Source of the DNA: an uncultured bacterium
GTDB lineage: Bacteria > Zixibacteria > MSB-5A5 > UBA10806
Assembly (NCBI GenBank): GCA_965541585.1
Contig: CBEUCH010000002.1
Coordinates: forward strand, 128,001-192,000
Reading direction: 5' to 3'
Length of the DNA: 64,000 nt
In this document: piece after piece, positions 1 to 64,000 of the stretch
Position numbering within the stretch: position 1 is the first letter of the stretch
Layout of the letters: each line of letters opens with the position of its first letter
The notes under the pieces: model-generated
Seen by the model: the letters and a program-made list of their open reading frames with translations, nothing else
The model's database searches: none
Told to the model about the DNA's origin: nothing
Program-made: the position numbers and the translations under genes

Positions 1-1
1 G

Positions 2-337
2 GGAAATCAAACCGGCCTGAATGTCAAAGGCCCCGCCGAGAAAGCTCCGGTTCCCGATACCGCTCTAAAGATCAGGGAAGCTTACGATGAAGCGGCATCA
101 TCCCTGTTAGATGAGGTTACGATCAAATGGCGCGATGAAACTCTGCAAAAAACCGACGAGTTGTACGGCGAAACATGGAAACGCGGCCTGACGCTGCGGA
201 TCTTAATCGACCACGAGATTCATCATCGCGGGCAGATGACCGTTCTCATGCGCCAGGCGGGGCTGAAGGTGCCCGGAATTTATGGGCCGGCGAAGGAAGA
301 GTGGGAAAAGTACGGCATGAAGGAGCCGGCGATATAG
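2..337 (+). CDS. DinB family protein (5'-truncated by window edge)
   Basis: Manual translation of frame +2 gives ...LRILIDHEIHHRGQMTVLMRQAGLKVPGIYGP...*, containing the DinB HEIHHRGQ motif; not in the ORF track. Confidence 0.85.
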   Translation, partial: GNQTGLNVKGPAEKAPVPDTALKIREAYDEAASSLLDEVTIKWRDETLQKTDELYGETWKRGLTLRILIDHEIHHRGQMTVLMRQAGLKVPGIYGPAKEEWEKYGMKEPAI

Positions 338-347
338 GGGTGAACCT

Positions 348-1217
348 ATGAACGATCGGTCTGATTCAAATTTCCCCGGGTTCGGGATGCGTCCTCTGGG
401 AAGGAAAGGGACGCTGGTAAGCCCGGTCGGCCTGGCGGGGATGGCCGTCGGTAATATCAAGGGGCCGCCCCTGGAAGTTTATCGCTGGGGGTTGAAGAAC
501 GGCATTAACCTGGCCTTGTGGAGCCCGCTTCACAAAAATCTTACCAGAGCGCTTTTGGAATTATCGGTTCAGGACAGATCGAATCTTTTTATCGTCGCCG
601 GAATGGGTGGGGGTGGACCCCGCCATATACGCCAATGGATGACAGCAAAATTGAAGTTACTGGGATTGGAAAAATTTTCAAGCTTTTTACTGGGCTGGGT
701 GCACTCGAGATACAAGGTCCGCGATTCGGTTCTGGATGAGCTGATCTCTTTGAGGGAGGACGGACTTTGTGATAATATCGGGCTTTCCATTCACAAAAGG
801 CGACTTGCATATGAGATCTACGACAAGGGCGTATTTGATATATTCATGCTCCGATATAACGCCGCACACCGAGGGCTGGAAGAGGATTTTTTCGATAAGC
901 TTTATCCAGATAGATTACCCGGGGTGATAACCTATACGGCGACCCGCTGGACAAAGCTATTAAAGCGTCCTCCGAAGTGGAATGAAGACCTGCCGCGCCC
1001 GGGCGACATATATCGTTTTCCATTAAGCCATCCGAGGGTTAACGCGGTCTGGATGTCGCCAAAGAGTCTGGCCGAATTGAAATCGAATCTTGAGGTTATT
1101 TCCAAAGGCCCACTAAGACCAGACGAGGACGCCTTCATTCGCCGTTTTGGCGATGCCGTTTACGCCTCCAAGCCCCGCATAATCGGTGATCATTTTGAGC
1201 GGAGCGCAAGGATATGA
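348..1217 (+). CDS. aldo/keto reductase-like oxidoreductase
   Basis: RPLGRKGTLVSPVGL N-terminus, NIGLSIH and MLRYNAAHRGLE motifs typical of AKR TIM barrels. Confidence 0.7.
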   Translation: MNDRSDSNFPGFGMRPLGRKGTLVSPVGLAGMAVGNIKGPPLEVYRWGLKNGINLALWSPLHKNLTRALLELSVQDRSNLFIVAGMGGGGPRHIRQWMTAKLKLLGLEKFSSFLLGWVHSRYKVRDSVLDELISLREDGLCDNIGLSIHKRRLAYEIYDKGVFDIFMLRYNAAHRGLEEDFFDKLYPDRLPGVITYTATRWTKLLKRPPKWNEDLPRPGDIYRFPLSHPRVNAVWMSPKSLAELKSNLEVISKGPLRPDEDAFIRRFGDAVYASKPRIIGDHFERSARI

Positions 1218-1288
1218 AGTGAATTCATCCTTGTTACCAGGCGCCGCTGGGTAACAAGAAGTCAAGTATAGTAATGACCGCGGAGGGC

Positions 1289-1335
1289 CGACACCACGAC
1301 AATACTTATTTGGCCTTGTCGCAAAGCTTCACAAA
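1289..1335. repeat. 47-bp direct repeat, left copy (duplicate of the oligopeptidase F 3' end)
   Basis: cgacaccacgacaatacttatttggccttgtc[g/a]caaagcttcacaaa recurs at 3689-3735 with 1 mismatch, offset 2400 bp. Confidence 0.95.
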
Positions 1336-1346
1336 GGAGCTTTATT

Positions 1347-1373
1347 GGCAGGTCTCGGAAAGACCTGCCCTAC
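1347..1373 (-). repeat. REP-like GTAG-palindrome
   Basis: Minus strand reads GTAGGGCAGGTCTttccgAGACCTGCC: GTAG foot plus 9-bp stem. Confidence 0.65.
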
Positions 1374-1495
1374 TACGTCTCGCAAACACCGAAAACCCTT
1401 GACATTCTCGTAGAATTAGTTATCCATATTAATAGATAAGTGTAATTTTCATCTACGATTGGCAACAAGGATAAATACTTCTTAGAGAGGACGTT

Positions 1496-3601
1496 ATGAA
1501 AAGGGCTAAAATTTTATTACTGGCGATATTTTGCCTGTCATTCGCCGGTTCTGCATTTGCCCAGAACGTCGAGTATGTCTCATCAACCCTCTGGTCGAAT
1601 GTTAGGGATGCAGAAATCGTTGGAGGCTACGCCTATTGCGTATTCCTTAATGGCCTGGTTGTTCTTGATGTATCAGACCCGGCTTCCCCTGCTTTCGTCA
1701 GCCAGCTTTATCTTCAAGGCATGGGAGAAGGCATTGACATTGATGGTAACTATGCCTATGTGGCTGATTGGACTGGTCTGGAGATAATCGACATCAGCGA
1801 CCCCACCCGGCCGAGTTGGGTTGCAGGTTATGACACGCCGCATCATGCTTGGGATGTTTTCATATCAGGCGATTACGCCTTTGTGGCTGATGAATCTTCC
1901 GGCCTGCAGATAATCGACATCAGCGACCCTGCCGAGCCGGGTTGGGTTGGAGATTATGACACGCCGGGTTATGCTTTAGGCGTTTTCGTCTCCGGCGAAT
2001 ACGCCTTTGTGGCTGATAGTTATTCCGGACTGCAGATAATCGACATCAGCAACCCCACTCACCCGAGTTGGGTTGGAGATTACGACGCGCTGGATCGGGC
2101 TCGGGACGTTTTCGTATCGGGCGGATACGCCTATGTGGCTGAGGGCAGTTATGGTCTGCAGATAATCGATGTTAGGGACCCCGCCCAGCCAGCTTGGGTT
2201 GGAGATTATGATACGCCGGGTTATGCTGAGGACGTTTTCGTATCGGGCGATCACGCCTATGTGGCTGATGGCCTTTCCGGTCTGCAGATAATTGACATCA
2301 GCGATCCCGCCCAGCCGGGCTGGGTTGGAGATTATGACACGCCGGGTTCTGCTAGCGGCGTTTTCGTCTCCGGGGAATACGCCTGTGTGGCTGATCATTC
2401 CGGTCTGCAGATAATCGAGATCAGCGACCCCGCCCAGCCGGGTTGGGTCGGAGAGTATGATGCGCCGCGTGGTGTTTATGGTGTTTTCGTCTCCGGCGAT
2501 TACGCCTATGTAGCTAATTACAATTCGGGTCTGCAGATAATCGACATCAGCGACCCTGCCCAGCCGGGTTGGGTTGGAGATTATGACACGCCGGGTTCGG
2601 CTTGGGGCGTTTTCGTAGATGGTGATTACGCCTATGTGGCTGATGCGTTTTCCGGCCTGCATATAATCGACATCAGCGACCCTGCCCAGCCGAGTTGGGT
2701 TGGAGATTACGACACGCCGGATCGGGCTTGGGACGTTTTCGTATCGGGCGATCACGCCTATGTGGCTGATGAAGATTCGGGCCTGCAGATAATCGACGTC
2801 AGCGACCCCGCCCAGCCAGCTTGGATTGGAGATTATGACACGCCGGGTCGAACTCTTGGCGTTTTCGTCTCAGGCGATTACGCCTATATGGCTGATGGCG
2901 ATTCCGGTCTGCTGATAATAGATATCAGCGATCCCGCTCAGCCGGGCTGGGTTGGAGAGTATGACACGCCGGGTTATGCTTTAGGCGTTTTCATATTGGG
3001 CGACTACGCCTATGTGGCTGATGGCGGTTCCGGTCTGCTGATATTCGACATCAGCAACCCCGACCAGCCAGGTTTGGTCAGTGGTTATAATACGCCGGGT
3101 GGCGCTTATGGTGTTTTCGTCTCCGGCGATTACGCCTATGTAGCTGATTACAATTCCGGTCTGCGGATAATCGATATCAGCGACCCTGCCCGGCCGAGTT
3201 GGGTTGGAGATTATGACACGCCGGGTTCGGCTTGGGCCGTTTTCGTAGATGGTGATTACGCTTACGTGGCTGATTGGGCTTCATTAATTATTCTCAGGTT
3301 CGCTCAGACTCATGTTGACCAACCACATAACAAACCCCATAGATTTTCCCTCTCGCAGAACTACCCCAACCCCTTCAACCTCTCCACCACTATTGGCTAT
3401 AGTCTGCCTGAGGCCGGCGATGTCACCATTGACATATACGATTTACTCGGCCGCAAGGTTGAGACGCTTATTTCAGGAAAGCAACCAGCCGGACTTCATT
3501 CAATCCTCTGGGAGGCCGGGGACATGCCCTCGGGGATATATTTCTACAGGATTCAGGCGGGTGATTATGCGCAAGCAAGAAAATGTATTCTTTTGAAATA
3601 A
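1496..3601 (+). CDS. secreted LVIVD-repeat double beta-propeller protein with C-terminal FlgD/T9SS-A-like sorting domain
   Basis: Signal peptide; 14 YAYVA..GLQIIDISDP blades of about 42 aa; SQNYPNPFN...RKCILLK tail. Confidence 0.9.
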   Translation: MKRAKILLLAIFCLSFAGSAFAQNVEYVSSTLWSNVRDAEIVGGYAYCVFLNGLVVLDVSDPASPAFVSQLYLQGMGEGIDIDGNYAYVADWTGLEIIDISDPTRPSWVAGYDTPHHAWDVFISGDYAFVADESSGLQIIDISDPAEPGWVGDYDTPGYALGVFVSGEYAFVADSYSGLQIIDISNPTHPSWVGDYDALDRARDVFVSGGYAYVAEGSYGLQIIDVRDPAQPAWVGDYDTPGYAEDVFVSGDHAYVADGLSGLQIIDISDPAQPGWVGDYDTPGSASGVFVSGEYACVADHSGLQIIEISDPAQPGWVGEYDAPRGVYGVFVSGDYAYVANYNSGLQIIDISDPAQPGWVGDYDTPGSAWGVFVDGDYAYVADAFSGLHIIDISDPAQPSWVGDYDTPDRAWDVFVSGDHAYVADEDSGLQIIDVSDPAQPAWIGDYDTPGRTLGVFVSGDYAYMADGDSGLLIIDISDPAQPGWVGEYDTPGYALGVFILGDYAYVADGGSGLLIFDISNPDQPGLVSGYNTPGGAYGVFVSGDYAYVADYNSGLRIIDISDPARPSWVGDYDTPGSAWAVFVDGDYAYVADWASLIILRFAQTHVDQPHNKPHRFSLSQNYPNPFNLSTTIGYSLPEAGDVTIDIYDLLGRKVETLISGKQPAGLHSILWEAGDMPSGIYFYRIQAGDYAQARKCILLK
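1750..3275 (+). repeat. intragenic 126-bp tandem repeat array with high DNA identity
   Basis: gataatcgacatcagc at 1783 and 1909 (period 126), recurring with few changes through the array. Confidence 0.95.
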
Positions 3602-3647
3602 GATAGAGCTCAGTTGTTGGGGGATAAATCCATACGGATCCGCAGGA

Positions 3648-3674
3648 CATGCTCAGGTCTTCGACCAGAGCATG
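3648..3674. repeat. REP-like hairpin
   Basis: CATGCTCaGGTC-ttc-GACCaGAGCATG imperfect palindrome just inside the right direct repeat. Confidence 0.55.
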
Positions 3675-3688
3675 CCACCCGCCCGCGT

Positions 3689-3735
3689 CGACACCACGAC
3701 AATACTTATTTGGCCTTGTCACAAAGCTTCACAAA
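3689..3735. repeat. 47-bp direct repeat, right copy (contains the oligopeptidase stop codon)
   Basis: Matches 1289-1335; encodes FVKLCDKAK* on the minus strand. Confidence 0.95.
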
Positions 3736-5526
3736 TGAGTCGACATCCGCCAATGAGCGCGCCACTGCATCTCGCCAGAAATCCTCTTTTGTCAGATCGA
3801 CATCCATATGTTTTCCGGCTATATCTTCGGTGGTCATTCTTCCGGTGTCGGCGAGTAAAGCACGGTAATTTTTTGCAAAAGCCGATCCCTCTTTCATGGC
3901 GCGGTCGTAAACGCCGCTGGCGAACAGGAATCCGAAAGTATATGGAAAATTGTAGAATGGAGTTCCCGTTATAAAGAAGTGCAGCTTCGACGTCCAGAAT
4001 AACGGGTGATACCCCTCGTCCTGGTCAAGCAGGCCCATGAAAGCTTCGTTCTGCGCCTCAATCATCATCTCCGAAAGACGTTCTCTTCCGACAATCCCGC
4101 TCTTACGCTCTTCGTAAAACCTGGTGTCGAACAGGTACCGGGTATAGATATTAGCGAAATAGGTGAGGGGCCATTGAAGTTTTTGATCCAGAAGCATCAG
4201 TTTTTCATCGGGGTCGTCCGATATCTCGAAAGCAGCATCGGTGACGCGAAGCTCGTTAAAGATGGAGGCAGTCTCCGCCAGATTCATGGGATATTTCTGA
4301 GCGAACGGTGGCTCGTCCCTCAGAACAAATCCGTGATAGGCGTGTCCCAATTCATGGGCCAGCGTTCCCAGACCGTCGAAGTTACCGGTAAAGGTCATGA
4401 ATATCCTCGATTCCTTCCGGATGGGTATCCTCGAGCACCATCCGCCCGCGCCTTTCCCGGAGCGGTCCTCGGCTTCTATCCAGCGCTTTTCAAGTGCATT
4501 GCGGGAAAATTGGCCCATCTCCGCAGAGAAAGTGTTCAGATGCTCGACGATGAAATCGCCGGCGTCGGTGAAAGAGAATTTCTTCGAGGATTTTCCGAGC
4601 GGCGCAGTTTGATCATACCAGCAAAACTTATCGATGCTTAATAGTTTCATCTTGGCTTTTACATAATCCGCAATCTTTGCCCTGCCTTTTACAATGGCCT
4701 GCCACATGGCATCGAGCGTCTCCCGTTTTAACCGGCTGCCTAATAAAGGTTCGAGAAGCGGGGAATCCCAGTTGCGATTCTTATAGATGGAGAGTCGAAA
4801 ACCTGCCTGTGAATTGAGCGCCATTGCCGCCAGGTTAGCCTGTGGCTCCCAGGCTTTCTCCATTTTTACAAATGCGTCGCGGCGCACTTCTCTTTCCGGC
4901 TCTGACATCCTGGCAGCATTCTGACCGAGAGAGATCTCCTTTTTCTCGCCATTCTCTTCGATTTCAACACGCAGATCCCCGGCCATCTTGTCGTAAAGCC
5001 TGTTCCAGGCGTGATAACCGTTGACGGCCAGCTCCAGCGTCAGCTTTTCCTGGGCCTCCGGCATCTTCAACCTCGCATGATCGCGCATTTCATTCAAAGA
5101 GAAACTGATGGCAGCAATATCTTCTCTCTTAACCAGCCTGGCCCAGGATTCGTCGCTCTGATTTTTGGAAAATGATTCCAGGGTGGCATTGAGCATACTC
5201 CACCTGGAATAATGATCATCGATCTCGGCTTCGATCCTATGGGCCTCATCGTCATTGACATCCTGGCTGGTCAGGCATCCCGCAAAAGCACCGGCTAAGT
5301 GCAATCTCTCATACAGGCTTTGCTGTTCCAGAATCCAGGCGGCCCAATCCCCGATACTTTTATCGCTGTCGAGCTTATCAGGTAACCCTTCAAGAGTCTT
5401 TTTAGCGATATCAAGATCTTCGACGATTTTCATCCTGAAATCGGCGTATTCTTTTGATTTCGATCCTCCCGGGAATATCGATTCTATCTCCCACGTGGGG
5501 GCCTTCTCTTTATCTTGAGGCTTCAT
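3706..5526 (-). CDS. pepF: M3 family oligoendopeptidase F
   Basis: TLAHELGHAYH zinc motif, LAETASIFNE, FYNFPYTFGFLF. Confidence 0.9.
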   Translation of the reverse strand: MKPQDKEKAPTWEIESIFPGGSKSKEYADFRMKIVEDLDIAKKTLEGLPDKLDSDKSIGDWAAWILEQQSLYERLHLAGAFAGCLTSQDVNDDEAHRIEAEIDDHYSRWSMLNATLESFSKNQSDESWARLVKREDIAAISFSLNEMRDHARLKMPEAQEKLTLELAVNGYHAWNRLYDKMAGDLRVEIEENGEKKEISLGQNAARMSEPEREVRRDAFVKMEKAWEPQANLAAMALNSQAGFRLSIYKNRNWDSPLLEPLLGSRLKRETLDAMWQAIVKGRAKIADYVKAKMKLLSIDKFCWYDQTAPLGKSSKKFSFTDAGDFIVEHLNTFSAEMGQFSRNALEKRWIEAEDRSGKGAGGWCSRIPIRKESRIFMTFTGNFDGLGTLAHELGHAYHGFVLRDEPPFAQKYPMNLAETASIFNELRVTDAAFEISDDPDEKLMLLDQKLQWPLTYFANIYTRYLFDTRFYEERKSGIVGRERLSEMMIEAQNEAFMGLLDQDEGYHPLFWTSKLHFFITGTPFYNFPYTFGFLFASGVYDRAMKEGSAFAKNYRALLADTGRMTTEDIAGKHMDVDLTKEDFWRDAVARSLADVDSFVKLCDKAK

Positions 5527-5643
5527 TTCGCAAACTCCTCCGGTTCAAAAAAACGTTTATCAATTGTTATTCAGGTAGATAATAGTGTGCATCCTGAATA
5601 TCAAGGGGAATATTCGTTTCCTGCGGCCAGAGCAACTTCCCAC

Positions 5644-5671
5644 AAAAAAAAGCCCCGACCGGGGCCGGGGC
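5644..5671 (-). terminator. Rho-independent terminator of the C25 gene
   Basis: Minus strand gccccggc-cccg-gtcggggc followed by T8. Confidence 0.75.
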
Positions 5672-5694
5672 AAAGTCTTCGATCGCGCAAATTG

Positions 5695-8600
5695 CTACTT
5701 AATCAATAGCATCTTCTTGGAGGCGTGATAATCATCGGCTTTGATCCTGTAGAAATAGACGCCGGTCGATACCTGATTGCCGGAATCATCATTGCCATCC
5801 CATATGACCGATCGGTAACCGGCAGCCTGACGCTCGTCCACCAGCGTGTGAACGTTCTGCCCGAGGATATTATAGATTTCGATTCTGACATCGGCATCAT
5901 CCGGCAGGCCATAGGAGATCGTGGTAACGGGATTGAACGGATTAGGATAGTTCTGGGAGATGAAGAAATGTTCCGGAACTGCGGGCAAATCGTCGTCCGT
6001 TCCCGTCAGAACCTCCATGGTACCGGAATCGTAGTTGGACGGGAACGACTCGGCATCGCCGTAGTCTCCCGAATAAACAGCGGTCACGTGATACCAGTAA
6101 ACGTCATTATCGGGTACGTTAAAGTCTGTGAAACTTGCCTCGGTAACCGGTTCGTCGTTAAGCATCTCGGTATCGCCGCTCTCCCATTTGGCACGGAGAA
6201 CATTATACCCGTCGATATCCGGATGGACAACAGCGTCCCAGGTCAGCTCTATCCTGTCTCCCAATCCCTCGGAGGCCTCGAGGTTCTCCGGTGCGGGGCA
6301 TCTGGTCATGCTGAAGTCGATTTCACCGGTCGTCATGTCGGCCTCGACATTTATACCTTCCAATGTCATGGGGAAATAGCCTTTAATTTCAGCGGTCACA
6401 TCGGGTGTGCCGGGTGGAACCTCCCTGATCCAGTAGTCGCCCGATTGAGGAGTGATCCTGTACTGGCCGCTGGATGTCGAAATTTTGACATCCTGATTGA
6501 ACCCGAAGTTGGCCAGGTCGACATTACCCATGATGGCTCCCCGGCCGGTATTGGTTGTGATCTTGATAGCCCTGTTACTTGTCAGGGTTGCCGCCCCGGA
6601 GGAGTAAGAGTTGTCGAAAGTATATTCAATTCCCATTAATTGATCAAAACTCTCAAAACCGACCGACGAATAGAGTTCCTGGGAGTCGTTATTGGCTATC
6701 GACTGGTATTGGTAATAGAATTCGGCATCGCCGGTTATGGTCGGATAGTAAGCGGGATCGGTGATAATCATCTCAAATGTCTCGGTGGAGCCGGTATTCC
6801 TGTGTCTCATATGATACCATTCGATAACAAACCTGTGGTTGGCTTCGTCGTGCCAGGTGTAAACTCCGTAGGTACTGCCGGTGTATTCAAGATCGTCCCA
6901 GAACGGGGATATCTGCCCCCGTGCGTTGCCGGGATCGGGGATCGGCCAGTTGGAAAAGTTATACCAGTAGGTACGGCCCTGGTCATAGGGGTCGATGTCG
7001 ACTGCCGCAAACCCGTTGGTGCAAACGATAATATCGTCATATGCCCGTCCGTAGTAAACAAAATCAAAGGGCAGGTTAACCAGGACGGAGTAATCATCCT
7101 GATTGCTGAAATACAGGCGCGTGCCATCGCCTCCGAGGTTCGGTACGATCTCCACCCAGTCGTAAGCCGGTTGTTGAGCATAGCCGGCATCGCTATTATC
7201 GTACATGTAATAACCGTATGCGTCCGGACCAACAGGATCGCTCGGCAGTACGTTGCCCACGGTTACCGTAAACGGTACCGAAGATTGCGCGCCGGCGGAT
7301 GTAACGGTATGCAGAATCAGATTCAGGGTTCTGCCGTCGAAAGTGCCGGCATCGCAGGATATTACCATAGGATCAGCCGAGTTGTTGCCCGAACCGCCCC
7401 CGGGTATTCTGCCGAAACTGCCGCTTTCCGAGATGATGGTGGCATAGTCGTCAGCTGTCGCAACGATAGCGGTAACTCCCTCCGCATCCATGGACCCCAT
7501 GTTCTCAAGGGTGAGGACCATGTCTAACGTTTCACCGGGATCGAGTCTCCCGTTTCCTCCGGGGAACGCCACCATGATAACCCTGAACTTAGGGGCTTCG
7601 ACGGGGATCTCTACAACGGATTGCCATGAATCGCTATTGTTGTCAGTGGCTGTTATCTTCAGCCGGGCCACGTCTCCATACCGGGCATAGGGGTCAATCC
7701 TGATAACAAAGGGGGTTTCCGACGAAGCGGTCTCGCCGGCTGCGATATCGCCAAAGTCGCGAACGGCATCGTATACGTTTGCTAATTCCACATCAATAGG
7801 CTCGAGAACGACATTGACCTCGTATGCGGTCTGGTCGTCGCTGAAGTTCTTCAAATCTACAGAAAGCTCTATTATTTCACCCGGGTTGGCATTTCCGTCT
7901 CCATCACCGGAGGAATAACCGGAATCATCATCGTCGACTGCATGAGAATCGTAGCCCACTGCCAGCTCGCCTCTTGTTAACGTCACGGTGCCCTGGTAAG
8001 GATAGAGATCGCGGCCAGAGACCGTAAGATACATGGTACCGGCCGTGCTTGCATCGAATGAGAATGATATATTGCCGTAGGAATCGGTCTTGCCTACTTC
8101 GAAAACCTCTTCGTCATCCCATGAACCTTTTACCAGCGTAACGTATGCGCCTTCCACGGCTTGTTCGGTGTTGTCGGTGACTATGGCCTGGATATGGTTG
8201 ATGCCCTGACCGAGAGATGGGGGATGAGATACGTTTATGATCCTGGGAACGGCTGTTCTAACCTCCAGTTCAGGATCTCCAAGCATATTGTAGGTGTGAA
8301 AATACTTTCGGATCTCACTATCGACGTAGCGTGGGAATGTATTGTACTGCTGTATCTTTCCCCTGACAGCAGCGGCTGCGAAATGGTAGATGCCTTCGCC
8401 GAAGATGCCCCAGTAGTAACCGGTCATTATGGGGTTGTTCCAACGAGTATGCGTGTCGGGGTCAGATGCTCCGAAAAATGCCGGCCCGCCTTTATAGCTG
8501 GTAGGCGAGGAACCCATCTGGATCCACATCTCTCCGAAACACTGGTTGGAGCCAAAATTGCCTGTTCCGCATACTATGGAGGCCATTACGCCGAGCTTGT

Positions 8601-10029
8601 TATTGTTCTGGATCTGCCCCAGGTTGCCGGTATTGAAACTGGGAGAATACCATCCCGAAGATCCTGCCCAGCCCCTATAACTGACAAAACAGGGCCCACT
8701 ATTGAAATACCCAAGCAAGTAGGGATCGGATTGGCCGGAACTCCAACGGAATGAAGTATCAACGTGCGTGAAACCGTTTTGCAGAAGGAGCTGGCGCACC
8801 CAGAGCACGGTAATCCTCGGAGTGGTGGCGATAACATTTCCGGCCACCGAGAGCCCTCTTAGCCAGTGAGCAGGGTCATCCATATTGGGGGTGGCTTCGT
8901 AGTTAAAGATCTTTGCCAGGCCCACCCTCAGCTGGCTCATATTATCAACCGAGTAACGGCTGACAAAGATATCCGGCAAATAATCGTTGCCGTCCACCAT
9001 CGAATAGTGATGATCAGACGGGTAACCGCTGTATGGATAATCCTCGATACCGGTGTTATAGGTGTTGTCCTCATCTCCGACTATCATGACGTATTCGGGC
9101 GGCACTTCCCACGTCTCATATGCGTCCTGGATGTAATCGAATACCTCGTATTTGGTGGGATTGTCCCCGTTGGGATCGATCTCCGACGTCGGAGCTATGT
9201 AAACCGAGTATCCCTTTTTATGTTTCCAATCCGCCAGGGCCCGCAGTGTATCTACGAACATGTCTTTGGCCAGTATGAGATATCCTCCGCGGCGGACCTC
9301 GGTGGTGGAGAATAATTCATCGAAGTTAGCCACCATGGATCTATATATCGGATAGAAACCGTCGGACAGATACTCATGCCGGGTTGTTTTCGGGTTCACG
9401 ACGTTATCTCCGGTGAATGAAACCGAAACCGATAGATCGTGATAGACTTTTAGCTGGCGCCTGACGGGATTATATTGCACCGGATACATTGATACCTGAA
9501 CCATTCTCAGATCCCTCATTATCACCGGATCATGTACTTCCGCCAGGTTTCCGGGGTAGAACTCGTCACGGCTGTATGCGTCCTGATCCATCGTAAAAGG
9601 AACAAGTTCCTGTCCGGATTCCAGCTGAGACGGTTGCGTCGGTGCTATATCTACGTCTTCAATGATGTCATAGTCGGAATACTCGATACTGAAATCGATC
9701 CCGGCCTGATCGGGAATGGCGAGATAGGTGGACAAGACCGGCAGGTCCGGCCTGCCTTCCTCAGCTATCTCCCCCGCGAACAGATGATCGGCCTCGGGCA
9801 GTTGAACCTGCTGGTAATCAAGGCCGTTTAAGCTTACGGGCGTCATCCCGACGGCAGGTATTTCAAGATCGAGCTTTGCCTCGATATTATTGCTCTGATC
9901 TACACGTAGCCCGGCAGTCTCGTTTGCGATATCTGATACGATCCTGACCGCCTCAGCAGCGTTCACGGGCGCCATTGACACCGCAGATATCAAAATTGTC
10001 AGGGTTGCGAATCTTAGCATGTCCTTCAT
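5695..10029 (-). CDS. C25 (gingipain-like) multidomain secreted protein with propeptide, Ig/FN3 domains and FlgD-like tail
   Basis: LADWKHKKGY, EYVMIVGD, YNMLGDPEL, IVCGTG; C-terminal SQNYPNPFNP...KKMLLIK. Confidence 0.85.
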   Translation of the reverse strand: MKDMLRFATLTILISAVSMAPVNAAEAVRIVSDIANETAGLRVDQSNNIEAKLDLEIPAVGMTPVSLNGLDYQQVQLPEADHLFAGEIAEEGRPDLPVLSTYLAIPDQAGIDFSIEYSDYDIIEDVDIAPTQPSQLESGQELVPFTMDQDAYSRDEFYPGNLAEVHDPVIMRDLRMVQVSMYPVQYNPVRRQLKVYHDLSVSVSFTGDNVVNPKTTRHEYLSDGFYPIYRSMVANFDELFSTTEVRRGGYLILAKDMFVDTLRALADWKHKKGYSVYIAPTSEIDPNGDNPTKYEVFDYIQDAYETWEVPPEYVMIVGDEDNTYNTGIEDYPYSGYPSDHHYSMVDGNDYLPDIFVSRYSVDNMSQLRVGLAKIFNYEATPNMDDPAHWLRGLSVAGNVIATTPRITVLWVRQLLLQNGFTHVDTSFRWSSGQSDPYLLGYFNSGPCFVSYRGWAGSSGWYSPSFNTGNLGQIQNNNKLGVMASIVCGTGNFGSNQCFGEMWIQMGSSPTSYKGGPAFFGASDPDTHTRWNNPIMTGYYWGIFGEGIYHFAAAAVRGKIQQYNTFPRYVDSEIRKYFHTYNMLGDPELEVRTAVPRIINVSHPPSLGQGINHIQAIVTDNTEQAVEGAYVTLVKGSWDDEEVFEVGKTDSYGNISFSFDASTAGTMYLTVSGRDLYPYQGTVTLTRGELAVGYDSHAVDDDDSGYSSGDGDGNANPGEIIELSVDLKNFSDDQTAYEVNVVLEPIDVELANVYDAVRDFGDIAAGETASSETPFVIRIDPYARYGDVARLKITATDNNSDSWQSVVEIPVEAPKFRVIMVAFPGGNGRLDPGETLDMVLTLENMGSMDAEGVTAIVATADDYATIISESGSFGRIPGGGSGNNSADPMVISCDAGTFDGRTLNLILHTVTSAGAQSSVPFTVTVGNVLPSDPVGPDAYGYYMYDNSDAGYAQQPAYDWVEIVPNLGGDGTRLYFSNQDDYSVLVNLPFDFVYYGRAYDDIIVCTNGFAAVDIDPYDQGRTYWYNFSNWPIPDPGNARGQISPFWDDLEYTGSTYGVYTWHDEANHRFVIEWYHMRHRNTGSTETFEMIITDPAYYPTITGDAEFYYQYQSIANNDSQELYSSVGFESFDQLMGIEYTFDNSYSSGAATLTSNRAIKITTNTGRGAIMGNVDLANFGFNQDVKISTSSGQYRITPQSGDYWIREVPPGTPDVTAEIKGYFPMTLEGINVEADMTTGEIDFSMTRCPAPENLEASEGLGDRIELTWDAVVHPDIDGYNVLRAKWESGDTEMLNDEPVTEASFTDFNVPDNDVYWYHVTAVYSGDYGDAESFPSNYDSGTMEVLTGTDDDLPAVPEHFFISQNYPNPFNPVTTISYGLPDDADVRIEIYNILGQNVHTLVDERQAAGYRSVIWDGNDDSGNQVSTGVYFYRIKADDYHASKKMLLIK

Positions 10030-10062
10030 GAATCCTCCCGAGATTGACTCAACGTAATTCTC

Positions 10063-11424
10063 TTATTGCGAAACCAAATTTTCAAAAATCATCAAGCCCT
10101 CATCCCGATCACAAAGGAAAACGAAATCGGAATCGGCCCAGACACCCTGAGCGTAAGGAGTATCGTATCTCGCTATGACGTGGGCCGAATCGGGCACCGA
10201 GGCGTCGATCACCTTCAGCCCGCTGGCGCCGTCCGCTATGTAGGCGTAATCACCGACAATATGGACATCCCGGGCTCGACCGGAGGTGTTTATCTGAGTT
10301 GCCAGGAGGGGATTATGTCTATCGGTAACGTCCACTACGAAAATCCCCGCCCGGTCGGCGGCGACATAAGCGTAATCCCCCTCGACCCAGATAGAAAGAG
10401 CGCTTCCGGTCAGATCCAGCGAGGAGATCTGCACCGGATTAAGGATATCAGTGTGATCCACGATAATCAATCCCGCCACGCCGTCGGCGATATAGGCATA
10501 TTGGGCGTCCGAAAAGATGCCATTGGCATCGGCAGGCAAATCCATGGAGTGGACTTGAGTAATGTTGGTGGGGAACGGGTCATATATGATTCGATAATAG
10601 CTGTAGTTTGCCGGAGAAACCCCTCTGGAGCGGGCCGCAAATACATACAGGGTGTCCGATATATATGTGGCGTGGATATCTTCGATATTCTGCTGGGCGA
10701 AAGAGGCGTATTCCGGGAAAATGGTATCTCCGATATTGAATACCTGAACATGGGCATCCATGTCCGCCACGAAAACGAATGGGAACGTATCGGCGGGAGC
10801 AACGTAGACTCCTTTGGCGAAATCATCTGCGATGGTGTCAATATTCCTGATCATAAAAGGGCTATTCTTATCCGCTACATCAATAATTGTAAGATCTGCC
10901 TGACCGTCGGCGATGTATGCCGTATCTCCCCGGACGAAAACATCCTGGGCTGTGCCGACGGTATTGATGCTCGATATAAGTTCTATATAGTTTACATAGT
11001 CGCTCTTGAAGAATGTCCGGATTTCGGCGTCCGACCAATCGCCCCAAATATCATCTCCGTTTTCCCCTCTGACCCGCCAGAAATAGCTGTCGTTGGCCAG
11101 TTCCGATAGGGTGGTATACGTGGTGTCGGTCGTCTGAATATCTATGGTCTTGCTGATAAAATTATCGGAGGGTGAAACCTGAAGCTGGTAGCGGACAGCC
11201 ACATCGCCGGGACTCCAGAAGAAAGTTACATTTCCCTCGGTGACAAAAGCGTCAACAGCCGGCGATACCAAGTCAACGGGGGGCGGAATCTCAAGATAAC
11301 GAATGATCACCTTCTCCTCGCCGCACCCGACAGTCATGATAAAAAAGACCATCAGGAACAGGACGGATCGATTGCGAAAGACCCTTGTCAAATCCATGCT
11401 TATCAGTTCATTACAGGGTCTCAT
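10063..11424 (-). CDS. lipoprotein with FN3-like domain and LVIVD repeats
   Basis: Lipobox-like IMTVGC; YFWRVRG; diverged YAYIADG..GL repeats; RBS gaagggag. Confidence 0.75.
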   Translation of the reverse strand: MRPCNELISMDLTRVFRNRSVLFLMVFFIMTVGCGEEKVIIRYLEIPPPVDLVSPAVDAFVTEGNVTFFWSPGDVAVRYQLQVSPSDNFISKTIDIQTTDTTYTTLSELANDSYFWRVRGENGDDIWGDWSDAEIRTFFKSDYVNYIELISSINTVGTAQDVFVRGDTAYIADGQADLTIIDVADKNSPFMIRNIDTIADDFAKGVYVAPADTFPFVFVADMDAHVQVFNIGDTIFPEYASFAQQNIEDIHATYISDTLYVFAARSRGVSPANYSYYRIIYDPFPTNITQVHSMDLPADANGIFSDAQYAYIADGVAGLIIVDHTDILNPVQISSLDLTGSALSIWVEGDYAYVAADRAGIFVVDVTDRHNPLLATQINTSGRARDVHIVGDYAYIADGASGLKVIDASVPDSAHVIARYDTPYAQGVWADSDFVFLCDRDEGLMIFENLVSQ

Positions 11425-11466
11425 ACTCCCTTCCGGAAAACCGGGCAGATTCCCTCATATACACTA

Positions 11467-11558
11467 AAGCAACATTCCTCGGGAATAACCACACTGCGAA
11501 TATCCCGAGGAAATATTGCAGCTTCACCTAAATATAGATGTTGCCCTGTTATTGTCAA
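11467..11558 (-). promoter_or_regulatory. sigma70-type promoter plus long 5'UTR hairpin of the lipoprotein-C25 operon
   Basis: TTGACA-16-TATATT on the minus strand; perfect inverted repeat ttcctcggga (11475-11484) / tcccgaggaa (11503-11512). Confidence 0.55.
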
Positions 11559-11797
11559 GTGCGAAGCATCGCGTTCAATGAATAATATCGCAGCATCATG
11601 GTTACAACATGATATGGAGGGTAGAATGTTCCAGAAATAGGATCGGAAGGATTTTTATTTGAGCACAGGTATCCTGTTAACCGGCCGGGGGAGATTTCCC
11701 CGGTCGCAGCAGGGGCATCGTCAATTCTCGAAATCAAGAGATCGCAAAAGCATTCGGATTGAAGCCGGCGACCTCTTTTGCCCTGACCCGGGCAGGT

Positions 11798-12208
11798 TTA
11801 ACTCACCGATGATTTTTGAAGCGATTCTACAGTTTGCTTTATGAGGTTCAATCTCTTTTCCCATTCGAGGGAGACACGGGGCACCTCTTTGCGGGCCTCT
11901 TCCTGATCCACTATTTCCCATCCACTGATGGTTACCTTTAGAATCGTGCGTTTTCCCCTTGGTACGAGATCGCAATTCGTTGTTATGGATACCGCCCTGG
12001 ATTCTCCGCTGAGGGAGAGATGCCTGGGCGGCTTGATGTTTTTGACTCTCAGCGTCTCCTTTGATCCGGAAAACTTCACAAGGCCCCCCTTCTTAAAGCC
12101 GGCCCTGATTTTTGAATCCCAGATGCACCCCGATTTCCCCACGTCAGTAAGGCAAGACCAGACATCTTCCAGGCTTGCCTTGATGGCTACTTCTTTATTG
12201 ATTTCCAT
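11798..12208 (-). CDS. SRPBCC/Aha1-like domain protein
   Basis: IKASLEDVWSCLTD N-terminal motif and C-terminal helix W..RL..IK. Confidence 0.7.
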   Translation of the reverse strand: MEINKEVAIKASLEDVWSCLTDVGKSGCIWDSKIRAGFKKGGLVKFSGSKETLRVKNIKPPRHLSLSGESRAVSITTNCDLVPRGKRTILKVTISGWEIVDQEEARKEVPRVSLEWEKRLNLIKQTVESLQKSSVS

Positions 12209-12694
12209 TATACGCTCCTCTTTGCTCCGCCGGTTTTCCCATAGTCTTCTGATATTACTGGCAATGTTCCGACGTCATGATGTAATTCGGCAGATTTATG
12301 CCGCCCTGTATATGGTTCAGATCGCATCTTTTGAGTTTCATTTAGTGTGTTCTCACTGTAATCTATGACCTGCAGGCAAGTTCGATTCTGCTATGAAAAA
12401 TACGGTTTCAGATAGCTACCTTTTGGCGGTTATTTTGATCAAAAGATAATCATACCGTTTTAGGTCGAGAATTTTTCAGAAGGAAACCCTGGTGAAAAAA
12501 CGATGCAATTGAGAACAGGTTTCAACCGGCTTTTCCAGTTCTATTTTCCAGCCTCGTGACTGCCGGCCGGATTATTCCTTGACGGCGTTGCAGCGCGGTG
12601 ATATGAACAAAATGCGAATGCGGCGAGAGAGATCTCTGGATCCCTGGCGGCGCCGGCCGCTCTCCGCAAGCATTCTGAGCCGTAAGGAGACCCC

Positions 12695-14029
12695 GTGAAA
12701 GGCGATTTTTCGAGCTTCAATTTCAAGCCCGGCAGCAATTATCTATCGGTATTAAAGCAACAGGGGCGTGTTGATCTCGATTCGGACTGGAATGAACAAG
12801 CCGAGATCTTAAATGAGAAACATAGACAGTTTATTTGCGATATTCTGGGATATCTGGCCGTGCCGCTTTGTCCCAACAAGATTACCCGGGATAACTCAGG
12901 TGCGCTCAGAATAGATAAGTTCAGCAGAGGCCCCGGCGGGATTATCGATTTTTTCATTGGGCGCGGTATCGCTTATATCGGGGGCTATCCATGCTTATTT
13001 GAAAATGATATGATGTTCAGAGCCCAGCCCGATTATCCCGAACCTGAGATTCCGGACGGAGCCGGTGATATACTGGTCTACGTGGAAGCCTGGAACAAGA
13101 CAATCAGCTATATAGACGATGAGACCATCCGGGAATCGGCTCTCGGGGGGCCGGATACCTGCCTCAGAAAGAAACTTTTGGCGCAGGTGAAATTCAAGTA
13201 TGTGTCAGATGATATCGATACGCCCGGGCGGGCCTATAAGTATATTAATGACTCTTTTTCCGGGAACGATTTACTTCTTACGCTGAAAATTGAAGAGACT
13301 GCCCATCAGATTCCAATAGGCTTCGGAGAGGTCGACCCGGGAGGAGGGCTTATACCGGGTAATCTGCATTTTCGGGTTGAGCTTCACCGGGGAGCCGAAT
13401 CCAACGGCGGCTACAGCGAGGGATTTAAATGGTCCGATGAGAACGCCGCCACGGTGGTGAGAGTGTTGAAGGTGGCAGGTAACGACTCGTTGATCGTTGA
13501 GGAGGTGGAGGCCGTAACGGGTGAATCCCTGAAAAACGGGGATTGGGTTGAGATCTCGAATCTTATTACCGAGTATCACCGGGAGGGTGGCCAGATGGCC
13601 AGAATAGAGGCTATAACGCACGATGAAACAGGTCTTCAGGTAACCCTCGATTCCGAGATTCACCCGTTATTGAGGAGATCTCAGGTTGGCGGTAAATCGA
13701 AGTCTGAGTATTTCCTTGCCCCGAGACTGCGCCGGTGGTCAGGATATATTTCACCTGTATCTGCGAAAACGATTCACGACCTGGGACGAGGAATCAAGGC
13801 AAAGTTCCACGACGAAAGCAAAAAAGAGATTTTTCGTCCGGGAGACTACTGGACATTCGCAATACGAGACAGGGCCTATAACAAGCGGTTCGCTCCCAAG
13901 AAGGCGCCTGCGGACGGCATCGAGGTTTATCGTCACCCGCTGGCCATAATCAAATTCAAAGGCAAAAAGCAAATATCGAGGATCATAGACTGCCGGCGGT
14001 TCTTCAAACCGATAGCAGATTTTGATTAG
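12695..14029 (+). CDS. DUF6519-family protein (phage tail / contractile injection system associated)
   Basis: MKGDFS...QQGRVDLDSDWNEQ, ALGGPDT, FKWSDEN, FRPGDYW and DCRRFF motifs; GTG start with aaggag RBS. Confidence 0.75.
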   Translation: MKGDFSSFNFKPGSNYLSVLKQQGRVDLDSDWNEQAEILNEKHRQFICDILGYLAVPLCPNKITRDNSGALRIDKFSRGPGGIIDFFIGRGIAYIGGYPCLFENDMMFRAQPDYPEPEIPDGAGDILVYVEAWNKTISYIDDETIRESALGGPDTCLRKKLLAQVKFKYVSDDIDTPGRAYKYINDSFSGNDLLLTLKIEETAHQIPIGFGEVDPGGGLIPGNLHFRVELHRGAESNGGYSEGFKWSDENAATVVRVLKVAGNDSLIVEEVEAVTGESLKNGDWVEISNLITEYHREGGQMARIEAITHDETGLQVTLDSEIHPLLRRSQVGGKSKSEYFLAPRLRRWSGYISPVSAKTIHDLGRGIKAKFHDESKKEIFRPGDYWTFAIRDRAYNKRFAPKKAPADGIEVYRHPLAIIKFKGKKQISRIIDCRRFFKPIADFD

Positions 14030-14114
14030 ATAAGTTTTCTAATATCAGCGCTTTCCGGATCTTGATCCTATGTTCAGTTTCGATTAGAGACTTACTTTAG
14101 ATATCAACGCACTA

Positions 14115-17102
14115 TTAATCCGCTGTGGACTCCCGGCTAATCCCGGTTCTGGGATTTAATGAAGGGATTACAAGCAGCCCGTCCTCTCCCGGTGCTATCA
14201 AGCCGCCCTGCCCGGGGCAATCGGGACATCCGCTACCCGGCACAATTAAACCTCTGTATAAACCGATCTCGGTAACCACGTCGCCGAGCTCATTGGGTAC
14301 GCAGCTGCCGTTCGGGTCGGCATCAGGAGTGAAATCCTCGCCGTGGGACGGACAGTGGCACTCGTAAGTCGCTGTGATCGTGCCTCTGTACATACCGATC
14401 ATGGCGATAGCGTCGCCCAGCTCCAGCGGGACGCCGTTGTGGTCGCAATCGCCCACGAGATATTGGCAACTCGAAAATTCGCCGCACGGCGGTGCCAGAT
14501 TATCGCAGAGGGTGCTGGCGGCGAACCTGGTGCCGTCGCAGTCCAGAATGTGGACGTCATCCTCGCAATCACCGCTGGCGTCGTCGCAGCAGGCGCCGGC
14601 AGGGCCGACGACCTGGCAATCTACGATATCGATCTGGCCGATATAGGCTGCGCGGGCGATCATGTCCTCCTCGTTTGCGGCGCCGATGATTGCGATTTCA
14701 ATGCTTACCGACTCCCCGTCATTGAGCGTATAGGGGCCGGTGCTCAAAAGCGATGACATATCATCATACCAATCATCTGCCACACGGTCGCCATCGTAGC
14801 TCATGAGGGTGTAAAGATCCTCCATGAGCCAACCACCGACCGGTGGGTAGATGTAATCCTCCTGGCTGACGGCAGTCATGGAACGCAGGTTGACCTCATC
14901 GTCGTTAATCAGGCAAAGCCCCATAATATAAGAGAAGTCCGTAGCTCCCTGATACATGAGCTTATTTCCTCGGTCAAATACAACTGTGTCGAAAGAAGGA
15001 TAGACAACGTCCCAATCGAAGTAGACACCGGCGTAGTAGTCGCTGATTGTCGCGCCGGAATTATTGGTGATGGTGAAAATATGGATGAAGATATCGCCGG
15101 CCTGCACTACATCGGGGGGCTGGAATCCGATACCACAGTAATTGATATCAACACCACCCATAACGCCTTCATCGTCATAGGCGCACGTCGGGTGGAAGGG
15201 ATCCAATAGATTCAGGCTCTCAGTTCCCCTGTAGCGATAGCAATCGGTGGGAGTAGCGCCTGTCTGATTGTAATGAGAAAACATCCTCGCAGGACCATCT
15301 CCCATTACGAAGGTAGCGCCATGATTTGCCGGATCGATGCCGTAGCTATAATTATCATCCTGGTAATCGGGGTCGCCGAGCGGTCCGTAATTGCTGACCG
15401 CACAGTCCGGTATGTTGCCGGTCTCGGCCAGCCCCCGAGGTGTCATGGCTTCCTCGATCCTCAGATCGAAACTGGAAATACAATCAGGAGAGGGATAGCT
15501 ATCGATCATTATCCAGTAAGTGCCGGGCTGCAGGGTCAAATCTTCTAAACCGTGGGGAGCAGCTACGTTTGATGTCGATGAGGCAATACATTCGTTCGAA
15601 TCGGGCGGGCAAAAATCGTCTACCAGGATTCCTGTAAACGCATCGTCATGTGGGTCGAGAGTGATATCGAGCGTTATGACCTCAGAAACCGTAAACTCAT
15701 AGACGATATCCTCGCCGCCGTCATAGTCGTCAAGACAGGTATCGTCTTGGTCGTTTCCCGCGCCGCACGTCGTCCGACCTATATCGGAAAATGGCAATTG
15801 CGAGTTTATGTCGCCGATAACCACGTCCGGGTTGCATGGGGGCGTCGGCGTACATTCGACCCACATAGTATAATCGTTACCCAGAACACCGTTTCCATCA
15901 CATGCCAGATCCTCGGACCAGTCACTCGGCGCGATCCTTATCCAGTATATTCCGGGAAGCGCTTGCTCCAGTATCCGCGCCGTTTGGCAGCGGCCGACGA
16001 TCCGGGAGGTATACTGATAATCCTCGCAATCTTCGTTGCCCACGTCGTCGATGAATAGAAGCTGGAGCGGGAATTCGGCAATACCTCCAATTTCCAGATC
16101 AGATGGTGCAGTCACCTCGAACCTGTACCAGTCGATGTCGCGGTAAAGCCGATCCTCGCCCGGATTATCCGGATCTTCGCCCAGGAAAACGCCGCTCTTG
16201 CCGCATATTGTGTCGCCACATGCAATTTCCGTCCAGATCGGTTCCAGCGGCGGAACGGCATTACATCCGATGTTGAACTGATCGATATAATTATAGTGGC
16301 AATCCGGTTCGGCCTCGGGAATGCCGTTATCGGGGCAGGTAAGTTCGCATAACTGATCGGTGATCACAACGTCATCGAAAGAACAGGCATAACCCCATTC
16401 GGCGTAATAATGCATCGTCAGGGTATGTATATTGCCATCGGCGTAGTCGTCCAGTATCACCGAACGAATTCCCATAAATGGAATATTATCAGGCGCCTGG
16501 ACGAGATCGGCCTGTTCGCCATCGATAAGGACCTCGAAGTAATCCACGGAAGGGACATAAGCCCTGAAATACAACCAGTAGCTCAGAGTTAGCTGGCTGC
16601 CAACAGGAGTTGAAAAGTCGACGGAAATTTCCTCATCTGTGGTCGATCCGAAGCCACCGCCGTAGGAATCTGAACCGACCATATAGCCGCCGCCCTGGTT
16701 CTCGATGTGACCCCAGGCGTAGTCCCAGGGATCCGGGCGAATTACCCAGTCCTCGGCGCCGCTGCCATCGCCATTGCTGACAGCGGTCCAGGCCGGGTCG
16801 TTTGTGAAATCGCCGTCCTCGAAATCATCGTAAAGCCAGTCAGTCAGGAAAAGGGGACGTTGCCCCGGTAAGAGGATAGAGGAATCGAAGAACCGTTCGG
16901 TCTTTATAGGGCTTTGCCGCACAGTGCCCCGGTTACTTGCTTGAGGCTTAACTGCGGTGGTCGGCAAACGAAGAATGCCCGTTCTCGCTGGTTCGGCCAG
17001 GGCCGAAACCGTCTTGCCTTCAGCAGCAAGAACGGCCTGCCAGGCGAACAAAGCGAGGGCGAGAGACGAAGTAAATCTTATCTTCATATCAATCTCGGCC
17101 AC
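14115..17102 (-). CDS. large secreted Cys/Asp-rich multidomain protein with dockerin-like C-terminus
   Basis: Signal peptide; PPC-like segments (GEDIVYEF, PGTYWIMID); GACC repeat; C-terminal CQYLVGDCDHNG...ADPNGSC. Confidence 0.65.
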   Translation of the reverse strand: MAEIDMKIRFTSSLALALFAWQAVLAAEGKTVSALAEPARTGILRLPTTAVKPQASNRGTVRQSPIKTERFFDSSILLPGQRPLFLTDWLYDDFEDGDFTNDPAWTAVSNGDGSGAEDWVIRPDPWDYAWGHIENQGGGYMVGSDSYGGGFGSTTDEEISVDFSTPVGSQLTLSYWLYFRAYVPSVDYFEVLIDGEQADLVQAPDNIPFMGIRSVILDDYADGNIHTLTMHYYAEWGYACSFDDVVITDQLCELTCPDNGIPEAEPDCHYNYIDQFNIGCNAVPPLEPIWTEIACGDTICGKSGVFLGEDPDNPGEDRLYRDIDWYRFEVTAPSDLEIGGIAEFPLQLLFIDDVGNEDCEDYQYTSRIVGRCQTARILEQALPGIYWIRIAPSDWSEDLACDGNGVLGNDYTMWVECTPTPPCNPDVVIGDINSQLPFSDIGRTTCGAGNDQDDTCLDDYDGGEDIVYEFTVSEVITLDITLDPHDDAFTGILVDDFCPPDSNECIASSTSNVAAPHGLEDLTLQPGTYWIMIDSYPSPDCISSFDLRIEEAMTPRGLAETGNIPDCAVSNYGPLGDPDYQDDNYSYGIDPANHGATFVMGDGPARMFSHYNQTGATPTDCYRYRGTESLNLLDPFHPTCAYDDEGVMGGVDINYCGIGFQPPDVVQAGDIFIHIFTITNNSGATISDYYAGVYFDWDVVYPSFDTVVFDRGNKLMYQGATDFSYIMGLCLINDDEVNLRSMTAVSQEDYIYPPVGGWLMEDLYTLMSYDGDRVADDWYDDMSSLLSTGPYTLNDGESVSIEIAIIGAANEEDMIARAAYIGQIDIVDCQVVGPAGACCDDASGDCEDDVHILDCDGTRFAASTLCDNLAPPCGEFSSCQYLVGDCDHNGVPLELGDAIAMIGMYRGTITATYECHCPSHGEDFTPDADPNGSCVPNELGDVVTEIGLYRGLIVPGSGCPDCPGQGGLIAPGEDGLLVIPSLNPRTGISRESTAD

Positions 17103-17338
17103 GATAGTTAAGGGAGTGACAAGACGCTTCTCACTGTCAAGCTTTTTTTAAGCCCGGGAGTTCAGGAATAGTCACCATTGATACTTGAGCTCTCTTAGTC
17201 TTCAAACTTCATTTTGCTTTATCAAAGGGGCGAGATATTTATAATTCTTGTTGTGAAATCTGCATGACTTATATAAATTGTCGAAAATAAAGGCGTGGTT
17301 TTCAGCCCCTGGCGGGTCAATCGTCAGCAATTCGGAGG

Positions 17339-17863
17339 ATGCTATTGAAGCTTAAGATCAAATCACCGGTACTGAAGTCTCTTGCAAAACTTTACATAGC
17401 CTTCGGCGCGATTCTGGTTTTTTTTATTGTCATCTTTAACACCCAGATCTTTTACTTGAATGTCAACGTCCCTTTTACATCATTCATCGTTCTTTCATCC
17501 AGCTTTTTGATAAATCTGTTCGGAGGAACCTCGTTCGTTGACGGCACTCATCTGTCCACCGCGCAGTTCGGCATCAATGTCGTCGACGGCTGCAACGGGA
17601 TCTATGCCACGGCCATACTACTGTCGGGCGTTATCGCGTATCCCGCCAGGCTGACCCATAAGATGCTGGGTGTGCTTGTTGGAATTGTCGCCATTTTCGT
17701 TCTCAACCTGGTGCGGGTGATAAGCCTTCTATATCTCGGGCAGTATTTCCCCGATATATTTAAAGAAATTCACGTTTTTATCTGGCAGCCTATCATAATC
17801 CTGTGGGCGATCTATATCTGGTATTTGTGGTGGCACAAGATTGAAGGCAAAGAAGCCAAATAA
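17339..17863 (+). CDS. xrtH: exosortase H (IPTL-CTERM specific)
   Basis: VVDGCNG catalytic Cys, LNLVR Arg, EIH His; multi-TM; lies next to an IPTL-CTERM gene. Confidence 0.8.
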   Translation: MLLKLKIKSPVLKSLAKLYIAFGAILVFFIVIFNTQIFYLNVNVPFTSFIVLSSSFLINLFGGTSFVDGTHLSTAQFGINVVDGCNGIYATAILLSGVIAYPARLTHKMLGVLVGIVAIFVLNLVRVISLLYLGQYFPDIFKEIHVFIWQPIIILWAIYIWYLWWHKIEGKEAK

Positions 17864-18431
17864 ATGGTTTTTTCTTCTCAGGTTTTTGATCGCCTTTGCG
17901 ATCATTTACCTGCTGTGGAATTTCTCGGCTCCCCTCGCGAATAGAGTGTTTACATTTTTCGGCGGAAATATCCTGATGCTGTTTGACGGCGCAAACTATA
18001 CCAGGGCAGTTGAGCCCGACGGTGAATTCATTGTTGTTGTCTTCGGGGCCGGCAAAAATGTTGAAACGCTCAATCTTGAGTACAAGGGATTCACATTCAA
18101 CACCGTATTATTGCTGGCGCTGATTCTGGCGGTGCCGGATGTGAATTATAAACTCCGCCTGAAGATATTGATTCTTGGTATGGTAGTGCTATACCCGATA
18201 CAGATTATCAGGCTGGTCATTTTCATTTTCAACTACTATTGCCAGAATATGGGGCGACGAGGCGGGGGTACCTTATACCCTCAGTTTACGCATAATGCGA
18301 TCGGCTATGTCGATAAAACGCTGATAAGGATTGATGGCCAGATAATACCGGTATTCATATGGGCTGGATTATTTTATTATTACAAGTGGCATAACGTATT
18401 TACCAAAATGATGAAAAAGAGATCCGCCTGA
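17841..18431 (+). CDS. exosortase H-associated membrane protein
   Basis: Multi-TM ORF overlapping xrtH; LLLALILAVP motif. Confidence 0.65.
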   Translation: MKAKKPNKWFFLLRFLIAFAIIYLLWNFSAPLANRVFTFFGGNILMLFDGANYTRAVEPDGEFIVVVFGAGKNVETLNLEYKGFTFNTVLLLALILAVPDVNYKLRLKILILGMVVLYPIQIIRLVIFIFNYYCQNMGRRGGGTLYPQFTHNAIGYVDKTLIRIDGQIIPVFIWAGLFYYYKWHNVFTKMMKKRSA

Positions 18432-18545
18432 ATTCCGGAGCGGAATAAAATTTACACTAATAAAAAAGCTGTTATAAAAGCAAAGGGGCGCACTGCGCAT
18501 CCATATTAGATTTCGCAATACGCCCCCGCTCCTTTTTAAAATGCC

Positions 18546-18579
18546 GGAGGCGTCAGGCTTTAGAACCTGACGCCCCTCC
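18546..18579. repeat. REP-like hairpin
   Basis: ggcgtcagg-ctttagaa-cctgacgcc; gaggcgtcaggct recurs at 42403-42415. Confidence 0.45.
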
Positions 18580-18582
18580 AGA

Positions 18583-18792
18583 TTACTCTTCCTCCTTTGA
18601 CCGTCTACCGTAGTAGATCCAGAGATGAACGATGTAGGCGATGATAATCATACTGATCAAAGTGCCCGCAAGATCCATAGTGGTAATTGAACCGGCTATC
18701 AGAACAACGCCGGTTATACCGGCGATAGCAACTACAAAAGCCACAGCCAGGACCCTGAAGAACACCGAGGGTATGAAAATCGGTTCGCCCAT
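18583..18792 (-). CDS. small two-TM membrane protein coupled to the IPTL-CTERM gene
   Basis: TGATG stop/start overlap; two hydrophobic helices and a basic tail. Confidence 0.6.
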   Translation of the reverse strand: MGEPIFIPSVFFRVLAVAFVVAIAGITGVVLIAGSITTMDLAGTLISMIIIAYIVHLWIYYGRRSKEEE

Positions 18793-21626
18793 CAGTTGGC
18801 TCTTGTCAAAGCAGTTTTACGCCTGCGAACAATAGCGATAGTTCCGGCGGTCAGCAACATCAACCCAAGTATGATCATACCCCATTCGGAGAGGGTGGGG
18901 ATGGCTTCGACGACATCATGCGGCGGCCAGATATCATGCTGCGCGCAACCGGCAGGTTCTACAAGCGATGTTATGGGTATAGAGTGATTCACCGCCGGTT
19001 CGGCGCATTGGACACACGGTATTGCCTGAAGTCCGGGTATTAGATCAACAGCGCTGGGACCGATCGGTATGTCAGGTATATCGTCGCAATTACTCACTAA
19101 ATCGCCGACGCTTGATGTATACACGCCGAAGCCCGGATCTGAAAACATCCAGTGACCGTCTTCGATATTCATTAAATCAATGGCCGGGATTCCGTAATCA
19201 CCGTAATCAACATAGTATTCTAAAGCGTCGGATACCCGGGTAAAGACGATTTTCGGGACTACGGGTACATAGGCAAAAAACGTGCCTCCTTCTTCACAGA
19301 CCCGGTCAAAGTTCATTCCGCCTGTTGGCTGCCCGCGGGATTCTGACAGGCACACCTTGACATCCCACGCTTCAGGATTTTGGCCGCCGTTGTAAGTTAC
19401 CGTTATAGGTTGACTACTCACTAAACTCAGCGCCACTATCTCGATATCTATATTATGATCCTGAGAGGGACACTGAGGTAGATTTGCGACTCTACTTCGT
19501 TTGATTATTGTGTCGGTGGGCCCTAAATTCCCGTTAGTCGCCAGTGGCTCACCCTCTAAAGCAATAGTACCGGCGAAAGGATCCGAGCCGGGCCCGAAGA
19601 AGTCAGCCGGTATCGGGAGTGTGCTTTCCCCGCAGCCGAGATTCACAAATGTATTGTAGCCTTCCGGCGTTTCCCACAAGTCGTAAACCGGATCTTCTTG
19701 CACTGGACAATCTACATCAACACAGTTCAGGCCGGGGTAGAAGACGCCGCCGTTATCCTCGCAGATAGACTGGGTTTCCATTGTGCATAAACCATCGGGC
19801 CAGCAGCAGGCGCCTGTTTCCTGAACCGGTTCACTGGTGATGCAGAACGACAGGTCGAGCGATTGCTGACCCGACGGCAGGCATTCGTGCTCGATAATCC
19901 CGGGCTCGTTATCCCAGATTACGAAGTTAAATCCCCTGACATCTACGGAGACCCACTCCGGGTTATACTCCTCAATTAAAAACCCGAAGAACTCAAATAT
20001 TTCATAACCGTTTGGAAGGTCGCTCATAACAACCGGGAAGCGCTCAATATGTATTTCATCAGTCGGTTCAGTCGGTGGGGGCTCACCTGGCGGCCACTCA
20101 GGACCTGACCAGTTGATGGCGATCTCAACCCAGGCGGGAGCCCCGGGATCTAATTTCCATACCGAGCCCATTATGGAGATTTCCTTGTAGCGCGTGAGAT
20201 CGAGCGGGTCATTGTAGAACCAGATATTCCACCAACCGCTGGGGTACCAGAACCATCCATTGATACCACCAGGGCCATTGTAATAATCGGTACCTCCGCT
20301 CATCCCGGGAACGAGCTGCCCGCTTTGATCCATCCCCACCCAGAAGGAGTTGACGACCGGCCCGCCGCCTCCACCGGGCTCGTAAATCTCCGTCCAGAGG
20401 TCAGGAGGAAGCGGGGCATCGGGATCCGGGCCCCAAACCGCATCGTCCATCCAGTGATCCTGGGTTGATTTCCATCCCCAGTGTGTGTTAACCGGATCGA
20501 CGACATCGGCCGAAATCCTCAACCAGTAAATTTGGCCGACTGTCTGCACGCATGGTTCAGGCAGGAAGTAATCGTAACGGAAATATTGCTGGTGGTCACC
20601 GGGGATAATCTCGCCCTGGACAGGATCATACCATCCCTGTGGAGACGGATCCATAAGGGTGGTGGTGTATTCCCCTTCCAGTATATACATCGGGGGGCAG
20701 ACAATTTGGCCCGGTACGCTCCAGCCGTTTGGTCCCACGGGGATATTGTCGTGGATAGTGATCCAAAAGCCCCGGAGTTGGCCGATATCATCATGCCTCC
20801 ACGAACCCCACCAATGGATATCCTCGAGCTGGCCCGTCTCCGTGCACTGCCAGTCATCCGCCAGAGAGATGGGAGCGGTGGCATTAACGTCCCAACCGTT
20901 GGGATCCGGCAGCTGCGGGAAATGCATCTTGTGGTTTGCGCAATCACCGTCTTGGCAATTGGGAGAGTTTGTCTCGGTATCTACCCAGAAAAGCGGAGCG
21001 CCGCCAGAATAATAACTGCTCCACATATACCAAGTGCCCCCAGAATACGCCCAGTGCTCACATGGGACCGGGGGACAGATGAGTGGTTCATCCATTAAAA
21101 ATGAAGGAAGGCTTCCCCCAGGATCGCTATATTCAATACCGATATAGACCGGTCCGTTAACACAGCAGGGAGTCGAATAAGTTAATGGACCCACAGTGGG
21201 ATACTCATAAGTGGCGGCATCACAGATAAAAGTCTCACGGCAGAGTTCCGCGCCGGGTCCCGCGCATGGATCTCCGGGAATCAGCATATCGTATACCACG
21301 AAATCAACCTGAACCGGAAACGGCAAAGCGCCATCGTCATAAAGAGTAATCCACAGTGTAGTTATTTCAAGAGGGTATGTTGGAGCCGGGCAAACCGCCC
21401 ATGGATCATAATATGTGATTGCGCGGTCGCCAGTAACCAAGCCTGGATTATAGTAGCCCGGAATATTGCATGTCTTCGTAAGCAGGCAATAATCAAGAGT
21501 GGTCTGCGGCTGTTCGATAGGCAGTACCTCGCCTATTCTCGAGCCTTTTAGTTCACCCTTCGCCATGGCTGCAGTGCCGAGGATCAGGACAAGGCCGAGG
21601 GTTAAAATCAATGACTTTTTAAGCAT
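18792..21626 (-). CDS. secreted surface protein with IPTL-CTERM sorting signal
   Basis: Ends IPTLSEWGMIILGLMLLTAGTIAIVRRRK; start reassigned to ATG 21626 (MLKKSLIL signal peptide, ggagaa RBS). Confidence 0.85.
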   Translation of the reverse strand: MLKKSLILTLGLVLILGTAAMAKGELKGSRIGEVLPIEQPQTTLDYCLLTKTCNIPGYYNPGLVTGDRAITYYDPWAVCPAPTYPLEITTLWITLYDDGALPFPVQVDFVVYDMLIPGDPCAGPGAELCRETFICDAATYEYPTVGPLTYSTPCCVNGPVYIGIEYSDPGGSLPSFLMDEPLICPPVPCEHWAYSGGTWYMWSSYYSGGAPLFWVDTETNSPNCQDGDCANHKMHFPQLPDPNGWDVNATAPISLADDWQCTETGQLEDIHWWGSWRHDDIGQLRGFWITIHDNIPVGPNGWSVPGQIVCPPMYILEGEYTTTLMDPSPQGWYDPVQGEIIPGDHQQYFRYDYFLPEPCVQTVGQIYWLRISADVVDPVNTHWGWKSTQDHWMDDAVWGPDPDAPLPPDLWTEIYEPGGGGGPVVNSFWVGMDQSGQLVPGMSGGTDYYNGPGGINGWFWYPSGWWNIWFYNDPLDLTRYKEISIMGSVWKLDPGAPAWVEIAINWSGPEWPPGEPPPTEPTDEIHIERFPVVMSDLPNGYEIFEFFGFLIEEYNPEWVSVDVRGFNFVIWDNEPGIIEHECLPSGQQSLDLSFCITSEPVQETGACCWPDGLCTMETQSICEDNGGVFYPGLNCVDVDCPVQEDPVYDLWETPEGYNTFVNLGCGESTLPIPADFFGPGSDPFAGTIALEGEPLATNGNLGPTDTIIKRSRVANLPQCPSQDHNIDIEIVALSLVSSQPITVTYNGGQNPEAWDVKVCLSESRGQPTGGMNFDRVCEEGGTFFAYVPVVPKIVFTRVSDALEYYVDYGDYGIPAIDLMNIEDGHWMFSDPGFGVYTSSVGDLVSNCDDIPDIPIGPSAVDLIPGLQAIPCVQCAEPAVNHSIPITSLVEPAGCAQHDIWPPHDVVEAIPTLSEWGMIILGLMLLTAGTIAIVRRRKTALTRAN

Positions 21627-21728
21627 TAAATTCTCCAATTCTAATTGCTTGAATTTATTGTGCTGTCGAGTCTCAATATTCGGCAACTTTAATATCAGGT
21701 GCAGAGACTCAACACCGCATCTGGATGT

Positions 21729-22415
21729 TTAGCTCATCCCGGGAGGTTTAATCGGCGGCGCACGGAGATTAGGTAAATAGTCCCATCTCTTTGTTGAACT
21801 GATACCTTCAAAAAGCGGAAATAATTTTCTTGCCAAGGGAAATCTCAAGCCCGCAATTGAGAATCGGATTCGGCTTACATACTCGATAAGCATGAGAATT
21901 ATGGAGTTAACAAGCACGATGAAAAACGAGATCATCAATAAGCCGAAAAGAGATGCAAACCGGATAAGCTCGCTCGAATCGGCCGTCGGGAAACTTAAGA
22001 CGCCTCCCATGCCCGGGTACCTGATCAAGAAATATTCAAGAGGAACCCATATGGCGGCGACAAAAACAGGGTTAAATCCGATATATTTTTTTGCTCCATT
22101 GACGGCCATTCCGAAGATTGAAAAGACCAGGCTCAATAATAATAGATTAAGGAGAAAGTCCGCGGGAGCGGCCAGAGCCTCGCCAATGAAAGCGACGAAG
22201 GCATAGCAGCCGGCAAGAATCACACCCAGCAGAATAGAACCGGCCAAGGTTGTTCTGTTCAATTGCCACAGGAGTGGAACCAGGGCAAATAGCGATATGA
22301 ACCAGTATTCAGGATATATATGGGCAATCGATAGGATTAAAGCCGACGTTCCGGCGCAGATAAAATGAGCCAATAGTCTCACCGTGATATCGTTATGCCT
22401 TGAATCCGCATCCAT
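21729..22415 (-). CDS. Lnt N-terminal-like multi-TM protein lacking the CN-hydrolase domain, with C-terminal RAPP motif
   Basis: FALVPLL, AIWVPLEY and ASLFGLLMISFFIVLVN resemble Lnt TM segments; ends WDYLPNLRAPPIKPPGMS. Confidence 0.7.
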   Translation of the reverse strand: MDADSRHNDITVRLLAHFICAGTSALILSIAHIYPEYWFISLFALVPLLWQLNRTTLAGSILLGVILAGCYAFVAFIGEALAAPADFLLNLLLLSLVFSIFGMAVNGAKKYIGFNPVFVAAIWVPLEYFLIRYPGMGGVLSFPTADSSELIRFASLFGLLMISFFIVLVNSIILMLIEYVSRIRFSIAGLRFPLARKLFPLFEGISSTKRWDYLPNLRAPPIKPPGMS

Positions 22416-22726
22416 TATTTTTGTCTGTCTCCGGCGATGAGGCTCCTCCCTCTATACCGTACCAGTGAGCGGGACCATTGACGCATAAATCTGCGGACGG
22501 ATGCGCGGCTTTACCAATGAGCAGAAGGCGACTCCAGATAGGCTACTAATATTAATTTTGTGCCTCCTGTGAGGCTAATCTGTTTCTCTGACAGCCTTGA
22601 TCACGTGATGCGAAGTCTGTGAACCCGCCGTCAGATAATCAATTACAAGCCCTGGCTTCAGCCTGAAGAGATTTAGTTGTGAAAGTGTGTTGAGTCAGAA
22701 ATGCTCAATCATCAATTTCTAATATT

Positions 22727-22755
22727 AAGATAGGCGACCCACATTTACTTGTCAA
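22727..22755 (-). promoter_or_regulatory. sigma70-type promoter of the RAPP/IPTL transcript
   Basis: TTGACA-17-TATCTT on the minus strand, about 310 nt upstream of ATG 22415. Confidence 0.55.
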
Positions 22756-23009
22756 GAAAAAAATAGAGGGGATTATCAACATAGGAGACCGGCGAGGTCG
22801 AAGGCCCTCACGGGGGCGGTGCGCCGGCCAAAAAGCGCCTGAAATTCTGGCGAAAGCCCGGAAAATATATTACATTGGTATAATGAGCATCGGGCTTTTG
22901 GACGACAGCAAAGGCTGGAACGATGATCAGTTGTATTCTGTTGGATAAGAGAGTGCGAATCGGATTGGTGTGAGCATTTGAGTAGACCTTTTTCCGGGAG
23001 GTTGACAGC

Positions 23010-26000
23010 ATGGGGTTGCGTATAATTGTCCTTTCCTTATTTATCCGGGCCACAGCTCTCGGGGTCGAGAGTGGCGATTTTACTTTTTATGACGGCGAAT
23101 CGACTGTAGCCGCCACCGTTCAGCAAGTGGATCGTACCGTTTTAAACCTTCAGATCTCGAACCTCGAATATGAAGTTGATAGCGATAACGGAATAGACCA
23201 ATACCGGATTCATTTGCCGGAGGTGTTTGGCGTATCGAGGGGAGCATTTCTGAGTTCGAATAATGTGTTGATCCCTACCATAACCAGATCCATTGCCGTA
23301 CCGTTTGATTCGGAGCCGGTGTTCCGTGTGACCTGGTCGAATTTTGTGGAATTGACGGATATAGTACTTGCGCCTGCAGGCGAGGAGGAATTGGATTCGT
23401 ATTCCAACGGCAATGAGAATATCTCATCGAGCCTCGAGAGGGACCTGGTGATCGCGGAAACGGCGGGGATGATGCGGGATGTAAGAATATATTCTCTGAC
23501 GATCTCGCCGGTGCAATATGATTTGGAAAGCAAAGTCGTTAAAGTCTATAACGAAATTGAAATCGAGATCGACCATGGCGGTTCACGGATGGTACGTTAC
23601 GAGGACCATATATCGGAGGCTTTCTTGCCGATCTATCGCTCGTTTCTGGATAATCTCCTGGTGTTCGACCCGATTGAGGTAACCCGTGGCGCCGACTGGA
23701 TCATATACCCCGATCCTTTCCTCGAACATATACGGCCCATAGCGGAATGGAAAAGGGCCAAGGGTTATGATGTTGAATATATTGCCAAAAGCGATATTGG
23801 CTCCAACCCATCGTATGTGGCTATAAGAGACTATATCTCGGCGCGTTTCGACTCGTGTCAGATTAAGCCGGATTATATTACCATCCTGGGAGACGTCAGC
23901 ATGCCGTCCGGTTATGGAATCCCTACGCGACACTATGATAATCCTCTGGGTTTTGGCGATATAGAATCGGATAATTACTATACGTTTCTCCTGGGTGGCG
24001 ATTATTTCCCGGATGTGTTAATAGGGAGAATAGCCATAGACTACGTTGCCGAGCTTGAGGATTACACGGATAAGCTTTTCACATACGAGAGAACCCCGTA
24101 TATGGATGATACACGCTGGTATTTGAGGGGGACCATGGTCGCGTATTGGGAAGTCGAAGGCGACGGCGGCTGGTATGGAAATTTCACAAGCCCCAGAATC
24201 ACGAAGCTCTGGTGTCGCGATCGCATGTTTGAAAGCGGATATATCCAGGTAGATACTCTTTTCGAACATCCCCGGTATTATGTTCCTTCCAGCCAGATCA
24301 ACGCCTCTATAAACAATGGCGTATCCTATGTGAATTACCGCGGCTTTGGCGATCCATCCGGATGGAGTTACCCTTATTACACATTTAATGATATTAGCGA
24401 TCTTACCAACGGTCCCATGTATCCTATAATGACATCCATCGTTTGCGGGACAGGAGACTATAATGACTACCGCGACATCTGTTTCGGCGAGGCCTGGATA
24501 CGCTATCCGGACAAGGGCGGGGCAGGATTCATTGGCACCAGTAACCACGATGCTCACACGCGATGGACTAACGCTCTGGATGTAGGTATTTACTGGGGCC
24601 TGTTCGTAGAACATGCAACGACTATTGCCCAGGCCCAACTAATGGGAAAGATGACGATGTACGACGCTTTCCCAACCGACCGTTATCCCAACGGCCAGGT
24701 CGAGCTTTATTTCAATAGCTACAATATCCTTGGTGATCCGGAGTTGAATTGCTGGACCGGAGTGCCGAGAAGCATGTCGGTGGCTCATGCCGATTCGGTG
24801 GAATTCGGTCAGAATTATATAAGCGTATCCGTCACCGATAATATGGGGGGCACGCCTCTCGAGGGAGCTTATGTCTGTATATGGAAAGATGGGGAACTGT
24901 TCCTTGGGGAATTTACTCCCGCGGACGGTGTCGCTGAATTCGCGGCCGGACCGGATACCAGGGGCGAGATGGCCTTAACGGTTACTGCCCGCGACTTTGC
25001 CCCTTATGAGGGAACCGTTACCTATTTCACCAGCGAGATAACAGTGGGATACAATTCTCATACGGTTGACGACAACAACGAAGGCGAGTCCTCAGGCAAC
25101 GGCGACGGAATCTGCAGCCCGTCGGAGGTTGTAGAGCTCGACCTTACCCTTGAAAATTATGGCCAATCGGAAACCGCTATCGGGGTGACCGCGGAGATAT
25201 CGTCGGATAACTCTCATGTGGAGATTGTGCGCGCTACAGCCGGTTTCGCCGATATTTCTCCGGGCGAGAGCAGCCCCGCCGATAATCCTTTTTTAATAGA
25301 GGTTAGCCCCGACGCACCAAACGGGACAGGTATCGATCTTATCATTTCCATAAGCGATGAAGATGATAACGCCTGGGAATCCATTATACAGTTGCCCGTT
25401 GAAGCGGCCGAATTCGCAATGGAAGAATTGATCATTCAGGATGACGGCAACGGTATGATAGATCCGGGAGAAACGGTCGAGCTTGTAATAACTCTCGAGA
25501 ATGTCGGTGCACAGCCCATGGCGGGAGCGACCGCGGTATTGAGAACGTCCGACGATCAGGTGACGGTTATGGATTCGACAGCCTTGTTCGGCGACTGCGT
25601 TCCCGGAGGGACTTTCGACAACGATGGCGACACGTTTATGTTAACGGTGGAATCCGATATTTATGTAGGACATTTGATAAACTTTACTCTGGAGTTCGAG
25701 GGCGAGGGGCCGCAAATAGTAACATCCGCTTTTGCCGAACAGGTAGGTGCTGTATCGTCGAGTGATCCCATCGGCCCGGACGATTATGGGTATTACTGCT
25801 TCGATAACACCGATTCTGCCTATTCCGATCGCCCGGTATATGACTGGATTGATATCGATACTCAGAACTGGAATCACGTAACATTGGGCGACGACAACAC
25901 GGAGACGATATCGCTGCCGTTTGAGGTTTGGTACTATGGGCAGATTTTCAGTGAGATCACCATCTGTGACAACGGCTTTGTGGCCCTGGGCGAATCCTGG

Positions 26001-26705
26001 TGGAACGCCTGGTACAATACGTCGATTCCCGCACCTCAGAACGCCGCCGCTATGATCGCGCCTTTCTGGGATGACTTCAATCAGAGCAATCTTAGAGTAT
26101 ATTACCATCACGATACCGACAACTCCCGCTTCATAATCGGGTGGAATAATGCCTGGGACCAGGACGTTTACCGGTACCAGACATTCGAGATAATCTTTCT
26201 GGATCGAACCGCCTGGCCGTCCGCCACCGGCGATAACGAAATAATCTTCCAGTATGAGCTTGTTAATAGCGCTTATTCGTCGTCGGTGGGGATCTGTTCC
26301 CCCGATAGAAGAGATGGTATCGGTTATATTTTTAATGGCGATTACGCTGATGGTGCGGCAACCCTAAATAACACCCGGGCCGTGAAATTCACGACCGGAT
26401 CTCTATACCAGACCGGTATTGAGGAAGAGCAGGAGTTGCCGGAGAGCATGGCGCTATCTCAAAACTATCCTAATCCCTTTAATGCCTCTACCTCCATCGA
26501 TTTTTCGATTCCCGGGGAAGGACACGTAAAGCTCGAGGTATTCAATATCCTCGGGCAGAGGATCGCCATCCTGATCAATGGTCATCTGGATGCGGGCTTC
26601 CATCGGATTGCATGGGGCGCTGACGATTTGCGTTCGGGGATTTACTTTTACAGGCTGGAGACCGGTGATCTGACCGAAACAAAGAGAATGATGCTTTTGA
26701 AATGA
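23010..26705 (+). CDS. second C25 (gingipain-like) secreted protein with FlgD/T9SS-A-like tail
   Basis: IAEWKRAKGY, YITILGD, YNILGDPEL, IVCGTG; paralog of 5695..10029. Confidence 0.85.
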   Translation: MGLRIIVLSLFIRATALGVESGDFTFYDGESTVAATVQQVDRTVLNLQISNLEYEVDSDNGIDQYRIHLPEVFGVSRGAFLSSNNVLIPTITRSIAVPFDSEPVFRVTWSNFVELTDIVLAPAGEEELDSYSNGNENISSSLERDLVIAETAGMMRDVRIYSLTISPVQYDLESKVVKVYNEIEIEIDHGGSRMVRYEDHISEAFLPIYRSFLDNLLVFDPIEVTRGADWIIYPDPFLEHIRPIAEWKRAKGYDVEYIAKSDIGSNPSYVAIRDYISARFDSCQIKPDYITILGDVSMPSGYGIPTRHYDNPLGFGDIESDNYYTFLLGGDYFPDVLIGRIAIDYVAELEDYTDKLFTYERTPYMDDTRWYLRGTMVAYWEVEGDGGWYGNFTSPRITKLWCRDRMFESGYIQVDTLFEHPRYYVPSSQINASINNGVSYVNYRGFGDPSGWSYPYYTFNDISDLTNGPMYPIMTSIVCGTGDYNDYRDICFGEAWIRYPDKGGAGFIGTSNHDAHTRWTNALDVGIYWGLFVEHATTIAQAQLMGKMTMYDAFPTDRYPNGQVELYFNSYNILGDPELNCWTGVPRSMSVAHADSVEFGQNYISVSVTDNMGGTPLEGAYVCIWKDGELFLGEFTPADGVAEFAAGPDTRGEMALTVTARDFAPYEGTVTYFTSEITVGYNSHTVDDNNEGESSGNGDGICSPSEVVELDLTLENYGQSETAIGVTAEISSDNSHVEIVRATAGFADISPGESSPADNPFLIEVSPDAPNGTGIDLIISISDEDDNAWESIIQLPVEAAEFAMEELIIQDDGNGMIDPGETVELVITLENVGAQPMAGATAVLRTSDDQVTVMDSTALFGDCVPGGTFDNDGDTFMLTVESDIYVGHLINFTLEFEGEGPQIVTSAFAEQVGAVSSSDPIGPDDYGYYCFDNTDSAYSDRPVYDWIDIDTQNWNHVTLGDDNTETISLPFEVWYYGQIFSEITICDNGFVALGESWWNAWYNTSIPAPQNAAAMIAPFWDDFNQSNLRVYYHHDTDNSRFIIGWNNAWDQDVYRYQTFEIIFLDRTAWPSATGDNEIIFQYELVNSAYSSSVGICSPDRRDGIGYIFNGDYADGAATLNNTRAVKFTTGSLYQTGIEEEQELPESMALSQNYPNPFNASTSIDFSIPGEGHVKLEVFNILGQRIAILINGHLDAGFHRIAWGADDLRSGIYFYRLETGDLTETKRMMLLK

Positions 26706-26775
26706 TATCCGGCAAGATAGTGGTTGGTCTTTCAGGAAGATGCGCAGCATTTAACATGTTGAAAGACAAAATGAT

Positions 26776-26799
26776 AAGGGCGCAGATGACGCCCTTTTC
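26776..26799 (+). terminator. terminator-like hairpin
   Basis: aagggcg-cagatga-cgccctt followed by T residues. Confidence 0.55.
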
Positions 26800-26875
26800 A
26801 TATTGACGAAAAAACGTTTTTGATTATATTGAATTGATGAAAGAAATTATCGATAAGTTGTTCAAGGAGTTTTCG

Positions 26876-28729
26876 ATGCGATCTGGCATGCTGATTTTCG
26901 CAGTATTGATCCTGCTCTCATATGCTCCCGAGTCTGGCGCTCAACTTCCTGAAATATATACCAGGTACAGCGATGCTCTGCAAACCCTGGCGGATCTGCA
27001 GGGAGATTATCCGGAGATCTGCAAGCTGGATACCATGGGTTATTCCACCCGTGACTCCATCCCCATGCTGAGAGTCAAGATTTCGGACAACGTTAACATT
27101 GACGAAGATGAACCTGCGATCTTCTATTGCGGGGGAGTCCACGCCGACGAGGTGTTGAGCGTGGAGGTCGTTATGTCATTTGTACAGGATATTCTGATTC
27201 GTTACGGGCGTGGAGATCCCGATGTCACCCGCTATATAGCCAGCCTCGAAATATTCTGTATCCCGTTCATCAATCCCGAGGGGCATATAGTGGTGGAGGA
27301 GGGGGATACCGAATGGCGCAAGAACAAATGTGACAACGACGACAACGGGATATTCGATTTTCACGACGGCGTCGACAACAACCGCAACTATGATTTCGGC
27401 TTTTGGATAGACGACGGCCCCAACGCCACCACTCCGGAATCTCTCACGTACAAGGGCGAGGCTCCGTTCACCCAGACCGAGAATATCGCTATGGCGGAGT
27501 TCGGATGGAAGTATCGGCCGCTTATAGCGCTGGATTACCATTCGCCGACCTACGGCAGACCCAACGTGGCGTATTATCCGTGGTACTGGTATGCCAATGA
27601 AGGCGGTAATGGTTTCGGCCCCGATGAAACCCTGATGCAATCTGTCTGCGCATTATTTGCATCATTAATAGAAGCCATACCGGATGATTCGGGCAACGGC
27701 ACTTATACGGCCAGGAGGGCTCTGGTCAACAAAGGTGATTTCAAGACATATTTCTACGGTAACTTCGGAACTGCGGCCTTTTCGGTGGAGGTTTCCGACA
27801 CTACGATCCAGAACCCTGCTCTGGTTGACACAATAGTCGCCGCTCATCTTCCGGGGCAATATTATCTTCTCGAGCGGGCTCTGGGTGCAGGTATTACAGG
27901 GGTCATCCGGGATTCTGTCACGCTGGAGCCGATCGAGGCGGAGGTGCAGGTTCTCCAGCATATTAACGCTGATATCAATCCCCGTCTGTCCAGGCCTGAT
28001 TACGGACGCTATCGCCGGCTGCTGTCTTCGGGAAGCTATACATTGAAGTTTCTCAAAGACGACTATAGAACCATAACGGTCTACAATGTCGGGGTGACGA
28101 ACAGCGGGCCGACCGAGGTCAACATGCTTCTATCCCCGCTGTATCCGCGGCCGCCGGCGCCGGTTTTGAGCTACCCGCCCGAGGATACGACCTTAAATGA
28201 CAACCTGGTGGTTTTCGACTGGAATCCATCGGATCTGGCGGATTTCTATCTCTTCGAGCTTTATCAGCATCCGGACCTGGAGACTCCGGTATATGTCGAT
28301 TCCTCCTTAATTGATACATCGTTCACTCTCGACACCCCTCTTTCGGATACGGTTTACTACTGGATGGTTAAAGGGGGCAACTCCAACGGCTGGGGCCCGT
28401 ATTCGGATCTGTGGATGTTCGTTGTGAATACCGAGACGGGAACAGATGATCCCGTCCACCAGCCTCGCGCCTTTGAGTTGTATCAGAATCATCCCAACCC
28501 GTTTAATACCTCCACCCTGATCGAGTACAATCTGCCTTCAGCTTCGGATGTAACGCTTGAAATTTACAACATACTCGGTCAGAGGGTAGCGATACTTTTG
28601 GATAGAACCCTGCAGGCCGGGGAGCATAGTATCAAATGGGATGCATCCGGTTTTCATTCCGGCGTCTATTTTGTGAGGCTGGAGGCTGAGGGGTATACCG
28701 AAAATATCAAGATCGTATTGCTAAAATAG
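26876..28729 (+). CDS. M14 zinc carboxypeptidase with FlgD/T9SS-A-like tail
   Basis: GVHADE, NPEG, WRKN, GVDNNRNY, DYHS; start moved to ATG 26876 (aaggag RBS). Confidence 0.9.
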   Translation: MRSGMLIFAVLILLSYAPESGAQLPEIYTRYSDALQTLADLQGDYPEICKLDTMGYSTRDSIPMLRVKISDNVNIDEDEPAIFYCGGVHADEVLSVEVVMSFVQDILIRYGRGDPDVTRYIASLEIFCIPFINPEGHIVVEEGDTEWRKNKCDNDDNGIFDFHDGVDNNRNYDFGFWIDDGPNATTPESLTYKGEAPFTQTENIAMAEFGWKYRPLIALDYHSPTYGRPNVAYYPWYWYANEGGNGFGPDETLMQSVCALFASLIEAIPDDSGNGTYTARRALVNKGDFKTYFYGNFGTAAFSVEVSDTTIQNPALVDTIVAAHLPGQYYLLERALGAGITGVIRDSVTLEPIEAEVQVLQHINADINPRLSRPDYGRYRRLLSSGSYTLKFLKDDYRTITVYNVGVTNSGPTEVNMLLSPLYPRPPAPVLSYPPEDTTLNDNLVVFDWNPSDLADFYLFELYQHPDLETPVYVDSSLIDTSFTLDTPLSDTVYYWMVKGGNSNGWGPYSDLWMFVVNTETGTDDPVHQPRAFELYQNHPNPFNTSTLIEYNLPSASDVTLEIYNILGQRVAILLDRTLQAGEHSIKWDASGFHSGVYFVRLEAEGYTENIKIVLLK

Positions 28730-28890
28730 CGGCGGCACCAGTCTTGGTTTTACCGCCAGACCAAACTTGTTGATTTCCGGCAAGCACAAAAGGCTTGACT
28801 TCTAAATATCTTTTATTACAATATTTATAGGCATAATCATGAAATAGCAGCGCGATTTGACCGCGAGAATAAGTACCTCAATTGGAGGTT

Positions 28891-31056
28891 ATGATGAGAA
28901 GGACTAAAGTTTTATTGTTGGCGATGTTATGCTTTTCAATCGCCGGTTTAGCATCCGCCCAGAATGTTGAGTATGTCAACTCAACGCTCTGGAATGGCTT
29001 GGGGGAGGTCAAAATCGTCGGCGATTATGCATACTGTGCCTTTTACAATGGCTTGATGATTCTTGATGTCACGAATCCGACCTCTCCATCTGTGGTGGGC
29101 CAGGTAGTTGGTCAAGGTCATGGAAATGGATTAGACGTTTCAGGTGATTACGCGTACCTGGTTAATACGTACGAGGATCTGCAGATAATAGACATCGCAA
29201 ACCCTGCCCTCCCGATATTATTAGGAAGTTACAGCACGCCGAGTGACGCTTCCGGTGTTTTTGTGGTCGATAACTACGCATACATAGCGGATGGCTATTC
29301 TGGCCTGCAGATCATAGACGTTGCCGATCCTATGAATCCGACATTTGTGGGGAGCTACGACACGCCGCACTTTGCCAAGGACATCTTCGTGGTTGGTAAT
29401 TACGCCTACGTGGCTAATTCATCTACTGGCCTGCTAATAATCGATATCGCGGATCCTGAAGATCCAACATTGGCGGGAAGCTACAATACTCCAGGATACG
29501 CTCAAGCAGTCTTTGTGGTCGGCGATTATGCATATGTTGCGGATGGTAGCTCCGGCGTACGGATAATCGACATCTCTAACCCGGCCTACCCCACACTGGA
29601 AGCAAGTTATGACACGCCAGGTTATCCTTCTGACATATATGTAATGGGTAGCTACGCTTTTGTAGCTGATGGTGATTCTGGCCTGTATATAATCGATGTC
29701 TCGAATCCTTCGAACCCCACTCATGTGGGGAATCACGATACGCCTAGGGATGCCACAGGGGTTTTCGTTACCGGCGAGCATTGTTATATTATTGACTATG
29801 ATCTTGTCCTGCAGATAATTGAGATCACCGATCCTTTCAATCCGATACTGGCAGGGAGTTTCGATACGCCTGGTTATGTACAGAGTGTTTTCCTTGCCGG
29901 GAATTACGCCTATGTTGCAAATCACATTTCAGGCTTGTGGATAATCGATATCAGCGACCCCGCCAGCCCAACACCGGTGGGATTTCACGATACACCGGAT
30001 AATGCTCGTGACGTTTTCGTGTCAGATAGTTACGCCTACGTGGCTGCTCATATTTCCGGCCTGCAGATAATAAACGTCGCCGATCCGGCCAACCCGACAT
30101 GGGTAGGAGGTTACGATACACCTGGTTCTGCGACGAGCGTTTTCGTCGACGACAATTACGCTTATGTGGTTAATAGTATTAGTGAGGGTGGCCTGCAAAT
30201 TATCGACGTCTCCAATCCTGCCAGCCCGACACTGGCGGGAAGTTATGATACGCCCAATAATGCTTATGGGATTTTCGTTGACGGCGGTTACGCTTACGTA
30301 GTTGAGGGATATGCCAGCGTGGAGAGTTGGGGTCGACTGCACATAGTTAGCATTGCCGACCCTGCGAATCCGGCTCTGATCGGAATTTATGAAACAGGTT
30401 TGCCCGGAGGTGTCTTTGTTGCCGGTAGTTATGCCTATGTAGTTTGCACTGATTATCGTCATTTCGAACCCGATATTTATAGTCTGGTGATAATTGATAT
30501 CGATGACCCTGCGAATCCCACAACAGTTGGAAGTTATGAAACACCAGAATTTGCCAGCCGCGTAGTTGTGGCTGGCAATTACGCCTATTTGGCTGTCAAT
30601 TATTATGGCGGCCTGCAGATAGTCGATATTGCCGATCCTGCGAATCCAACTCTGGCGGGAAGCTACGACACACCGGGCTGGGCTCGCGGCATTTCAGTGG
30701 ACGGCGATTTTGTATATGTAGCTGATCGCCATTCGCTAATGGTCCTTAGTTTTGGACCTGAAAATGATATTGAGGAGTGGAATGATCTCCCCCGAGAGTT
30801 CTCACTTGGGCAAAACTACCCCAACCCGTTCAATGCTTCCACCCTGATCGAGTACAATTTGCCTTCAGCTTCCAATGTAAGAATCGAAATCTACGACATC
30901 CTTGGCCGCAAAGTTGAAACGCTTGTGGACCAAAAAAAGCAAGCCGGTTATCATCAGATTACGTGGAATGCCTTTGACAAATCCTCGGGAATGTATTTTT
31001 ATAAGGTTCGGGCGGGGGAGTATACCGGGACGAAGAAGATGGTGTTGTTGAAGTAG
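28891..31056 (+). CDS. secreted LVIVD-repeat double beta-propeller protein with sorting tail (paralog of 1496..3601)
   Basis: AQNVEYVNSTLW N-terminus shared with the first gene; 14 blades; GQNYPNPFN...KKMVLLK; ggaggtt RBS. Confidence 0.9.
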   Translation: MMRRTKVLLLAMLCFSIAGLASAQNVEYVNSTLWNGLGEVKIVGDYAYCAFYNGLMILDVTNPTSPSVVGQVVGQGHGNGLDVSGDYAYLVNTYEDLQIIDIANPALPILLGSYSTPSDASGVFVVDNYAYIADGYSGLQIIDVADPMNPTFVGSYDTPHFAKDIFVVGNYAYVANSSTGLLIIDIADPEDPTLAGSYNTPGYAQAVFVVGDYAYVADGSSGVRIIDISNPAYPTLEASYDTPGYPSDIYVMGSYAFVADGDSGLYIIDVSNPSNPTHVGNHDTPRDATGVFVTGEHCYIIDYDLVLQIIEITDPFNPILAGSFDTPGYVQSVFLAGNYAYVANHISGLWIIDISDPASPTPVGFHDTPDNARDVFVSDSYAYVAAHISGLQIINVADPANPTWVGGYDTPGSATSVFVDDNYAYVVNSISEGGLQIIDVSNPASPTLAGSYDTPNNAYGIFVDGGYAYVVEGYASVESWGRLHIVSIADPANPALIGIYETGLPGGVFVAGSYAYVVCTDYRHFEPDIYSLVIIDIDDPANPTTVGSYETPEFASRVVVAGNYAYLAVNYYGGLQIVDIADPANPTLAGSYDTPGWARGISVDGDFVYVADRHSLMVLSFGPENDIEEWNDLPREFSLGQNYPNPFNASTLIEYNLPSASNVRIEIYDILGRKVETLVDQKKQAGYHQITWNAFDKSSGMYFYKVRAGEYTGTKKMVLLK

Positions 31057-31088
31057 GCCTTTAGTTATGTTTAAAGAGGGAGACAAGT

Positions 31089-31196
31089 ATGGGCGATAAG
31101 GGAAAAAAGGATAAGGGTAAAAGAGAGCAGCAGAAAAAGAGCAAGCATAGCTTATTGGAAAAGCGAAAACTTAAAAAAGAAAAAAAGAATAAATAG
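31089..31196 (+). CDS. small, very basic 35-aa protein
   Basis: MGDKGKKDKGKREQQKKSKHSLLEKRKLKKEKKNK*; RBS gagggag; followed by a terminator; below the ORF-track cutoff. Confidence 0.65.
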   Translation: MGDKGKKDKGKREQQKKSKHSLLEKRKLKKEKKNK

Positions 31197-31227
31197 AACC
31201 TAGAATAACTGAGAATGACAAAACCAT

Positions 31228-31257
31228 GGGGAGTTACATCGACTCCCCTCTCTTTTT
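31228..31257 (+). terminator. Rho-independent terminator
   Basis: ggggagt-tacatcg-actcccc followed by tctcttttt. Confidence 0.7.
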
Positions 31258-31326
31258 GCCCTGTCACTCGCCGGCTGGGCATTTGCCCGGCATGTTAAGT
31301 ATGCGGGTGGCTACGATACGCCGGTC
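31254..31326 (+). pseudogene. collapsed relic of an LVIVD-family gene
   Basis: DNA aligns with 1529-1577; reads LSLAGWAFARHVKYAGGYDTP versus LSFAGSAFAQNVEY...GYDTP. Confidence 0.7.
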
Positions 31327-31435
31327 AACATTAAAGGCTTGACTTCTAAGTAGTTTCTATTATCTATAGTTGTAGACACAATCAGGATATTGCAGTTGCG
31401 GTTGGCAACAAGGATAAATACCTCGCCCGGGGGAC

Positions 31436-33880
31436 ATGATGAGAAGAGTCATAATTATTTCGCTGGCATCTCTTTTGTTGTTGGCCGGAAATGCCTTTAC
31501 CTTTGAGCCGTTATTTCATGCCAGGATTGATTACGGGGCCGGGGATGGTCCTAATTCAGTTTTCGCGGTTGACCTCGATAACGACGGCGACAATGACCTG
31601 GCCGTGGCTAATGAGAACTCCAACAATGTCTCAGTCATCCTGAATAACGGTGACGGGACATTTCAGGCGGCGGTTAATTACGGGGCCGGGGAAGCTCCTG
31701 TTTCGGTTTTCGCGGTTGACCTCGATGGCGATGGCGACAATGACCTGGCGGTGGCTAATAGGTTTTCCGACAATGTCTCAATCCTTCTGAATAACGGTGA
31801 CGGGACATTTCATGCGGCGGTTAATTACGGGACCGGGGATGAACCTAGTTCAGTTTTCGCGGTTGATCTCGATGGCGATGGCGATATTGACCTGGCAGTG
31901 GCTAATGCTGGCTCCAGCAATGTCTCAGTCCTTCTGAATAATGGTGACGGTATATTTCAGGCGGCGGTTAATTACGGGGCCGGGATTGGACCTCGTTCAG
32001 CTTTCGCGGTTGACCTTGATGGCGATGGCGACAATGACCTGGCCGTGGCTAATGAAGGTTCCCACAATGTCTCGGTTCTTCTGAATAACGGTGACGGGAC
32101 ATTTCAGGCAGCGGTTAATTACTTGGCCGGGGATAGACCTGTTTCAGTTTTCGCGGTTGACCTCGATGGCGTTGGCCACAATGACCTGGCCGTGGCTAAT
32201 GTTGGTTCCGACAGTGTATCAGTCCTTCTGAATAACGGTGACGGGACATTTCAAACAGCGGTTAATTATGGGGCCGAGGATTTTCCTTCTTCAGTTTTCG
32301 CAGTTGACCTCGATGGCGATGGCGACAATGACCTGACCGTGGCTAATCGGTATTCCGACAATGTCTCAGTTCTCCTGAATAACAGTGACGGGACATTTCA
32401 AGAGGCGGTTAATTACGGGACCGGGGGTGGTTCTGTTTTAGTTTTCGCGGTTGATCTCGACGGCGATGGCGATAATGACCTGGCAGTGGCTAATGCCGGC
32501 TCCGACAATGTCTCAGTTCTTCTGAATAACGGTGACGGTATATTTCAGGCGTCGGTCGATTACGGGGCGGGGAGTTGGCCTATCTCAGTTTTCGCGGCTG
32601 ACCTCGATGGCGATGGCGACAATGACCTGGCCGTGGCTAATGGTTATTCCTACAATGTCTCAGTACTTCTGAGCAACGGTGACGGGACATTTCAAGAGGC
32701 GGTTAGTTACGAGGCGGCGTATGGCCCCTCGTCAGTTTTCGCAGTTGACCTCGATGGCGACGGCGACAAAGACCTGGCTGTAGCTAATGATGGTGGCTTT
32801 TATGGCTACGAATGTGTCTCGGTGCTTCTGAATAACGGTGACGGTATATTTCAGGCGGCAGTCATTTATGATACCGGAGATGGTCCTGTTTCTGTTTTCG
32901 CGGTTGACCTCGATGGCGATGGAGACAAAGACCTGGCCGTGGCTAATTATGACTCCGAAAATGTCTCAGTCCTTCTGAATAACGGTGACGGGACATTTCA
33001 GCCGGCAGTTAACTACGGGGCCGGTAATTCGCCTACCTCAGTTTTCGCGGTTGACCTCGATGGCGATGGCGATAATGACCTGGCCGTGGCTAATGAAGGT
33101 TCCCACAATGTCTCGGTTCTTCTGAATAACGGTGACGGGACATTTCAGGCAGCGGCTAATTACAGGGCCGGAGATTTTCCTTCTTCAGTTTTCGCGGCTG
33201 ACCTCGATGGCGATGGCGACAAAGACCTGGCCGTGGCTAATCGTTTTTCCTACAATGTCTCAGTCCTTCTGAGCAACGGTGACGGGACATTTCAGGAGGC
33301 GGTTAATTACGGGGCCGGAGATTTTCCTTCTTCAGTTTTCGCGGTTGACCTCGATGGCGATGGCGACAATGACCTAACCGTGGCTAATCGTTTTTCCTAC
33401 AATGTCTCAGTCCTTCTGAACAACGGTGACGGGACATTTCAGGCGGCGGTTAATTACGGCGCCGGAGGTTTTCCTTCTTCAGTTTTCGCGGTTGACCTCG
33501 ATGGCGATGGAGACAATGACCTGGCCGTGGCTAATTATCGCGCTAAAGATATTTCAATATTGATAAATCTTTCAAGCACGACAGGTGTGGATAATTCTCC
33601 CGAAGCATCTTTGCCTGAGAGTTTCGGTATTTCTCAGAACTATCCCAACCCCTTTAACGCCTCTACAGTAATTCAATACAATATACCTTTAGCTTCCGAT
33701 GTAATAATCGACATTTATGATATCCTCGGCCGCAAGGTTGAGACGCTGATTCAGGGAGAACAGCAAGCCGGGTATCATCAGATAACATGGGATGCGAAAG
33801 GTCAATCTTCCGGCATGTATTTTTACCGTATTCAGGCGGGGGAATATTCTGAAGCCAAAAAGATGTTGTTGTTGAAGTAG
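31436..33880 (+). CDS. secreted FG-GAP/VCBS-repeat double beta-propeller protein with sorting tail
   Basis: 14 DLDGDGDNDLAVAN repeats of 49 aa; SQNYPNPFN...KKMLLLK. Confidence 0.92.
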   Translation: MMRRVIIISLASLLLLAGNAFTFEPLFHARIDYGAGDGPNSVFAVDLDNDGDNDLAVANENSNNVSVILNNGDGTFQAAVNYGAGEAPVSVFAVDLDGDGDNDLAVANRFSDNVSILLNNGDGTFHAAVNYGTGDEPSSVFAVDLDGDGDIDLAVANAGSSNVSVLLNNGDGIFQAAVNYGAGIGPRSAFAVDLDGDGDNDLAVANEGSHNVSVLLNNGDGTFQAAVNYLAGDRPVSVFAVDLDGVGHNDLAVANVGSDSVSVLLNNGDGTFQTAVNYGAEDFPSSVFAVDLDGDGDNDLTVANRYSDNVSVLLNNSDGTFQEAVNYGTGGGSVLVFAVDLDGDGDNDLAVANAGSDNVSVLLNNGDGIFQASVDYGAGSWPISVFAADLDGDGDNDLAVANGYSYNVSVLLSNGDGTFQEAVSYEAAYGPSSVFAVDLDGDGDKDLAVANDGGFYGYECVSVLLNNGDGIFQAAVIYDTGDGPVSVFAVDLDGDGDKDLAVANYDSENVSVLLNNGDGTFQPAVNYGAGNSPTSVFAVDLDGDGDNDLAVANEGSHNVSVLLNNGDGTFQAAANYRAGDFPSSVFAADLDGDGDKDLAVANRFSYNVSVLLSNGDGTFQEAVNYGAGDFPSSVFAVDLDGDGDNDLTVANRFSYNVSVLLNNGDGTFQAAVNYGAGGFPSSVFAVDLDGDGDNDLAVANYRAKDISILINLSSTTGVDNSPEASLPESFGISQNYPNPFNASTVIQYNIPLASDVIIDIYDILGRKVETLIQGEQQAGYHQITWDAKGQSSGMYFYRIQAGEYSEAKKMLLLK
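31528..33570 (+). repeat. intragenic 147-bp tandem repeat array with high DNA identity
   Basis: ttacggggccgggga at 31531 and 31678 (period 147); 14 units. Confidence 0.95.
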
Positions 33881-34012
33881 TGGCTGCACTTCAGGCAGTG
33901 TTTTGCCTTCGCACCTTCTTTAAAGCTACCGAATTCTATTATTATATCCCTGTTTAATTATGATATCCACATTTCCGATTGACAAGTAGATAGCCTCCGT
34001 TAAATTACCGCT

Positions 34013-34861
34013 ATGAAGAAAATGCCCGACGATATCGAACTTATCCGGCTCGCGCTGGCCGAGGATGCAGGCCGCGGAGATATCACCACCCAGGCCCTGA
34101 AACTGAAAGGCCGGAAGGGCGAGGGGGTGGTGATAGCCAGGGACGCAGGAGTGATCTCGGGTATCGGGCCGTTAAAAAAGGTTTTCCAAACCCTGTCCCC
34201 GTCGTTTTCGTTTAAGGTATTGCAAAATGACGGCCGTCCGGTAAAGCCGGGCGATGAGATCATCCGGATAAAAGGGCCTCTGGATTCAATGCTCACCGGA
34301 GAGCGTACGGCGATGAATATTATCGGCCATCTATCCGGTGTGGCAACTCTGACGAGAGCTTTTGCAGATGCGATCGAAACACCTCCTGCAAAAATATATG
34401 ATACCAGGAAGACAACTCCCGGGATGCGGGCCTGGGAGAAAAAGGCCGTCCTCCATGGCGGCGGGGCCAACCATCGTATGGGCTTACATGATATGTATCT
34501 GGTCAAAGAGAATCATATCGCCGCAGCCGGAGGGCTTGAAGCGGCCATGCGGCTGGCAATCGCGCACAGGCGAAAGACGAGAGCTAGGCTGGAAGTGGAA
34601 GTTCGCAATCTCTCCGAATTGAAAAAGGTACTGCCGTTTAAGCCTGATTACATTCTTCTCGATAATTTCACGGTCCCGGGGCTAAGAAAGGCCGCTAAGC
34701 TTGCGAAATCTATTCGTCCGGGGATAGTCCTCGAAGCTTCAGGACGAATCGATTTGAAAACAGTCAAAAAGATCACCGCTACCGGTATCGATCGTATCTC
34801 GATCGGTAAGCTCACGCATTCGGCGCCGGCGCTGGATCTATCGTTTAAGGTGATAGGTTGA
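34013..34861 (+). CDS. nadC: nicotinate-nucleotide pyrophosphorylase (carboxylating)
   Basis: EDAGRGDITT, DTRKTTPG, NHRMGLHD, ILLDNF, EASG. Confidence 0.95.
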   Translation: MKKMPDDIELIRLALAEDAGRGDITTQALKLKGRKGEGVVIARDAGVISGIGPLKKVFQTLSPSFSFKVLQNDGRPVKPGDEIIRIKGPLDSMLTGERTAMNIIGHLSGVATLTRAFADAIETPPAKIYDTRKTTPGMRAWEKKAVLHGGGANHRMGLHDMYLVKENHIAAAGGLEAAMRLAIAHRRKTRARLEVEVRNLSELKKVLPFKPDYILLDNFTVPGLRKAAKLAKSIRPGIVLEASGRIDLKTVKKITATGIDRISIGKLTHSAPALDLSFKVIG

Positions 34862-35853
34862 TACAGCAGTCATCCCCGCAATCGAACAATATCCAGGCAG
34901 AGGTGCTCAAGGCGCTCCTGGATTCGCGCGGCCAAAAGGCGACGATAGCAGAGATATGCAAATCAACAGGGCTCAATAGAAAAGATATTAGGGTAGCGAT
35001 CAAAGAGCTACTTAGCTCCGGTATTCAAATCGATAGCCGAAAAGGCTATGAGATAATGAGTCTTCCGGATTCTATTCCGGCTCCATTATTTCTGTGCGGG
35101 CTCAAGAGTCGCGTAATGGGGAGGCAGATTTATTCGTATAAGACAATCGGCTCGACCAACGAAACTGCCCGCAGAATGGCGGAATCGGGTGCGCCGGAGG
35201 GAACAATAATTCTATCAGATAAGCAGACAAAGGGCCGCGGGCGGCTGGGAAGATCCTGGCATTCACCGTCCAGCCTCGGACTGTATTTCTCGCTTATACT
35301 GCGTCCCCGAATCCCCTTCGATAAGGTGCCGGCGTTATCGCTGGTAGCGGCGCTGTCGGTTTGCCGGGTTGCAGACCGCGCAGCGGGCCTTAGCTCCATG
35401 ATCAAATGGCCGAACGATTGTTTCATAGGCACGAGAAAAATGGCCGGCATACTGGTGGAGGTATCGGCCGAACTCGACAGTCTGAGCTACGCCGTGCTGG
35501 GGATTGGTATCAATATAAATCATCGGGAAAAGGACTTTCCCCGGGAGTTGAGGTCGGTGGCGACGTCTGTGGCAATCGAAGCCGGCCGGACAATTGAAAG
35601 GGTCGGTTTCCTGCAAAAACTGATCTATGAGTTCGAGAAATCCTATAACAATTTTACCAGGTATGGCCTGCGCTTTATCGGGCCGGAGCTGGTGGAGCGT
35701 TCCACCGTAATAAACCGGGATATTACGGTGCGGGTCGGAAAGAAGAAGATCTCCGGCAGAGCGGTGGGGTTGGATCAGAATGGAGCTTTGAGAATGCTGA
35801 CCGAGGATGGTGTCCGGATCATCTCAGCCGGGGAGGTCACCCTTCGGAGTTAA
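34858..35853 (+). CDS. birA: biotin--[acetyl-CoA carboxylase] ligase with N-terminal HTH
   Basis: GSTNE, QTKGRGRLGRSW, IKWPND, KMAGILVE. Confidence 0.92.
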   Translation: MIQQSSPQSNNIQAEVLKALLDSRGQKATIAEICKSTGLNRKDIRVAIKELLSSGIQIDSRKGYEIMSLPDSIPAPLFLCGLKSRVMGRQIYSYKTIGSTNETARRMAESGAPEGTIILSDKQTKGRGRLGRSWHSPSSLGLYFSLILRPRIPFDKVPALSLVAALSVCRVADRAAGLSSMIKWPNDCFIGTRKMAGILVEVSAELDSLSYAVLGIGININHREKDFPRELRSVATSVAIEAGRTIERVGFLQKLIYEFEKSYNNFTRYGLRFIGPELVERSTVINRDITVRVGKKKISGRAVGLDQNGALRMLTEDGVRIISAGEVTLRS

Positions 35854-35886
35854 GCTGATATTATTGATCTGTAATTATGGACAATA

Positions 35887-35912
35887 AAAAAGGCGGGTTA
35901 TAAATCCCGCCC
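35887..35912. terminator. terminator hairpin (T-tract on minus strand)
   Basis: aaaaaa-ggcgggt-tataa-atcccgcc. Confidence 0.65.
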
Positions 35913-36222
35913 TTATTGCGCGAGGCGCTGTTGTATTACCCGTTGTCGCTCGAAGATGTCATTCCGTTGCTGCGCCTTAGCTCAATACTTGTGATTTCAA
36001 GTAAACTACTTCAGTTGTTGCCGCATCCTCACCTAATAAGAGGGATTCCGATTTTCAATTTCATTCATTACGATTTCCTCAAACAATTAAAAACTGCCCC
36101 CGGTTCCCCGAAAATAATTGATCGGGAAATATTTTTCGTTATCATGGCACGTGGCTCGGTATGGAACAACGGCCGGTTTTAAGCCGTTTACTAATCTGAC
36201 GATATAAACAAAGGGTAAGCCT

Positions 36223-37497
36223 ATGAGAAAATCCTTCGCCATCGTAATAGCAATCATGATTTCCGTCACCGGTACGCCCGCTCTGGGGTCCAAGATATTG
36301 GTCCCCATGGATTTGACGCAAACCGATCATCTCAAGGCCTATGGCCTGGCCTATTGGTGCCTGCAGAATGGTATCGATGTTGAATGGCTTTTGAATTACC
36401 GAAGTGGATCTTTTTTGACCGATGACCTGGAGCAGATAGCCGAGGCATGCAGGCTCAAGGGCGTTTCTTACGAACAGATAAGCGGGGCTGAGGAAGCCAG
36501 AATCATGAAGATCATGGAAGAAAGCAACATGGAATCCGTCCTTCTGGAAAAAGCGCCCGTGGTTGCCATCTACGCTCCGCCATCGAGAAGAAACGAGCCG
36601 TGGGATGATGCCGTAAACCTGGTATTGGAGTACGCCGAGATTCCCTTTGATATAATCTGGGATCCGGATGTTCTCCTGGGGAAGCTTGCCGAATATGATT
36701 GGATTCATCTGCATCATGAGGATTTCACCGGCCAGTACGGGAAATTCTATGCGCAATATCGCGGGACACTCTGGTATAAGCAGGATAAAGCGTTAAACGA
36801 GACCACCGCCCGCGAATTGGGATTTGTAAAAGTTTCCGCACTGAAGCTGGCAGTGACGAATGCTATCGAAGATTACGTGGCAGGCGGAGGATTTCTATTT
36901 GCCATGTGCAGCGCCGCCGACACCTACGATATCGCCCGAGCCGCCTGGAGGACTGATATTGTCCCTGCTGAATCCGACGGTGATGGTATCGACTCCGATT
37001 ACATCTCGAAACTCGATTTTCGAAACACTTTTGCTTTCGAAAATTTCGATGTGGTTACAAATCCTTTCATATACGAGCATTCAATGATCGATACTTCGCC
37101 GGTCCGGGGAGGGAGGGGTCTCTCCCCGCAGGCCGATTATTTTACCCTGTTCGATTTCTCGGCAAAGTGGGACCCGGTTCCGACAATGCTGGTGCAGGAT
37201 CATACCGATGTAGTCAACGGTTTCTGGGGCCAGTGCACAGGGTACAACAAGCGGTATATCAAGAAAAACGTGATATTGCTGGCGGAGACCCCGGGGAAGA
37301 GCGAAGCAAAATATATTCATGGTAATTATGGAAAAGGAACATTCACGTTTTTCGGAGGGCACGATCCGGAGGATTATCAGCATATGATCGGAGATCCGCC
37401 TACCGATCTGAGGTTGCACAAGCACTCACCGGGTTACAGGCTGATTTTGAATAACGTTCTTTTCCCGGCAGCCAAGAAAAAGGAGAGAAAAACCTGA
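36223..37497 (+). CDS. conserved secreted FCB-group protein with class I GATase-like fold (often labelled 'asparagine synthetase B')
   Basis: HLKAYG, WLLNYRSGSF, HLHHEDFTGQYGKFY, FLFAMCS, GHDPEDYQH. Confidence 0.7.
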   Translation: MRKSFAIVIAIMISVTGTPALGSKILVPMDLTQTDHLKAYGLAYWCLQNGIDVEWLLNYRSGSFLTDDLEQIAEACRLKGVSYEQISGAEEARIMKIMEESNMESVLLEKAPVVAIYAPPSRRNEPWDDAVNLVLEYAEIPFDIIWDPDVLLGKLAEYDWIHLHHEDFTGQYGKFYAQYRGTLWYKQDKALNETTARELGFVKVSALKLAVTNAIEDYVAGGGFLFAMCSAADTYDIARAAWRTDIVPAESDGDGIDSDYISKLDFRNTFAFENFDVVTNPFIYEHSMIDTSPVRGGRGLSPQADYFTLFDFSAKWDPVPTMLVQDHTDVVNGFWGQCTGYNKRYIKKNVILLAETPGKSEAKYIHGNYGKGTFTFFGGHDPEDYQHMIGDPPTDLRLHKHSPGYRLILNNVLFPAAKKKERKT

Positions 37498-38342
37498 TTA
37501 CCGGGATCGACAGCGTTTTCAAAGGTCGTCTTGGATTCACCAGCTTCGCTATAGGCGGATCGTTCGACGAGATGCAGAAGTTCGCCTCCCGCCACGGTTT
37601 CGGCCTGGTGCAGGTTGCTCTTGATGATGGCCGGTATTTTCCCGAGAGGATAAATCCCGACGAAAGGCGACGAATTTCGGAGAGTTACCGAAGCCGGGGT
37701 ATCGGGTTATGTTTCCACGGGCCATCGGATATCCCGCTGATGAATCGCCATCGCAGCGTGCGTCTGGCAGGACTGGAGCGCTTGTATGAAATGCTCGATA
37801 TGGCGATTGATATGGGGGGTGAATATTTTGTATTCCATCCGGGGCGGCTGGCCTTCTATTCGATTTCCTCGCACCGGGTTATTTTCATGGAGCAGAAAAT
37901 ACCGGGAAGGCATATCGAGTTATTTTCGGATTCAGTTATCCGGCTTCTGGATTACGCCGGGGACCGCATAAAATTATGTATCGAAAACACCCATACCTTA
38001 CCGCAGCAATTCCTCGACACCATCGCGCGGATGGCTATGGAGAACGGGCTGAATCTCGTCTGGGACGTCGGGCATACGGAGCTTGCGCCGCCGGCCGAAA
38101 GGGAAAAGACCATAAAATTCTTTGAGGAAAATATCCGGAGGGTGAAGCTCGGCCACTTGCACGATGTTTCCAACGGCGCTGTTCACAAGGCCCTGGGAAC
38201 CGGCAAGGTTAACGTTGCCGGTTATCTCGAAATCTTTGATACTATCGGGGCCGACGTGATACTCGAAGTGTTTCCGGAATCCGAGCTTTTGAAATCGATG
38301 GAATATATCAAGAATCTGGAAACAGTTCATAGACCGAAATAG
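37494..38342 (+). CDS. sugar-phosphate isomerase/epimerase (AP endonuclease 2 TIM barrel)
   Basis: FHPG, LCIEN, WDVGH, HLHD; frame open back to CTG 37494 (first ATG 37572). Confidence 0.75.
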   Translation: MITGIDSVFKGRLGFTSFAIGGSFDEMQKFASRHGFGLVQVALDDGRYFPERINPDERRRISESYRSRGIGLCFHGPSDIPLMNRHRSVRLAGLERLYEMLDMAIDMGGEYFVFHPGRLAFYSISSHRVIFMEQKIPGRHIELFSDSVIRLLDYAGDRIKLCIENTHTLPQQFLDTIARMAMENGLNLVWDVGHTELAPPAEREKTIKFFEENIRRVKLGHLHDVSNGAVHKALGTGKVNVAGYLEIFDTIGADVILEVFPESELLKSMEYIKNLETVHRPK

Positions 38343-38353
38343 GACAGGTCGGA

Positions 38354-39283
38354 ATGAAATGGATTAAGCCTCCTGTTCTATTTCTCATAGTTGCAATAAT
38401 CCTCATCGTCGCTGGTATCGCCAACGCTGATCCAAAATGCGATCTTTGCAGCAAAACTATTACCGGCAGCTATACTCATTATCCCGATATCGGGATTAAC
38501 GTGTGCTCGCAGTGTGAGCAGACCAGGCCAAGATGCGATAATTGCCGGCGGCCGGTGAACAAACCTCTGCGGGTGGGCCTGGCCCGGCTATGCGAGAGAT
38601 GTGCCGCCAGTGTTGAACGATGTAATTCATGCAGTACCGCTCTTCTGAGCGATTATCACTATTTCGAGGGAAATGAGGCCTTAAAATATTGCTCTGAGTG
38701 TGTGGCAAGGTATCCGATCTGTTCCAACTGCGGAGCGCCGTCCGGTTCGCGCGGGACGAAGCTCGATGATGGGCGATATCTATGCCCAGATTGCCGTAGA
38801 GTGGCGTTGTTCCAGCCCGGCCTGGTGACCCCCATCAAAAAAAAGGTGCTCTCTTACCTCGATAGCGGGATGGGGATAAGAATAAAACATGATATCAAAT
38901 ATTCCCTGCAGGATAAGGATTTTCTGAAAACAAAATCGAAGGATATGCACGGTGATCTCAATGCCCTTTTTTACCGCAAGGGCGACGACTATAACATATA
39001 TGTGCTTTATGGTTTGAGGAAGAAGGACCTGATAGGCGCGATCGCTCATGAGATCACTCATGCCTGGCAGGCCGAGAACTGCGAAAACGATCTGCAGCTT
39101 GAGGATCTCGAGGGATTCGCGCAATGGGCAGCCTATCATACTCTATTATATTTCGACTATGAACAATTGGCAAAGAACATGCGATCGGGAAGCAGCACTT
39201 ATGCAAACGGTCTACGCAAAATGCTTGAAATCGAGAAGCATGGCGGTTCGAACGCGGTGTTCGTTTATATTAAATCTAAATAG
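38354..39283 (+). CDS. DA1-like zinc metallopeptidase with LIM-like zinc fingers
   Basis: Eight CxxC pairs, then AHEITHAW...EGFAQW; N-terminal hydrophobic signal/anchor. Confidence 0.75.
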   Translation: MKWIKPPVLFLIVAIILIVAGIANADPKCDLCSKTITGSYTHYPDIGINVCSQCEQTRPRCDNCRRPVNKPLRVGLARLCERCAASVERCNSCSTALLSDYHYFEGNEALKYCSECVARYPICSNCGAPSGSRGTKLDDGRYLCPDCRRVALFQPGLVTPIKKKVLSYLDSGMGIRIKHDIKYSLQDKDFLKTKSKDMHGDLNALFYRKGDDYNIYVLYGLRKKDLIGAIAHEITHAWQAENCENDLQLEDLEGFAQWAAYHTLLYFDYEQLAKNMRSGSSTYANGLRKMLEIEKHGGSNAVFVYIKSK

Positions 39284-39387
39284 ATTTACTTTGTAAGCGA
39301 AGAAATAAAGAAACAGCTATGAAAAATGTAAAATAGTAAACGAGGCTGATAAATAATCCACAAAACTACAAGTATTACAAGTTATTA

Positions 39388-39908
39388 CTAAATAGTAACT
39401 AGAGGTTGCGAAGAAACGCTAGATTGCTTTTTGCCGGAAGAACCCGATTCAATCTCAAATATTTCAGCTTCCTCAATGTCCTTTGTAAAATCAAAGCACA
39501 AGTTAATGGGCTCATTTTTGTTGTAATTATCATTGTAACTATCTATATCCGTTTTTAGCAAGCAACAATCACCTACAACTTCCCTTCTGCGCTGCTGAAA
39601 AGAAACCTTCATGTGATTATGATTGGCTGTATCAATATCACCCATAACCATAACGTATGGCCGTTCTTTTCTTGTCTTATTGCATGATATTTACGAATCC
39701 TTCGCCCCTGTGGATCGGTAATACGCTCTTCACGTAATGCACGAGATAAAAGCTCTCTACATTGTCTTCTAATTTCAGCCTGTTGGGGAGCCCATTTTTT
39801 TTCACGAATAGCCCAAAGAGCAACCTCATCCAAATCGACTACATCCACACCATATTTGCGCTTATAGTCATTGATGATGCGTAGGGCCTGCTTTTTCAAT
39901 GTCGCCAT
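39388..39908 (-). pseudogene. hypothetical gene split by a 1-nt frameshift
   Basis: ORFs 39609..39908 and 39388..39651 join as ...HTLWLW-GDIDTA... if one G is added to tgggtgat near 39642. Confidence 0.65.
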
Positions 39909-39920
39909 TTCCGTAATTCC

Positions 39921-41057
39921 TTATAGTAAAACTGTTCTGCTCCAGCCATCAGTTAGGGTGGAGACGGTTATAATATTTCTTATTTTTACTAACATTGGTC
40001 TAAAATGCGAATAGGGAATAGTCCCACGACGATGTAGTTGTCCAACTATTATACCTGGATGAATCCCAATCCGGCGTGCAAAACCCATAATGTCTTTCTT
40101 AGAAAACATACTGTCATGCCGCTTTATAAAATGATGCAATTCGCCTTGATCCACAAGAAACTTTATAGCGAACCGGTCTGCTTGTTTTTCTTGGGGCGGT
40201 TTCTGATCATCGGGTTGGGCATCGTCTCCCACTATTTTTGTTTCCAATAGAGGTGATTTTTCTAGTTCGTTTTGTTTCAAATGGCTCAATTCATGACAAA
40301 GAGTGTGCCAGAACCAATCGATGCGGTCATAACGCAAGGAAAGAACTACTACCGGGGAGTATTTATTAAGCCAAAAACAAGCACCATCAATCTTTGTCTT
40401 TGGTAGATGTTCAACTATTAAAAATCGAATACCATATTTCATAAGAAGTCTCGGTATTTCGTAAACACTTTCTGGTTCTAGGCGAAGTACACCTAACTCC
40501 CGCATCATTGAATCGAAATTACGACTTGAGTACCTATTTCTTACCTTCAAAGTTTGTGATAATTTCTTAGCCCTCATTAACCATGACAGTTGCGAAGCGC
40601 TTGGCTTTTCACGATAATCAGTAGATTTTCTTGCCGCATGAGTAAATTGAACTTCATCATTGATGTCGGAAACCTCTAAGAACTGACAAACTTGTGCCTC
40701 CAAAACATCTACGTTGGTTGACCCTTCGAGCCAACCGCGCTTTTGCATTTCTCTTATTGGGGCTTTCTCGAATAACTTTGCTCGCCTAATTACCGCATCG
40801 TCCTTTTTAACTGAAATAGCTAATCTATATGCGGCCTGTAAATTCAACCACACCTGAGGCCCCGTGCCAAATGCATCACCAAGTGCTTTTGCCATCTCCG
40901 GTGAGATTGACCGTCTCCCATTAAGAACATCACTGATTTCGTTACGCTTGTATCCCAGGATTTCTGCTAAATCACTTGATGACCATCCTCGCTCATCTGC
41001 TTCTTCGCGAACATACTCACCGGGATGGAAAGCTTCGGGAACTATTCTCTTTTCCAT
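39921..41057 (-). CDS. higA: HigA-type HTH antitoxin fused to ImmA/IrrE metallopeptidase
   Basis: FHPGEY...WLNLQAAY HTH; WFWHTLCHELSH; HPGIIVGQL. Confidence 0.88.
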   Translation of the reverse strand: MEKRIVPEAFHPGEYVREEADERGWSSSDLAEILGYKRNEISDVLNGRRSISPEMAKALGDAFGTGPQVWLNLQAAYRLAISVKKDDAVIRRAKLFEKAPIREMQKRGWLEGSTNVDVLEAQVCQFLEVSDINDEVQFTHAARKSTDYREKPSASQLSWLMRAKKLSQTLKVRNRYSSRNFDSMMRELGVLRLEPESVYEIPRLLMKYGIRFLIVEHLPKTKIDGACFWLNKYSPVVVLSLRYDRIDWFWHTLCHELSHLKQNELEKSPLLETKIVGDDAQPDDQKPPQEKQADRFAIKFLVDQGELHHFIKRHDSMFSKKDIMGFARRIGIHPGIIVGQLHRRGTIPYSHFRPMLVKIRNIITVSTLTDGWSRTVLL

Positions 41058-41353
41058 TAGTGATAATCCTCAATTTTAAAAATAACTACTTTTTCCTCTC
41101 CGCCTTGCTTTACAAACTGAAAGATTAAACGGAATTGGTCGTTTATTCTAATTGAGTGTTTATTTTTCATTTTTCCTTTCAACTTTTCCAGTCGTAATGC
41201 CTTAAATGCATACAGTACCTGCCTGTTCGGTGCCTGCTTTATTTGATTTATTCGTTTCCGAAACGATCTTGTCAAGATAGGTGACCACTTAGCCGTGTAA
41301 GCAGGATCGAACGCTAATTTTTCAAGGTCCGAATCATGAAATTCAACAACCAT
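41057..41353 (-). CDS. higB: HigB/RelE-family toxin
   Basis: LRLEKLKG, HSIRINDQFRLIF, IEDYH terminus; overlaps the higA start. Confidence 0.9.
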   Translation of the reverse strand: MVVEFHDSDLEKLAFDPAYTAKWSPILTRSFRKRINQIKQAPNRQVLYAFKALRLEKLKGKMKNKHSIRINDQFRLIFQFVKQGGEEKVVIFKIEDYH

Positions 41354-41361
41354 CCTTGCCT

Positions 41362-41390
41362 ATTATAATTATTAATATCGGATTTGTCAA
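41362..41390 (-). promoter_or_regulatory. consensus sigma70 promoter of the higBA operon
   Basis: Exact TTGACA-17-TATAAT, 8 nt upstream of the higB ATG. Confidence 0.85.
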
Positions 41391-41606
41391 TATATAAATT
41401 TAAAAATATTGTAAATTGATAAATAAAAAATGTTAACCCTTTCAACTGCATAAGGTTAAGCTTTTACCTTACAGCTATAGCATGGGCCAAATGTTAAGAA
41501 TATTAGGCAACATATATTAAATAGGCTTACTACACATCTTGCCTGTTGCGTTTGATGATCGGTTTCCTGATATTGGCAGGGATTGAAATAGTGAATCCTC
41601 CTGAAA

Positions 41607-42395
41607 ATGCTCGAGGAGATGATAATGACTGAAACTAAGCACGAACATCTCGATCTTTTAGCTTTCGGCGCTCATCCCGATGATGTGGAGGTCGGTTGCG
41701 CGGGGCTTTTAATAAAGCTGAACAAACGCGGTTATAAAACCGGACTGGTCATTCTCACCGAGGGCGAGATGGGCACCGGCGGCACGAGGGAGCTTCGCAA
41801 AAAAGAGGCGGCAGACGCCGCAACGATCATGAAATCGAAAGTGGTTGCCCATCTTAACCTGGGAGACTGCAAACTCGAGGACAATTACGATACCCGTTTG
41901 ATAGCCGTCGAATATATCAGGCGGTACAGGCCATCTATTGTGCTGGCGCCATGGTGGAAAGGCGGCCATGGCAAACGGCAGTCGCATCCCGATCACCTGT
42001 CCTGCGGTCGGATAGTGGTCAATGCCGTCAATTACGCCACCTTCAAGAAGATCCCCATCGATCTGCCGCCGCATCGGGTCAAGGCTCTCTTCCATTATTT
42101 CCTGCCGCCGGATGTGCCGCCGACTTTTGTAGTGGATATCACAGACGAATTCGACCAGTGGATGAAGGCGCTCTCTGCTCACCGCTCGCAGTTCCTTAAC
42201 CCGGAAAAAGAGAGAGATTATCTCTGGGCGCTGGAATCCATGGCGAGAACCTACGGCAATTTGATCGGCGCCAAATACGGGCAGGGATATGGCATCGGCG
42301 AGCCATTAAAAATCGAGGACCCGTTTTGTTTAGTGGGTAGATGCAGCCGCATACCGGAAATGCTGATAGAAAAGAAAGCAAGCGATGAGGAATGA
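41607..42395 (+). CDS. bshB1: PIG-L family deacetylase (bacillithiol BshB1-like)
   Basis: GAHPDDVE, SHPDH, AHRSQF; start may be 41625. Confidence 0.75.
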   Translation: MLEEMIMTETKHEHLDLLAFGAHPDDVEVGCAGLLIKLNKRGYKTGLVILTEGEMGTGGTRELRKKEAADAATIMKSKVVAHLNLGDCKLEDNYDTRLIAVEYIRRYRPSIVLAPWWKGGHGKRQSHPDHLSCGRIVVNAVNYATFKKIPIDLPPHRVKALFHYFLPPDVPPTFVVDITDEFDQWMKALSAHRSQFLNPEKERDYLWALESMARTYGNLIGAKYGQGYGIGEPLKIEDPFCLVGRCSRIPEMLIEKKASDEE

Positions 42396-42472
42396 ATTGA
42401 CAGAGGCGTCAGGCTGTTACGGTCTGACCTGGGCGGGATATAATCTCAGTCCCGAAAGGTGGGAAAGAGGCG

Positions 42473-42673
42473 TCAATTTCCCAGGGGGCACATTCCGGAA
42501 AACGTAATTAGCGCGCCGATAATCGGAATAATCAATGCAACTATAAATACCCATATCGCCAGGATCTCGCCGAATCTGCGTTTGGCTCCTGTAGCCTTAG
42601 CGGAAGAAACGGAGACAATATACCCTATGGCTAAGAAAAGAGTGGCGGGGACGATACTCAAGATCAAACACAT
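42473..42673 (-). CDS. small two-TM membrane protein
   Basis: Strong aaggagg RBS and two hydrophobic segments. Confidence 0.6.
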   Translation of the reverse strand: MCLILSIVPATLFLAIGYIVSVSSAKATGAKRRFGEILAIWVFIVALIIPIIGALITFSGMCPLGN

Positions 42674-42920
42674 TTAAGGCCTCCTTATTTCTCGGAGGAT
42701 AGGACATGGGAAGCGGGTCTGTCAAATCTATTGACATACCTCGCAATAGGTCACTGATTTTAAATTCCTTCGGATACTCTTAGTTTTTGAGAATTAAGGA
42801 TTTTATTTCTCTGGAATCGTCTACCGGTATTTATTAACTTAACCTCTATGGAATCCCGGGGTCTAATACTGTGGTTAAGTATGCCGGGAATGGTCGCAAA
42901 TAATTGATGGAGAAATTCTG

Positions 42921-44183
42921 ATGAAGAAGATATTCACAGTAATCGTAATCATCGTTGTGGTGGCGATAGCCTACAACCTCTGGTGGCCCTCGGATTCCGC
43001 CGAAAACGGCAGCAACGGCGCCACTCGGACATCGACATCAGTCATAAAAAAGGGCAATCTGACCATTGCAGTTAACTCCACCGGCGTAGTGGAGCCGATC
43101 CTGACGGTCGATTTGAAATCGAAAGCCTCCGGCGAGATAATCGAGCTTCCCATAGAGGAAGGGGATATAGTCGAGGAGGGCCGGCTCATCGCCAGGCTCG
43201 ATGCCACCACCACGAAGAACGCTTACGACCAGGCGGTTGCTGATCTGGAGGTTGCCAGGTCGAGCCTGTCTCTCGCTATAAAAGAGACGAAAAGGCAGCA
43301 GGAGCTTTACGATCAGGGATTGATCTCCGAGCTCGAATATGAAAACGCTCTACTAGAGAAAGAGAGAGCCAATTCCAGCCTGGTAAAGGCCGAGGTCAAC
43401 CTCGAGGATTCCAGGGAAAGGCTTTCGGATACGGTCATTAAATCGCCTATCGACGGTATCGTTTTGAAGAAATATGTGGAGAACGGTCAGATTATCGCCT
43501 CCGGTATCTCGGAGGTCTCGGGCGGCTCCATCATAGCCACCGTGGCCGACCTCTCCCGGGCCTATATCAAGACGGCGGTGGACGAGGTCGATATCGGGCA
43601 AATCACACCGGGTCAGAAGGCGACCATCATAGCGGAGAGCTATCCCGACCGGGAGTTCCTGGGCGAGGTGCAGCGAATTCATCCGCTGGCACGTGAAGAG
43701 CAGAATGTAACCACCTTCGACGTTACCATAGAGGTCGATAACTCCGAGAGGCTACTTATGGCTGGCATGAATGCCAGCGTGGAGATAATTGCGGGTTTCA
43801 GAGAGAATGTCCTTTTGGTTCCACGGGAGGCGCTGACCGATATTCGGAGTTTATCGCGGATGATGGGCGGGCCGCCGGGAGGTTCCAACCGTGAGGGCAT
43901 GATGCGAATGGCCGGCGGCGGTAGCAGAGGGCATCGCCCCGACGGTGATAGCAAAAAAGGAAATCCCACCAAAATGGTGATTGTGACCAACGGCGGCCAG
44001 CAGGAGCCCCGCCAGATTGAGATCGGCATGTCTAATTTCGAGATGGCGGAGGCGCTCTCCGGGTTGTCTGAGGGCGATACTGTTCTGACAACTATCACAT
44101 CGAAGGCGCTGCTCGACCGCGAGGCGTTTATGGAGCGTATGCGACGCTGGAGCCGTATCCCCGGCATGGAAAAGAAAAAATGA
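42921..44183 (+). CDS. MacA-like periplasmic adaptor subunit
   Basis: VDLKSKASGEI, IKSPIDGIV, VDEVDIG. Confidence 0.9.
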   Translation: MKKIFTVIVIIVVVAIAYNLWWPSDSAENGSNGATRTSTSVIKKGNLTIAVNSTGVVEPILTVDLKSKASGEIIELPIEEGDIVEEGRLIARLDATTTKNAYDQAVADLEVARSSLSLAIKETKRQQELYDQGLISELEYENALLEKERANSSLVKAEVNLEDSRERLSDTVIKSPIDGIVLKKYVENGQIIASGISEVSGGSIIATVADLSRAYIKTAVDEVDIGQITPGQKATIIAESYPDREFLGEVQRIHPLAREEQNVTTFDVTIEVDNSERLLMAGMNASVEIIAGFRENVLLVPREALTDIRSLSRMMGGPPGGSNREGMMRMAGGGSRGHRPDGDSKKGNPTKMVIVTNGGQQEPRQIEIGMSNFEMAEALSGLSEGDTVLTTITSKALLDREAFMERMRRWSRIPGMEKKK

Positions 44184-45397
44184 AATGGCGTGAGTTCTTC
44201 AGTGTCAGCATGGCTTCATTGCATGCCAACAAGGTGCGCTCGCTTCTGACCATGTTAGGTATCATAATCGGCGTGGGTGCGGTTATCGTGATGATATCAC
44301 TCGGCCAGGGGGCCAAGAAGGCAGTGGCCGATAGACTGGAGGCCCTGGGAACCAACCTATTATATATCCGTTCCGGCGCCCCGCACACGAGGCGGGTCAG
44401 AGGCGCAGCCGGCACTTCACAGCGTCTCGACGAGCGCGACCTGCGGCGGCTCAGGGCGGAAACGATGGCCGTGGATAATATCATCCCCGAGATCCGCGGC
44501 GGCAAGCAAGTCATATATGGCAATAAAAATTGGAACACCACCGTAATCGGCACCGGCCCGGAGTATCTGGAGCTTCGCAGCTACACTCTGGCCGACGGCG
44601 ATAACTTTACCGAACGCGATGTTAATTCCATCAAGCGGGTGGCGATTGTGGGGCCGAAGGTGGTGGAAAATGTATTTGAAAATATCAATCCCATCGGCCA
44701 GACCATCCGTATCGGCAGGATTCGTTTCGAGGTCATCGGTATGACCGAATCCAAGGGCGTATCCGGCGGCTGGCTCGATTTCGACGATGTAATATTGATA
44801 CCGTATACCACGGCGCAGAAACGGGTTTTCGGATTGACACACTTAGACCGCCTGATCGCCCGGCTCAAGGATGAATCCCTGATAACCAACGCTTATTTCG
44901 AGATCGAGAAGATCCTGCGCAAATCGCACAAGCTCCGCCCCGACCAGGAGAACGACTTTTTTATTCAGTCGCAGTCGGATTACGCCGCCGCCCGGCAGGA
45001 GACCACCGAGACCATGACCTATCTGTTGGCCGGTGTGGCATTGGTTTCGCTTTTAGTCGGCGGGATCGGGATTATGAATATCATGCTGGTCTCCGTCACC
45101 GAGCGGACCAAGGAGATCGGCGTTCGCATGGCGGTGGGGGCGCGCCGTCGTGACATACTGATTCAGTTCATCATGGAATCGGTAACCCTGGCGCTTTTCG
45201 GCGGCCTGATCGGCATCCTTACAGGCGTGGGCGGTTCTTTCGGCCTGACCGAGTTTTTCGGCTGGAGCACGTTTATTCCGGCGCCGGCAGTGGGGATGTC
45301 GTTTGCATTCGCCTTCGCCGTGGGCCTGTTCTTCGGCATCTACCCCGCACGCAAAGCCTCGCTCTTAGATCCGATAGAGGCGTTGAGGTGGGAGTAG
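44180..45397 (+). CDS. MacB/FtsX-like ABC permease
   Basis: RSLLTMLGIIIGV, GGIGIMNIMLVSVTERTKEIG, DPIEALR. Confidence 0.92.
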   Translation: MKWREFFSVSMASLHANKVRSLLTMLGIIIGVGAVIVMISLGQGAKKAVADRLEALGTNLLYIRSGAPHTRRVRGAAGTSQRLDERDLRRLRAETMAVDNIIPEIRGGKQVIYGNKNWNTTVIGTGPEYLELRSYTLADGDNFTERDVNSIKRVAIVGPKVVENVFENINPIGQTIRIGRIRFEVIGMTESKGVSGGWLDFDDVILIPYTTAQKRVFGLTHLDRLIARLKDESLITNAYFEIEKILRKSHKLRPDQENDFFIQSQSDYAAARQETTETMTYLLAGVALVSLLVGGIGIMNIMLVSVTERTKEIGVRMAVGARRRDILIQFIMESVTLALFGGLIGILTGVGGSFGLTEFFGWSTFIPAPAVGMSFAFAFAVGLFFGIYPARKASLLDPIEALRWE

Positions 45398-45458
45398 GGC
45401 GAGATTAGATTTCATTCTATAAAGGATATTTTAGATATTCAGGTAAGGGGGAAATATA

Positions 45459-46388
45459 ATGCGTTATATGGTTGAACTTGGGTTGACGAGTCCAATTAGC
45501 AGGGAATGTGAGGACGTGCGAATAAAAAAAGACAATATAGAAGTCATATTCGATTTTAGGGGAGATAAAGGATATACTGGGGAGCCGAATATCAAGTTTA
45601 TTGTAGCAGCTGTTGATTTCGATGAGGCAACTAAAAAATTAGACAAGTACGGTCTACCATACATAGAAAAGATAATGATGGTTAATAGAATAAGATTAAC
45701 TATTTCACAAATCCACTTCATTTTGGAAGGTGCCAAAGGACATATTGAAAGATCTTGCTTCGTGTCTAAATTGTGGCGTGGCGGCTCATCCTTTTATCAT
45801 GAGCACTTTTCTCAACAAAGGATTGATGCTATAATTAATACAGAGTTCAAGAATCTTAATGAAAAGGCGCTTGGATATTTTAGATTCGCTATGTTTTCTA
45901 CGACAGACATAGATCAATTCAGGAATCTAAGGCTTGCGCTAGAATCACTCATACCGAAAAGGGATGATCCAAAAGTTAGGAAATGTGAGAAATGCGCTGC
46001 AGACCTTTATTGTAAAAAATGCGCTCATGTCGTTAGTCATACTGGGGTTTTGGATGAAGATATAAGAGGCTTTTGGATTGATGAAATGCACGGAGATAAA
46101 AACCTAATTGATGAAATATTAAAATTACGGCATAAGGCTTTTCATGCTTCTCCTATATCAAGTATTTACAAACACAAACTTCCCCATATCAATCATAAAC
46201 TCGAAATTGGGCTCGGCTTCTATTTTTCGCAGGGCACGCAATTTGTACCTATGATGGCTGATCATGGAAGAAATTATTATTCAAAATTGACTTTTGAAAC
46301 GAGCTTTCCTGATCAAGAGTTTCCGGAGGATTTTCCAAAAGAGGATTACTGGAGAGAAAAAATACTCACCCCTCCAGATGATGGATAG
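45459..46388 (+). CDS. AT-rich hypothetical protein with putative HEPN-like domain and zinc ribbon
   Basis: LRLALESL, CEKC...CKKC, RHKAFH (Rx4H). Confidence 0.55.
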   Translation: MRYMVELGLTSPISRECEDVRIKKDNIEVIFDFRGDKGYTGEPNIKFIVAAVDFDEATKKLDKYGLPYIEKIMMVNRIRLTISQIHFILEGAKGHIERSCFVSKLWRGGSSFYHEHFSQQRIDAIINTEFKNLNEKALGYFRFAMFSTTDIDQFRNLRLALESLIPKRDDPKVRKCEKCAADLYCKKCAHVVSHTGVLDEDIRGFWIDEMHGDKNLIDEILKLRHKAFHASPISSIYKHKLPHINHKLEIGLGFYFSQGTQFVPMMADHGRNYYSKLTFETSFPDQEFPEDFPKEDYWREKILTPPDDG

Positions 46389-46469
46389 TATTTTAATTGC
46401 GATGTTAGGAATCCTTTCCTGACAGACCATCGTCTGGAAAGGGCTCCCGGCGGCGGGTGATAAATCACG

Positions 46470-46823
46470 TTAAAGTAATGGCAATCCTTTGGTTGTTGTG
46501 AAATCTAATCCTAAGTGACTCGCATACCCAGCCGCAAAAACTCTAGTAGCCATCTTCAAATTGTCATTTACATTATCTTTCTTAAGAACGCGGCAAATTA
46601 AATGTCCACCACCTAATACGATAGCGTAACTGTGAAAAAATCGCCTATGATTGTATGAGGTTGCAGGTTCAATAATATCAGGTAGTGCTCCAGAAAATGC
46701 TCCTATAGCAACAGCGCCGAGGGTGCCAAGGACAGAGGGTTTGTTTCCTGTCTTCTTTCTGCTGGCTATATAGGTGTAGGTCCCGGCTGCTATTGAAGCC
46801 AAAATGTGAGAATTTCGATTCAT
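46470..46823 (-). CDS. membrane metal-dependent hydrolase (YdjM-like)
   Basis: LPDIIEP...HRRFFHS...GYASHLGLD...GLPL. Confidence 0.75.
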   Translation of the reverse strand: MNRNSHILASIAAGTYTYIASRKKTGNKPSVLGTLGAVAIGAFSGALPDIIEPATSYNHRRFFHSYAIVLGGGHLICRVLKKDNVNDNLKMATRVFAAGYASHLGLDFTTTKGLPLL

Positions 46824-46917
46824 AACGCCCCATTTCTTTCGTTACTTCAGTCAATATATTCTGGCATATTTTAGTTGCGGGAGAAGAAAGTGTCAACAAA
46901 TAATTTTATTCTAAGAA

Positions 46918-47146
46918 GTAGGTGGGAGGCTCGTCTCCCCGCCCGCGTTTCTCGGGGTCGGCAGACAAGTCCAACGGACCGGTAGAGGGCTACCGACCTA
47001 CGACTGATTAAATCGAATATTTCCCGTAGGGGTCGATCTTGGATCGACCCGAAGAAAGCGGGCAGGTCCGAATGAGCGAAGCGAATGAGAAACCCGACAT
47101 TATGCAGAAGTGTCGGCCTTCTCACTTCGTTCGGAGGCCGACCTAC
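46918..47146. repeat. cluster of REP-like GTAG palindromes (REPIN-like doublets)
   Basis: GTAGgtgggag..ctcccgcc; ..ccgacCTAC(47001); GTAGgggtcgatc-ttg-gatcgaccc; gtcggcct..aggccgacCTAC(47146). Confidence 0.7.
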
Positions 47147-47290
47147 TTTTTTTGCAGAATCGCGCATTAACGCCGTTAGGCCTTGACAACAATGGTTATC
47201 GTTTGCTATAGAGCGTTGTCAATAATATATTTGGCGACCGGTACACAACCGTGTGCCCGACGACAATGGGAATCGAACACCGGAGAGCAA

Positions 47291-48325
47291 ATGGCAAGAA
47301 ATATCTCGACACGTATGGCCTTTGGGATTGGGGCCCGGACATTAAAGAATATAATGGTAAACAAGCCGATCTCTATTGCTCTCGAGGTAACGCATAACTG
47401 CACCGCCAATTGCCGTCATTGCGACAAGGGCGCGCCTGTCGAGGACAACGCTATCGGCGTAGCCGAATATAAGAGGATCTGCGAGAGTCTTACTCCCAGC
47501 GTAATTCAGATAGCCGGCGGCGAGCCGCTAAAACGCAAAGAACTGCCGGAGATAGTGCGGGCGTTGCACAGGCCCCACCGGCCGCCGCTTCTGGCGGTGG
47601 TCACCAACGCCTCGCTTCTGACGAAACAGATATATCTCGAACTCAGGGATGCGGGCGTAAATGAATTTTCGATATCGCTGGATTTCCCCGATAGCCGTCA
47701 TGACGATTTCCGCCGCATCCCGGGATTGTTCGAAAAACTCGACAAACTGATCCCGGAACTTCATGCGCTTGGGAATAATGACGTTATAGTCAACTGCTGT
47801 ATAACGCGGGCCAATTACCCGTATCTCCTGGATATCGCCAGAAAGGTCTCGGACTGGGGCGTGAGGCTGAATTTTTCGACCTATACCGACCTTCGCACCG
47901 ACGATAAACAGTATAACCTCCGCCACCCGGAGGACACCGAAAAATTGAGCGCCATAATCGACGAGATGTATTCCCGTCGAAACGGCTACCACTCCGTAAT
48001 GAATCCCGAGCGGGTGCTGCGTCGTTTCAACCAGTTTTACAAGAACGGCTGTTATATGCCGGGTTGTGATAATGGCAGGAGATTTTTGATTGTCAACCCT
48101 GACGGCAGGTTGACGCCGTGCGCCATGTTTTTTGAGCCACGTTATGACAGCCAGAAAGAGCTTATCGAACAGTTTTCAGACAAAAAGGCCTGCGGCGGAT
48201 GTTACATAGCGCTGCGCTCGAACACCGAAAAATCACCCTGGCATCTGCTATTTGATAACCTGAAATATGTCAGGGTCAACGGAAAAAGACGCAGGCAAGT
48301 GGCGGGGAGAGCGACCGGCCGATAA
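47291..48325 (+). CDS. radical SAM protein with twitch/SPASM-like C-terminus
   Basis: CTANCRHC, GGEPL, VNPDGRLTPC, CGGC; start moved to ATG 47291 (ggag RBS). Confidence 0.85.
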   Translation: MARNISTRMAFGIGARTLKNIMVNKPISIALEVTHNCTANCRHCDKGAPVEDNAIGVAEYKRICESLTPSVIQIAGGEPLKRKELPEIVRALHRPHRPPLLAVVTNASLLTKQIYLELRDAGVNEFSISLDFPDSRHDDFRRIPGLFEKLDKLIPELHALGNNDVIVNCCITRANYPYLLDIARKVSDWGVRLNFSTYTDLRTDDKQYNLRHPEDTEKLSAIIDEMYSRRNGYHSVMNPERVLRRFNQFYKNGCYMPGCDNGRRFLIVNPDGRLTPCAMFFEPRYDSQKELIEQFSDKKACGGCYIALRSNTEKSPWHLLFDNLKYVRVNGKRRRQVAGRATGR

Positions 48326-48350
48326 AAAAACCCCGGCCTGATTGACCGGG
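48324..48350 (-). terminator. Rho-independent terminator
   Basis: Minus strand ccccggtc-aatca-ggccgggg followed by T7. Confidence 0.75.
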
Positions 48351-48544
48351 GCCCGGATGCCGGGTGCCTTGTGGGCATGGCGCTTCGCAGGTTATCCCGA
48401 CAATTCCTTCAAAGATCTCGCTGAATAGAACTATGTTTTGATATGTATGGTTTCTACTTTTCAGCAGGTTTTTCGCAGGGTTATCTTACAGATCTCCATG
48501 ATATTATGATATCCATGCGGGTCCATTTAGAACTTCCCTTAATA

Positions 48545-49432
48545 TCATTTTAGATATTCAGAAAGGCTTTCGCCGAAGCTTCGCGGGCGGAAATCGAAAA
48601 GCTCAAATAATGACCTGTCATCGGTATAGTTATCATCAAGCAGCATGGTTATCTGCTCGCCGGTGACGGGAAACCATGAGAACCGTCCCCATAGGGCCGC
48701 TTTCAATCTCATTATTCCCACAGGCGTATGGATCTTCCGGACCTTCTTTTTTCCGATAGCTTCTCCGATAATATCCAGGATCCGGTTAAATGATAGAACC
48801 TCCGGCCCGCCGAATTCGAATACCTTTCCGATGGAGCGATCATCGCTGATTGCTCTTACGAAGCCTGTGCAGACATCATCGATATGCACCGGCTGCAGCC
48901 TGTATTCACCGTCGCCTATCACCGGCACGACGGGCAGGTATTTGATCATGCGAGAGAACATGCCGGTCAGATGGTCACCCGGCCCGGTAATCATGGATGG
49001 CCTGAAGATAGTCCAGTTCAACCCGGATGATCTCAAATATTCTTCGGCTTTGAATTTTGATCTAATATAGCCGGTTTTCCCGTCGGGTCCCACTCCCAAG
49101 GCTGACATCTGCAGAAAACGAGAGATGCCTCTCGCTTTTGCAAAATCTACGAGATTCTTGGTGACCAGGGAATGAGCATTTTCAAAAGTCACGCCCCTTG
49201 ATGGAAACTCCCTGATTATGCCGACCAAGTTGATGATAACATCGCTGCTTTTATCCAGATCGGTAAGCGGTTGGCCCGGATCAAGCGAAACAGTTTCGAC
49301 TTCAGAGCGCTCGGGGATTTTCGCCTTCGAGCCGGGTTTTACAACGAGGGTTACGTGATGCCCGTCTCCCACCAACATTCTTACCAATGCCGAGCCGACA
49401 AAGCCGGTGCCTCCGGCGATGATTATTCTCAT
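48545..49432 (-). CDS. NAD-dependent epimerase / complex I NDUFA9-family protein
   Basis: MRIIIAGGTGFVG, NLVGII, MSALG, YIRSK, QPVHIDDV. Confidence 0.88.
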   Translation of the reverse strand: MRIIIAGGTGFVGSALVRMLVGDGHHVTLVVKPGSKAKIPERSEVETVSLDPGQPLTDLDKSSDVIINLVGIIREFPSRGVTFENAHSLVTKNLVDFAKARGISRFLQMSALGVGPDGKTGYIRSKFKAEEYLRSSGLNWTIFRPSMITGPGDHLTGMFSRMIKYLPVVPVIGDGEYRLQPVHIDDVCTGFVRAISDDRSIGKVFEFGGPEVLSFNRILDIIGEAIGKKKVRKIHTPVGIMRLKAALWGRFSWFPVTGEQITMLLDDNYTDDRSLFELFDFRPRSFGESLSEYLK

Positions 49433-49582
49433 TCCCTGGTCCTCATTGCAATGAGATGAATATATTAAATAGATGCAAAGATGCAAATTAATTAGGAATT
49501 AAGGAGATGACCTAAAATCGATTGACCGATACGCAATCCCCCGGTAATATTGTGAAAAGGATCTTAACGGGGAGGCGATCTT

Positions 49583-50230
49583 ATGCTGCCGAATTTGATC
49601 TCCTTAGTACGAGTGGCCCTGGTGTTTGTGGCTATCTGGCTTTTCACGCTGGGATTCTACTCCAGACTTTCGGCTACACTCTTGACCATATTGATAATCT
49701 ACATGGATTCCCTTGACGGCTATGTTGCTCGCAAGCTGAATGTCGCCTCCGATTTCGGCGCACTCTTAGATATCGCCGGCGATCGTATAGTAGAGGCTGC
49801 TTATTGGATATTTTTTGCCTGGCAGGGGCTTTTCAGTTTCTGGGTGCCGATGATTGTTGTCACCCGCGGCTTCATGACCGACCTGATCAGAAGCGCCGCC
49901 TTCGCCGAGGGTAAGACCCCTTTCGGCAAGAAAACGCATCTGGAATCGAAAATCGCCCGCTTTATCTGCGCCAGCCGGTTTTCCCGCGGGGTATATGCGG
50001 GCACTAAAGTGGTCGCCTTCGTCTGGTTGGGGATATATCTGACGGTCATTTCCGGCATAGAAAGGTTTGGCTGGAGTATTGCGGATTCGATCGTGCAAAT
50101 CATATATACGGTTGGAATCGTACTGGTCTATATTACGGTCGTGATGTGTATAATCAGGGGAATTCCCATAATCTGGGAATCGAGACATCTGCTTCTGGCG
50201 AAGAAATACCCATGGAAAACCCCCGATTGA
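49583..50230 (+). CDS. CDP-alcohol phosphatidyltransferase
   Basis: DSLDGYVAR...FGALLDIAGD signature. Confidence 0.9.
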   Translation: MLPNLISLVRVALVFVAIWLFTLGFYSRLSATLLTILIIYMDSLDGYVARKLNVASDFGALLDIAGDRIVEAAYWIFFAWQGLFSFWVPMIVVTRGFMTDLIRSAAFAEGKTPFGKKTHLESKIARFICASRFSRGVYAGTKVVAFVWLGIYLTVISGIERFGWSIADSIVQIIYTVGIVLVYITVVMCIIRGIPIIWESRHLLLAKKYPWKTPD

Positions 50231-50868
50231 TCGTTTTCGATATCGATGGTACGCTTTTGCCCGGCACCTCCTGCGAGCGGCTGTTTTTCAGGCATTTATT
50301 GCGTAAGAGAATAATCGGCCTGCGGAATTTATTCAGTTTCGGAAAAAGAGCGATAGCCCTGGTACCCAGGGGATACGCCTATGCCCTTAAAGCCAATAAG
50401 GGCTACCTGCGCGGATTCTCGCCGGATTATATGGCTGGAATCGGGCGGGAGTTTTTTAAAGATCAGGTATCAAAAAGAATATCGGCGAAAGGAATCTCGC
50501 GGATCGAGGAACACCGTCGAAACGGTGACAACATAATATTACTATCGGGCATGTCGGATTTCCTGTTACGAAATTTCTCAGAATATCTCAACGTTGATGA
50601 ACAGATTGGCAGCACACTCGAGATCGATGCCGGTAAATTCACCGGCCGGACAATCGGTCACTTTCCCCTGGCCAAAGGAAAGATCGAGGTATTAATGCCG
50701 CTGCTTGAAAAATACCGCCTTGACTGGTCCGATCTGACCGCCTATGCGGATCATGGTCTCGATAGATACCTGCTGGAAAAGGTCGGTCATCCGGTGGCGG
50801 TCAATCCCGGAGCGGATCTTAAGAAGATAGCTAAGAGTAATGGCTGGCCTGTAGAGAGTTTCGATTAG
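50212..50868 (+). CDS. HAD-IB family phosphatase
   Basis: FDIDGTL, LLSG, AYAD..D, VGHPVAVNP. Confidence 0.85.
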   Translation: MENPRLIVFDIDGTLLPGTSCERLFFRHLLRKRIIGLRNLFSFGKRAIALVPRGYAYALKANKGYLRGFSPDYMAGIGREFFKDQVSKRISAKGISRIEEHRRNGDNIILLSGMSDFLLRNFSEYLNVDEQIGSTLEIDAGKFTGRTIGHFPLAKGKIEVLMPLLEKYRLDWSDLTAYADHGLDRYLLEKVGHPVAVNPGADLKKIAKSNGWPVESFD

Positions 50869-50924
50869 GCGCTTAACTTTATTTTTCGCTTCAAAATAAC
50901 CTTGCATTGCCATATCTTCCGCCT

Positions 50925-52442
50925 ATGCGTGTACTGTTATTGAATCCTCCGTTTCTGGCGCCCGGAGATGCAGGTCTCGGATTGTCCTTTCCCATGGGTC
51001 TGGCATATCTGGGGGCGGCGTTAAAGAAAGCCGGTATCGAAGTGGAAGCCCTCGATGCGGCGGCGGAGGCCTCGCCTGTAGAGGTCGAAAAAGGTCTGAT
51101 GTGCTACGGCCTGGAGCCAGATGAACTTCATAAACGTATTGCAGATATCAAACCGGACGTGGTAGGCATAAGCTGTTTTTTCTCATCCCGTTTCCCGGCC
51201 GTGCTGGAAGCGGCCAAGATCATAAAAGAGATCGATAACAAGATAATAACCATAACGGGAGGAATACATCCGTCATTAATGCCCGAAGGCGTCTGCTCGC
51301 ATCCGGAGATCGATTTCGCCGCGGTCGGCGAGGGCGAGCGGATCATCGTTGACTTTGTCGATGCGGTATCCGGTGAAACATCTTTCGATGATATCGAGGG
51401 CCTGGCTTTCAAAAAGGATGGACAGGTCATCGTCAACTCCAGGAACAGCTATATAGAGGATCTCGATGACCTCGGCTTCCCCGCCTGGGACCTGTTCGAT
51501 ATGGAACGCTATCTCACTATAGGCGAAGGCCGCTGGGGATTGGGCTACGGCCGTTATGCCCCGGTTGTTACATCCCGCAGTTGCCCCTACCGATGCACCT
51601 TCTGCAGTATTCATTCGGTTATGGGGCCGAAATACCGCGCCCATTCCCCCGGTTATGTGGTCGATATGATCGAAACTCTCGTTAGGAAATACGGCGTCGA
51701 TGAGATCTCATTCGAGGACGACAATCTAACGTATGATAAGAATAGATTCGTTGATATCTGCAAAGGTATAGCGGATCGGCAGATAAAAATCCGCTGGAAT
51801 ACACCTAACGGCGTTCACGTGGGATCGCTGGATCGGGATTCGCTGGAATGGGCAAAAAAAGCCGGATGCGATTCGCTGAACCTGGCGGTTGAATCGGGCG
51901 ATGATTTCATCAGGAATAAAGTCATAAAGAAGGGCTTGAACTCTGAGAAGATCTACGAGGTCGCGGAGGCTTGCCGGGAGGCAGGGATCAGGGCCAACGC
52001 TTATTTTGTCATCGGGATGCCGGGCGAGACCGAGGATTCGATAAGTAAATCGCAAAAGTTTATCAGAGATCTCAAGTTCAATAACCTCTCCATATTCATC
52101 GCCACGCCGATGCCCGGCACGAAGCTATATGATGAATGTATCGAGAAGGGATATATCGACGTGGATTCGTTTGATACCGATTTCATCAGCTACCAGGCGA
52201 CGATCTTCACACAGCCGTCGATCCGGACGCCGGATTTCGACAGGGAAAAGATTATGATCTGGCGTCACCGTTTATACGTGGCCTATTACAGGGCGACGCT
52301 GAGAGACAGATTCTGGGGCTGGCTGTTCACCAGTCCCCGGGCCTGGGTATCGATGATGATGAAGATTGCGCTGTATGCCTTATTCGGAGCGCGGCGGAGC
52401 TATAAGCTGACGGAATTTATCAAGAGCCTGGTAAAAAGATAA
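50925..52442 (+). CDS. B12-binding domain radical SAM protein
   Basis: PMGLAYL, GGIHPS, GEGE, SRSCPYRCTFC, GMPGET. Confidence 0.9.
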   Translation: MRVLLLNPPFLAPGDAGLGLSFPMGLAYLGAALKKAGIEVEALDAAAEASPVEVEKGLMCYGLEPDELHKRIADIKPDVVGISCFFSSRFPAVLEAAKIIKEIDNKIITITGGIHPSLMPEGVCSHPEIDFAAVGEGERIIVDFVDAVSGETSFDDIEGLAFKKDGQVIVNSRNSYIEDLDDLGFPAWDLFDMERYLTIGEGRWGLGYGRYAPVVTSRSCPYRCTFCSIHSVMGPKYRAHSPGYVVDMIETLVRKYGVDEISFEDDNLTYDKNRFVDICKGIADRQIKIRWNTPNGVHVGSLDRDSLEWAKKAGCDSLNLAVESGDDFIRNKVIKKGLNSEKIYEVAEACREAGIRANAYFVIGMPGETEDSISKSQKFIRDLKFNNLSIFIATPMPGTKLYDECIEKGYIDVDSFDTDFISYQATIFTQPSIRTPDFDREKIMIWRHRLYVAYYRATLRDRFWGWLFTSPRAWVSMMMKIALYALFGARRSYKLTEFIKSLVKR

Positions 52443-52453
52443 ATCCGGCCTGT

Positions 52454-53227
52454 TTATCTCAGCAGGATCATTTTCCTATCGAACGTTCTATCGGGAGCGG
52501 TCATCCTGACAATATAGATGCCTGAGGCGACCGGCTTGCCGGCGCTGTTTTTGCCGTCCCAGACTGCCAGGTGGTATCCGGCCGGCATTACCCCATGGAC
52601 CGGGACGTCGACCCTTCGCCCGACTATATCGTAGATCACGATTTTGACCTCCGACTCCTCCGGCAGGCCGAATTTTATGCTGGTCGAAGAATTAAAGGGG
52701 TTGGGATAGTTCTTATCCAGAACGTAATCGGCGGGGATGGACAGCGGGTCTTCCTCCTCCAGGCCGGTAAGAGGCTCGCCTATTACCTCGACCTTCCAGT
52801 AATACCAGGTAACGACGCGGTCGGGAAACATATCGAAGCTGTTCATGACCCAGGGGCCGTAGGAATCCAGGCCGACGTAATCGTCGAGGTGGCCGGGGCC
52901 GTCCACCTCCCTGTCGGTGTCATACCAGAAAAAATACCAGTTCACGCGATCCCCGCCCCAGTCGTTGAGCCTGACAGTGGCTCCGCTGGGCGAAAATATG
53001 TCGATCCAGACCTGCTCCGCCCAGGCATTGTTTTCATCGGTTCCGATGGCGATGAAGAAGTTTATATCCTCTATCATGACATGGACCGGCACGAATATGG
53101 TATCTGATATGCCGGTGGAATCGAAATCGGGGATCTCCAGGTTGACGTCGGACCGATATTCATACCTGTCGCCGTAAGCCGGCGAGGCCAGAAGCAATAG
53201 CGCCGTAATAATAAATATATATTTCAT
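52454..53227 (-). CDS. secreted P-domain-like protein with FlgD-like tail (copy B1)
   Basis: IPDFDSTGISDTI...SPSGATVRL...GPW resembles the proprotein convertase P-domain; KNYPNPFN tail. Confidence 0.7.
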   Translation of the reverse strand: MKYIFIITALLLLASPAYGDRYEYRSDVNLEIPDFDSTGISDTIFVPVHVMIEDINFFIAIGTDENNAWAEQVWIDIFSPSGATVRLNDWGGDRVNWYFFWYDTDREVDGPGHLDDYVGLDSYGPWVMNSFDMFPDRVVTWYYWKVEVIGEPLTGLEEEDPLSIPADYVLDKNYPNPFNSSTSIKFGLPEESEVKIVIYDIVGRRVDVPVHGVMPAGYHLAVWDGKNSAGKPVASGIYIVRMTAPDRTFDRKMILLR

Positions 53228-53976
53228 GGCATCACCTCCGGATCGATGAATTTGGTGATTTCGATGAGGTTGTATTTTTTCTCTCTGTCACCAGAAACAC
53301 CATACATGAATCGTGCATAGATCTGATAATTTCTAATCCTCATTTTGTTCGGTTTATCAACATATTCGAGAAAATAATTAATCTCCTCGTCGATCCGCTT
53401 GAACGCTTTTTCTTTAGCTATCATAAATGACGGCGAGATTTTTTCCACTTCCTTTTGCAAATTCGTCGCGTCGTATCTGAAATCGCCCGGGACAGCCCTG
53501 TAGAAAGAAAGGAATTTACCCAGCCAGCCGGATAAGACGTAGACGGTATCTCCGCGGGCATACTTGACATAGCATTCGCGCCGCCAAACCCCGCTATCGC
53601 CCATCGTAAATTCGTAACCGGTCAAGTTCTCCAGAACGAAATCATCGTAGTAAGTAGCGCGTATATTTCGCGTAAGTAAACTCTCGATCTCGGAAAATTC
53701 CGCATCTGTAAAGTTCGTAGTATCGGCGCCCTCCGGCGATCGGAAGTAATCAGCCGGGCTTTCAGGGTTTTCTCCCCTGGCCCAATCTTGTACTCCTATA
53801 CTAGCAATCGAAGATGGGAATATGCCGAGGTATATTTGCTGACTTCTGGAATATATTCTTATTGGCCCCACTAATCTAAATTCACTCTCACCTGCGTAAA
53901 CTGGTTGTAAAGAGAATAAAAGTAGCTGACCTATTATAATCCAGATTGCCTTATTTGTAAAAAATCGCCTTTTCAT
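53224..53976 (-). CDS. secreted hypothetical protein (paralog A1)
   Basis: Signal peptide; shares YARGDTxYVxSGWLGKFLSFYRAVPG with A2. Confidence 0.75.
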   Translation of the reverse strand: MKRRFFTNKAIWIIIGQLLLFSLQPVYAGESEFRLVGPIRIYSRSQQIYLGIFPSSIASIGVQDWARGENPESPADYFRSPEGADTTNFTDAEFSEIESLLTRNIRATYYDDFVLENLTGYEFTMGDSGVWRRECYVKYARGDTVYVLSGWLGKFLSFYRAVPGDFRYDATNLQKEVEKISPSFMIAKEKAFKRIDEEINYFLEYVDKPNKMRIRNYQIYARFMYGVSGDREKKYNLIEITKFIDPEVMP

Positions 53977-54009
53977 GGCATCACATCCTCATCCATGAAT
54001 CCGGCCTGT

Positions 54010-54783
54010 TTATCTGAGCAGGATCATTTTCCTATCGAACGTTCTATCGGGTGCGGTCATCCTGATCATATAGATGCCTGAGGCGACCGGTTTGCCGGTG
54101 CTGTTTCTGCCGTCCCAGACTGCCACGTGGTATCCGGCCGGCATTACCCCATGGACCGGGACGTCGACCCTTCGCCCGACTATATCGTAGATCACGATTT
54201 TGACCTCCGACTCCTCCGGCAGGCCGAATTTTATGCTGGTCGAAGAATTAAAGGGGTTGGGATAGTTCTTATCCAGAACGTAATCGGCGGGGATGGACAG
54301 CGGGTCTTCCTCCTCCAGGCCGGTAAGAGGCTCGCCTATTACCTCGACCTTCCAGTAATACCAGGTAACGACGCGGTCGGGAAACATATCGAAGCTGTTC
54401 ATGACCCAGGGGCCGTAGGAATCCAGGCCGACGTAATCGTCGAGGTGGCCGGGGCCGTCCACCTCCCTGTCGGTGTCATACCAGAAAAAATACCAGTTCA
54501 CGCGATCCCCGCCCCAGTCGTTGAGCCTGACAGTGGCTCCGCTGGGCGAAAATATGTCGATCCAGACCTGCTCCGCCCAGGCATTGTTTTCATCGGTTCC
54601 GATGGCGATGAAGAAGTTTATATCCTCTATCATGACATGGACCGGCACGAATATGGTATCTGATATGCCGGTGGAATCGAAATCGGGGATCTCCAGGTTG
54701 ACGTCGGACCGATATTCATACCTGTCGCCGTAAGCCGGCGAGGCCAAACGCAATAGCGCCGGTATAATGATTAAATACCTCAT
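54010..54783 (-). CDS. secreted P-domain-like protein with FlgD-like tail (copy B2)
   Basis: Near-identical to B1; 54127-54746 matches 52571-53190. Confidence 0.75.
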   Translation of the reverse strand: MRYLIIIPALLRLASPAYGDRYEYRSDVNLEIPDFDSTGISDTIFVPVHVMIEDINFFIAIGTDENNAWAEQVWIDIFSPSGATVRLNDWGGDRVNWYFFWYDTDREVDGPGHLDDYVGLDSYGPWVMNSFDMFPDRVVTWYYWKVEVIGEPLTGLEEEDPLSIPADYVLDKNYPNPFNSSTSIKFGLPEESEVKIVIYDIVGRRVDVPVHGVMPAGYHVAVWDGRNSTGKPVASGIYMIRMTAPDRTFDRKMILLR

Positions 54784-55523
54784 GGTATTACATCCTCGTC
54801 TATGAATCTGGTTACTTCTATTAAATTATATTTTAATGTCTCGCCCTGCCTGGTGTCATCAAAGATGAAGGTTGCATCTACCAGATAGTTCCTGACCCGC
54901 ATCATGTTTTCCTTATCAACGTATTCGAGCAGGTAGTTGCGTTCCTCGTCGATTTGCTTAAAAGACTTCCCTTTGGTTTTCCGATACGAAGGTGAAATAA
55001 GTTCAACCTGATTCTGCAATTCGTCAATATCATATCTGAAATTGCCCGGAACGGCCCTATAAAATGAAAGAAACTTCCCCAGCCAGCCGGATATGACATA
55101 TATTGTATCTCCCCGGGCATAATAAATGTGGTATTCGCGCCTGTGAACAGATCCTTTGCCCATGGTGTATTCATAGCCGTCTAAGTTTTCCAGGATAAAG
55201 TCATCGTAAAAGGAGTTATAGACGTTTTCTGTCAGCAACTCTCTTACTTCCGAAAATTCTCTGTCTATAATGGTCGTTGTATCGGCGCCATCGGGCTCCC
55301 GGAAATAATCACCGGGGGTCTTGGGAAATCGCTGCCGTATCCAGTCTTGCATATTTCCATCCGGCATTGGAAATTGATATGGGGTTAGATAATGAATATG
55401 GAGTGTATAGCCCTCCAGCGGTCTCTTTATGATCTTGAGCTCGCTGTCCGCCGCAACGGAGCTTTGAAGCAAGTTAATTGAGAACCATAACATTAGAACA
55501 TATTTAGCTTTTGAGATCATCAT
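54780..55523 (-). CDS. secreted hypothetical protein (paralog A2)
   Basis: Start moved to ATG 55523 (ggaggag RBS); diverged paralog of A1. Confidence 0.75.
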   Translation of the reverse strand: MMISKAKYVLMLWFSINLLQSSVAADSELKIIKRPLEGYTLHIHYLTPYQFPMPDGNMQDWIRQRFPKTPGDYFREPDGADTTTIIDREFSEVRELLTENVYNSFYDDFILENLDGYEYTMGKGSVHRREYHIYYARGDTIYVISGWLGKFLSFYRAVPGNFRYDIDELQNQVELISPSYRKTKGKSFKQIDEERNYLLEYVDKENMMRVRNYLVDATFIFDDTRQGETLKYNLIEVTRFIDEDVIP

Positions 55524-55542
55524 CTCCTCCAAAAGATAGTAA

Positions 55543-57519
55543 TTAAGGATGATAGAAATTAGTATGATGAACATCCACATGCGGAGGAACTGGACGTTGC
55601 GGAGTATATTCCGGCCAATCATAATAGGTCGGTTCAAAAGGCGGTGGTTCATCGTGAGAATAGGGAGGATTCCAGGTCCGCGGGTGAAGATAATACTTCC
55701 ACCACGAGTCATAGTTCGCCCTAGTGTCTGCGACTTCCAAAGCTGCATCACACAGCATGCCAGCCGCATAGCTCGTTACATGGTAGTTAAAGGGCCATTC
55801 CTTAGTGGTGCCGTTGCATGACGTTAGCTCCTTGCTAAGGATACACACGCGGCCGTAAGTTAAAGAGTATATCCAGAAAAGCCGATATTCCGTACCAAGG
55901 AAAGTGGCGCTATTATAAATAGTAACCGAGTTAGCGGGAATGCCGATACTTTTGTAGAGATATGTTAAGAGATTAGCATAATCGGCGCATTGCCCTATTC
56001 TTTGCCTTATCACGTCCAGAGGATCTGGAAAAACAGGATGATTTGGATTATAAGTCCATCCCTCACCATAAACGCCGCCTACACCCAACTCGGCGATTGC
56101 AGATGGCTCGTTTTCTCCCTGCGCGTAATCACAGATCTTATCCAGTGCGATTATGTTAATCTCTGCCAGCAGGGGCGTATCGTAAGTAAGATATATCTTG
56201 TGAGAACTGCTGTTCATAAATTTGAAATTGTTTAGATCCGGATTGCCGACTTTATTTCCATACCAGTTATAATTAAGAGGGTCGATTATCCCCACATAAT
56301 CGGGGAAAGGGCCGTCCCTCGGGGCAACATAGCATATGGTGCTGAGATTGGTCGAGTTGAAATTGCCTTCATAGATTCCTGTAGAATATGTACCCTGGCC
56401 AGAGCCGCCTGCACCCATAATCCAGTACTGGAAGTCATGGTAAGGCGTTCTGTTGGACTCGACCACGACATTCATTGAGAGCGTATTTTCCCTTATGTAA
56501 GCAACGGGCTCGTTTTTTGTATCCTTTATCCAGACCGGGTCCAATATAGGTACACCGCTACCCGATCCCGGTGTGGGCCCGGGGCCGTCTTGGGAAAGAT
56601 CTTCATCGAACTCGAAGCTTATTTCTTCCACCCATAATACAAAGTTAGCAATGGGGAGTATATCTTCGGGTCCTGTCGATGGTTCCTGGCTCTCGCAAAA
56701 AGATAATATCGGGGTGGCTATTATTTCACCCTGGCTGAAGGGTGGAAGAGTCTGTTCGGGATCTCCGATGATGTCAAGAAAGAGCCCCTCCATCAATCTT
56801 CCACTGTACGTCGCTGTATTCCATTGGGAACCTTCAAGTGGGAGATTTATAATTATGGAGTCCGAAGTCAGATCAGACTTTAGTTTTACTCCTACCGCCT
56901 GTGCCGGTTCATCACCCTCAAAATCAGCTGCGACCTGTATAGCAACCGCCTCCATGGCATCAAATATATCGTTGTATTGTATCTCAGAAAAGTCCTTATT
57001 CAAAAACCGTATATCCGTAAATTCCATAATAGGTATATCATCCTCTTCGGGATAATCGAATTCCTGACTGAATACTTCTATTCCCTTAAATACTACAATG
57101 AATTTCCCTTTACCCCATAGAGGATGAAGTACAGTATAGGCATCGCATGAGTGGGAATATAAGTTAGGACAGCCAAAGCAGCCTATGTTTTCAGGGCAAT
57201 CAGCGGGAGAGCCGCAAATTACCATGCAGGCATGTTTCAGGTTTTCTGTCGGGTGAAGCAGTCCGGCAAGCTCATCTCCGCACTCCCGCCTGAGAATGAA
57301 TTCCACCGGCTGATCACATCCATCCTCGAAGGTTGCGAATATGTCTATACGAAGCTCTATCCAGCCGCCAATGGGTTCCCGAGGTCTCATATCTATCAAG
57401 GTCACGAACAACATGTCAAAGCTGCCCCCGCCGCAACAAGATGTTGGGCAACCACTCTGAGCAAAAGATGTCCCTGAAATAGAGATTAATGCAATCATCG
57501 AAAAGAATATAGTTTTCAT
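55543..57519 (-). CDS. secreted protein with C-terminal transglutaminase-like domain
   Basis: GQCADYANLL...SIGI, FNYHV, LCDAA give a candidate Cys-His-Asp triad; signal peptide. Confidence 0.7.
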   Translation of the reverse strand: MKTIFFSMIALISISGTSFAQSGCPTSCCGGGSFDMLFVTLIDMRPREPIGGWIELRIDIFATFEDGCDQPVEFILRRECGDELAGLLHPTENLKHACMVICGSPADCPENIGCFGCPNLYSHSCDAYTVLHPLWGKGKFIVVFKGIEVFSQEFDYPEEDDIPIMEFTDIRFLNKDFSEIQYNDIFDAMEAVAIQVAADFEGDEPAQAVGVKLKSDLTSDSIIINLPLEGSQWNTATYSGRLMEGLFLDIIGDPEQTLPPFSQGEIIATPILSFCESQEPSTGPEDILPIANFVLWVEEISFEFDEDLSQDGPGPTPGSGSGVPILDPVWIKDTKNEPVAYIRENTLSMNVVVESNRTPYHDFQYWIMGAGGSGQGTYSTGIYEGNFNSTNLSTICYVAPRDGPFPDYVGIIDPLNYNWYGNKVGNPDLNNFKFMNSSSHKIYLTYDTPLLAEINIIALDKICDYAQGENEPSAIAELGVGGVYGEGWTYNPNHPVFPDPLDVIRQRIGQCADYANLLTYLYKSIGIPANSVTIYNSATFLGTEYRLFWIYSLTYGRVCILSKELTSCNGTTKEWPFNYHVTSYAAGMLCDAALEVADTRANYDSWWKYYLHPRTWNPPYSHDEPPPFEPTYYDWPEYTPQRPVPPHVDVHHTNFYHP

Positions 57520-57568
57520 CTTTGTCTGCCTCCGCTATAAAGCAGTTCAAATATACTTTCTAACGGAA

Positions 57569-57596
57569 ATTATATTTATGCAGACCCTTTTGTCAA
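57569..57596 (-). promoter_or_regulatory. sigma70 promoter of the transglutaminase-like operon
   Basis: TTGACA-16-TATAAT on the minus strand. Confidence 0.7.
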
Positions 57597-58031
57597 GTTT
57601 ATTTTCATATTTTTTTCATATAAGCGATTCCTGCCGGTACTTTCATGCTTTTCACCGTGATATTCGATTCCCGGCATAGCTAACGGGCGCTTTCTTTTTT
57701 CAGAAACTACCCGCGCCGGTTCTTAGTTCTGACCAGAGAAATATGAACCTGTGTCTCCGGCTTGAGTTACGGTCGAAACCCAAAAGATCGCGGATTTGAT
57801 GTCGAAAAACAGTAAAGTGGATTGACAATGCCGACATTAGGAATATATTGGTTGATTATTGCGAATTCGAAAGATCTCTTTGATTGAGAATAGACCGTCA
57901 ATATCCGGAGGATAGATGCCAGCAAAGCAGACTTTGAAAAAACCAAAGATAGAGAAGATCGGTGTGCCTGAAGAAGCGTATTGCGACGTTTATTCCGACG
58001 CATTTCCGGTTGCAAGGGACGAGCGATAGCC

Positions 58032-58526
58032 ATGGCCGCTGAAAAATCGCTGTCGCCAAAACGCCCATCGGAATCCGAGGTTTCCATGACCGAATTGGTG
58101 ATTCCCAACGACGCCAATATCCTCGGCAATGTCCTTGGCGGTCGGGTTATGCACTGGATCGACTTGGCTGCGGCTACCGCCGCTCATCGCCATTGCAACA
58201 GTCTCTGTGTTACGGCTGCAATAGAGGGTTTATCGTTTTTAAGTCCCATAAAGGTCGGATACTTAGCACACTTGAAGGCGCAGGTAGTGTGTGTCGGTAA
58301 AACGTCGTTGATAGTAAAAGTCCTGGTTCATTCGGAGAATATGGATACTGGTTCCATAAAGAAAACATCGGAGGCATACCTGACTTTCGTCTCTCTCGAT
58401 AAGAATGGTAAGCCAAAGGCTGTTCCGCCATTGACGCTTGAAACCGATGAAGAAGAAGCAGAATGCCAGAGAGCCAAAGAGATTCGAAAGAAGAGTCTTC
58501 AGATAAGAGGACTGGAGAAGGAGTGA
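58032..58526 (+). CDS. acyl-CoA thioesterase (hotdog fold)
   Basis: PNDANILGNVLGGRVMHWID, VGKTSL, AYLTFV. Confidence 0.9.
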   Translation: MAAEKSLSPKRPSESEVSMTELVIPNDANILGNVLGGRVMHWIDLAAATAAHRHCNSLCVTAAIEGLSFLSPIKVGYLAHLKAQVVCVGKTSLIVKVLVHSENMDTGSIKKTSEAYLTFVSLDKNGKPKAVPPLTLETDEEEAECQRAKEIRKKSLQIRGLEKE

Positions 58527-58709
58527 AAAAGACCACATATATCGAAGTCATCACCGAGGCGCTGGGCGAGGAGTTGGTCGGGATCTCCCGTTACACGTGT
58601 TTGCGGTCTGGACGTTCCGATGCTGCTGTTCGCACCGCCAATGGAGCACTGTTTCCTGCCCAATGCCGAGAAGATCGCCGGGGCCGCCGGGGAAATGATG
58701 GATTATTAA
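58523..58709 (+). pseudogene. internally deleted 2-oxoacid dehydrogenase E1 beta subunit
   Basis: N-terminus MKKTTYIEVITEALGEEL joined out of frame to C-terminus PVTRVCGLDVP...FLPNAEKI...MDY*. Confidence 0.8.
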
Positions 58710-58716
58710 GGGAGGG

Positions 58717-60003
58717 ATGATGGATTTCAAAATTGTAGTGCCCCCCCTGGGGGAGTCGGTAGTCGAGGGTACAATAGTCAAGTGGCTTAAGAATGAGGGC
58801 GATTCCGTTAAGATAGACGAGGCGCTGGTGGAGATTATGACCGACAAGATCAATATAGAGATACCATCGTCTCATAACGGTGTTATGAAAAAGCATCTCG
58901 TAACAGTGGACACGGTGGTGGAGATCGGCTCCGAGATTGCAATCCTTGAAATAGAAGGCGAGGGCATCGAAACCAAAGCGTTAGAGACAGCGGCGGACGA
59001 TGGCGAAGAGCATATCCCCGCCGAGCAGGAAACATCTGCGGCGGCGGAGGAATTCGTTGCTATCACGGCTCACCACGAGAAGATGGGTATTCATGCGGAT
59101 AAGGAATCTATAGAGGCGGGCATAAAGGCGGTAAAATCATCACCGCTGGTTCGACGTTTGGCCCGGGAGCATTTCATCGATCTGCGTATGGTTCACGGTA
59201 CCGGCAAAAACAGCCGCGTCACTAAAGAGGACGTCATCAAATATATAGACAGCCGTCACACCGTGGATAAGAAAAGGGCGGATTTCATGTGGCCCGATGC
59301 GGAACCGGAGGAGATTATACCTGTTACCGGCGTACGTAAAGTGATAGCCGAGCACATGGTCAAAGCGGCATTCTCTATCCCCCATGTAACCACGTTCGAC
59401 GAATGCGATATGACCAAACTGGTCTCATGGCGCAGGAATTATGTCGATAAAATCGAGCAGGAACATGGTGTCAGGATAACTTATCTCCCCTTTATCGCCA
59501 AGGCGATCATATTCGCGGCTAAGGATTTCCCGTGGATTAACGCCACCTTCGTGGGCGATAACCTGCATGTCAAAAAATACTTTAATATAGGTATCGCGGT
59601 GGGCAGGGAGAATTCTCTTATTGTTCCCGTAGTCAAGCATTGTGAGCAGAAATCGATTATCCAGATCGCCAAAGAGATGAGGAAGCTTGGCGAGAAAGCC
59701 AACGACGATACGCTGACCCTGGAGGAGATCACCGGCGGAACGATTACAATTACCAACGCCGGCATGTATGGAGCGACAGCGTCGACCCCCATTATTGCTC
59801 ATCCGCAGGTGGCCATACTGGGGGTTCATAAGATCACTGAGAAACCAGTGGTACGCGACGGAGAAATGGTCATCAGGCCGATATTGAATTTTGGCCTGTC
59901 GTTCGACCATCGGGTAGTGGACGGTGCTTACGCAGTGCAATTTTTACGCAGGATGATAGAACATTTAGAGGATGTTGATAGCTGGCTGATCGGGGTGATG
60001 TGA
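58717..60003 (+). CDS. 2-oxoacid dehydrogenase E2 dihydrolipoamide acyltransferase
   Basis: Lipoyl motif TDKINIEIPS, SSPLVRRLA, LSFDHRVVDG. Confidence 0.92.
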   Translation: MMDFKIVVPPLGESVVEGTIVKWLKNEGDSVKIDEALVEIMTDKINIEIPSSHNGVMKKHLVTVDTVVEIGSEIAILEIEGEGIETKALETAADDGEEHIPAEQETSAAAEEFVAITAHHEKMGIHADKESIEAGIKAVKSSPLVRRLAREHFIDLRMVHGTGKNSRVTKEDVIKYIDSRHTVDKKRADFMWPDAEPEEIIPVTGVRKVIAEHMVKAAFSIPHVTTFDECDMTKLVSWRRNYVDKIEQEHGVRITYLPFIAKAIIFAAKDFPWINATFVGDNLHVKKYFNIGIAVGRENSLIVPVVKHCEQKSIIQIAKEMRKLGEKANDDTLTLEEITGGTITITNAGMYGATASTPIIAHPQVAILGVHKITEKPVVRDGEMVIRPILNFGLSFDHRVVDGAYAVQFLRRMIEHLEDVDSWLIGVM

Positions 60004-61400
60004 TGGTTGATAAATATCAGGTGGTGGTGATTGGCGCCGGGCCGGGTGGATACGTAGCGGCCATCCGTGCCGCTCAACTGGGATTGAAAACCGCAATTGT
60101 CGAAAAAGAATATGTCGGCGGGGTCTGTCTCAACTGGGGATGTATACCCTCGAAGGCGCTTCTGTATGTAACAGAACTGAAAAGGACGATCGAGGCTTCC
60201 AAAAGGCTTGGTATCAAGGCCGACAACGTTGAAATCGATATTGATAAGCTTCGCCAGCATAAAGATGCTACTATCAAACGTCTCACCGGCGGAGTGAGAC
60301 TTCTTCTGGAGAAAGCCAATGTCAAGATCTACAACGGGCAGGCGGCGTTTACATCCAAAAACCGAATCGAGATTATCAAGGGTGTTCACAAGACATATAT
60401 AGATTCCGATAATTTCATCATCGCAACCGGATCATCGACCTGGAGTCTTCCGGGGCTAAAGATAGACGGCAAGACAATTATCGGCGCTCGCGAGGCGATT
60501 GATCTTCCGGAGATCCCGAAAAGACTCGGTGTGATCGGGGCCGGTCCGATCGGTGTTGAGATGGCCACGGTATATAACACCCTCGGCTCGAAGGTAACGA
60601 TAATCGAACTTCTGGATTCGGTTCTGCCGATGCTGGATCAGGATATCTCAGCCGCCGCAGAGAGGGCTTTCGGGAAACAAGGGATGGAGATATTTACATC
60701 ATCGCAGGTGATATCGTCGGACAGGAGAGATGACGGTATCGATCTACAGGTAAAGACGCCCGAAGGCGATAAGTCCATGTCGTTCGATACGATCTTGATG
60801 GCGGTGGGGATGAAGCCCAACTCTAAGGGCCTGAAACTGGAAAAGGTCGGCGTCAAGACCGATGATAAAGGTTTTATCAATGTGGATCAGCGGATGCGGT
60901 CTAATGTATCAAATATATTTGCCATCGGCGATGTAACAGGCGGTTTGCTTCTGGCACACAAGGCTTCGCACGAGGGAATCGTGGCTGCCGAGGCTATAGC
61001 CGGATCGTCTGCAGAGGCGGATTGGAAAGCGGTTCCGTATGCCGTCTTCACCGATCCCGAAATTGCAGGAGTTGGAATTACCGAAAAAGAAGCGAAGGAA
61101 AAAGGCCGCAAGATCAAGATCGGTAATTTTCCGTATCGAGCGGTCGGTAAGGGAATAGCCACGCTGGCCACGGACGGTTTTGCCAAGGTCATATCAGATG
61201 CCGAGACCGACGAGATTTTAGGTATCCATATATTCGGCCCTCATTCGGGTGATATCATTTTTGCCGGAACCGCTATCATGGAATTCGAGGGGACATCCGA
61301 GGATCTGGGACATATCATGGCCATCCATCCGACTCTCTCAGAGGCGTTGATGGAGGCCGGATTGAATGTGCATAAAAAGGCGATACATATTATCAATTGA
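60000..61400 (+). CDS. lpdA: dihydrolipoyl dehydrogenase
   Basis: GAGPGGY, GGVCLNWGCIPSK, HPTLSE. Confidence 0.95.
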   Translation: MMVDKYQVVVIGAGPGGYVAAIRAAQLGLKTAIVEKEYVGGVCLNWGCIPSKALLYVTELKRTIEASKRLGIKADNVEIDIDKLRQHKDATIKRLTGGVRLLLEKANVKIYNGQAAFTSKNRIEIIKGVHKTYIDSDNFIIATGSSTWSLPGLKIDGKTIIGAREAIDLPEIPKRLGVIGAGPIGVEMATVYNTLGSKVTIIELLDSVLPMLDQDISAAAERAFGKQGMEIFTSSQVISSDRRDDGIDLQVKTPEGDKSMSFDTILMAVGMKPNSKGLKLEKVGVKTDDKGFINVDQRMRSNVSNIFAIGDVTGGLLLAHKASHEGIVAAEAIAGSSAEADWKAVPYAVFTDPEIAGVGITEKEAKEKGRKIKIGNFPYRAVGKGIATLATDGFAKVISDAETDEILGIHIFGPHSGDIIFAGTAIMEFEGTSEDLGHIMAIHPTLSEALMEAGLNVHKKAIHIIN

Positions 61401-61513
61401 TCGACCGGATGATTACCCTCTTTTGACAGGGAATAGGCATTTTACTCCATGCGTCAGGATGGAAATAATAATGACACTCCTCCGGATCTTTAAGACCTGA
61501 CACCGTTTGAGCG

Positions 61514-61969
61514 ATGTCAGAAAGTAAAAGGCTTGCCGAGTTTTCCCAGGCGGTACGAGAATCCACATTAAAAAGGCTTCGGCTGGTCCCCGAGAGATTT
61601 GAAAACTGGCGCATATCCTCAGAGACCATGTCATTCGCCGATATGGCAAAGCATTTGATCGATGCTGACAACTGGCTTTTTGAAAAGCTCAAAATTAAGA
61701 ATCTAAAAGCGATGACAGGGCAACCCAATCTTGTGGAGATAACTGATCGAAACCAATATGACGATCTGCTCGGCGAGCTGGAGCAGACAGGTGAGCGGCG
61801 CAAAAGCATGCTCGATAAGATCACCGAGGAGGAACTCTCGGAGATGATCCATGATGATCGATTCGGCGGCGAGGCCAGCGTCTGGTGGATTATTATGAGA
61901 GGATGCCTCGATCACGAGATTCATCATAGAGGTCAGATCTCCGCATATTTGAGAGCCATCGACCACTAG
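61514..61969 (+). CDS. DinB family protein
   Basis: MSFADMAKHL, DHEIHHRGQI. Confidence 0.85.
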   Translation: MSESKRLAEFSQAVRESTLKRLRLVPERFENWRISSETMSFADMAKHLIDADNWLFEKLKIKNLKAMTGQPNLVEITDRNQYDDLLGELEQTGERRKSMLDKITEEELSEMIHDDRFGGEASVWWIIMRGCLDHEIHHRGQISAYLRAIDH

Positions 61970-62101
61970 AAATAGATTGCAGCTTACTCTCCTGCGTCCT
62001 GACATTATTTTATCGATCCTCAAATCGTCCTGGATATTGACAGCTACTATTAAAAAGTATTAGATTATCCTCAATCGAAACCCATAAGCAAAAAGGGGAT
62101 A

Positions 62102-63361
62102 ATGATGGGACACATGGTTGGAAAGGATATTTATCGGAAACTCGGCAAGAAGATCGATAACCTTACAATGCGGGTTCCCTGGACCGATTCGTTTTACGAG
62201 ATCTTAAAAGAGCTATATACGACCGAGGAAGCCGAATTGATAATCAAGATGCCTTACGGTCTATCAGCCGTAGAGCAAATCGAAAGAGTGACCGGTTACG
62301 AGGGATCGAAATTGAAAAGGATGCTCGATGGCCTTTGTGCAAAGGGCCTCGTTATAGACATCTGGACCGGGAAAGACTTTCGCTATATAATTTCTCCTCT
62401 GATCATCGGGATATTCGAATTCACCATGATGAGGACCGGCGAGGGACTCAACTCGAAAGAGTGGGCGAAGCTTTTTTATAATTATCTGAACGAAGAAAAT
62501 ACATTCTATAAGGCGAATTTTAAGAATGGTCAGAAGGTCATGCCGTTGAGGACACTGCCGCACGAGAAAGCTATCGAAACCGATCAATATGTTGAGATCC
62601 TGGATTACGAGAAGGTTTCCGCTATAGTAGAGAATTCGAATAAATTCGCCGTTGGTATCTGCTCCTGCCGTCATGAAAAACAGCATCTGGGCAAGAAAGA
62701 ATGCGACGCCCCTCTCGAGGTCTGTTCGACTTTCGACGGTGCGACAAATTATATGATCAGACACAAATTCGCCCGGGAGATATCGAAGACAGAAATGATG
62801 GAAAACCTGGCTCGCTCCAGGGAGATGGGGCTTGTATTCTGCGCCGATAATGTCAAAAAGAACGTCTCATTTATCTGCCATTGCTGCGGGTGCTGCTGTA
62901 ATGCGTTAGCGGGGATAGCGAAATTCGGGTATCCCAATGCGGTGGTAACATCGAGTTTTATCGCCAACAACGATCATGATACCTGCGCCGAATGCGGCAC
63001 CTGCGCCGACGTTTGCCCGGTGAAGGCCATCACCATGCAGCCCGACGGCAAACCCGAAATCGATTCGAAATTCTGCATAGGCTGCGGAGTATGCGGCCTC
63101 AAGTGCACCACGGAGTCGATGAAACTGGTCAAACGTAAACAACGGGTGCTCCATCCGGAGGATACTTTTGAGAAGGCGATATTGCAGAGCCTTGAAAGAG
63201 GGACACTGCAGAACCTGCTGTTTAATAATCCCCAGAGCGTCACCCATACGTTTATGCGCGGCTTTGTAGGGGCGTTTTTGAAACTCCCGCCGATGAAGAA
63301 ATCGTTGATGAGCGACACCCTGCGCTCGAGATTTCTGGAATTTATGAAGCGGGGAGGTTAG
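62102..63361 (+). CDS. 4Fe-4S dicluster ferredoxin-domain protein
   Basis: CSCR, ICHCCGCCC, CAECGTCADVCP, CIGCGVCGLKC. Confidence 0.85.
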   Translation: MMGHMVGKDIYRKLGKKIDNLTMRVPWTDSFYEILKELYTTEEAELIIKMPYGLSAVEQIERVTGYEGSKLKRMLDGLCAKGLVIDIWTGKDFRYIISPLIIGIFEFTMMRTGEGLNSKEWAKLFYNYLNEENTFYKANFKNGQKVMPLRTLPHEKAIETDQYVEILDYEKVSAIVENSNKFAVGICSCRHEKQHLGKKECDAPLEVCSTFDGATNYMIRHKFAREISKTEMMENLARSREMGLVFCADNVKKNVSFICHCCGCCCNALAGIAKFGYPNAVVTSSFIANNDHDTCAECGTCADVCPVKAITMQPDGKPEIDSKFCIGCGVCGLKCTTESMKLVKRKQRVLHPEDTFEKAILQSLERGTLQNLLFNNPQSVTHTFMRGFVGAFLKLPPMKKSLMSDTLRSRFLEFMKRGG

Positions 63362-63434
63362 CGGATAGTTTTTGCAGGCGTGGATTGAGCTTGTATGCCG
63401 AGGTAAGCGATCCGTTATCAGACGATAAAAAGAG

Positions 63435-64000
63435 ATGAAATCTAACTGTCAATCCGAAGTAGGAAAAATCGAGAGACTCTTATTAAAGCATCCCCGAGAT
63501 GCTTTCTTGAATCAGGAAAATATCAACAATCAATGGCAGAAGCTCAATTATTCCGGTTGTCCGGATTATGATCCGGTGATGGTGGAATACGATAGCTTCG
63601 TAGATCTTTTGAAACGGGATGTGTCGGAAATCCATTTTCTTCCTCAAAGCGGCAGAACAGGTCTCGATTCTGTCTATGTGCACGACCCGGTGATAATTGC
63701 ACAAAAGGGTGCCATCCTCTGCAGCATGGGCAAACAGGATCGCCGGGGGGAACCGGCGGCGGTGGCAGAATTTCTGGTCAATCAGGATATCCAGATCGTC
63801 GGCGCCATAACCGGTGCGGGAAGACTGGAGGGAGGCGATGTCTTATGGCTGGGTGGACGGACTCTGGCGGTCGGGCTGGGGTATCGAACCAACGAGGACG
63901 GCATCCGGCAGCTGAAGGAACTCACGGAAGATATTATCGATGAGTTCATGGTGGTTCCGCTGCCCCACTGGTCGGGGCCGGACAACGTCCTCCACCTCAT
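63435..64000 (+). CDS. amidinotransferase / arginine deiminase-like (DDAH-like) protein, 3'-truncated
   Basis: Manual translation MKSNCQSEVGKIERLLLKHP...DSVYVHDP...RRGE...LEGGD...YRTN...LHL; not in the ORF track. Confidence 0.85.
   Translation, partial: MKSNCQSEVGKIERLLLKHPRDAFLNQENINNQWQKLNYSGCPDYDPVMVEYDSFVDLLKRDVSEIHFLPQSGRTGLDSVYVHDPVIIAQKGAILCSMGKQDRRGEPAAVAEFLVNQDIQIVGAITGAGRLEGGDVLWLGGRTLAVGLGYRTNEDGIRQLKELTEDIIDEFMVVPLPHWSGPDNVLHL

Follow-up and report, generated by a model that had tools for sequence, protein, structure and literature searches.

In Mycoplasma agalactiae and Mycoplasma bovis, the Vpma/Vsp surface lipoproteins are, in the part of the published account considered here (PMC2268961), encoded by genes with a conserved 5′ untranslated region and little coding similarity, many of them with tandem repeats. 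According to the same part of that account, the signal peptide is conserved as well, and the genes share a locus in which only one promoter is active, inversion by the Xer1 recombinase switching from one gene to another (PMC2268961). The KLIKK proteases of Tannerella forsythia are type IX secretion system (T9SS) cargo in which, as far as the corresponding part of their description goes (PMC4404884), unrelated central domains are combined with shared flanking modules, an arrangement in which the shared part was read as being of recent common origin. What is shared is a virtually identical C-terminal domain, the upstream feature is a 50-bp A/T-rich tract, and close relatives differ in whether they possess the gene set (PMC4404884, in part). 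LVIVD repeats were first described, in tandem, in predicted cell-surface proteins of Methanosarcina (PMC2447325, in part).

The DNA analysed here, a stretch of 64,000 nucleotides (the window), contains three propeller genes, designated g1, g2 and g3, each of which is preceded by a leader that also heads other genes of the same genome. Like the Vpma/Vsp genes, the leader-bearing genes form a surface or exported multigene set with a conserved 5′ untranslated region. They differ from them in that every copy has a complete promoter half of its own, that the copies are distributed among 10 contigs and are in direct orientation where they share one, that signal peptides differ by cargo class, and that no recombinase family occurs among the annotated ORFs of the window. 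As with the KLIKK proteases, unrelated T9SS cargo is framed by shared modules, but the shared part here is a 120-nt promoter-leader, and the tails are only ∼58% identical among the leader-bearing genes. The products of g1 and g2 do not differ in kind from the LVIVD proteins of Methanosarcina; they are typical representatives that bear a T9SS tail, and close full-length relatives occur in many phyla.

PorZ of Porphyromonas gingivalis consists of two β-propellers followed by a T9SS C-terminal domain. Its structure (PDB 5m11; PMC5121618, in part) was the third Foldseek match to the g1 model (E 5.4e-18, TM 0.56), but the sequence identity is 11%, the blades of g1 are LVIVD repeats, and no sign of a role in a secretion apparatus was seen. 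Moreover, the genome holds about eleven LVIVD ORFs of the size of g1, which cannot all be a single machinery component. Highly repetitive and recently amplified propeller arrays form two 7-bladed rings and have been linked to the hypervariable arrays of WD40 repeats in HET-E-type receptors of fungi. The present genes resemble the entry “Structure of a highly repetitive propeller structure” (PDB 2ymu) in having 14 near-identical blades with few variable loop positions. Unlike the HET-E-type arrays, they are built of LVIVD or FG-GAP repeats, are predicted T9SS cargo and are not fused to intracellular signalling domains, and their loop dN/dS is close to 1.

Many diverse proteins are exported by bacteria that have a T9SS, and to our knowledge what is understood of the co-expression of subsets of T9SS secretomes comes mostly from a few cultured Bacteroidota. 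In the literature on Zixibacteria type IX secretion, on promoters and untranslated regions of T9SS cargo genes and on Zixibacteria β-propellers, no such leader was found described. Its occurrence on 14 exported-protein genes of unrelated folds defines, from sequence alone, a candidate regulon in an uncultured Zixibacteria-like lineage. It may serve as a test object for reporter assays and as a marker of gene gain, gene loss and module exchange in a surface proteome, and its counts correct an attractive but unsupported “bacterial antibody” reading of these genes.

Three Genes for Predicted Secreted Propellers

The three genes have the following coordinates in the window.

1496–3601, plus strand: g1, 701 residues, with a signal peptide (residues 1–22), 14 LVIVD blades (25–602) and a T9SS C-terminal domain (623–698).
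28891–31056, plus strand: g2, 721 residues, with a signal peptide, 14 LVIVD units and a T9SS C-terminal domain (643–718).
31436–33880, plus strand: g3, 814 residues, with a signal peptide, 14 FG-GAP units of 49 residues and a T9SS C-terminal domain (736–810).

Pfam searches identified LVIVD repeats (PF08309) in g1 (E 4.5e-182, 14 stretches) and g2 (E 3.7e-138) and FG-GAP/FG-GAP_3 repeats (PF13517, PF01839) in g3 (E 6.3e-131, 13 stretches), the same repeat types that had been named in a sequence-only reading of this DNA. The Pfam domain Por_Secre_tail (PF18962) scored 35.5, 46.8 and 41.2 bits in g1, g2 and g3, respectively, against a cut-off of 27, each match ending 3–4 residues short of the stop. 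The three genes do share a C-terminal sorting domain, as that reading had it, but the tail is a generic one, found on 187 ORFs of this 3.5-Mb genome. The N terminus of each of the three products scored as a Sec signal peptide in a simple test of hydrophobicity and charge. Similar signal peptides had also been claimed; this is so for g1 and g2 (MKRAKILLLAIFCLSFAGSAFAQNVEY, MRRTKVLLLAMLCFSIAGLASAQNVEY), but the g3 peptide is unlike those of the LVIVD genes, and signal-peptide type varies with cargo class. A SprA/Sov translocon was recognized above cut-off in a 1971-aa frame of the genome, and PorV-like barrels all fell under the NCBIfam cut-off (best, 87 bits versus 250). We regard g1, g2 and g3 as unremarkable genes for type IX secretion cargo, each comprising a Sec signal peptide, a 14-blade array and a T9SS tail. 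A tRNA scan of the window returned none.

The count of 14 blades per gene was borne out, with 14 units at a spacing of 41–42 residues in g1, 14 units in g2 and 14 DxDxDG units at a spacing of 49 or 53 residues in g3; the 42-position length of the LVIVD repeat is taken from the Pfam LVIVD model. An AlphaFold2 model of g1 (pLDDT 89.9) showed 56 strands (14 × 4) followed by a 7-strand C-terminal sandwich and matched tandem 7+7 propeller folds in Foldseek, and the g1 array is accordingly modelled as two 7-bladed rings. The proposal that 14 blades make two such rings is supported by fold matches for g1 only, the model of g3, built on a 3-sequence alignment, having a pLDDT of 37. When the g1 sequence was compared with solved structures, two marginal matches only were obtained (E 0.0035 and 0.0058). 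Blade numbers that are multiples of 7 had been predicted for further paralogs, and of the six propeller genes that stand behind a leader in this genome, five were counted at 7 or 14 blades. For the other, C17b, 12 HMM matches were obtained, the figure of 14 blades being taken from its length alone.

Anatomy, Cargo and Range of the Leader

The relationship of the upstream regions had been noticed through two exact strings, TTGGCAACAAGGATAAATAC at 1459–1478 and 31402–31421 and AAAGGCTTGACTTCTAA at 28789–28805 and 31333–31349, both of which were found again. The former, a 20-mer, has two matches in the window and none in any shuffle; the latter, a 17-mer, also has two, a number never reached in shuffles (mean 0.01, largest 1). 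Homology of the three leaders extends from end to end, with a mean column identity of 76% over 132 columns, in agreement with what had been claimed.

1379–1498, plus strand: g1 leader, consisting of a −35 box TTGACA, 16 nt, TATCCAT, a conserved untranslated stretch, a Shine-Dalgarno sequence and ATG (92.5 bits, E 2.3e-27).
28775–28896, plus strand: g2 leader, the most diverged copy of this genome (58.5 bits, E 9.3e-17).
31321–31441, plus strand: g3 leader, with a g2-like 5′ half and a majority-type 3′ half (78.1 bits).

The leader is a discrete module of ∼120 nt. It begins with a sigma-70-like −35 box, CTTGACAT, and a 16-nt spacer with a conserved TAGAAT, followed by TATC(T/C)AT, which is likely to be the −10 box. 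About 65 nt of conserved untranslated sequence (TTnCATCTGCGAT ... ATAAATACCTC) come after this −10 candidate, and the 3′ end is formed by GGAGGATATnATG, a strong ribosome-binding site together with the start codon. Of 48 leaders, 46 contain TTGAC and 37 contain GGAGG; among the 47 rows scored, 40 have TATnnAT exactly 16 nt 3′ of the −35 hexamer. The −10 candidate matches TATAAT poorly; a simple sigma-70 scan made no call for the TTGACA/TATCCAT pair, calling one weak site inside the gene start. Promoters of the sigma-54, ECF or FliA type were set aside, the spaced motifs of their consensus sequences being missing by eye. A palindromic operator, TTATCTAT-N4-ATAGATAA, across the −10 region was likewise rejected, being perfect in one copy and missing from several, as was a mobile element with terminal inverted repeats, none of which were seen.

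Iterated nhmmer searches of the genome converged on 14 leader sites (E 5e-27 to 1.4e-14), the next match having an E of 0.069. When the two halves were searched separately, the same 14 or 13 sites were recovered and nothing else at E ≤0.1. The genes behind these leaders encode four LVIVD, two FG-GAP and five β-helix proteins, one cohesin/dockerin protein and one Omp28-like protein; the remaining ORF is truncated and has a β-helix-type N terminus with no Pfam match. An intact ORF follows 12 of the 14 copies. The leader is thus neither limited to the three genes first noticed nor placed before housekeeping genes, all 14 copies preceding exported proteins. Conversely, it is carried by a minority of each class: 4 of 22 LVIVD ORFs, 2 of 9 FG-GAP ORFs and 12 of the 187 ORFs with a T9SS tail.

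Among 61 genomes the leader was found in 10, including its own; these contain 9 of the 13 others of the same family and none of the 47 outside it. The relatives' genomes are all draft metagenome bins. Its blocks are conserved across four genera, and 41 of 48 leader matches run directly into an ORF with a signal-peptide-like start, with four more doing so a few bases later. At least nine unrelated domain types occur as cargo, enzymes included: in annotated relatives, three arylsulfotransferase genes and one M14 carboxypeptidase gene stand behind the leader, and DUF7948 and DUF3466 genes are also headed by it. The tails of relatives' leader-bearing genes are sometimes IPTL-CTERM or unrecognised. 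A strict leader pattern matched one contig in a metagenome collection, where an FG-GAP gene follows.

Constraint, Module Exchange and Gene Turnover

Identity of the leader in ortholog pairs was compared with identity at 4-fold sites. Values of 0.92 versus 0.39, 0.78 versus 0.32, 0.77 versus 0.48 and 0.87 versus 0.78 were obtained, and by this measure the leader is kept by purifying selection, three pairs lying far above their silent sites. In three other pairs it was no better kept than silent sites (0.66 versus 0.78, 0.50 versus 0.58 and 0.65 versus 0.69). The first of these is read as a leader replacement, the alternative being that some copies are weakly constrained.

Paralogous leaders are ∼62% identical (63% for leaders with cargo of one class, 62% for those with cargo of different classes), and leader identity does not track tail identity (Mantel r −0.14, p 0.73). 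On a tree of 48 leaders the cargo labels need 23 changes, compared with a shuffled mean of 24.7; since 33 of its 45 inner branches are open, the tree has hardly any resolution, and the lack of clustering by cargo has little signal behind it. Leader similarity was found to follow neither cargo type nor tail, the incongruence of leader, array and tail that had been proposed. The leaders most alike are those of adjacent genes, g2 with g3 and C17a with C17b.

The g3 leader appears mosaic. Its 5′ half matches g2 at 57 of 74 positions and g1 at 37 of 72, and its 3′ half matches them at 27 and 34 of 46, respectively. The outcome of the test is modest (Fisher p 5.8e-4 at the best of 41 splits, uncorrected for their number), and the same pattern would arise if the 3′ half of the g2 leader had diverged faster. 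In a relative, G001, the ortholog of g3 has 80% identical coding DNA, and homology begins inside the leader, at window position 31389. The promoter half of that ortholog matches the leader of the β-helix gene C15 at 58 of 67 positions and that of g3 at 38 of 67, and its tail has no T9SS domain. As aligned, this ortholog pair shows one promoter-half swap and one tail swap. A dockerin-like identity for the G001 tail, considered by eye, was dropped, there being no Pfam match at E ≤0.05. G001 also has a truncated leader copy directly 5′ of a full one (L115:2135-2231). Three further features of the window bear on turnover.

31254–31303, plus strand: remnant, ∼50 nt, of an LVIVD-gene signal peptide just 5′ of the g3 leader, 80% identical over 50 nt to g1 DNA at 1529–1577 (E 1.2e-4 against the whole genome).
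1289–1339, no strand assigned: direct repeat copy 1 (51 nt), a spare 3′ end of the minus-strand M3 peptidase gene, 96% identical to 3689–3739 at a spacing of 2400 nt.
3689–3739, no strand assigned: direct repeat copy 2, the genuine 3′ terminus of the M3 peptidase gene (3706–5526, minus strand).

By this arrangement, g1 represents an insertion of 2.4 kb with a direct repeat of 51 nt on either side. It is missing from the syntenic site in two relatives, G002 and G007, and the place of g2 and g3 is taken in G002 by genes for a histidine kinase and a response regulator. No recombinase family was found among the Pfam-annotated ORFs of window positions 348–35853, a range in which a 995-aa ORF (14115–17102) has no Pfam family. 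In the tail-coding DNA of g1, g2 and g3, exact runs shared with other genes are ≤30 nt.

Competing Explanations of the Leader

We consider the leader to be, with a probability of roughly 0.6, a lineage-specific shared expression signal for a subset of the exported proteome that is swapped between genes. It would give that subset a common promoter, a common target for a regulator and efficient translation initiation, and it is specific to one family of Zixibacteria-like bacteria. On this reading it is a separable module: recombination has transferred the leader or one of its halves from gene to gene, and entire leader-cargo-tail genes are gained and lost at fixed chromosomal sites. We infer an active promoter with its own transcription start position, through which the genes would be co-regulated by a binding factor.

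Compatible with this, though unlikely as the main account, is that the 3′ half is chiefly an RNA-level control element setting translation or stability of the mRNA. Conservation across genera extends over the ∼65 nt that separate the likely −10 box from the ribosome-binding site, the sole pairing in a consensus fold of the 14 leaders joins CCUC to the GAGG of the ribosome-binding site, and CsrA is encoded in the genome (82.7 bits, above cut-off); we also count here the stretch ACAAGGAT of many leader copies, which we take to resemble the CsrA SELEX consensus. However, the predicted hairpin has 4 pairs and −3.6 kcal/mol with compensatory changes in 0 of 4 pairs, GGA is found in the relevant stretch in only 24 of 48 copies, Rfam 15 at the gathering score gave no match in the whole window, and conservation of linear sequence suits recognition of DNA equally well. 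Candidate modes for such control are a small RNA target, an RNA-binding protein such as CsrA, and a weak hairpin hiding the ribosome-binding site. That the leader is a mere relic of gene duplication, without function of its own, is very improbable. Tandem duplication predicts the greater likeness of leaders in neighbours that was observed, but the coding sequences that follow the leaders represent unrelated families, and both the excess over silent-site conservation in three ortholog pairs and the blocks shared by four genera speak against a relic. Quite unlikely, too, is a leader that serves chiefly as a recombination site or portable homology arm which, with tail-coding DNA, lets cargo be swapped as cassettes on an evolutionary time scale. 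Such a leader would be a slow form of the chassis idea, with a parallel in the conserved 5′ regions of the mycoplasma vpma and vsp loci. The promoter-half swap with its homology break within the leader, the truncated leader in G001, the signal-peptide remnant beside the g3 leader and the finding that whole genes are present at a syntenic site in one genome and missing in another would all fit. Against it, the repeats flanking g1 duplicate the end of a neighbour gene and not the leader, the annotated ORFs include no recombinase family (leaving aside the 995-aa ORF without a family), and the copies on one contig are in direct orientation, each with a complete promoter half; moreover, leaders ∼62% identical and tail DNA with such short exact runs make a poor substrate for frequent homologous exchange. 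A more far-reaching scheme, which we regard as speculative and rather doubtful, would make the leader the 5′ arm in a natural system of cassettes, with the promoter half, the untranslated half, the cargo and the export tail each open to exchange on its own and the untranslated half acting as the handle for one global post-transcriptional regulator. If true, it would permit fast re-equipping of a co-regulated surface coat and constitute a new regulon architecture for T9SS secretomes outside Bacteroidota.

The sequence-only reading had gone further, proposing a dedicated expression and secretion chassis that takes interchangeable propeller arrays and so yields an antibody-like repertoire of secreted binders. 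The checks set out with this proposal, the incongruence of leader, array and tail among them, turned out as it required; the proposal itself does not follow from them, and is so largely refuted by the counts that we hold it to be hardly credible. In its favour are a leader and tail common to genes of two propeller types, the counts of 7 or 14 in the five countable propeller genes, and blades that are near-alike within one gene (84% nucleotide identity in g3, 80% in g1), their variation being concentrated at few positions in two alternate loops. But 8 of the 14 leader-bearing genes of this genome encode non-propeller proteins, and two enzyme families are added in relatives, whereas 18 of the 22 LVIVD and 7 of the 9 FG-GAP ORFs lack the leader and the tail is as widespread as stated above. 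Given that the leader heads 14 exported-protein genes of many unrelated kinds, a shared expression signal is indicated rather than an antibody-like diversity system. The divergence of paralogous leaders marks them as old, 14-repeat LVIVD proteins are common in bacteria and archaea, and one ortholog, that in G001, has 13 units as assembled. No RVT_1 (reverse transcriptase) match was obtained in this 98%-complete genome, although control genomes matched; no silent cassettes or promoterless donor copies were found, both leader halves standing together at every site with no extra half copies; and an inversion layout was not found among the copies sharing a contig. At the loop positions, dN/dS was 1.02 and 0.90, compared with 0.35 and 0.40 elsewhere (one ortholog pair each, with inter-blade register shifts possible); the excess over the rest of the gene fits the repertoire, but the values are ∼1 and not above it. 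Two adjoining housekeeping genes gave dN/dS values of 0.17 and 0.13 against a different relative, G002.

The leader and the genes behind it

The upstream regions of three propeller genes in the window align along their full length with a mean column identity of 76%, and the two exact strings from which the sequence-only reading had set out lie where it had placed them. Each string has two matches in the window; the 20-mer did not occur in shuffled sequence, and no shuffle held the 17-mer twice or more (mean 0.01, largest 1). The three genes, with their Pfam matches, are as follows.

1496-3601: g1, 14 LVIVD stretches, Por_Secre_tail at the C-terminal end
28891-31056: g2, 12 LVIVD stretches, Por_Secre_tail at the C-terminal end
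31436-33880: g3, 13 FG-GAP_3 stretches, Por_Secre_tail at the C-terminal end

The shared upstream module, here called the leader, was searched for in the window's own genome (G000; 3.52 Mb, 40 contigs) by BLASTN followed by iterated nhmmer, which converged on 14 sites with E values of 5e-27 to 1.4e-14, the next match lying at E 0.069. Searched singly, the 5′ half returned the same 14 sites and the 3′ half 13, with none further at E <=0.1, so that neither half was ever found alone.

Table. Genes that follow the leader in G000
LVIVD: 4 genes (g1, g2, C17:77975, C29:2129)
FG-GAP: 2 genes (g3, C3:226738)
Right-handed beta-helix: 5 genes, one with IPTL-CTERM instead of a T9SS tail
Beta-helix-type N-terminus followed by cohesin and dockerin domains: 1 gene
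Omp28-like T9SS cargo: 1 gene (L002:1483-2638, contig C17), reading frame interrupted at a run of G beyond the signal peptide
Truncated 119-aa ORF, beta-helix-type N-terminus, no Pfam match: 1 gene

The interruption in the Omp28-like gene may reflect a frameshift, a slippage-prone site or an error of sequencing. The leader is present on a minority of each family in G000, namely 4 of 22 LVIVD genes, 2 of 9 FG-GAP genes, 7 of 32 with the beta-helix N-terminal cap and 12 of those with the type IX secretion (T9SS) tail. This tail, the Por_Secre_tail domain of Pfam, had been counted as part of a constant chassis; it is indeed on all three genes, but it is generic rather than particular to them. A profile made from the tails, run against six-frame ORFs of G000, placed the domain on 187 ORFs, C-terminally in 184, and so many in 3.5 Mb imply a very large predicted secretome. 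In the window the same tail was matched by Pfam on two C25 peptidases and one M14 carboxypeptidase, none of them with a leader match ahead. The tail-coding DNA of g1, g2 and g3 has 38-41 relatives in G000 at ∼70-73% identity, with exact runs of <=30 nt. The SprA/Sov translocon is encoded in G000, and PorV-like barrels score under the curated cut-off. Several surface proteins of this genome carry IPTL-CTERM in place of the T9SS tail, for example the product of 18792-21686 (minus strand), which also contains DUF7901.

A sequence-only covariance model was run against 61 genomes, with the stricter filters that apply to more than 40 genomes. It gave 14 matches in G000, 13 and 4 in the two other genomes of the genus, and 10, 3, 1, 1, 1, 1 and 1 in seven further genomes of the family, so that, G000 aside, the leader is present in 9 of 13 genomes of the family; under these filters it was absent from the sister family (0/10) and from the rest of the class (0/37). 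A strict leader pattern returned a single contig from a metagenome collection, with an FG-GAP gene next. Cargo in the relatives comprises LVIVD proteins (in one other genus 5 of 5 annotated copies, in three genomes), FG-GAP proteins, beta-helix proteins with a T9SS, IPTL-CTERM or unrecognised tail, arylsulfotransferases (three), one M14 carboxypeptidase, DUF7948 and DUF3466.

Taken together, the leader appears to be a lineage-specific promoter and 5′UTR module that labels some of the genes for exported proteins, across many folds. It is this module, rather than the idea of a binder repertoire, that is the object of interest, and it is undescribed so far: no account of such a leader was found in the literature on Zixibacteria and type IX secretion. 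The closest described parallels come from the mycoplasma vpma/vsp families, with their conserved 5′ regions (PMC2268961), and from the KLIKK protease genes, with their common flanks (PMC4404884). From both, the leader system differs in three respects: each copy has a complete promoter, there is no inversion system, and the tail is generic and not identical between genes.

Anatomy and conservation of the leader

An alignment of 48 leader matches, covering the window and 41 further loci, contains six conserved blocks, which are, in order, AAA..CTTGACAT, T.GAAT, TATC(T/C)AT, TT.CATCTGCGAT, ATAA-ATAC-CTC and GGAGGATAT.ATG. TTGAC is found in 46 of the 48, and TATnnAT begins exactly 16 nt past the -35 hexamer in 40 of 47 scored rows and 17 nt past it in one. 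GGAGG is present in 37, and 43 end in ATG or GTG. In 41 matches the leader is followed immediately by an ORF whose start resembles a signal peptide, and in 4 more such an ORF begins a few bases on; the other 3 comprise one truncated leader, one 26-codon ORF and one weak hit. The consensus RNA fold pairs only CCUC with GAGG (4 pairs, zero compensatory changes), Rfam gave no match, and a simple promoter scan does not call the leader a promoter. The unit is read here as a probable sigma-70-like promoter, with a conserved untranslated stretch and a strong ribosome-binding site behind it.

For seven between-genome pairs of best-matching genes, which were taken as orthologs, leader identity was set against that at 4-fold degenerate third positions.

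Table. Leader identity and 4-fold site identity in gene pairs between G000 and related genomes (G001, G002, G007); C-numbers denote leader copies of G000
C6 / G002: leader 0.92; 4-fold sites 0.39
C15 / G001: leader 0.78; 4-fold sites 0.32
C16 / G001: leader 0.77; 4-fold sites 0.48
g1 / G001: leader 0.87; 4-fold sites 0.78
g3 / G001: leader 0.66; 4-fold sites 0.78
g3 / G007: leader 0.50; 4-fold sites 0.58
C3b / G007: leader 0.65; 4-fold sites 0.69

The leader is conserved far above silent sites in three pairs and no better than these in three. That three pairs keep the leader so much better than silent sites argues for a function; overall, the leader is taken to be under selection.

The propeller arrays

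Motif spacing gives 14 units in both g1 and g2, and g3 contains 14 DxDxDG units, in agreement with the 14 blades per gene that had been counted by eye. An AlphaFold2 model of g1 (pLDDT 89.9; alignment of 32 sequences) has 56 strands, which make up 14 blades of four strands each, with a 7-strand sandwich after them. The top Foldseek matches of this model are tandem-propeller proteins: the best global fit is 90S pre-ribosome chain 6zqd_UL (TM 0.66, rmsd 4.8, 650 columns), PorZ (5m11) aligns with a TM of 0.56, and other matches include the Utp21 tandem WD domain (4nsx) and the BT4673 extracellular domain (3ott), all of which we take to be 7+7 double rings. The proposed arrangement of 14 blades as two 7-bladed rings is therefore supported for g1 only, in part through the double-ring folds of these proteins; the g3 model, from an alignment of just 3 sequences, has a pLDDT of 37. 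Genome-wide, LVIVD ORFs fall mainly into two sizes, ∼704-756 residues (10-13 hits) and ∼428-463 residues (3-6 hits), which fits units of 14 and 7 blades. A search for g1 relatives showed LVIVD proteins of 14 repeats to be common, in many phyla of both bacteria and archaea, and full-length relatives include Zixibacteria bins, in keeping with a Zixibacteria-like organism. The signal peptides, described earlier as similar, are alike in g1 and g2 and of a different type in g3.

The blades of g3 are 84% identical to each other in DNA and 78% in protein (12 regular units), and those of g1 80% and 71% (10 units), with the variation between blades concentrated in two loops that, given the up-and-down topology of the blade, would lie on the same propeller face. 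Between G000 and the G001 orthologs, dN/dS was 0.48 overall for g1 (1.02 at variable positions, 0.35 elsewhere) and 0.59 for g3 (0.90 and 0.40), as against 0.17 and 0.13 for two adjoining housekeeping genes, the latter compared with G002, a different genome pair. These values suggest that the arrays evolve fast and that their loop positions look unconstrained; in the same ortholog pairs they give no indication of positive selection.

The three analyses put forward with the sequence-only reading, namely a genome-wide leader search, blade counts and incongruence of leader, array and tail, favour it. An antibody-like repertoire is nevertheless not what the data show, sound as the underlying sequence observation was. 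Reverse transcriptase had no match in the 98% complete G000, which also contains no promoterless leader fragments, and leader copies sharing a contig are in direct orientation. No recombinase family was found among the ORFs annotated in 348-35853, where one 995-aa ORF (14115-17102, minus strand) has no Pfam family at E <=0.001.

Exchange of leaders and turnover of genes

Leaders in G000 are 63% identical within a cargo class (28 pairs) and 62% between classes (63 pairs), and their identity is unrelated to that of the tails (Mantel r -0.14, p 0.73). When cargo labels are placed on a maximum-likelihood tree built from the 48 leaders, 23 changes are needed against a shuffled mean of 24.7, a count as low being reached in 32 of 200 shuffles; this test of clustering by cargo is weak because the topology is close to a star: 33 of 45 inner branches are open and four are starred. 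One starred branch unites the leader of a beta-helix gene (C15) with that of the G001 ortholog of g3 (L113:724-3003). In coding DNA this ortholog is 80% identical to g3, the homology of the two starting within the leader, at 31389; its promoter half is like C15 at 58/67 positions and like g3 at 38/67. Its last ∼95 residues form a Cys-rich tail that has neither a T9SS domain nor a Pfam match. The ortholog contains 13 DxDxDG units to the 14 of g3, where a collapsed repeat is possible in the 510-contig G001 draft.

The g3 leader itself resembles g2 in its 5′ half (57/74, against 37/72 for g1) and g1 in its 3′ half (34/46, against 27/46 for g2), with a best-split Fisher p of 5.8e-4, uncorrected for 41 splits. 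The two exact strings are the two halves of this mosaic pattern. Faster divergence of the 3′ half of the g2 leader would yield the same pattern. In G001, a truncated leader that lacks a ribosome-binding site (L115:2135-2231, model positions 7-104) lies directly upstream of a complete one and is a tandem partial duplication. Across these comparisons, the leader appears to have been exchanged between genes.

The genes behind the leader also come and go. The leader and g1 are flanked by 51-nt direct repeats (1289-1339 and 3689-3739; 96% identity, 49/51; 2400 nt apart), both copies of the 3′ end of a minus-strand M3 peptidase gene, and at the syntenic site g1 is present in G001 and absent from G002 and G007. 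Adjoining g1, an ORF of 289 aa (348-1217) that weakly matches aldo/keto reductase is, independently of g1, present in G007 and missing at the syntenic site in both G001 and G002. The interval from the M14 peptidase gene to nadC, which here holds g2 and g3, is taken up in G002 by genes, on the opposite strand, for a GAF histidine kinase and a response regulator (L128:2249-4333). Between g2 and the g3 leader, and close to the latter, ∼50 nt (31254-31303) resemble LVIVD signal-peptide DNA (80% identity to g1 DNA) and, read in frame, lead into a GGYDTP motif, which suggests the trace of a largely deleted LVIVD gene.

Just past g2, a 35-codon ORF (31090-31197), with no Pfam match, encodes a very lysine-rich peptide (MGDKGKKDKGKREQQKK...). 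Just past g1 lies a 35-nt GC-rich hairpin (3647-3681), which may serve as a terminator or be a small repeat element; G000 has two further copies, on contigs C12 (100%) and C9 (94%), and related genomes contain others at 90-97% identity.

Follow-up and report, generated by a model that had tools for sequence, protein, structure and literature searches.

Does a membrane protein with a RAPP sequence close to its C terminus arrest its own translation and thereby control the exosortase substrate encoded directly behind it? A locus in the window, the 64,000-nucleotide stretch of DNA analysed here, raises this question. The initial annotation had taken the protein to be an Lnt-derived membrane-insertion sensor with an arrest motif, acting on the IPTL-CTERM gene across a gap that contains an RNA stem. 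Our analysis makes it probable that a six-TM Lnt-derived protein with a RAPP-type arrest tail heads an operon-like cassette of XrtH substrates. The conserved tail and the synteny suggest a link between translational arrest and exosortase H sorting.

The Lnt-like protein and its cassette

The genes of the locus are as follows.

21729..22415, minus strand: LNT_N-only six-TM membrane protein with C-terminal RAPP, a 228-aa ORF
18792..21626, minus strand: XrtH substrate with a signal peptide, DUF7901 and an IPTL-CTERM sorting signal (ATG 21626)
18583..18792, minus strand: 69-aa small membrane protein, abutting the IPTL-CTERM gene
17841..18431, plus strand: XrtH-associated membrane protein (NF041730, 40.9 bits, cutoff 35)
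17339..17863, plus strand: exosortase H, XrtH (TIGR04177, 97.6 bits, cutoff 86)

The 228-aa protein, whose C terminus reads KRWDYLPNLRAPPIKPPGMS, contains LNT_N (PF20154) as its sole Pfam domain (41.7 bits, cutoff 27.1, residues 24-171). The domain is complete, spanning profile positions 1-158 of 159. Pfam detected no nitrilase-type (CN hydrolase) catalytic domain, and the NCBIfam lnt model (TIGR00546) scored 21.5 bits against a cutoff of 132.9, aligning at model positions 3-122 of 395 only. No Pfam or NCBIfam model besides LNT_N matched. Lnt shares the LNT_N domain, and carries in addition a nitrilase-type catalytic domain and a C-terminal TM after it. As the 228-aa protein has neither, it cannot be an Lnt-type acyltransferase. 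The AF2 model of the protein (pLDDT 75.8) comprises six TM helices. In a Foldseek search of the PDB, its 14 best matches were all Lnt, although weak (E 0.24-0.6); because none reached E ≤ 0.001, the relationship to Lnt rests mainly on Pfam. A profile search of PDB sequences using the family alignment returned only a chance match (UPK1B, E 0.044) and did not reach Lnt.

A length-filtered search identified a stand-alone family of 58 matches of 130-280 aa. Without the filter, 222 family representatives were found at E ≤ 1e-3, the best 150 of which are 91-291 aa long, and the typical family length is about 225 aa; the homologues are thus not full-length Lnt. Judged from its sequence, the protein is the membrane domain of Lnt only and a member of a stand-alone family, and the original description of the ORF as resembling just the membrane part of Lnt was borne out. 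The family has six hydrophobic segments and loops with alternating K+R counts, which together indicate an N-in/C-in topology. The C-terminal tail, with a mean of 6.2 K+R, is predicted to be cytoplasmic. Among the LNT_N residues, S24, A25, P47, W123, E127, F157, S163 and N170 are conserved. This conservation goes beyond the need of a mere force generator, and the protein may therefore have a function of its own.

The downstream gene matched Pfam DUF7901 (2.6e-43), Pfam IPTL-CTERM (28.9 bits, above cutoff) and NCBIfam TIGR04174 (27.3 bits, cutoff 20.5). The two components that define an XrtH/IPTL-CTERM system, an exosortase H and an IPTL-CTERM substrate, are thus both encoded in the window. The XrtH gene is convergent with the cassette, and the genes for XrtH and its associated membrane protein also adjoin the cassette in loci L002, L005 and L008. 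The 69-aa gene occurs at the same place in L001, L002 and L005, with 59-91% identity (tblastn).

We compared the cassette with 19 related loci from genome contigs. The next co-oriented gene encodes a strict IPTL-type signal in 16 of the 19, a variant in two (L006 and L009) and none in L010, bearing out the proposed position upstream of secreted proteins. IPTL-CTERM models reached their cutoffs in 9 of the 18 downstream genes scanned. The 19 loci and the window together hold 20 IPTL-like ORFs: 17 lie directly behind an Lnt-like gene, three are second in tandem behind one (L016, L018 and L019), and none stands apart from an Lnt-like gene. One MAG carries five cassettes (L010, L012, L013, L014 and L016). 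The passenger domains of the downstream proteins (172-944 aa; DUF7901, SdrD_B or none) are diverse, indicating that the link of the Lnt-like gene is to the sorting signal. Overall, these data support a conserved position upstream of IPTL-CTERM (XrtH) substrates across paralogous cassettes. As in the RAPP class of arrest proteins, a target gene of a conserved type follows immediately downstream in the same orientation.

The R-x-P-P motif and its distance from TM6

The C-terminal part of the ORF is divided as follows.

21876..21959, minus strand: TM6, the proposed force generator (about residues 153-180), containing the near-invariant N170
21792..21875, minus strand: spacer (residues 181-208) of near-random sequence and fixed length
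21765..21791, minus strand: pre-motif segment (residues 209-217) with the semi-conserved family consensus K/R-R-W-Y-Y-[LF]-P-[DN]-x
21753..21764, minus strand: RAPP codons CGT GCG CCG CCG, followed by 7 sense codons and then TAA (21731-21729)
21758-21756 and 21755-21753, minus strand: P-site CCG and A-site CCG of the arrest point predicted by analogy with ApdA/ApdP (PMC12992588)
21729..21752, minus strand: unconstrained post-motif tail IKPPGMS and stop codon

The coordinates of the RAPP motif, placed 7 codons before the stop by the initial annotation, were confirmed. One RAPP in the 22,673 aa of ORFs in the window is not by itself beyond chance; we judged the motif real because it is conserved across the family. 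In an alignment of 57 family sequences, all 57 have R218, P220 and P221. Among 204 pooled family proteins, 184 contain R[AGSDC]PP (RAPP 124, RGPP 43, RSPP 11, RDPP 5, RCPP 1), and RAPP or RGPP accounts for 167. Conservation of a terminal RAPP-type motif in the homologues was thus verified. In four full-length members, the Arg is replaced by K, L or P (KDPP, LSPP twice and PDPP).

According to mutagenesis of ApdA/ApdP described in PMC12992588, no other residue can stand in for the Arg, whereas the Ala can be exchanged for Gly with full arrest and for Ser, Asp or Pro with partial arrest. The natural variation of the family at position 2 (A, G, S, D) fits these arrest-compatible residues. Past the motif, the family alignment has an entropy of ~3.8 bits and a rising gap fraction, and the tail varies from 0 to 94 aa (median 7). 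Such freedom is expected if these residues lie outside the arrested chain. The family also shares with the RAPP class a conserved R-[A/G]-P-P core and its location near the C terminus of a membrane protein of <300 aa. The tail of the Lnt-like protein may therefore be annotated as a putative RAPP-type ribosome arrest module.

R-x-P-P might instead function at the level of the protein, as a polyproline docking or processing site. The protein would then be an accessory or structural partner of XrtH, for example a lipid- or anchor-binding subunit, no arrest would be programmed, and the pairing of the genes would reflect a functional partnership. The strong conservation of the membrane domain, polar intramembrane residues included, speaks for this possibility, as do the neighbouring genes for XrtH, its associated protein and the small membrane protein (in the window, L002, L005 and L008) and the four members that lack the Arg. 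By contrast, the match of position 2 to the arrest mutagenesis spectrum and the free sequence and length of the post-motif tail are at odds with it. The three loci in which one Lnt-like gene precedes two substrates argue against a 1:1 stoichiometry, and RAPP/RGPP is, as described in PMC12992588, selected against in proteomes unless it serves arrest. We consider a protein-level role unlikely.

The family-mean hydrophobic segment for TM6 covers residues 154-175. Within it, N170 is kept in 98% of 176 sequences and lies 48 aa from R218 in 159 of them, with a range of 47-51 in all 176. The intervening spacer has column entropies of 2.8-3.9 bits and almost no gaps, and its pLDDT in the AF2 model is low. 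In the pre-motif segment, which we infer would occupy the upper exit tunnel at the stall, P215, Y212 and W211 are conserved at 66%, 53% and 40%, respectively. A TM helix pulls on the nascent chain from the point at which its N-end lies some 45 residues away from the peptidyl-transferase centre until its C-end lies some 45 residues away from it, according to PMC7886326. For TM6 at residues 153-180, this corresponds to chain lengths of ~198-225, and a stall at 220-221 falls inside this range. The predicted geometry fits force-sensitive arrest. The fixed 48-residue spacing would represent a naturally tuned force sensor and is directly testable.

A proposed route from a stalled ribosome to the downstream gene

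In the arrest mechanism that we propose, the ribosome would stall at 21758-21753, where the P-site tRNA carries ...R-A-P and the A site is occupied by Pro-tRNA. The C-end of TM6 would then be ~40-43 residues from the peptidyl-transferase centre, inside the pulling window for TM integration. The duration of the stall would be set by the integration or packing of TM6, possibly via something bound by the LNT_N domain, and the stalled ribosome would influence, in cis, how the downstream substrate gene is expressed. If general insertion capacity alone were sensed, the sign of the regulation would be counter-intuitive, as the target is cargo, not machinery. We also entertain, as a speculative extension, that the Lnt-derived domain is a ligand sensor. 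While nascent, it would recognise the IPTL-CTERM anchor of unprocessed substrate or a lipid used by XrtH, and this interaction would pull TM6 and release the RAPP arrest, such that the cassettes autoregulate their cargo according to the exosortase-H backlog. If this were true, a sortase-like sorting system would for the first time have a 'monitoring substrate', amplified to one sensor per cargo operon. A complex prediction for the Lnt-like protein and the C-terminal 60 residues of the IPTL-CTERM protein speaks neither way (score 0.01, mark 0.32).

The following intergenic features bear on how a stall could affect the downstream gene.

21627..21728, minus strand: intergenic gap of 102 nt holding the stem and the SD
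21714-21704 and 21674-21664, minus strand: stem arms enclosing a 29-nt loop; of the 11 bp, one is G-U
21636-21632, minus strand: SD GGAGA of the downstream gene, before ATG 21626

In the window, pairing between the arrest-site codons and the downstream SD is feasible and would allow SecM-like unmasking. The 171-nt MFE structure contains a three-way junction whose closing helices involve the arrest-site codons 21768-21755, with UCUCC (21768-21764) paired to the SD; this pairing has a probability of 0.32 with more 5' context, and the junction loses to alternative folds once such context is added. We compared the RNA output of 18 cassettes, comprising the window and 17 loci. Pairing of the SD to the ribosome footprint reached P ≥ 0.3 in 6 of the 18 and beat shuffles (≤2 of 30) only in L004 and L015. 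Forcing a stalled ribosome opened the ribosome-binding site by >0.15 over the 'upstream translated only' state in 1 of 18. SecM-like SD unmasking is therefore not supported as a general mechanism, and its lack of conservation in relatives makes the output step the weakest part of the proposed mechanism. A general intergenic structure was likewise rejected, as z was below -2 in only 4 of the 18 cassettes.

By composition only, no Rho-type C>G bubble was found across the 18 cassettes: the mean C-G, +0.04 for the stall site and between -0.01 and -0.03 for the intergenic regions, did not exceed that of the upstream ORF. A CruR-like rut composition was rejected since the leader end and the intergenic region lack a C-rich/G-poor stretch. 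Rfam matched nothing at E ≤ 1 in positions 18000-23200, and a promoter scan detected no sigma-70-like promoter on the minus strand of the gap. The sole terminator-like match in the terminator scan, at the stem, sits on the wrong strand.

These findings bear on a second alternative, in which the arrest is real and is not an SD or Rho switch. It would instead buy time for TM6 to integrate or for the Lnt-like protein to assemble, or it would hold the bicistronic mRNA at the membrane and so have the substrate produced beside its sorting machinery. Consistent with such a role, the 18 cassettes share no RNA switch or rut-like composition, the distance from stall site to downstream start varies widely (69-302 nt across loci), and the downstream genes carry good SDs of their own. 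However, the characterised RAPP-type systems in the literature searched all act on downstream expression, and we regard this alternative as doubtful.

It is more doubtful still that the stem is the switch by which a stall tunes the IPTL-CTERM gene. The gap of roughly 100 nt and the 11-bp stem were described correctly at the outset: ViennaRNA forms 10 of the 11 pairs, the fold of the region is more stable than that of shuffled sequences (z = -2.62, 1 of 200 as good; z = -2.33, 2 of 100), and the stem lies inside the three-way junction that the arrest-site codons and the SD close. The SD is nevertheless outside the stem, which lies ~41 nt 3' of the P site, beyond the footprint of the stalled ribosome. 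Moreover, neither L001, which is the closest relative by DNA (80% protein identity), nor the other loci have the stem, and the junction that contains it is outcompeted in longer RNA. Finally, the solitary LNT_N domain might be taken for the remnant of a truncated or decayed lnt in which RAPP arose by chance; this reading was rejected as having a negligible chance of being correct, given a stand-alone family of this size and length range with conserved residues and a conserved C-terminal motif.

Of the initial interpretation, the solitary Lnt membrane domain, the conserved R-x-P-P, the position upstream of IPTL-CTERM genes and the fitting geometry held, whereas the stem is not conserved and the 18 cassettes share no general signature of SD unmasking or Rho.

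Novelty and comparison with known arrest systems

Exosortase systems are widespread, and their regulation and mechanism are poorly understood; literature searches on XrtH or IPTL-CTERM returned nothing substantive. The pairing had at first not been recognised as a described one. Our literature searches found no paper that links LNT_N-RxPP with XrtH/IPTL, but the general RAPP/RGPP class was published in December 2025 (PMC12992588). Neither the main text nor the searched supplement text of that paper mentions Lnt, exosortase or IPTL, the searched supplement text has no apolipoprotein or Zixi term either, and the family may still be in its Source Data gene lists. What appears new in our analysis is the combination of an enzyme-derived sensor domain with sorting-system cargo as the target of a predicted RAPP arrest. 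If the RAPP tail stalls ribosomes, nascent-chain sensing would extend from export machinery and metal homeostasis to the cargo of a sorting pathway, and an arrest protein would have taken over the membrane domain of an enzyme as its sensing part.

In MifM/ApcA-type systems, insertion of a TM releases the arrest. The Lnt-like family shares with them the proposed release by integration of a TM that is spaced at a set distance to the arrest point. As they have been described, they differ in possessing a single TM, in lacking a conserved membrane domain and in regulating the insertase itself.

ApdA/ApdP-type arrest peptides are reportedly the subject of work by Sakiyama (2021). As described by Fujiwara (2024, PMC10987492) and Morici (2024, PMC10951233), ApdA, ApdP and the 'RQH' peptides share with the Lnt-like family an R-A/G-P-P core at the C terminus, a few residues ahead of the stop, a family-specific sequence N-terminal of this core, and membrane targeting of a protein whose gene immediately precedes another gene in the same orientation. 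They are small, contain a signal peptide or a single TM, and precede machinery genes (secA, secDF and yidC). By contrast, the Lnt-like family, with its putative arrest tail, has a six-TM enzyme-derived domain and precedes sorting-system cargo.

In CruR of Bordetella, RAPP controls the downstream gene (Roy 2022, PMC9426467). According to that account, CruR likewise heads an operon, and the spacing between its sensing element and RAPP matters. It senses copper via CXXC, and the stall blocks Rho at a C>G bubble; neither of these features was seen in the cassettes of the Lnt-like family.

Small membrane or secretory proteins with RAPP/RGPP, encoded upstream of diverse genes and including four-TM proteins with conserved TMs, stall ribosomes (Fujiwara 2025, PMC12992588). 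As presented there, SLIV_18480, 27375, 33595 and 33605 of S. lividans resemble the Lnt-like protein as multi-TM proteins of <300 aa that have conserved TMs, carry RAPP/RGPP at the C terminus and are encoded upstream of a gene with no relation to Sec/YidC. The Lnt-like family differs from the proteins described in that work in its LNT_N sensor domain, its IPTL-CTERM/XrtH targets and its several paralogous cassettes per genome.

The Lnt-like leader and its locus

The leader is an Lnt-like membrane protein that ends in a RAPP motif and is encoded upstream of an IPTL-CTERM protein, a substrate of exosortase H (XrtH). We refer to the LNT_N-RxPP leader gene together with its downstream substrate gene(s) as a cassette. 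Every detail of the sequence observation in the initial annotation was borne out: an ORF with LNT_N only, the position of RAPP, the gap, the stem and the IPTL-CTERM gene.

Features of the window locus
21729-22415, minus strand: LNT_N-RxPP leader gene, 228 aa, C-terminal end ...KRWDYLPNLRAPPIKPPGMS
21764-21753, minus strand: RAPP codons, seven codons ahead of the stop
102 nt, minus strand: intergenic gap from the leader gene to the IPTL-CTERM gene
21714-21704 and 21674-21664, minus strand: arms of the stem, 11 bp with one G-U
21626 (ATG), minus strand, Shine-Dalgarno (SD) sequence GGAGA at 21636-21632: downstream gene, encoding a signal peptide, DUF7901 and an IPTL-CTERM sorting signal (Pfam, NCBIfam)
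18583-18792, minus strand: gene for a 69-aa small membrane protein, abutting the end of the IPTL-CTERM gene
17841-18431, convergent with the cassette: XrtH-associated membrane protein, above the NCBIfam cutoff
17339-17863, convergent with the cassette: XrtH, above the NCBIfam cutoff

According to Pfam, the 228-aa protein contains LNT_N alone (41.7 bits, cutoff 27.1; residues 24-171). Its score against the NCBIfam lnt equivalog was 21.5 bits versus a cutoff of 132.9, with a match to only positions 3-122 of the 395 in the model. A word-indexed search identified 58 relatives of 130-280 aa, and an exhaustive HMMER search for proteins of any length yielded 222 cluster representatives at E ≤ 1e-3. 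The initial annotation had allowed that the homologues might be full-length Lnt; the best 150 of the 222 representatives were 91-291 aa long, and none of these was a full-length Lnt. This stand-alone family of short relatives rules out a truncated Lnt.

An AF2 model calculated from a 57-row alignment (mean pLDDT 75.8) contained six transmembrane (TM) helices and a tail that was disordered from ∼residue 192. The 14 best Foldseek matches in the PDB were all Lnt, with weak scores (E 0.24-0.6; TM-score 0.36 over ∼134 columns) and no match reaching E ≤ 0.001. Family-averaged hydropathy likewise revealed six hydrophobic segments. The number of Lys and Arg residues per loop alternated (1.6, 0.14, 1.3, 0.16, 2.4 and 1.5; 6.2 in the tail), a sequence pattern that indicates a predicted N-in/C-in topology with the tail in the cytoplasm.

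Conservation and spacing of the R-x-P-P motif

Arg218, Pro220 and Pro221, numbered as in the window protein, were invariant across a 57-sequence alignment from which a 130-aa fragment (P0057) was omitted. Conservation of R-x-P-P in homologues, a check proposed at the outset, extended to the pooled proteins: 184/204 carried R[AGSDC]PP (RAPP, 124; RGPP, 43; RSPP, 11; RDPP, 5; RCPP, 1), a count that leaves out five further proteins matching R-x-P-G alone. The motif was absent from 15/204, comprising nine fragments that ended before or within TM6, two proteins with unrelated tails and four full-length proteins in which Lys, Leu or Pro replaced Arg. The last four (P0124, P0126, P0135 and P0154) carry KDPP, LSPP or PDPP, and are possible natural loss-of-arrest variants.

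In systematic mutagenesis of the arrest peptides ApdA and ApdP (PMC12992588), no residue could replace Arg, whereas at the Ala position Gly was fully permissive or even enhanced arrest, and partial permissiveness was seen for Ser, Asp and Pro. The second motif residue was Ala, Gly, Ser or Asp, and thus inside this permissive set, in 183 of the 184 motif-bearing members. The nine residues preceding the motif were semi-conserved (K/R-R-W-Y-Y-[LF]-P-[DN]-x); those following it were unconstrained in sequence (∼3.8 bits entropy) and number (0-94 aa, median 7). We conclude that a RAPP-type arrest module is probably under selection in the LNT_N-RxPP family.

Asn170, a near-invariant residue of TM6, was exactly 48 residues away from Arg218 in 159 of the 176 full-length members, with a range of 47-51 over the whole set, and the spacer (columns 181-208) had an entropy of 2.8-3.9 bits despite its fixed length. 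A TM helix exerts a pull on the nascent chain, beginning once ∼45 residues separate its N-terminal end from the peptidyl-transferase centre and ending when that distance applies to its C-terminal end, according to force-profile work (PMC7886326). For TM6, at ∼153-180, the pulling window would span chain lengths of ∼198-225, which include the predicted stall at 220-221. Such a geometry is consistent with an arrest that responds to force and is tuned to the final membrane-integration step, and we tentatively suggest TM6 integration as a possible releasing force.

Cassettes in related loci

We examined synteny in 19 related loci from one scan of genome contigs, the MAGs being labelled Zixibacteria, Ignavibacteria, Deferrimicrobium or unclassified. 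Five cassette copies were present in a single MAG. The predicted position of the leader upstream of secreted proteins held in most loci: in 16/19, the next co-oriented gene encoded a protein with a signal peptide and, at its C-terminal end, x-P-[STA]-[LM]-[ST]-x-[WY]-G, a hydrophobic helix and a cluster of basic residues, and two (L006 and L009, whose ORF runs off the contig) had a variant sorting signal. Only at L010 (1883-3022) did the downstream protein lack an IPTL-type signal; repeated segments of the form D-[VL]-x-D-L-T-x-L-V-A-Y-L-F-Q-x-G make up its C-terminal end, and the protein matched no NCBIfam or Pfam family. Curated IPTL-CTERM models recognized 7/18 proteins at cutoff in each of NCBIfam and Pfam (union 9/18). 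The passenger regions were varied (172-944 aa), containing DUF7901, DUF7451, SdrD_B or no domain.

Among 20 IPTL-like ORFs in the loci and window, 17 were directly behind an LNT_N-RxPP gene, three were second in tandem and none stood apart.

Second substrate genes, directly behind the first
7528-8268: L016
1970-2917: L018
2511-3533: L019

These tandem genes indicate that one leader is able to head two substrates. In L002, L005 and L008, just as at the window locus, XrtH and its associated protein adjoin the cassette; L006 has a weak XrtH-like match (31% identity), and the remaining copies had no adjacent XrtH within the flanks examined. The duplicating unit is therefore the leader with its substrate(s), and it is the sorting signal to which the leader is linked.

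The gene for the 69-aa protein occupies the same position in L001, L002 and L005 (59-91% identity). The protein, for which no Pfam or NCBIfam family scored above cutoff, is possibly an additional XrtH-locus component. Separately, the window encodes two large proteins with T9SS type A sorting domains (TIGR04183; 41 and 46 bits) at 23010-26705 and 26834-28729 on the plus strand, the former weakly similar to a PorU-like sortase. The organism therefore uses both T9SS and XrtH sorting, a combination that fits a Zixibacteria/FCB-group origin.

Proposed downstream control and known arrest peptides

How a stall would act on the downstream gene is the weak part of the explanation. When 171 nt of the window were folded, a three-way junction appeared whose closing helices were formed by the arrest-site codons (21768-21755), and UCUCC (21768-21764) paired with the downstream SD. 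A stalled ribosome would therefore free the SD, as in SecM. The probability of this pairing was 0.32 once the 5′ context was extended. Across 18 cassettes (the window and 17 loci), the SD paired with the footprint, the mRNA under the stalled ribosome, at P ≥ 0.3 in six (window, L001, L004, L005, L012 and L015), and exceeded footprint shuffles (≤2 of 30) in L004 and L015 only. The Pro-Pro codons CCU CCU are a perfect anti-SD sequence in L004, L006 and L015, with predicted pairing to the downstream SD of P = 0.75 in L004 and 0.73 in L015. Forcing the footprint single-stranded raised ribosome-binding-site accessibility by >0.15 over upstream translation alone in 1/18.

The stem, initially proposed as part of downstream control, is present in the window, where its region was more stable than shuffles (z = −2.6 and −2.3 in two shuffle runs), but L001, the nearest of the relatives for which DNA was available, lacks it. 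Intergenic regions were significantly structured in 4/18 cassettes. In L011, the 284 nt from stall site to start, mostly intergenic (∼804-1047), form a long extended hairpin (z = −6.4; 0/100 shuffles as good). An Rfam search found nothing. On balance, we lean slightly towards cis-control of the downstream XrtH substrate by arrest. The overall reading that we favour, with moderate confidence, is of an Lnt-derived six-TM protein with a RAPP arrest module that heads an XrtH-substrate cassette and controls it in cis through the predicted stall.

Sakiyama 2021 reportedly described arrest peptides of the RAPP/RGPP type encoded upstream of sec and yidC genes. Such an arrangement is established (PMC10987492, PMC10951233). 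According to Fujiwara et al. (December 2025; PMC12992588), proteomes are depleted of RAPP/RGPP; the motif is overrepresented at the C-terminal ends of small proteins of secretory or membrane type and is found upstream of diverse genes; seven Streptomyces lividans proteins that contain it stall ribosomes. Membrane proteins of this RAPP/RGPP kind were therefore already known. In the paper library searched, we found no paper pairing "exosortase" or "apolipoprotein N-acyltransferase" with "arrest peptide", and nothing relevant on XrtH/IPTL-CTERM; neither term occurs in both Fujiwara main texts or in the readable supplement text. CruR acts by a Rho mechanism at a C>G bubble (PMC9426467), whereas composition analysis of the LNT_N-RxPP cassettes revealed no such bubble. 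Four of the seven S. lividans proteins are predicted to have four TM segments, in contrast to the six TMs and complete LNT_N domain of the present family. It is this putative sensor domain that is new here, together with the target, exosortase H cargo, and the multi-copy cassette organisation.

Follow-up and report, generated by a model that had tools for sequence, protein, structure and literature searches.

How does a gene keep the framework of fourteen repeats alike in its DNA while two short sites within each repeat change from copy to copy? The question is raised by an open reading frame in the 64,000-nucleotide stretch of DNA analysed here (the window), from the genome of an uncultured sediment bacterium (98% complete). 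Its features are given below, with the loops of each unit written as the three variable residues of the first site, then those of the second.

31333..31446, + strand: upstream element of ~110 bp, 72-83% shared with the regions before five other genes of the same genome
31436..33880, + strand: whole open reading frame, 814 aa (signal peptide, 14 FG-GAP/VCBS units, linker, T9SS type A sorting domain)
31436..31498, + strand: putative Sec-type signal peptide (MMRR, a hydrophobic run, GNAFT), its limits set by eye from the translation
31514..31660, + strand: unit 1, an end unit and more divergent; loops DG-N / EN-N; Ca loop DLDNDGDND
31661..31807, + strand: unit 2; loops EA-V / RF-D
31808..31954, + strand: unit 3; loops DE-S / AG-S
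31955..32101, + strand: unit 4; loops IG-R / EG-H
32102..32248, + strand: unit 5; loops DR-V / VG-D; the sole unit with a broken DxDxDG (DLDGVGHND)
32249..32395, + strand: unit 6; loops DF-S / RY-D
32396..32542, + strand: unit 7; loops GG-V / AG-D; Pro13 replaced by Ser and Ser15 by Leu
32543..32689, + strand: unit 8; loops SW-I / GY-Y
32690..32848, + strand: unit 9 (53 aa); loops YG-S / long 2-3 loop DGGFYGYE
32849..32995, + strand: unit 10; loops DG-V / YD-E
32996..33142, + strand: unit 11; loops NS-T / EG-H
33143..33289, + strand: unit 12; loops DF-S / RF-Y
33290..33436, + strand: unit 13; loops DF-S / RF-Y
33437..33583, + strand: unit 14, an end unit whose second half is degenerate (DISILINLSSTT); loops GF-S / YR-K
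33584..33640, + strand: linker (GVDNSPEASLPESFGISQ...), also kept in the G106 gene and in three paralogs (C3a, C12s, C16)
33641..33877, + strand: T9SS type A C-terminal sorting domain (PF18962 and TIGR04183)
32033..32114 and 33074..33155, + strand: the two copies of an 82-bp identical tract (exact self-match)

The units were cut by frame at 31514-33583, which gives 13 units of 49 aa (147 bp) and one, unit 9, of 53 aa (159 bp). Tandem Repeats Finder reports a single array at 31530-33535 (period 147, 13.6 copies, 81% matches), and FG-GAP_3 (PF13517) matches 14 stretches of the protein (E 6.3e-131; 427.5 bits against a cut-off of 26.9). Residues 736-810 score 41.2 bits as Por_Secre_tail (PF18962; Pfam cut-off 27), and the frame reaches 44.9 bits with TIGR04183 (cut-off 23). 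The same genome encodes the T9SS translocon SprA (TIGR04189; 558 bits, cut-off 200) and at least 150 T9SS sorting domains above cut-off. From its signal peptide and sorting domain, the gene product is predicted to be a secreted or cell-surface protein. Pfam finds only FG-GAP repeats and the sorting domain in the 814 residues, with no NACHT or NB-ARC NTPase or effector domain. Among the genes that the upstream element also precedes are paralog C3a and an LVIVD gene; its + strand had no scored sigma-70-like site, Rfam has no match within 31000-34100, and a small K-rich ORF has no Pfam match. The best homologues, in genomes G008 and G007, have different neighbours, so synteny with this locus is not kept. 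In a congener, the slot upstream of nadC is occupied by a sensor kinase and a response regulator rather than by a propeller gene.

Could the array be a product of short-read metagenome assembly, with blades of several genes or organisms stitched into a chimera? Arrays of this kind do break such assemblies, a practical point in itself: paralogs C19, C16 and C12 (its start) end at contig ends, as do all three arrays of G106, and publicly available metagenome contigs cover the repeats in short pieces. Against a chimera, the gene is internal to a 306-kb contig and flanked by housekeeping genes, its reading frame is unbroken through 14 units, the longest exact repeat is 82 bp within the gene and 58 bp to paralogs, and the single-contig genomes G008 and G023 hold many such arrays within the chromosome; an artefact is very unlikely. 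The stretch itself occurs in none of the public runs, and the five runs listed contain at most 0.07 of its words. Four public runs yield short contig fragments at 90-99% likeness, many of them fitting two places and none spanning the gene; they derive from the repeats and sorting domains of relatives.

Every loop string that an earlier note on this DNA had listed is found in the 14 units, and its lists can be completed with DGPVS, DFPSS, DFPSS and GFPSS at site 1 (units 10 and 12-14) and with AGSD (unit 7) and YRAK (unit 14) at site 2. Long 2-3 loops like that of unit 9 recur in paralog C19 (DGGYFGHG, SGGDEGYG, VGTDPENPGY). The variable columns are 11, 12 and 14 (G-xx-P-x-S) and 34, 35 and 37 (N-xx-S-x-N), with pN between 0.42 and 0.71 per column; pooled, these six codons have pN 0.58 and pS 0.46, against pN 0.10 and pS 0.27 in the 43 framework codons. 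The contrast between two variable windows and their surroundings, as first described, stands, but “almost invariant” overstates the framework: its DNA identity between internal units averages 0.881 (sd 0.037, range 0.798-0.946), and the gene contains only one exact self-match of at least 45 bp, the 82-bp tract. The framework is nevertheless far more alike than its protein would demand. When two units use the same residue, their codons differ in 18.7% of pairs, vs 64% expected from the codon usage of this genome, so something beyond protein-level constraint or codon bias must cause the likeness; in a control, the neighbouring LVIVD propeller array, unit identity is 57% and pS is 0.74.

Where on the protein would the variable residues lie? 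The DxDxDG cation loop (the 1-2 loop) is kept in 13 of the 14 units, unit 5 reading DLDGVG, and the unit profile aligns it to the Ca loops of integrin alpha-IIb. The family profile also matches PVL (E 3.5e-20) and AAL2 (E 6.9e-16), whereas whole-protein phmmer against the PDB found no match. In paralogs and relatives the number of units is 7 or 14, and the solved homologues are seven-bladed, from which we infer that the body of the protein comprises two seven-bladed integrin/VCBS-type propellers. According to the available text of PMC4483166, the GlcNAc pocket of PVL and AAL2 is built by the connecting 4-to-1 segment together with the 2-3 loop, and that of PMC3192720 places the Ca loops at the blade end opposite the FG-GAP motif. 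By homology to these pocket elements and from blade topology, both variable sites are predicted to lie on one face, as the earlier note had proposed, and are likely the two sugar-pocket elements of each blade, opposite the Ca loops. Because these elements differ from blade to blade, the most likely picture is of a protein with 14 small, differing pockets, or with two composite surfaces for binding, where a multivalent lectin would have identical pockets.

Do the loops differ under selection, or merely for want of constraint? Their six-residue sets are close to unique (34 distinct among 35 units of this genome, 62 among 63 metagenome units), and units 12 and 13 are the only pair in the gene with all six variable residues the same. 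Changes in the loop codons affect each of the three positions and lead to every base, the third position (0.46) varying less than the first (0.67), and none of the four core loop codons retains a majority codon. Residue make-up shows that the loops are under selection: among 210 loop residues there are 39 D, 29 G, 20 Y, 18 S, 13 H, 13 R, 9 W, 5 L, 1 K and no P, a composition that departs far from the neutral one (chi-square p 3e-46), being rich in Tyr, Trp, His, Asp and Gly and poor in Lys, Pro, Leu, Thr and Gln; an independent metagenome set agrees. Loop dN is ~3.4 times framework dS, and 12 sister pairs, independent of one another, give a loop pN of 0.58 vs a framework pS of 0.19 (Fisher p 7e-20); if the framework is homogenised, its dS is not a valid yardstick for loop dN/dS. 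Inside the variable codons, which are near saturation, dN/dS is ~1.5 in the 12 sister pairs (p 0.015) and ~1.2-1.3 in 44 pairs (p 0.12). The dN/dS above 1 that the earlier note had set as a test for the loops is thus obtained only relative to framework dS; within the variable codons, at 1.2-1.5, it is not robustly above 1.

These rates bear on an account in which the array was recently amplified from a single master blade, so that every blade would have started with identical loops, and its loops then diverged fast by positive selection, for binding or for folding. Both loop-to-framework contrasts and the four codons without a majority fit this history, as do the star-like relations of the units: distances in different unit segments are uncorrelated among 28 internal units, and the units in relatives' arrays are nearer to those of this genome than to each other. 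A class of highly repetitive VCBS propellers has, moreover, been described (PMC9218822, in its available text). The within-loop dN/dS, not clearly above 1, speaks against it, and so do the true recent duplicates in G008 (L064/L059 and L061/L063), which keep their loops: at a framework pS of 0.10-0.19 their loop pN is 0-0.13, compared with 0.33-0.82 in other pairs of the same range. The loops are therefore not hypermutating, and recent amplification followed by rapid divergence seems to us unlikely.

The duplicates count equally against targeted mutagenesis by a diversity-generating retroelement (DGR) or a similar system. Confinement of the variation to defined codons of a conserved, template-like repeat is what a DGR would produce, and the quieter third positions lean the same way, but the changes reach all three positions and all bases, there is no template-repeat/variable-repeat pair, and RVT_1 is present in none of 6 genomes with blades of this type (this one and five others, two of them single-contig). 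No reverse transcriptase means no DGR, and we regard such a system as extremely improbable. The likeness to CDRs, invoked when the array was first noticed, survives as an analogy of composition and geometry and fails as a mechanism, with no reverse transcriptase and with duplicates that keep their loops.

What, then, keeps the framework alike? The same blade DNA is present in at least five genes of this genome and in dozens in relatives. Framework pS is 0.27 within genes, 0.28 between genes and 0.25-0.27 between paralogs, against 0.50-0.63 in the non-repeat parts (CTD and linker) of the same paralogs; with repeats at 0.25-0.27 and tails so much further apart, the homogenisation of the framework suspected earlier is supported and affects the repeats alone. 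Non-repeat parts older than the repeats are also at odds with simple amplification from a master blade. In 8 of the 12 sister pairs the sister units come from different genes, and end units of different paralogs group together. We infer that recombination among units and paralogs keeps framework DNA alike within the multigene family.

Larger rearrangements have left less trace. Units 4/11 and 6/13 do share variants, as had been noticed: EGSH in the former pair lies in the 82-bp identical tract, and the latter shares DFPSS and Thr30. The whole-ring duplication proposed to explain this is not supported, because unit pairs at an offset of 7 show no excess likeness over other pairs (the observed value is reached in 823 of 5000 permutations); units 4-6 vs 11-13 retain a trace of likeness (115 of 20000 permutations), with the units chosen post hoc. 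The 82-bp tract, which runs from unit 4 codon 27 to unit 5 codon 5 and covers the same stretch of units 11 to 12, site 2 (EGSH) included, marks a local conversion or duplication.

To the reading that accounts best for these observations we assign roughly an even chance (about 0.5): the gene would encode a secreted or surface binding protein whose blade framework is homogenised by recombination and whose diverse pockets are kept by selection. The signal peptide and T9SS tail would export the protein to the outside or to the cell surface; the Ca loops would lie on one face (in 13 of 14 blades), with three 4-to-1 residues and three 2-3 loop residues opposite; recombination among units and paralogs would homogenise the framework while the loop codons stay different, and selection for binding diversity would maintain these differences. 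Several findings run against this reading: dN/dS within the variable codons is not robustly above 1, loop pN does not change with array age, recombination inside one genome fails to account for a framework consensus common to other genera and another order, and the six positions are also non-conserved across the superfamily (median identity 0.12; 99 of 120 homologues analysed).

That the six positions vary in all homologues suits an account without adaptive diversification, in which the loops are unconstrained and short-tract conversion homogenises only the 57-69 bp framework segments between them; mismatch-rich loop codons would stop heteroduplex extension, and the contrast would merely follow from the mechanics of recombination. 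No exact match between units, paralogs or genomes is longer than 54-65 nt, about what one inter-loop segment measures, and dN/dS within the loops comes close to 1. Old arrays and young ones have the same loop pN (0.44-0.70), an independence of age that would also result if neutral loops blocked conversion tracts. This account is contradicted by the strongly selected loop composition and by the 82-bp tract, which passes through site 2 and so indicates that conversion tracts are able to cross loop codons; it also leaves framework identity across orders unaccounted for. We consider it doubtful.

How far does the shared framework reach? In other genera and another order it is the same codon for codon (43 of 43 majority codons, pS 0.22), while nadC is saturated between those genomes (pS 0.71-0.75), as are the N-termini and CTDs of genes with common blade DNA; loops are not shared in any case, and framework nucleotides peculiar to one gene are lacking in 8 of 9 genes. 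A consensus common to genera and orders cannot be explained by recombination within a genome. The same master codons in genomes with saturated nadC also mean that one recent burst in one lineage is not the whole story, which weakens the master-blade account further. Ordinary concerted evolution predicts a lineage-specific consensus, so the pattern requires either horizontal exchange at the level of blades or selection that acts on the DNA as such, and either would be of interest for the evolution of repeat proteins.

Several routes were considered and rejected. Horizontal transfer of whole units is at odds with loop triplets common to genomes at chance level (4 and 8 observed vs 4.9 and 7.4 expected) and with exact cross-genome matches of at most 65 nt; whole-gene transfer, with the saturated N-termini and CTDs of blade-sharing genomes; a phage carrier, with 0 matches of a 32-base framework word in viral contigs. 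A binning artefact in G106 was likewise discarded, its same-contig flanks having 43-69% protein identity to this genome and a G+C content of 53-54%.

A more tentative reading is that the framework may serve as the homology substrate of a blade pool that recombines across lineages and is for this reason identical even at synonymous sites; we hold this to be possible, at odds well short of even. If it is true, loop segments would be swapped continually among paralogs and occasionally among unrelated genomes of the Zixibacteria class, each cell would draw on a common pocket library to build secreted propellers in a set of its own, and arrays outside recombination range would decay into the “old” arrays of relatives. 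This would amount to a germline, recombination-built binding repertoire in bacteria.

Even apart from such a pool, the blade DNA has essentially zero net synonymous divergence between orders, the rest of the genes and a housekeeping gene being saturated. The array resembles a natural “library on a scaffold,” a regular, Ca-stabilised blade with six freely variable predicted pocket residues, and the blade scaffold is a candidate for binder engineering. Loop sets this close to unique suggest that an uncultured sediment phylum holds an extensive repertoire of extracellular binding proteins, as yet unstudied.

Which known systems does this one resemble? In Borrelia vls and Neisseria pilE/pilS, conserved DNA flanks short variable segments, and gene conversion moves these segments between copies. 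The conserved framework around short variable segments is a shared trait; unlike in vls and pilE/pilS, every copy here looks like a complete gene that could be expressed, with a signal peptide and a sorting domain of its own, and no silent cassettes or single expression site were seen among them. In a literature search outside subscription journals and supplements, we came across no account of hypervariable loops in FG-GAP arrays of bacteria, nor any paper that treats Zixibacteria and FG-GAP together.

Closest in architecture are the highly repetitive propellers of PMC9218822, which, in the available text, likewise have tandem blades, a DxDxDG cation loop, high internal identity and blade numbers that vary among close relatives. 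VCBS proteins make up ~20% of that propeller set and are linked there mainly to carbohydrate recognition; amplification from a single blade is proposed for such propellers in general. Independent amplifications were inferred in that study from propeller-specific nucleotides, in contrast to the near absence of gene-specific framework nucleotides and the majority codons common to genera and orders described above. The accessible part of its text uses neither “hypervariable” nor “variable positions.”

The pattern of variation is closest to that of fungal NWD/HNWD proteins (HET-E/D/R; Dyrka et al., 2014, PMC4986451, which cites Paoletti 2007 and Chevanne 2010). As set out in the available text, their WD40 propeller repeats are likewise near-identical, exchanged within and between paralogs, and variable at only a few interaction-face positions. 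They are, however, intracellular NLR-type receptors with WD40 blades in which positive selection has been shown, whereas the protein described here is bacterial, predicted to be secreted, built of FG-GAP units and without an NTPase domain; synonymous-site conservation across orders is not part of the fungal picture as that text presents it.

Integrin alpha-IIb, whose Ca-loop blades match the unit profile, differs in that the present protein has no beta-subunit partner and no thigh or calf domains. For bacterial integrin-type propellers, Chouhan et al. (2011, PMC3192720) describe a more regular form in which each repeat has one Ca site; loop diversity and a multigene family are not described in the available text of that paper. 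Finally, the integrin-like seven-bladed lectins PVL (PDB 2bwm, 4up4) and AAL2 (4tqj), both matched by the family profile, likewise have a sequence repeat one strand out of register with the blade and Ca in 1-2 loops (PMC4483166, available text, here and below). Their pocket residues (Asn/Asp, Gly-Gly-Trp, His) are kept in most blades and form six equal GlcNAc sites; the positions aligned to them are variable columns 11-14 here, which change from blade to blade. The lectins' “GW” insertion is absent and the pocket residues are not kept, so the protein is not a member of the PVL/AAL2 family. It differs from these lectins also in its 14 blades, its T9SS tail and its Ca motif in 13 of 14 blades, compared with Ca bound in two blades of PVL and AAL2; the geometry of its predicted pockets, judged by homology, is probably like theirs.

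The gene under study is an FG-GAP/VCBS family member and a T9SS cargo: Pfam assigns 14 stretches of the reading frame to FG-GAP_3 (E 6.3e-131) and residues 736-810 to a T9SS sorting domain, which scores 44.9 bits as a type A sorting domain (NCBIfam TIGR04183, cut-off 23); the N-terminal sequence, judged by eye, resembles a Sec signal peptide. The gene is one of four adjacent T9SS cargo genes on one strand (23010-33880), each with a Por_Secre_tail.

Features of the window
18792-21686, - strand: 964-aa protein, DUF7901 and IPTL-CTERM sorting motif
23010-26705, + strand: C25 (gingipain-family) peptidase, Por_Secre_tail
26834-28729, + strand: M14 carboxypeptidase, Por_Secre_tail
28882-31056, + strand: LVIVD propeller, 14 repeats, Por_Secre_tail
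31089-31196: small ORF between the LVIVD and FG-GAP genes, 35 codons, very lysine-rich (MGDKGKKDKGK...)
31228-31257: strong hairpin and T tract after the small ORF
31436-33880, + strand: FG-GAP gene, ORF of 814 aa
31530-33535: tandem array, period 147, 13.6 copies, 81% matches (the single array reported by Tandem Repeats Finder)

The small lysine-rich ORF has no Pfam match. About 110 bp on the 5' side of the FG-GAP gene (31333-31446) recur at 72-83% identity before the LVIVD gene, the paralog C3a and genes on contigs C29, C17 and C5; this element may be a common promoter or leader of T9SS cargo genes. The IPTL-CTERM motif suggests that the neighbourhood also contains another type of surface sorting signal. 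Genome-wide (3.5 Mb), at least 150 type A sorting domains exceed the cut-off (150 of 187 candidates scored), and SprA is also present.

We cut the array into 14 units spanning 31514-33583, 13 of them of 49 aa and one, unit 9, of 53 aa because its second loop is longer; every loop string quoted by the earlier note was found among them. Per-codon counts pick six variable columns: 11, 12 and 14 (site 1, G-xx-P-x-S) and 34, 35 and 37 (site 2, N-xx-S-x-N).

Differences among the 14 units of the window gene
Six variable codons: pN 0.58, pS 0.46
43 framework codons: pN 0.10, pS 0.27

To call the framework DNA "almost invariant", as had been done from a first reading, overstates the case, since the mean framework identity of internal units is 0.881 (range 0.798-0.946) and the gene has only one exact self-match of at least 45 bp, an 82-bp tract common to units 4/5 and 11/12. 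The likeness of the units far exceeds codon bias: of the codon pairs that encode one and the same residue, 18.7% are mismatched, where codon usage across the genome would predict 64%, and synonymous codon choice in the framework consensus changes from position to position. In the adjacent LVIVD propeller gene, used as a control, unit identity is 57% and pS 0.74. Nor do the units support the proposed duplication of a whole seven-bladed ring: framework identity at offset 7 is 0.864, similar to the 0.84-0.87 at most other offsets (offset 13, a single pair, gives 0.744), and the observed whole-unit likeness at offset 7 was reached by 823 of 5000 permutations. Units 4-6 and 11-13, a post hoc choice that includes the 82-bp tract, are somewhat closer than random triples (115 of 20000), which we read as a probable local event, duplication or conversion, that involved about three units rather than the ring.

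Are the loops under positive selection? When 12 independent sister pairs are compared, pN in the loops is 0.58 and pS in the framework 0.19 (Fisher p 7e-20); framework dS, however, fails as a yardstick for loop acceleration if the framework is homogenised. Comparing nonsynonymous with synonymous changes inside the loop codons gives p 0.015 (12 pairs) and p 0.12 (44 pairs, 126 units), both near saturation, so that the dN/dS excess is clear only against framework dS and is not robust within the loops themselves. True recent duplicates in G008, a relative from another genus, have loop pN of 0-0.13 at framework pS of 0.10-0.19, whereas other unit pairs at the same framework distance have loop pN of 0.33-0.82. 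Recent duplicates retain their loops; therefore, the loops are not hypermutating, and framework and loops differ in history. A diversity-generating retroelement is ruled out, as no reverse transcriptase was found in the genome of the window (G000) or in five other genomes carrying the blade. There is clear selection on the type of loop residue, with an excess of D, G, Y, H, W, E and N and a deficit of L, T, P, K, Q and M (chi-square p 3e-46), and independent metagenome loops have the same make-up (n=378; D 67, Y 54, G 47, S 37, N 27, R 27, W 19).

The same blade occurs in at least four further genes of G000 (3.52 Mb, 40 contigs, 98% complete):

Paralogs of the window gene
C19:60068-61615: at least 10 units, running off the contig end
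C3:225335-226756: 7 units and a sorting domain
C16:85066-86055: running off the contig end
C12:3-548: at the contig start

More distant FG-GAP arrays lie on C12, C9, C29 and C3. Contig ends break blade arrays at the C19 end, C16 end and C12 start and, in G106, a genome of the same class, in three of three cases (C53 end, C51 end, C1 start); short-read assemblies break at arrays of this type, and the copy numbers are therefore minimum values. Among 35 pooled units of G000, the six variable columns are identical to those of the window gene, with 34 distinct six-residue loop sets. Framework pS is 0.27 within genes and 0.28 between genes, versus 0.50-0.63 for the sorting domain and linker of the same paralogs; the likeness therefore belongs to the repeats and does not stem from recent gene duplication, in agreement with the framework homogenisation proposed earlier. 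In a framework tree, first and last units group by position, internal units of different genes are intermixed, and in 8 of 12 sister pairs the two units come from different genes. Among 28 internal units, distances in one segment of the unit are uncorrelated with those in another (r -0.21 to 0.19), hence there is no hierarchical duplication history, and relations are star-like or recombined. In the congener G001, a 13-unit gene (L080:3111-5438) resembles the window gene at its 5' end and in its blade DNA (80% over 2 kb) and G000 C12:39676-42057 in its cysteine-rich tail, and its flanks differ; this mixed make-up suggests that arrays may recombine between paralogs. Arrays ending in this duplicated tail in place of a T9SS domain are found in G000 (C12:39676-42057, that is L006:571-2946; C9:83524-85896; C29:16581-18422), G001 (L080) and G008 (L059, L062). 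The tail (…YIPGDCN.N..P.EL.DV…YRG…CPDCPG), unrecognised by Pfam, resembles a dockerin-type module. Another highly repetitive array, of a different kind, is G000 C6:91776-94001 (742 aa), with a metalloprotease-like head and FG-GAP-type repeats of about 70 aa, several identical or nearly so in protein.

Homologues occur in 12 of 12 other same-family genomes searched; counting all relatives, 17 of 21 have a match with an E-value of 1e-60 or lower. The best homologues have different gene neighbours. In a congener (L022:1-3814, compared with 26834-34861), a response regulator and a sensor kinase lie between the carboxypeptidase-like gene and nadC, replacing the LVIVD and FG-GAP genes; both propeller genes are therefore accessory at this locus. 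In the 29 arrays that had four or more scorable units (249 units, 31 genes), framework pS was as low as 0.24 and as high as 0.82, with loop pN at 0.44-0.70 throughout. Among the best 120 database homologues, 99 analysable, median framework residue identity is 0.49 (0.82 in the window protein, with only 1 of 99 higher); loop identity is low in all 99 (median 0.12).

The low-divergence arrays of G000, G001 (same genus), G008 and G007 (a third genus) agree in majority codon at 39-42 of 43 framework positions; for one array from another family (G015), the figure is 36 of 43. Between genomes, framework pS (0.25-0.36) is the same as within one gene, and 8 of 9 low-divergence genes have no gene-specific framework nucleotide. 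The housekeeping gene nadC provides the yardstick:

Divergence of nadC from G000
G001: pS 0.31, residue identity 0.90
G002: pS 0.45, residue identity 0.81
G007: pS 0.71, residue identity 0.65
G008: pS 0.71, residue identity 0.60

With a 294-bp query, 21 of 201 phylum genomes match at E 1e-30 or better. The best match outside G000 is G106, which lies outside the 24 genomes of G000's order searched; it is 86-89% identical, as good as between G000 paralogs. Its 14-unit array has the window gene's majority codon at 43 of 43 framework positions; framework pS is 0.16 within G106 and 0.22 between G106 and G000, the mean of both within-genome values, so that net divergence is about zero. Elsewhere the two are saturated: pS is 0.61-0.69 for sorting domain and linker, 0.60-0.63 for the N-terminus and 0.75 for nadC (49% residue identity). 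G106 is not a binning artefact, because same-contig flanks are just 43-69% identical to G000 in protein, at 53-54% G+C. Arrays of more divergent relatives are nearer to G000 units than to their own (e.g., 0.55 vs 0.69), which places the G000 blades near the centre of the star.

Loops common to different genomes show no excess over chance, and exact cross-genome matches are no longer than 54-65 nt, which is how long the framework stretches separating the loop sites are. In metagenomes, a 32-base framework word matches 46 times, at 19 loci, and viral contigs contain no match to it; 63 distinct metagenome units have 62 distinct loop sets, none in common with G000. How could framework DNA stay alike while everything around it diverges? 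Neutral concerted evolution predicts a lineage-specific consensus, but the consensus is the same across genomes; whole-gene transfer predicts similar termini, but N-terminus and sorting domain are saturated. As neither fits, two candidates remain: lineages may exchange DNA at the level of blades, or selection may act directly on the framework DNA.

Where do the loops lie on the blade? A profile of the 14 units matches the calcium-loop blades of integrin alpha-IIb; one of 40 family members matches the secreted esterase 9oee (6e-24), the seven-bladed lectins PVL (3.5e-20) and AAL2 (7e-16), CRTAC1 and integrins. The DxDxDG loop has been placed in the 1,2-loop which, with the 3,4-loop glycine, lies at the blade end opposite the FG-GAP motif (Chouhan et al., 2011, PMC3192720). 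When aligned to PVL by HMMER, columns 11-14 correspond to the 4-to-1 connecting segment and columns 33-38 to the 2-3 loop; thus, by homology, both variable sites would be two halves of a per-blade lectin pocket, on one face opposite the calcium loops. Of the earlier note's overall picture, a homogenised framework with one binding face diversifying as in CDRs, the single face (by homology) and the homogenisation hold, and positive selection and a CDR-like process are conjectural.

The window protein would work like a lectin-type propeller with predicted, individually diversified pockets: in PVL and AAL2, pocket residues are kept from blade to blade, whereas those of the window protein change with every blade. 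VCBS propellers of a highly repetitive kind have been described as a class (Pereira and Lupas, 2022, PMC9218822), high internal identity has been reported for <1% of propellers (Smock et al., 2016), and fungal NLRs are described as having propeller repeats with high internal conservation, paralog exchange and variable positions on the interaction face (Dyrka et al., 2014, PMC4986451). A literature search, supplements excluded, returned no paper on such diversification in bacterial FG-GAP arrays and none joining Zixibacteria with FG-GAP; FG-GAP also goes unmentioned in an eLife survey of diversifying bacterial conflict systems. What is new relative to known propellers is that the blade DNA is conserved across orders.
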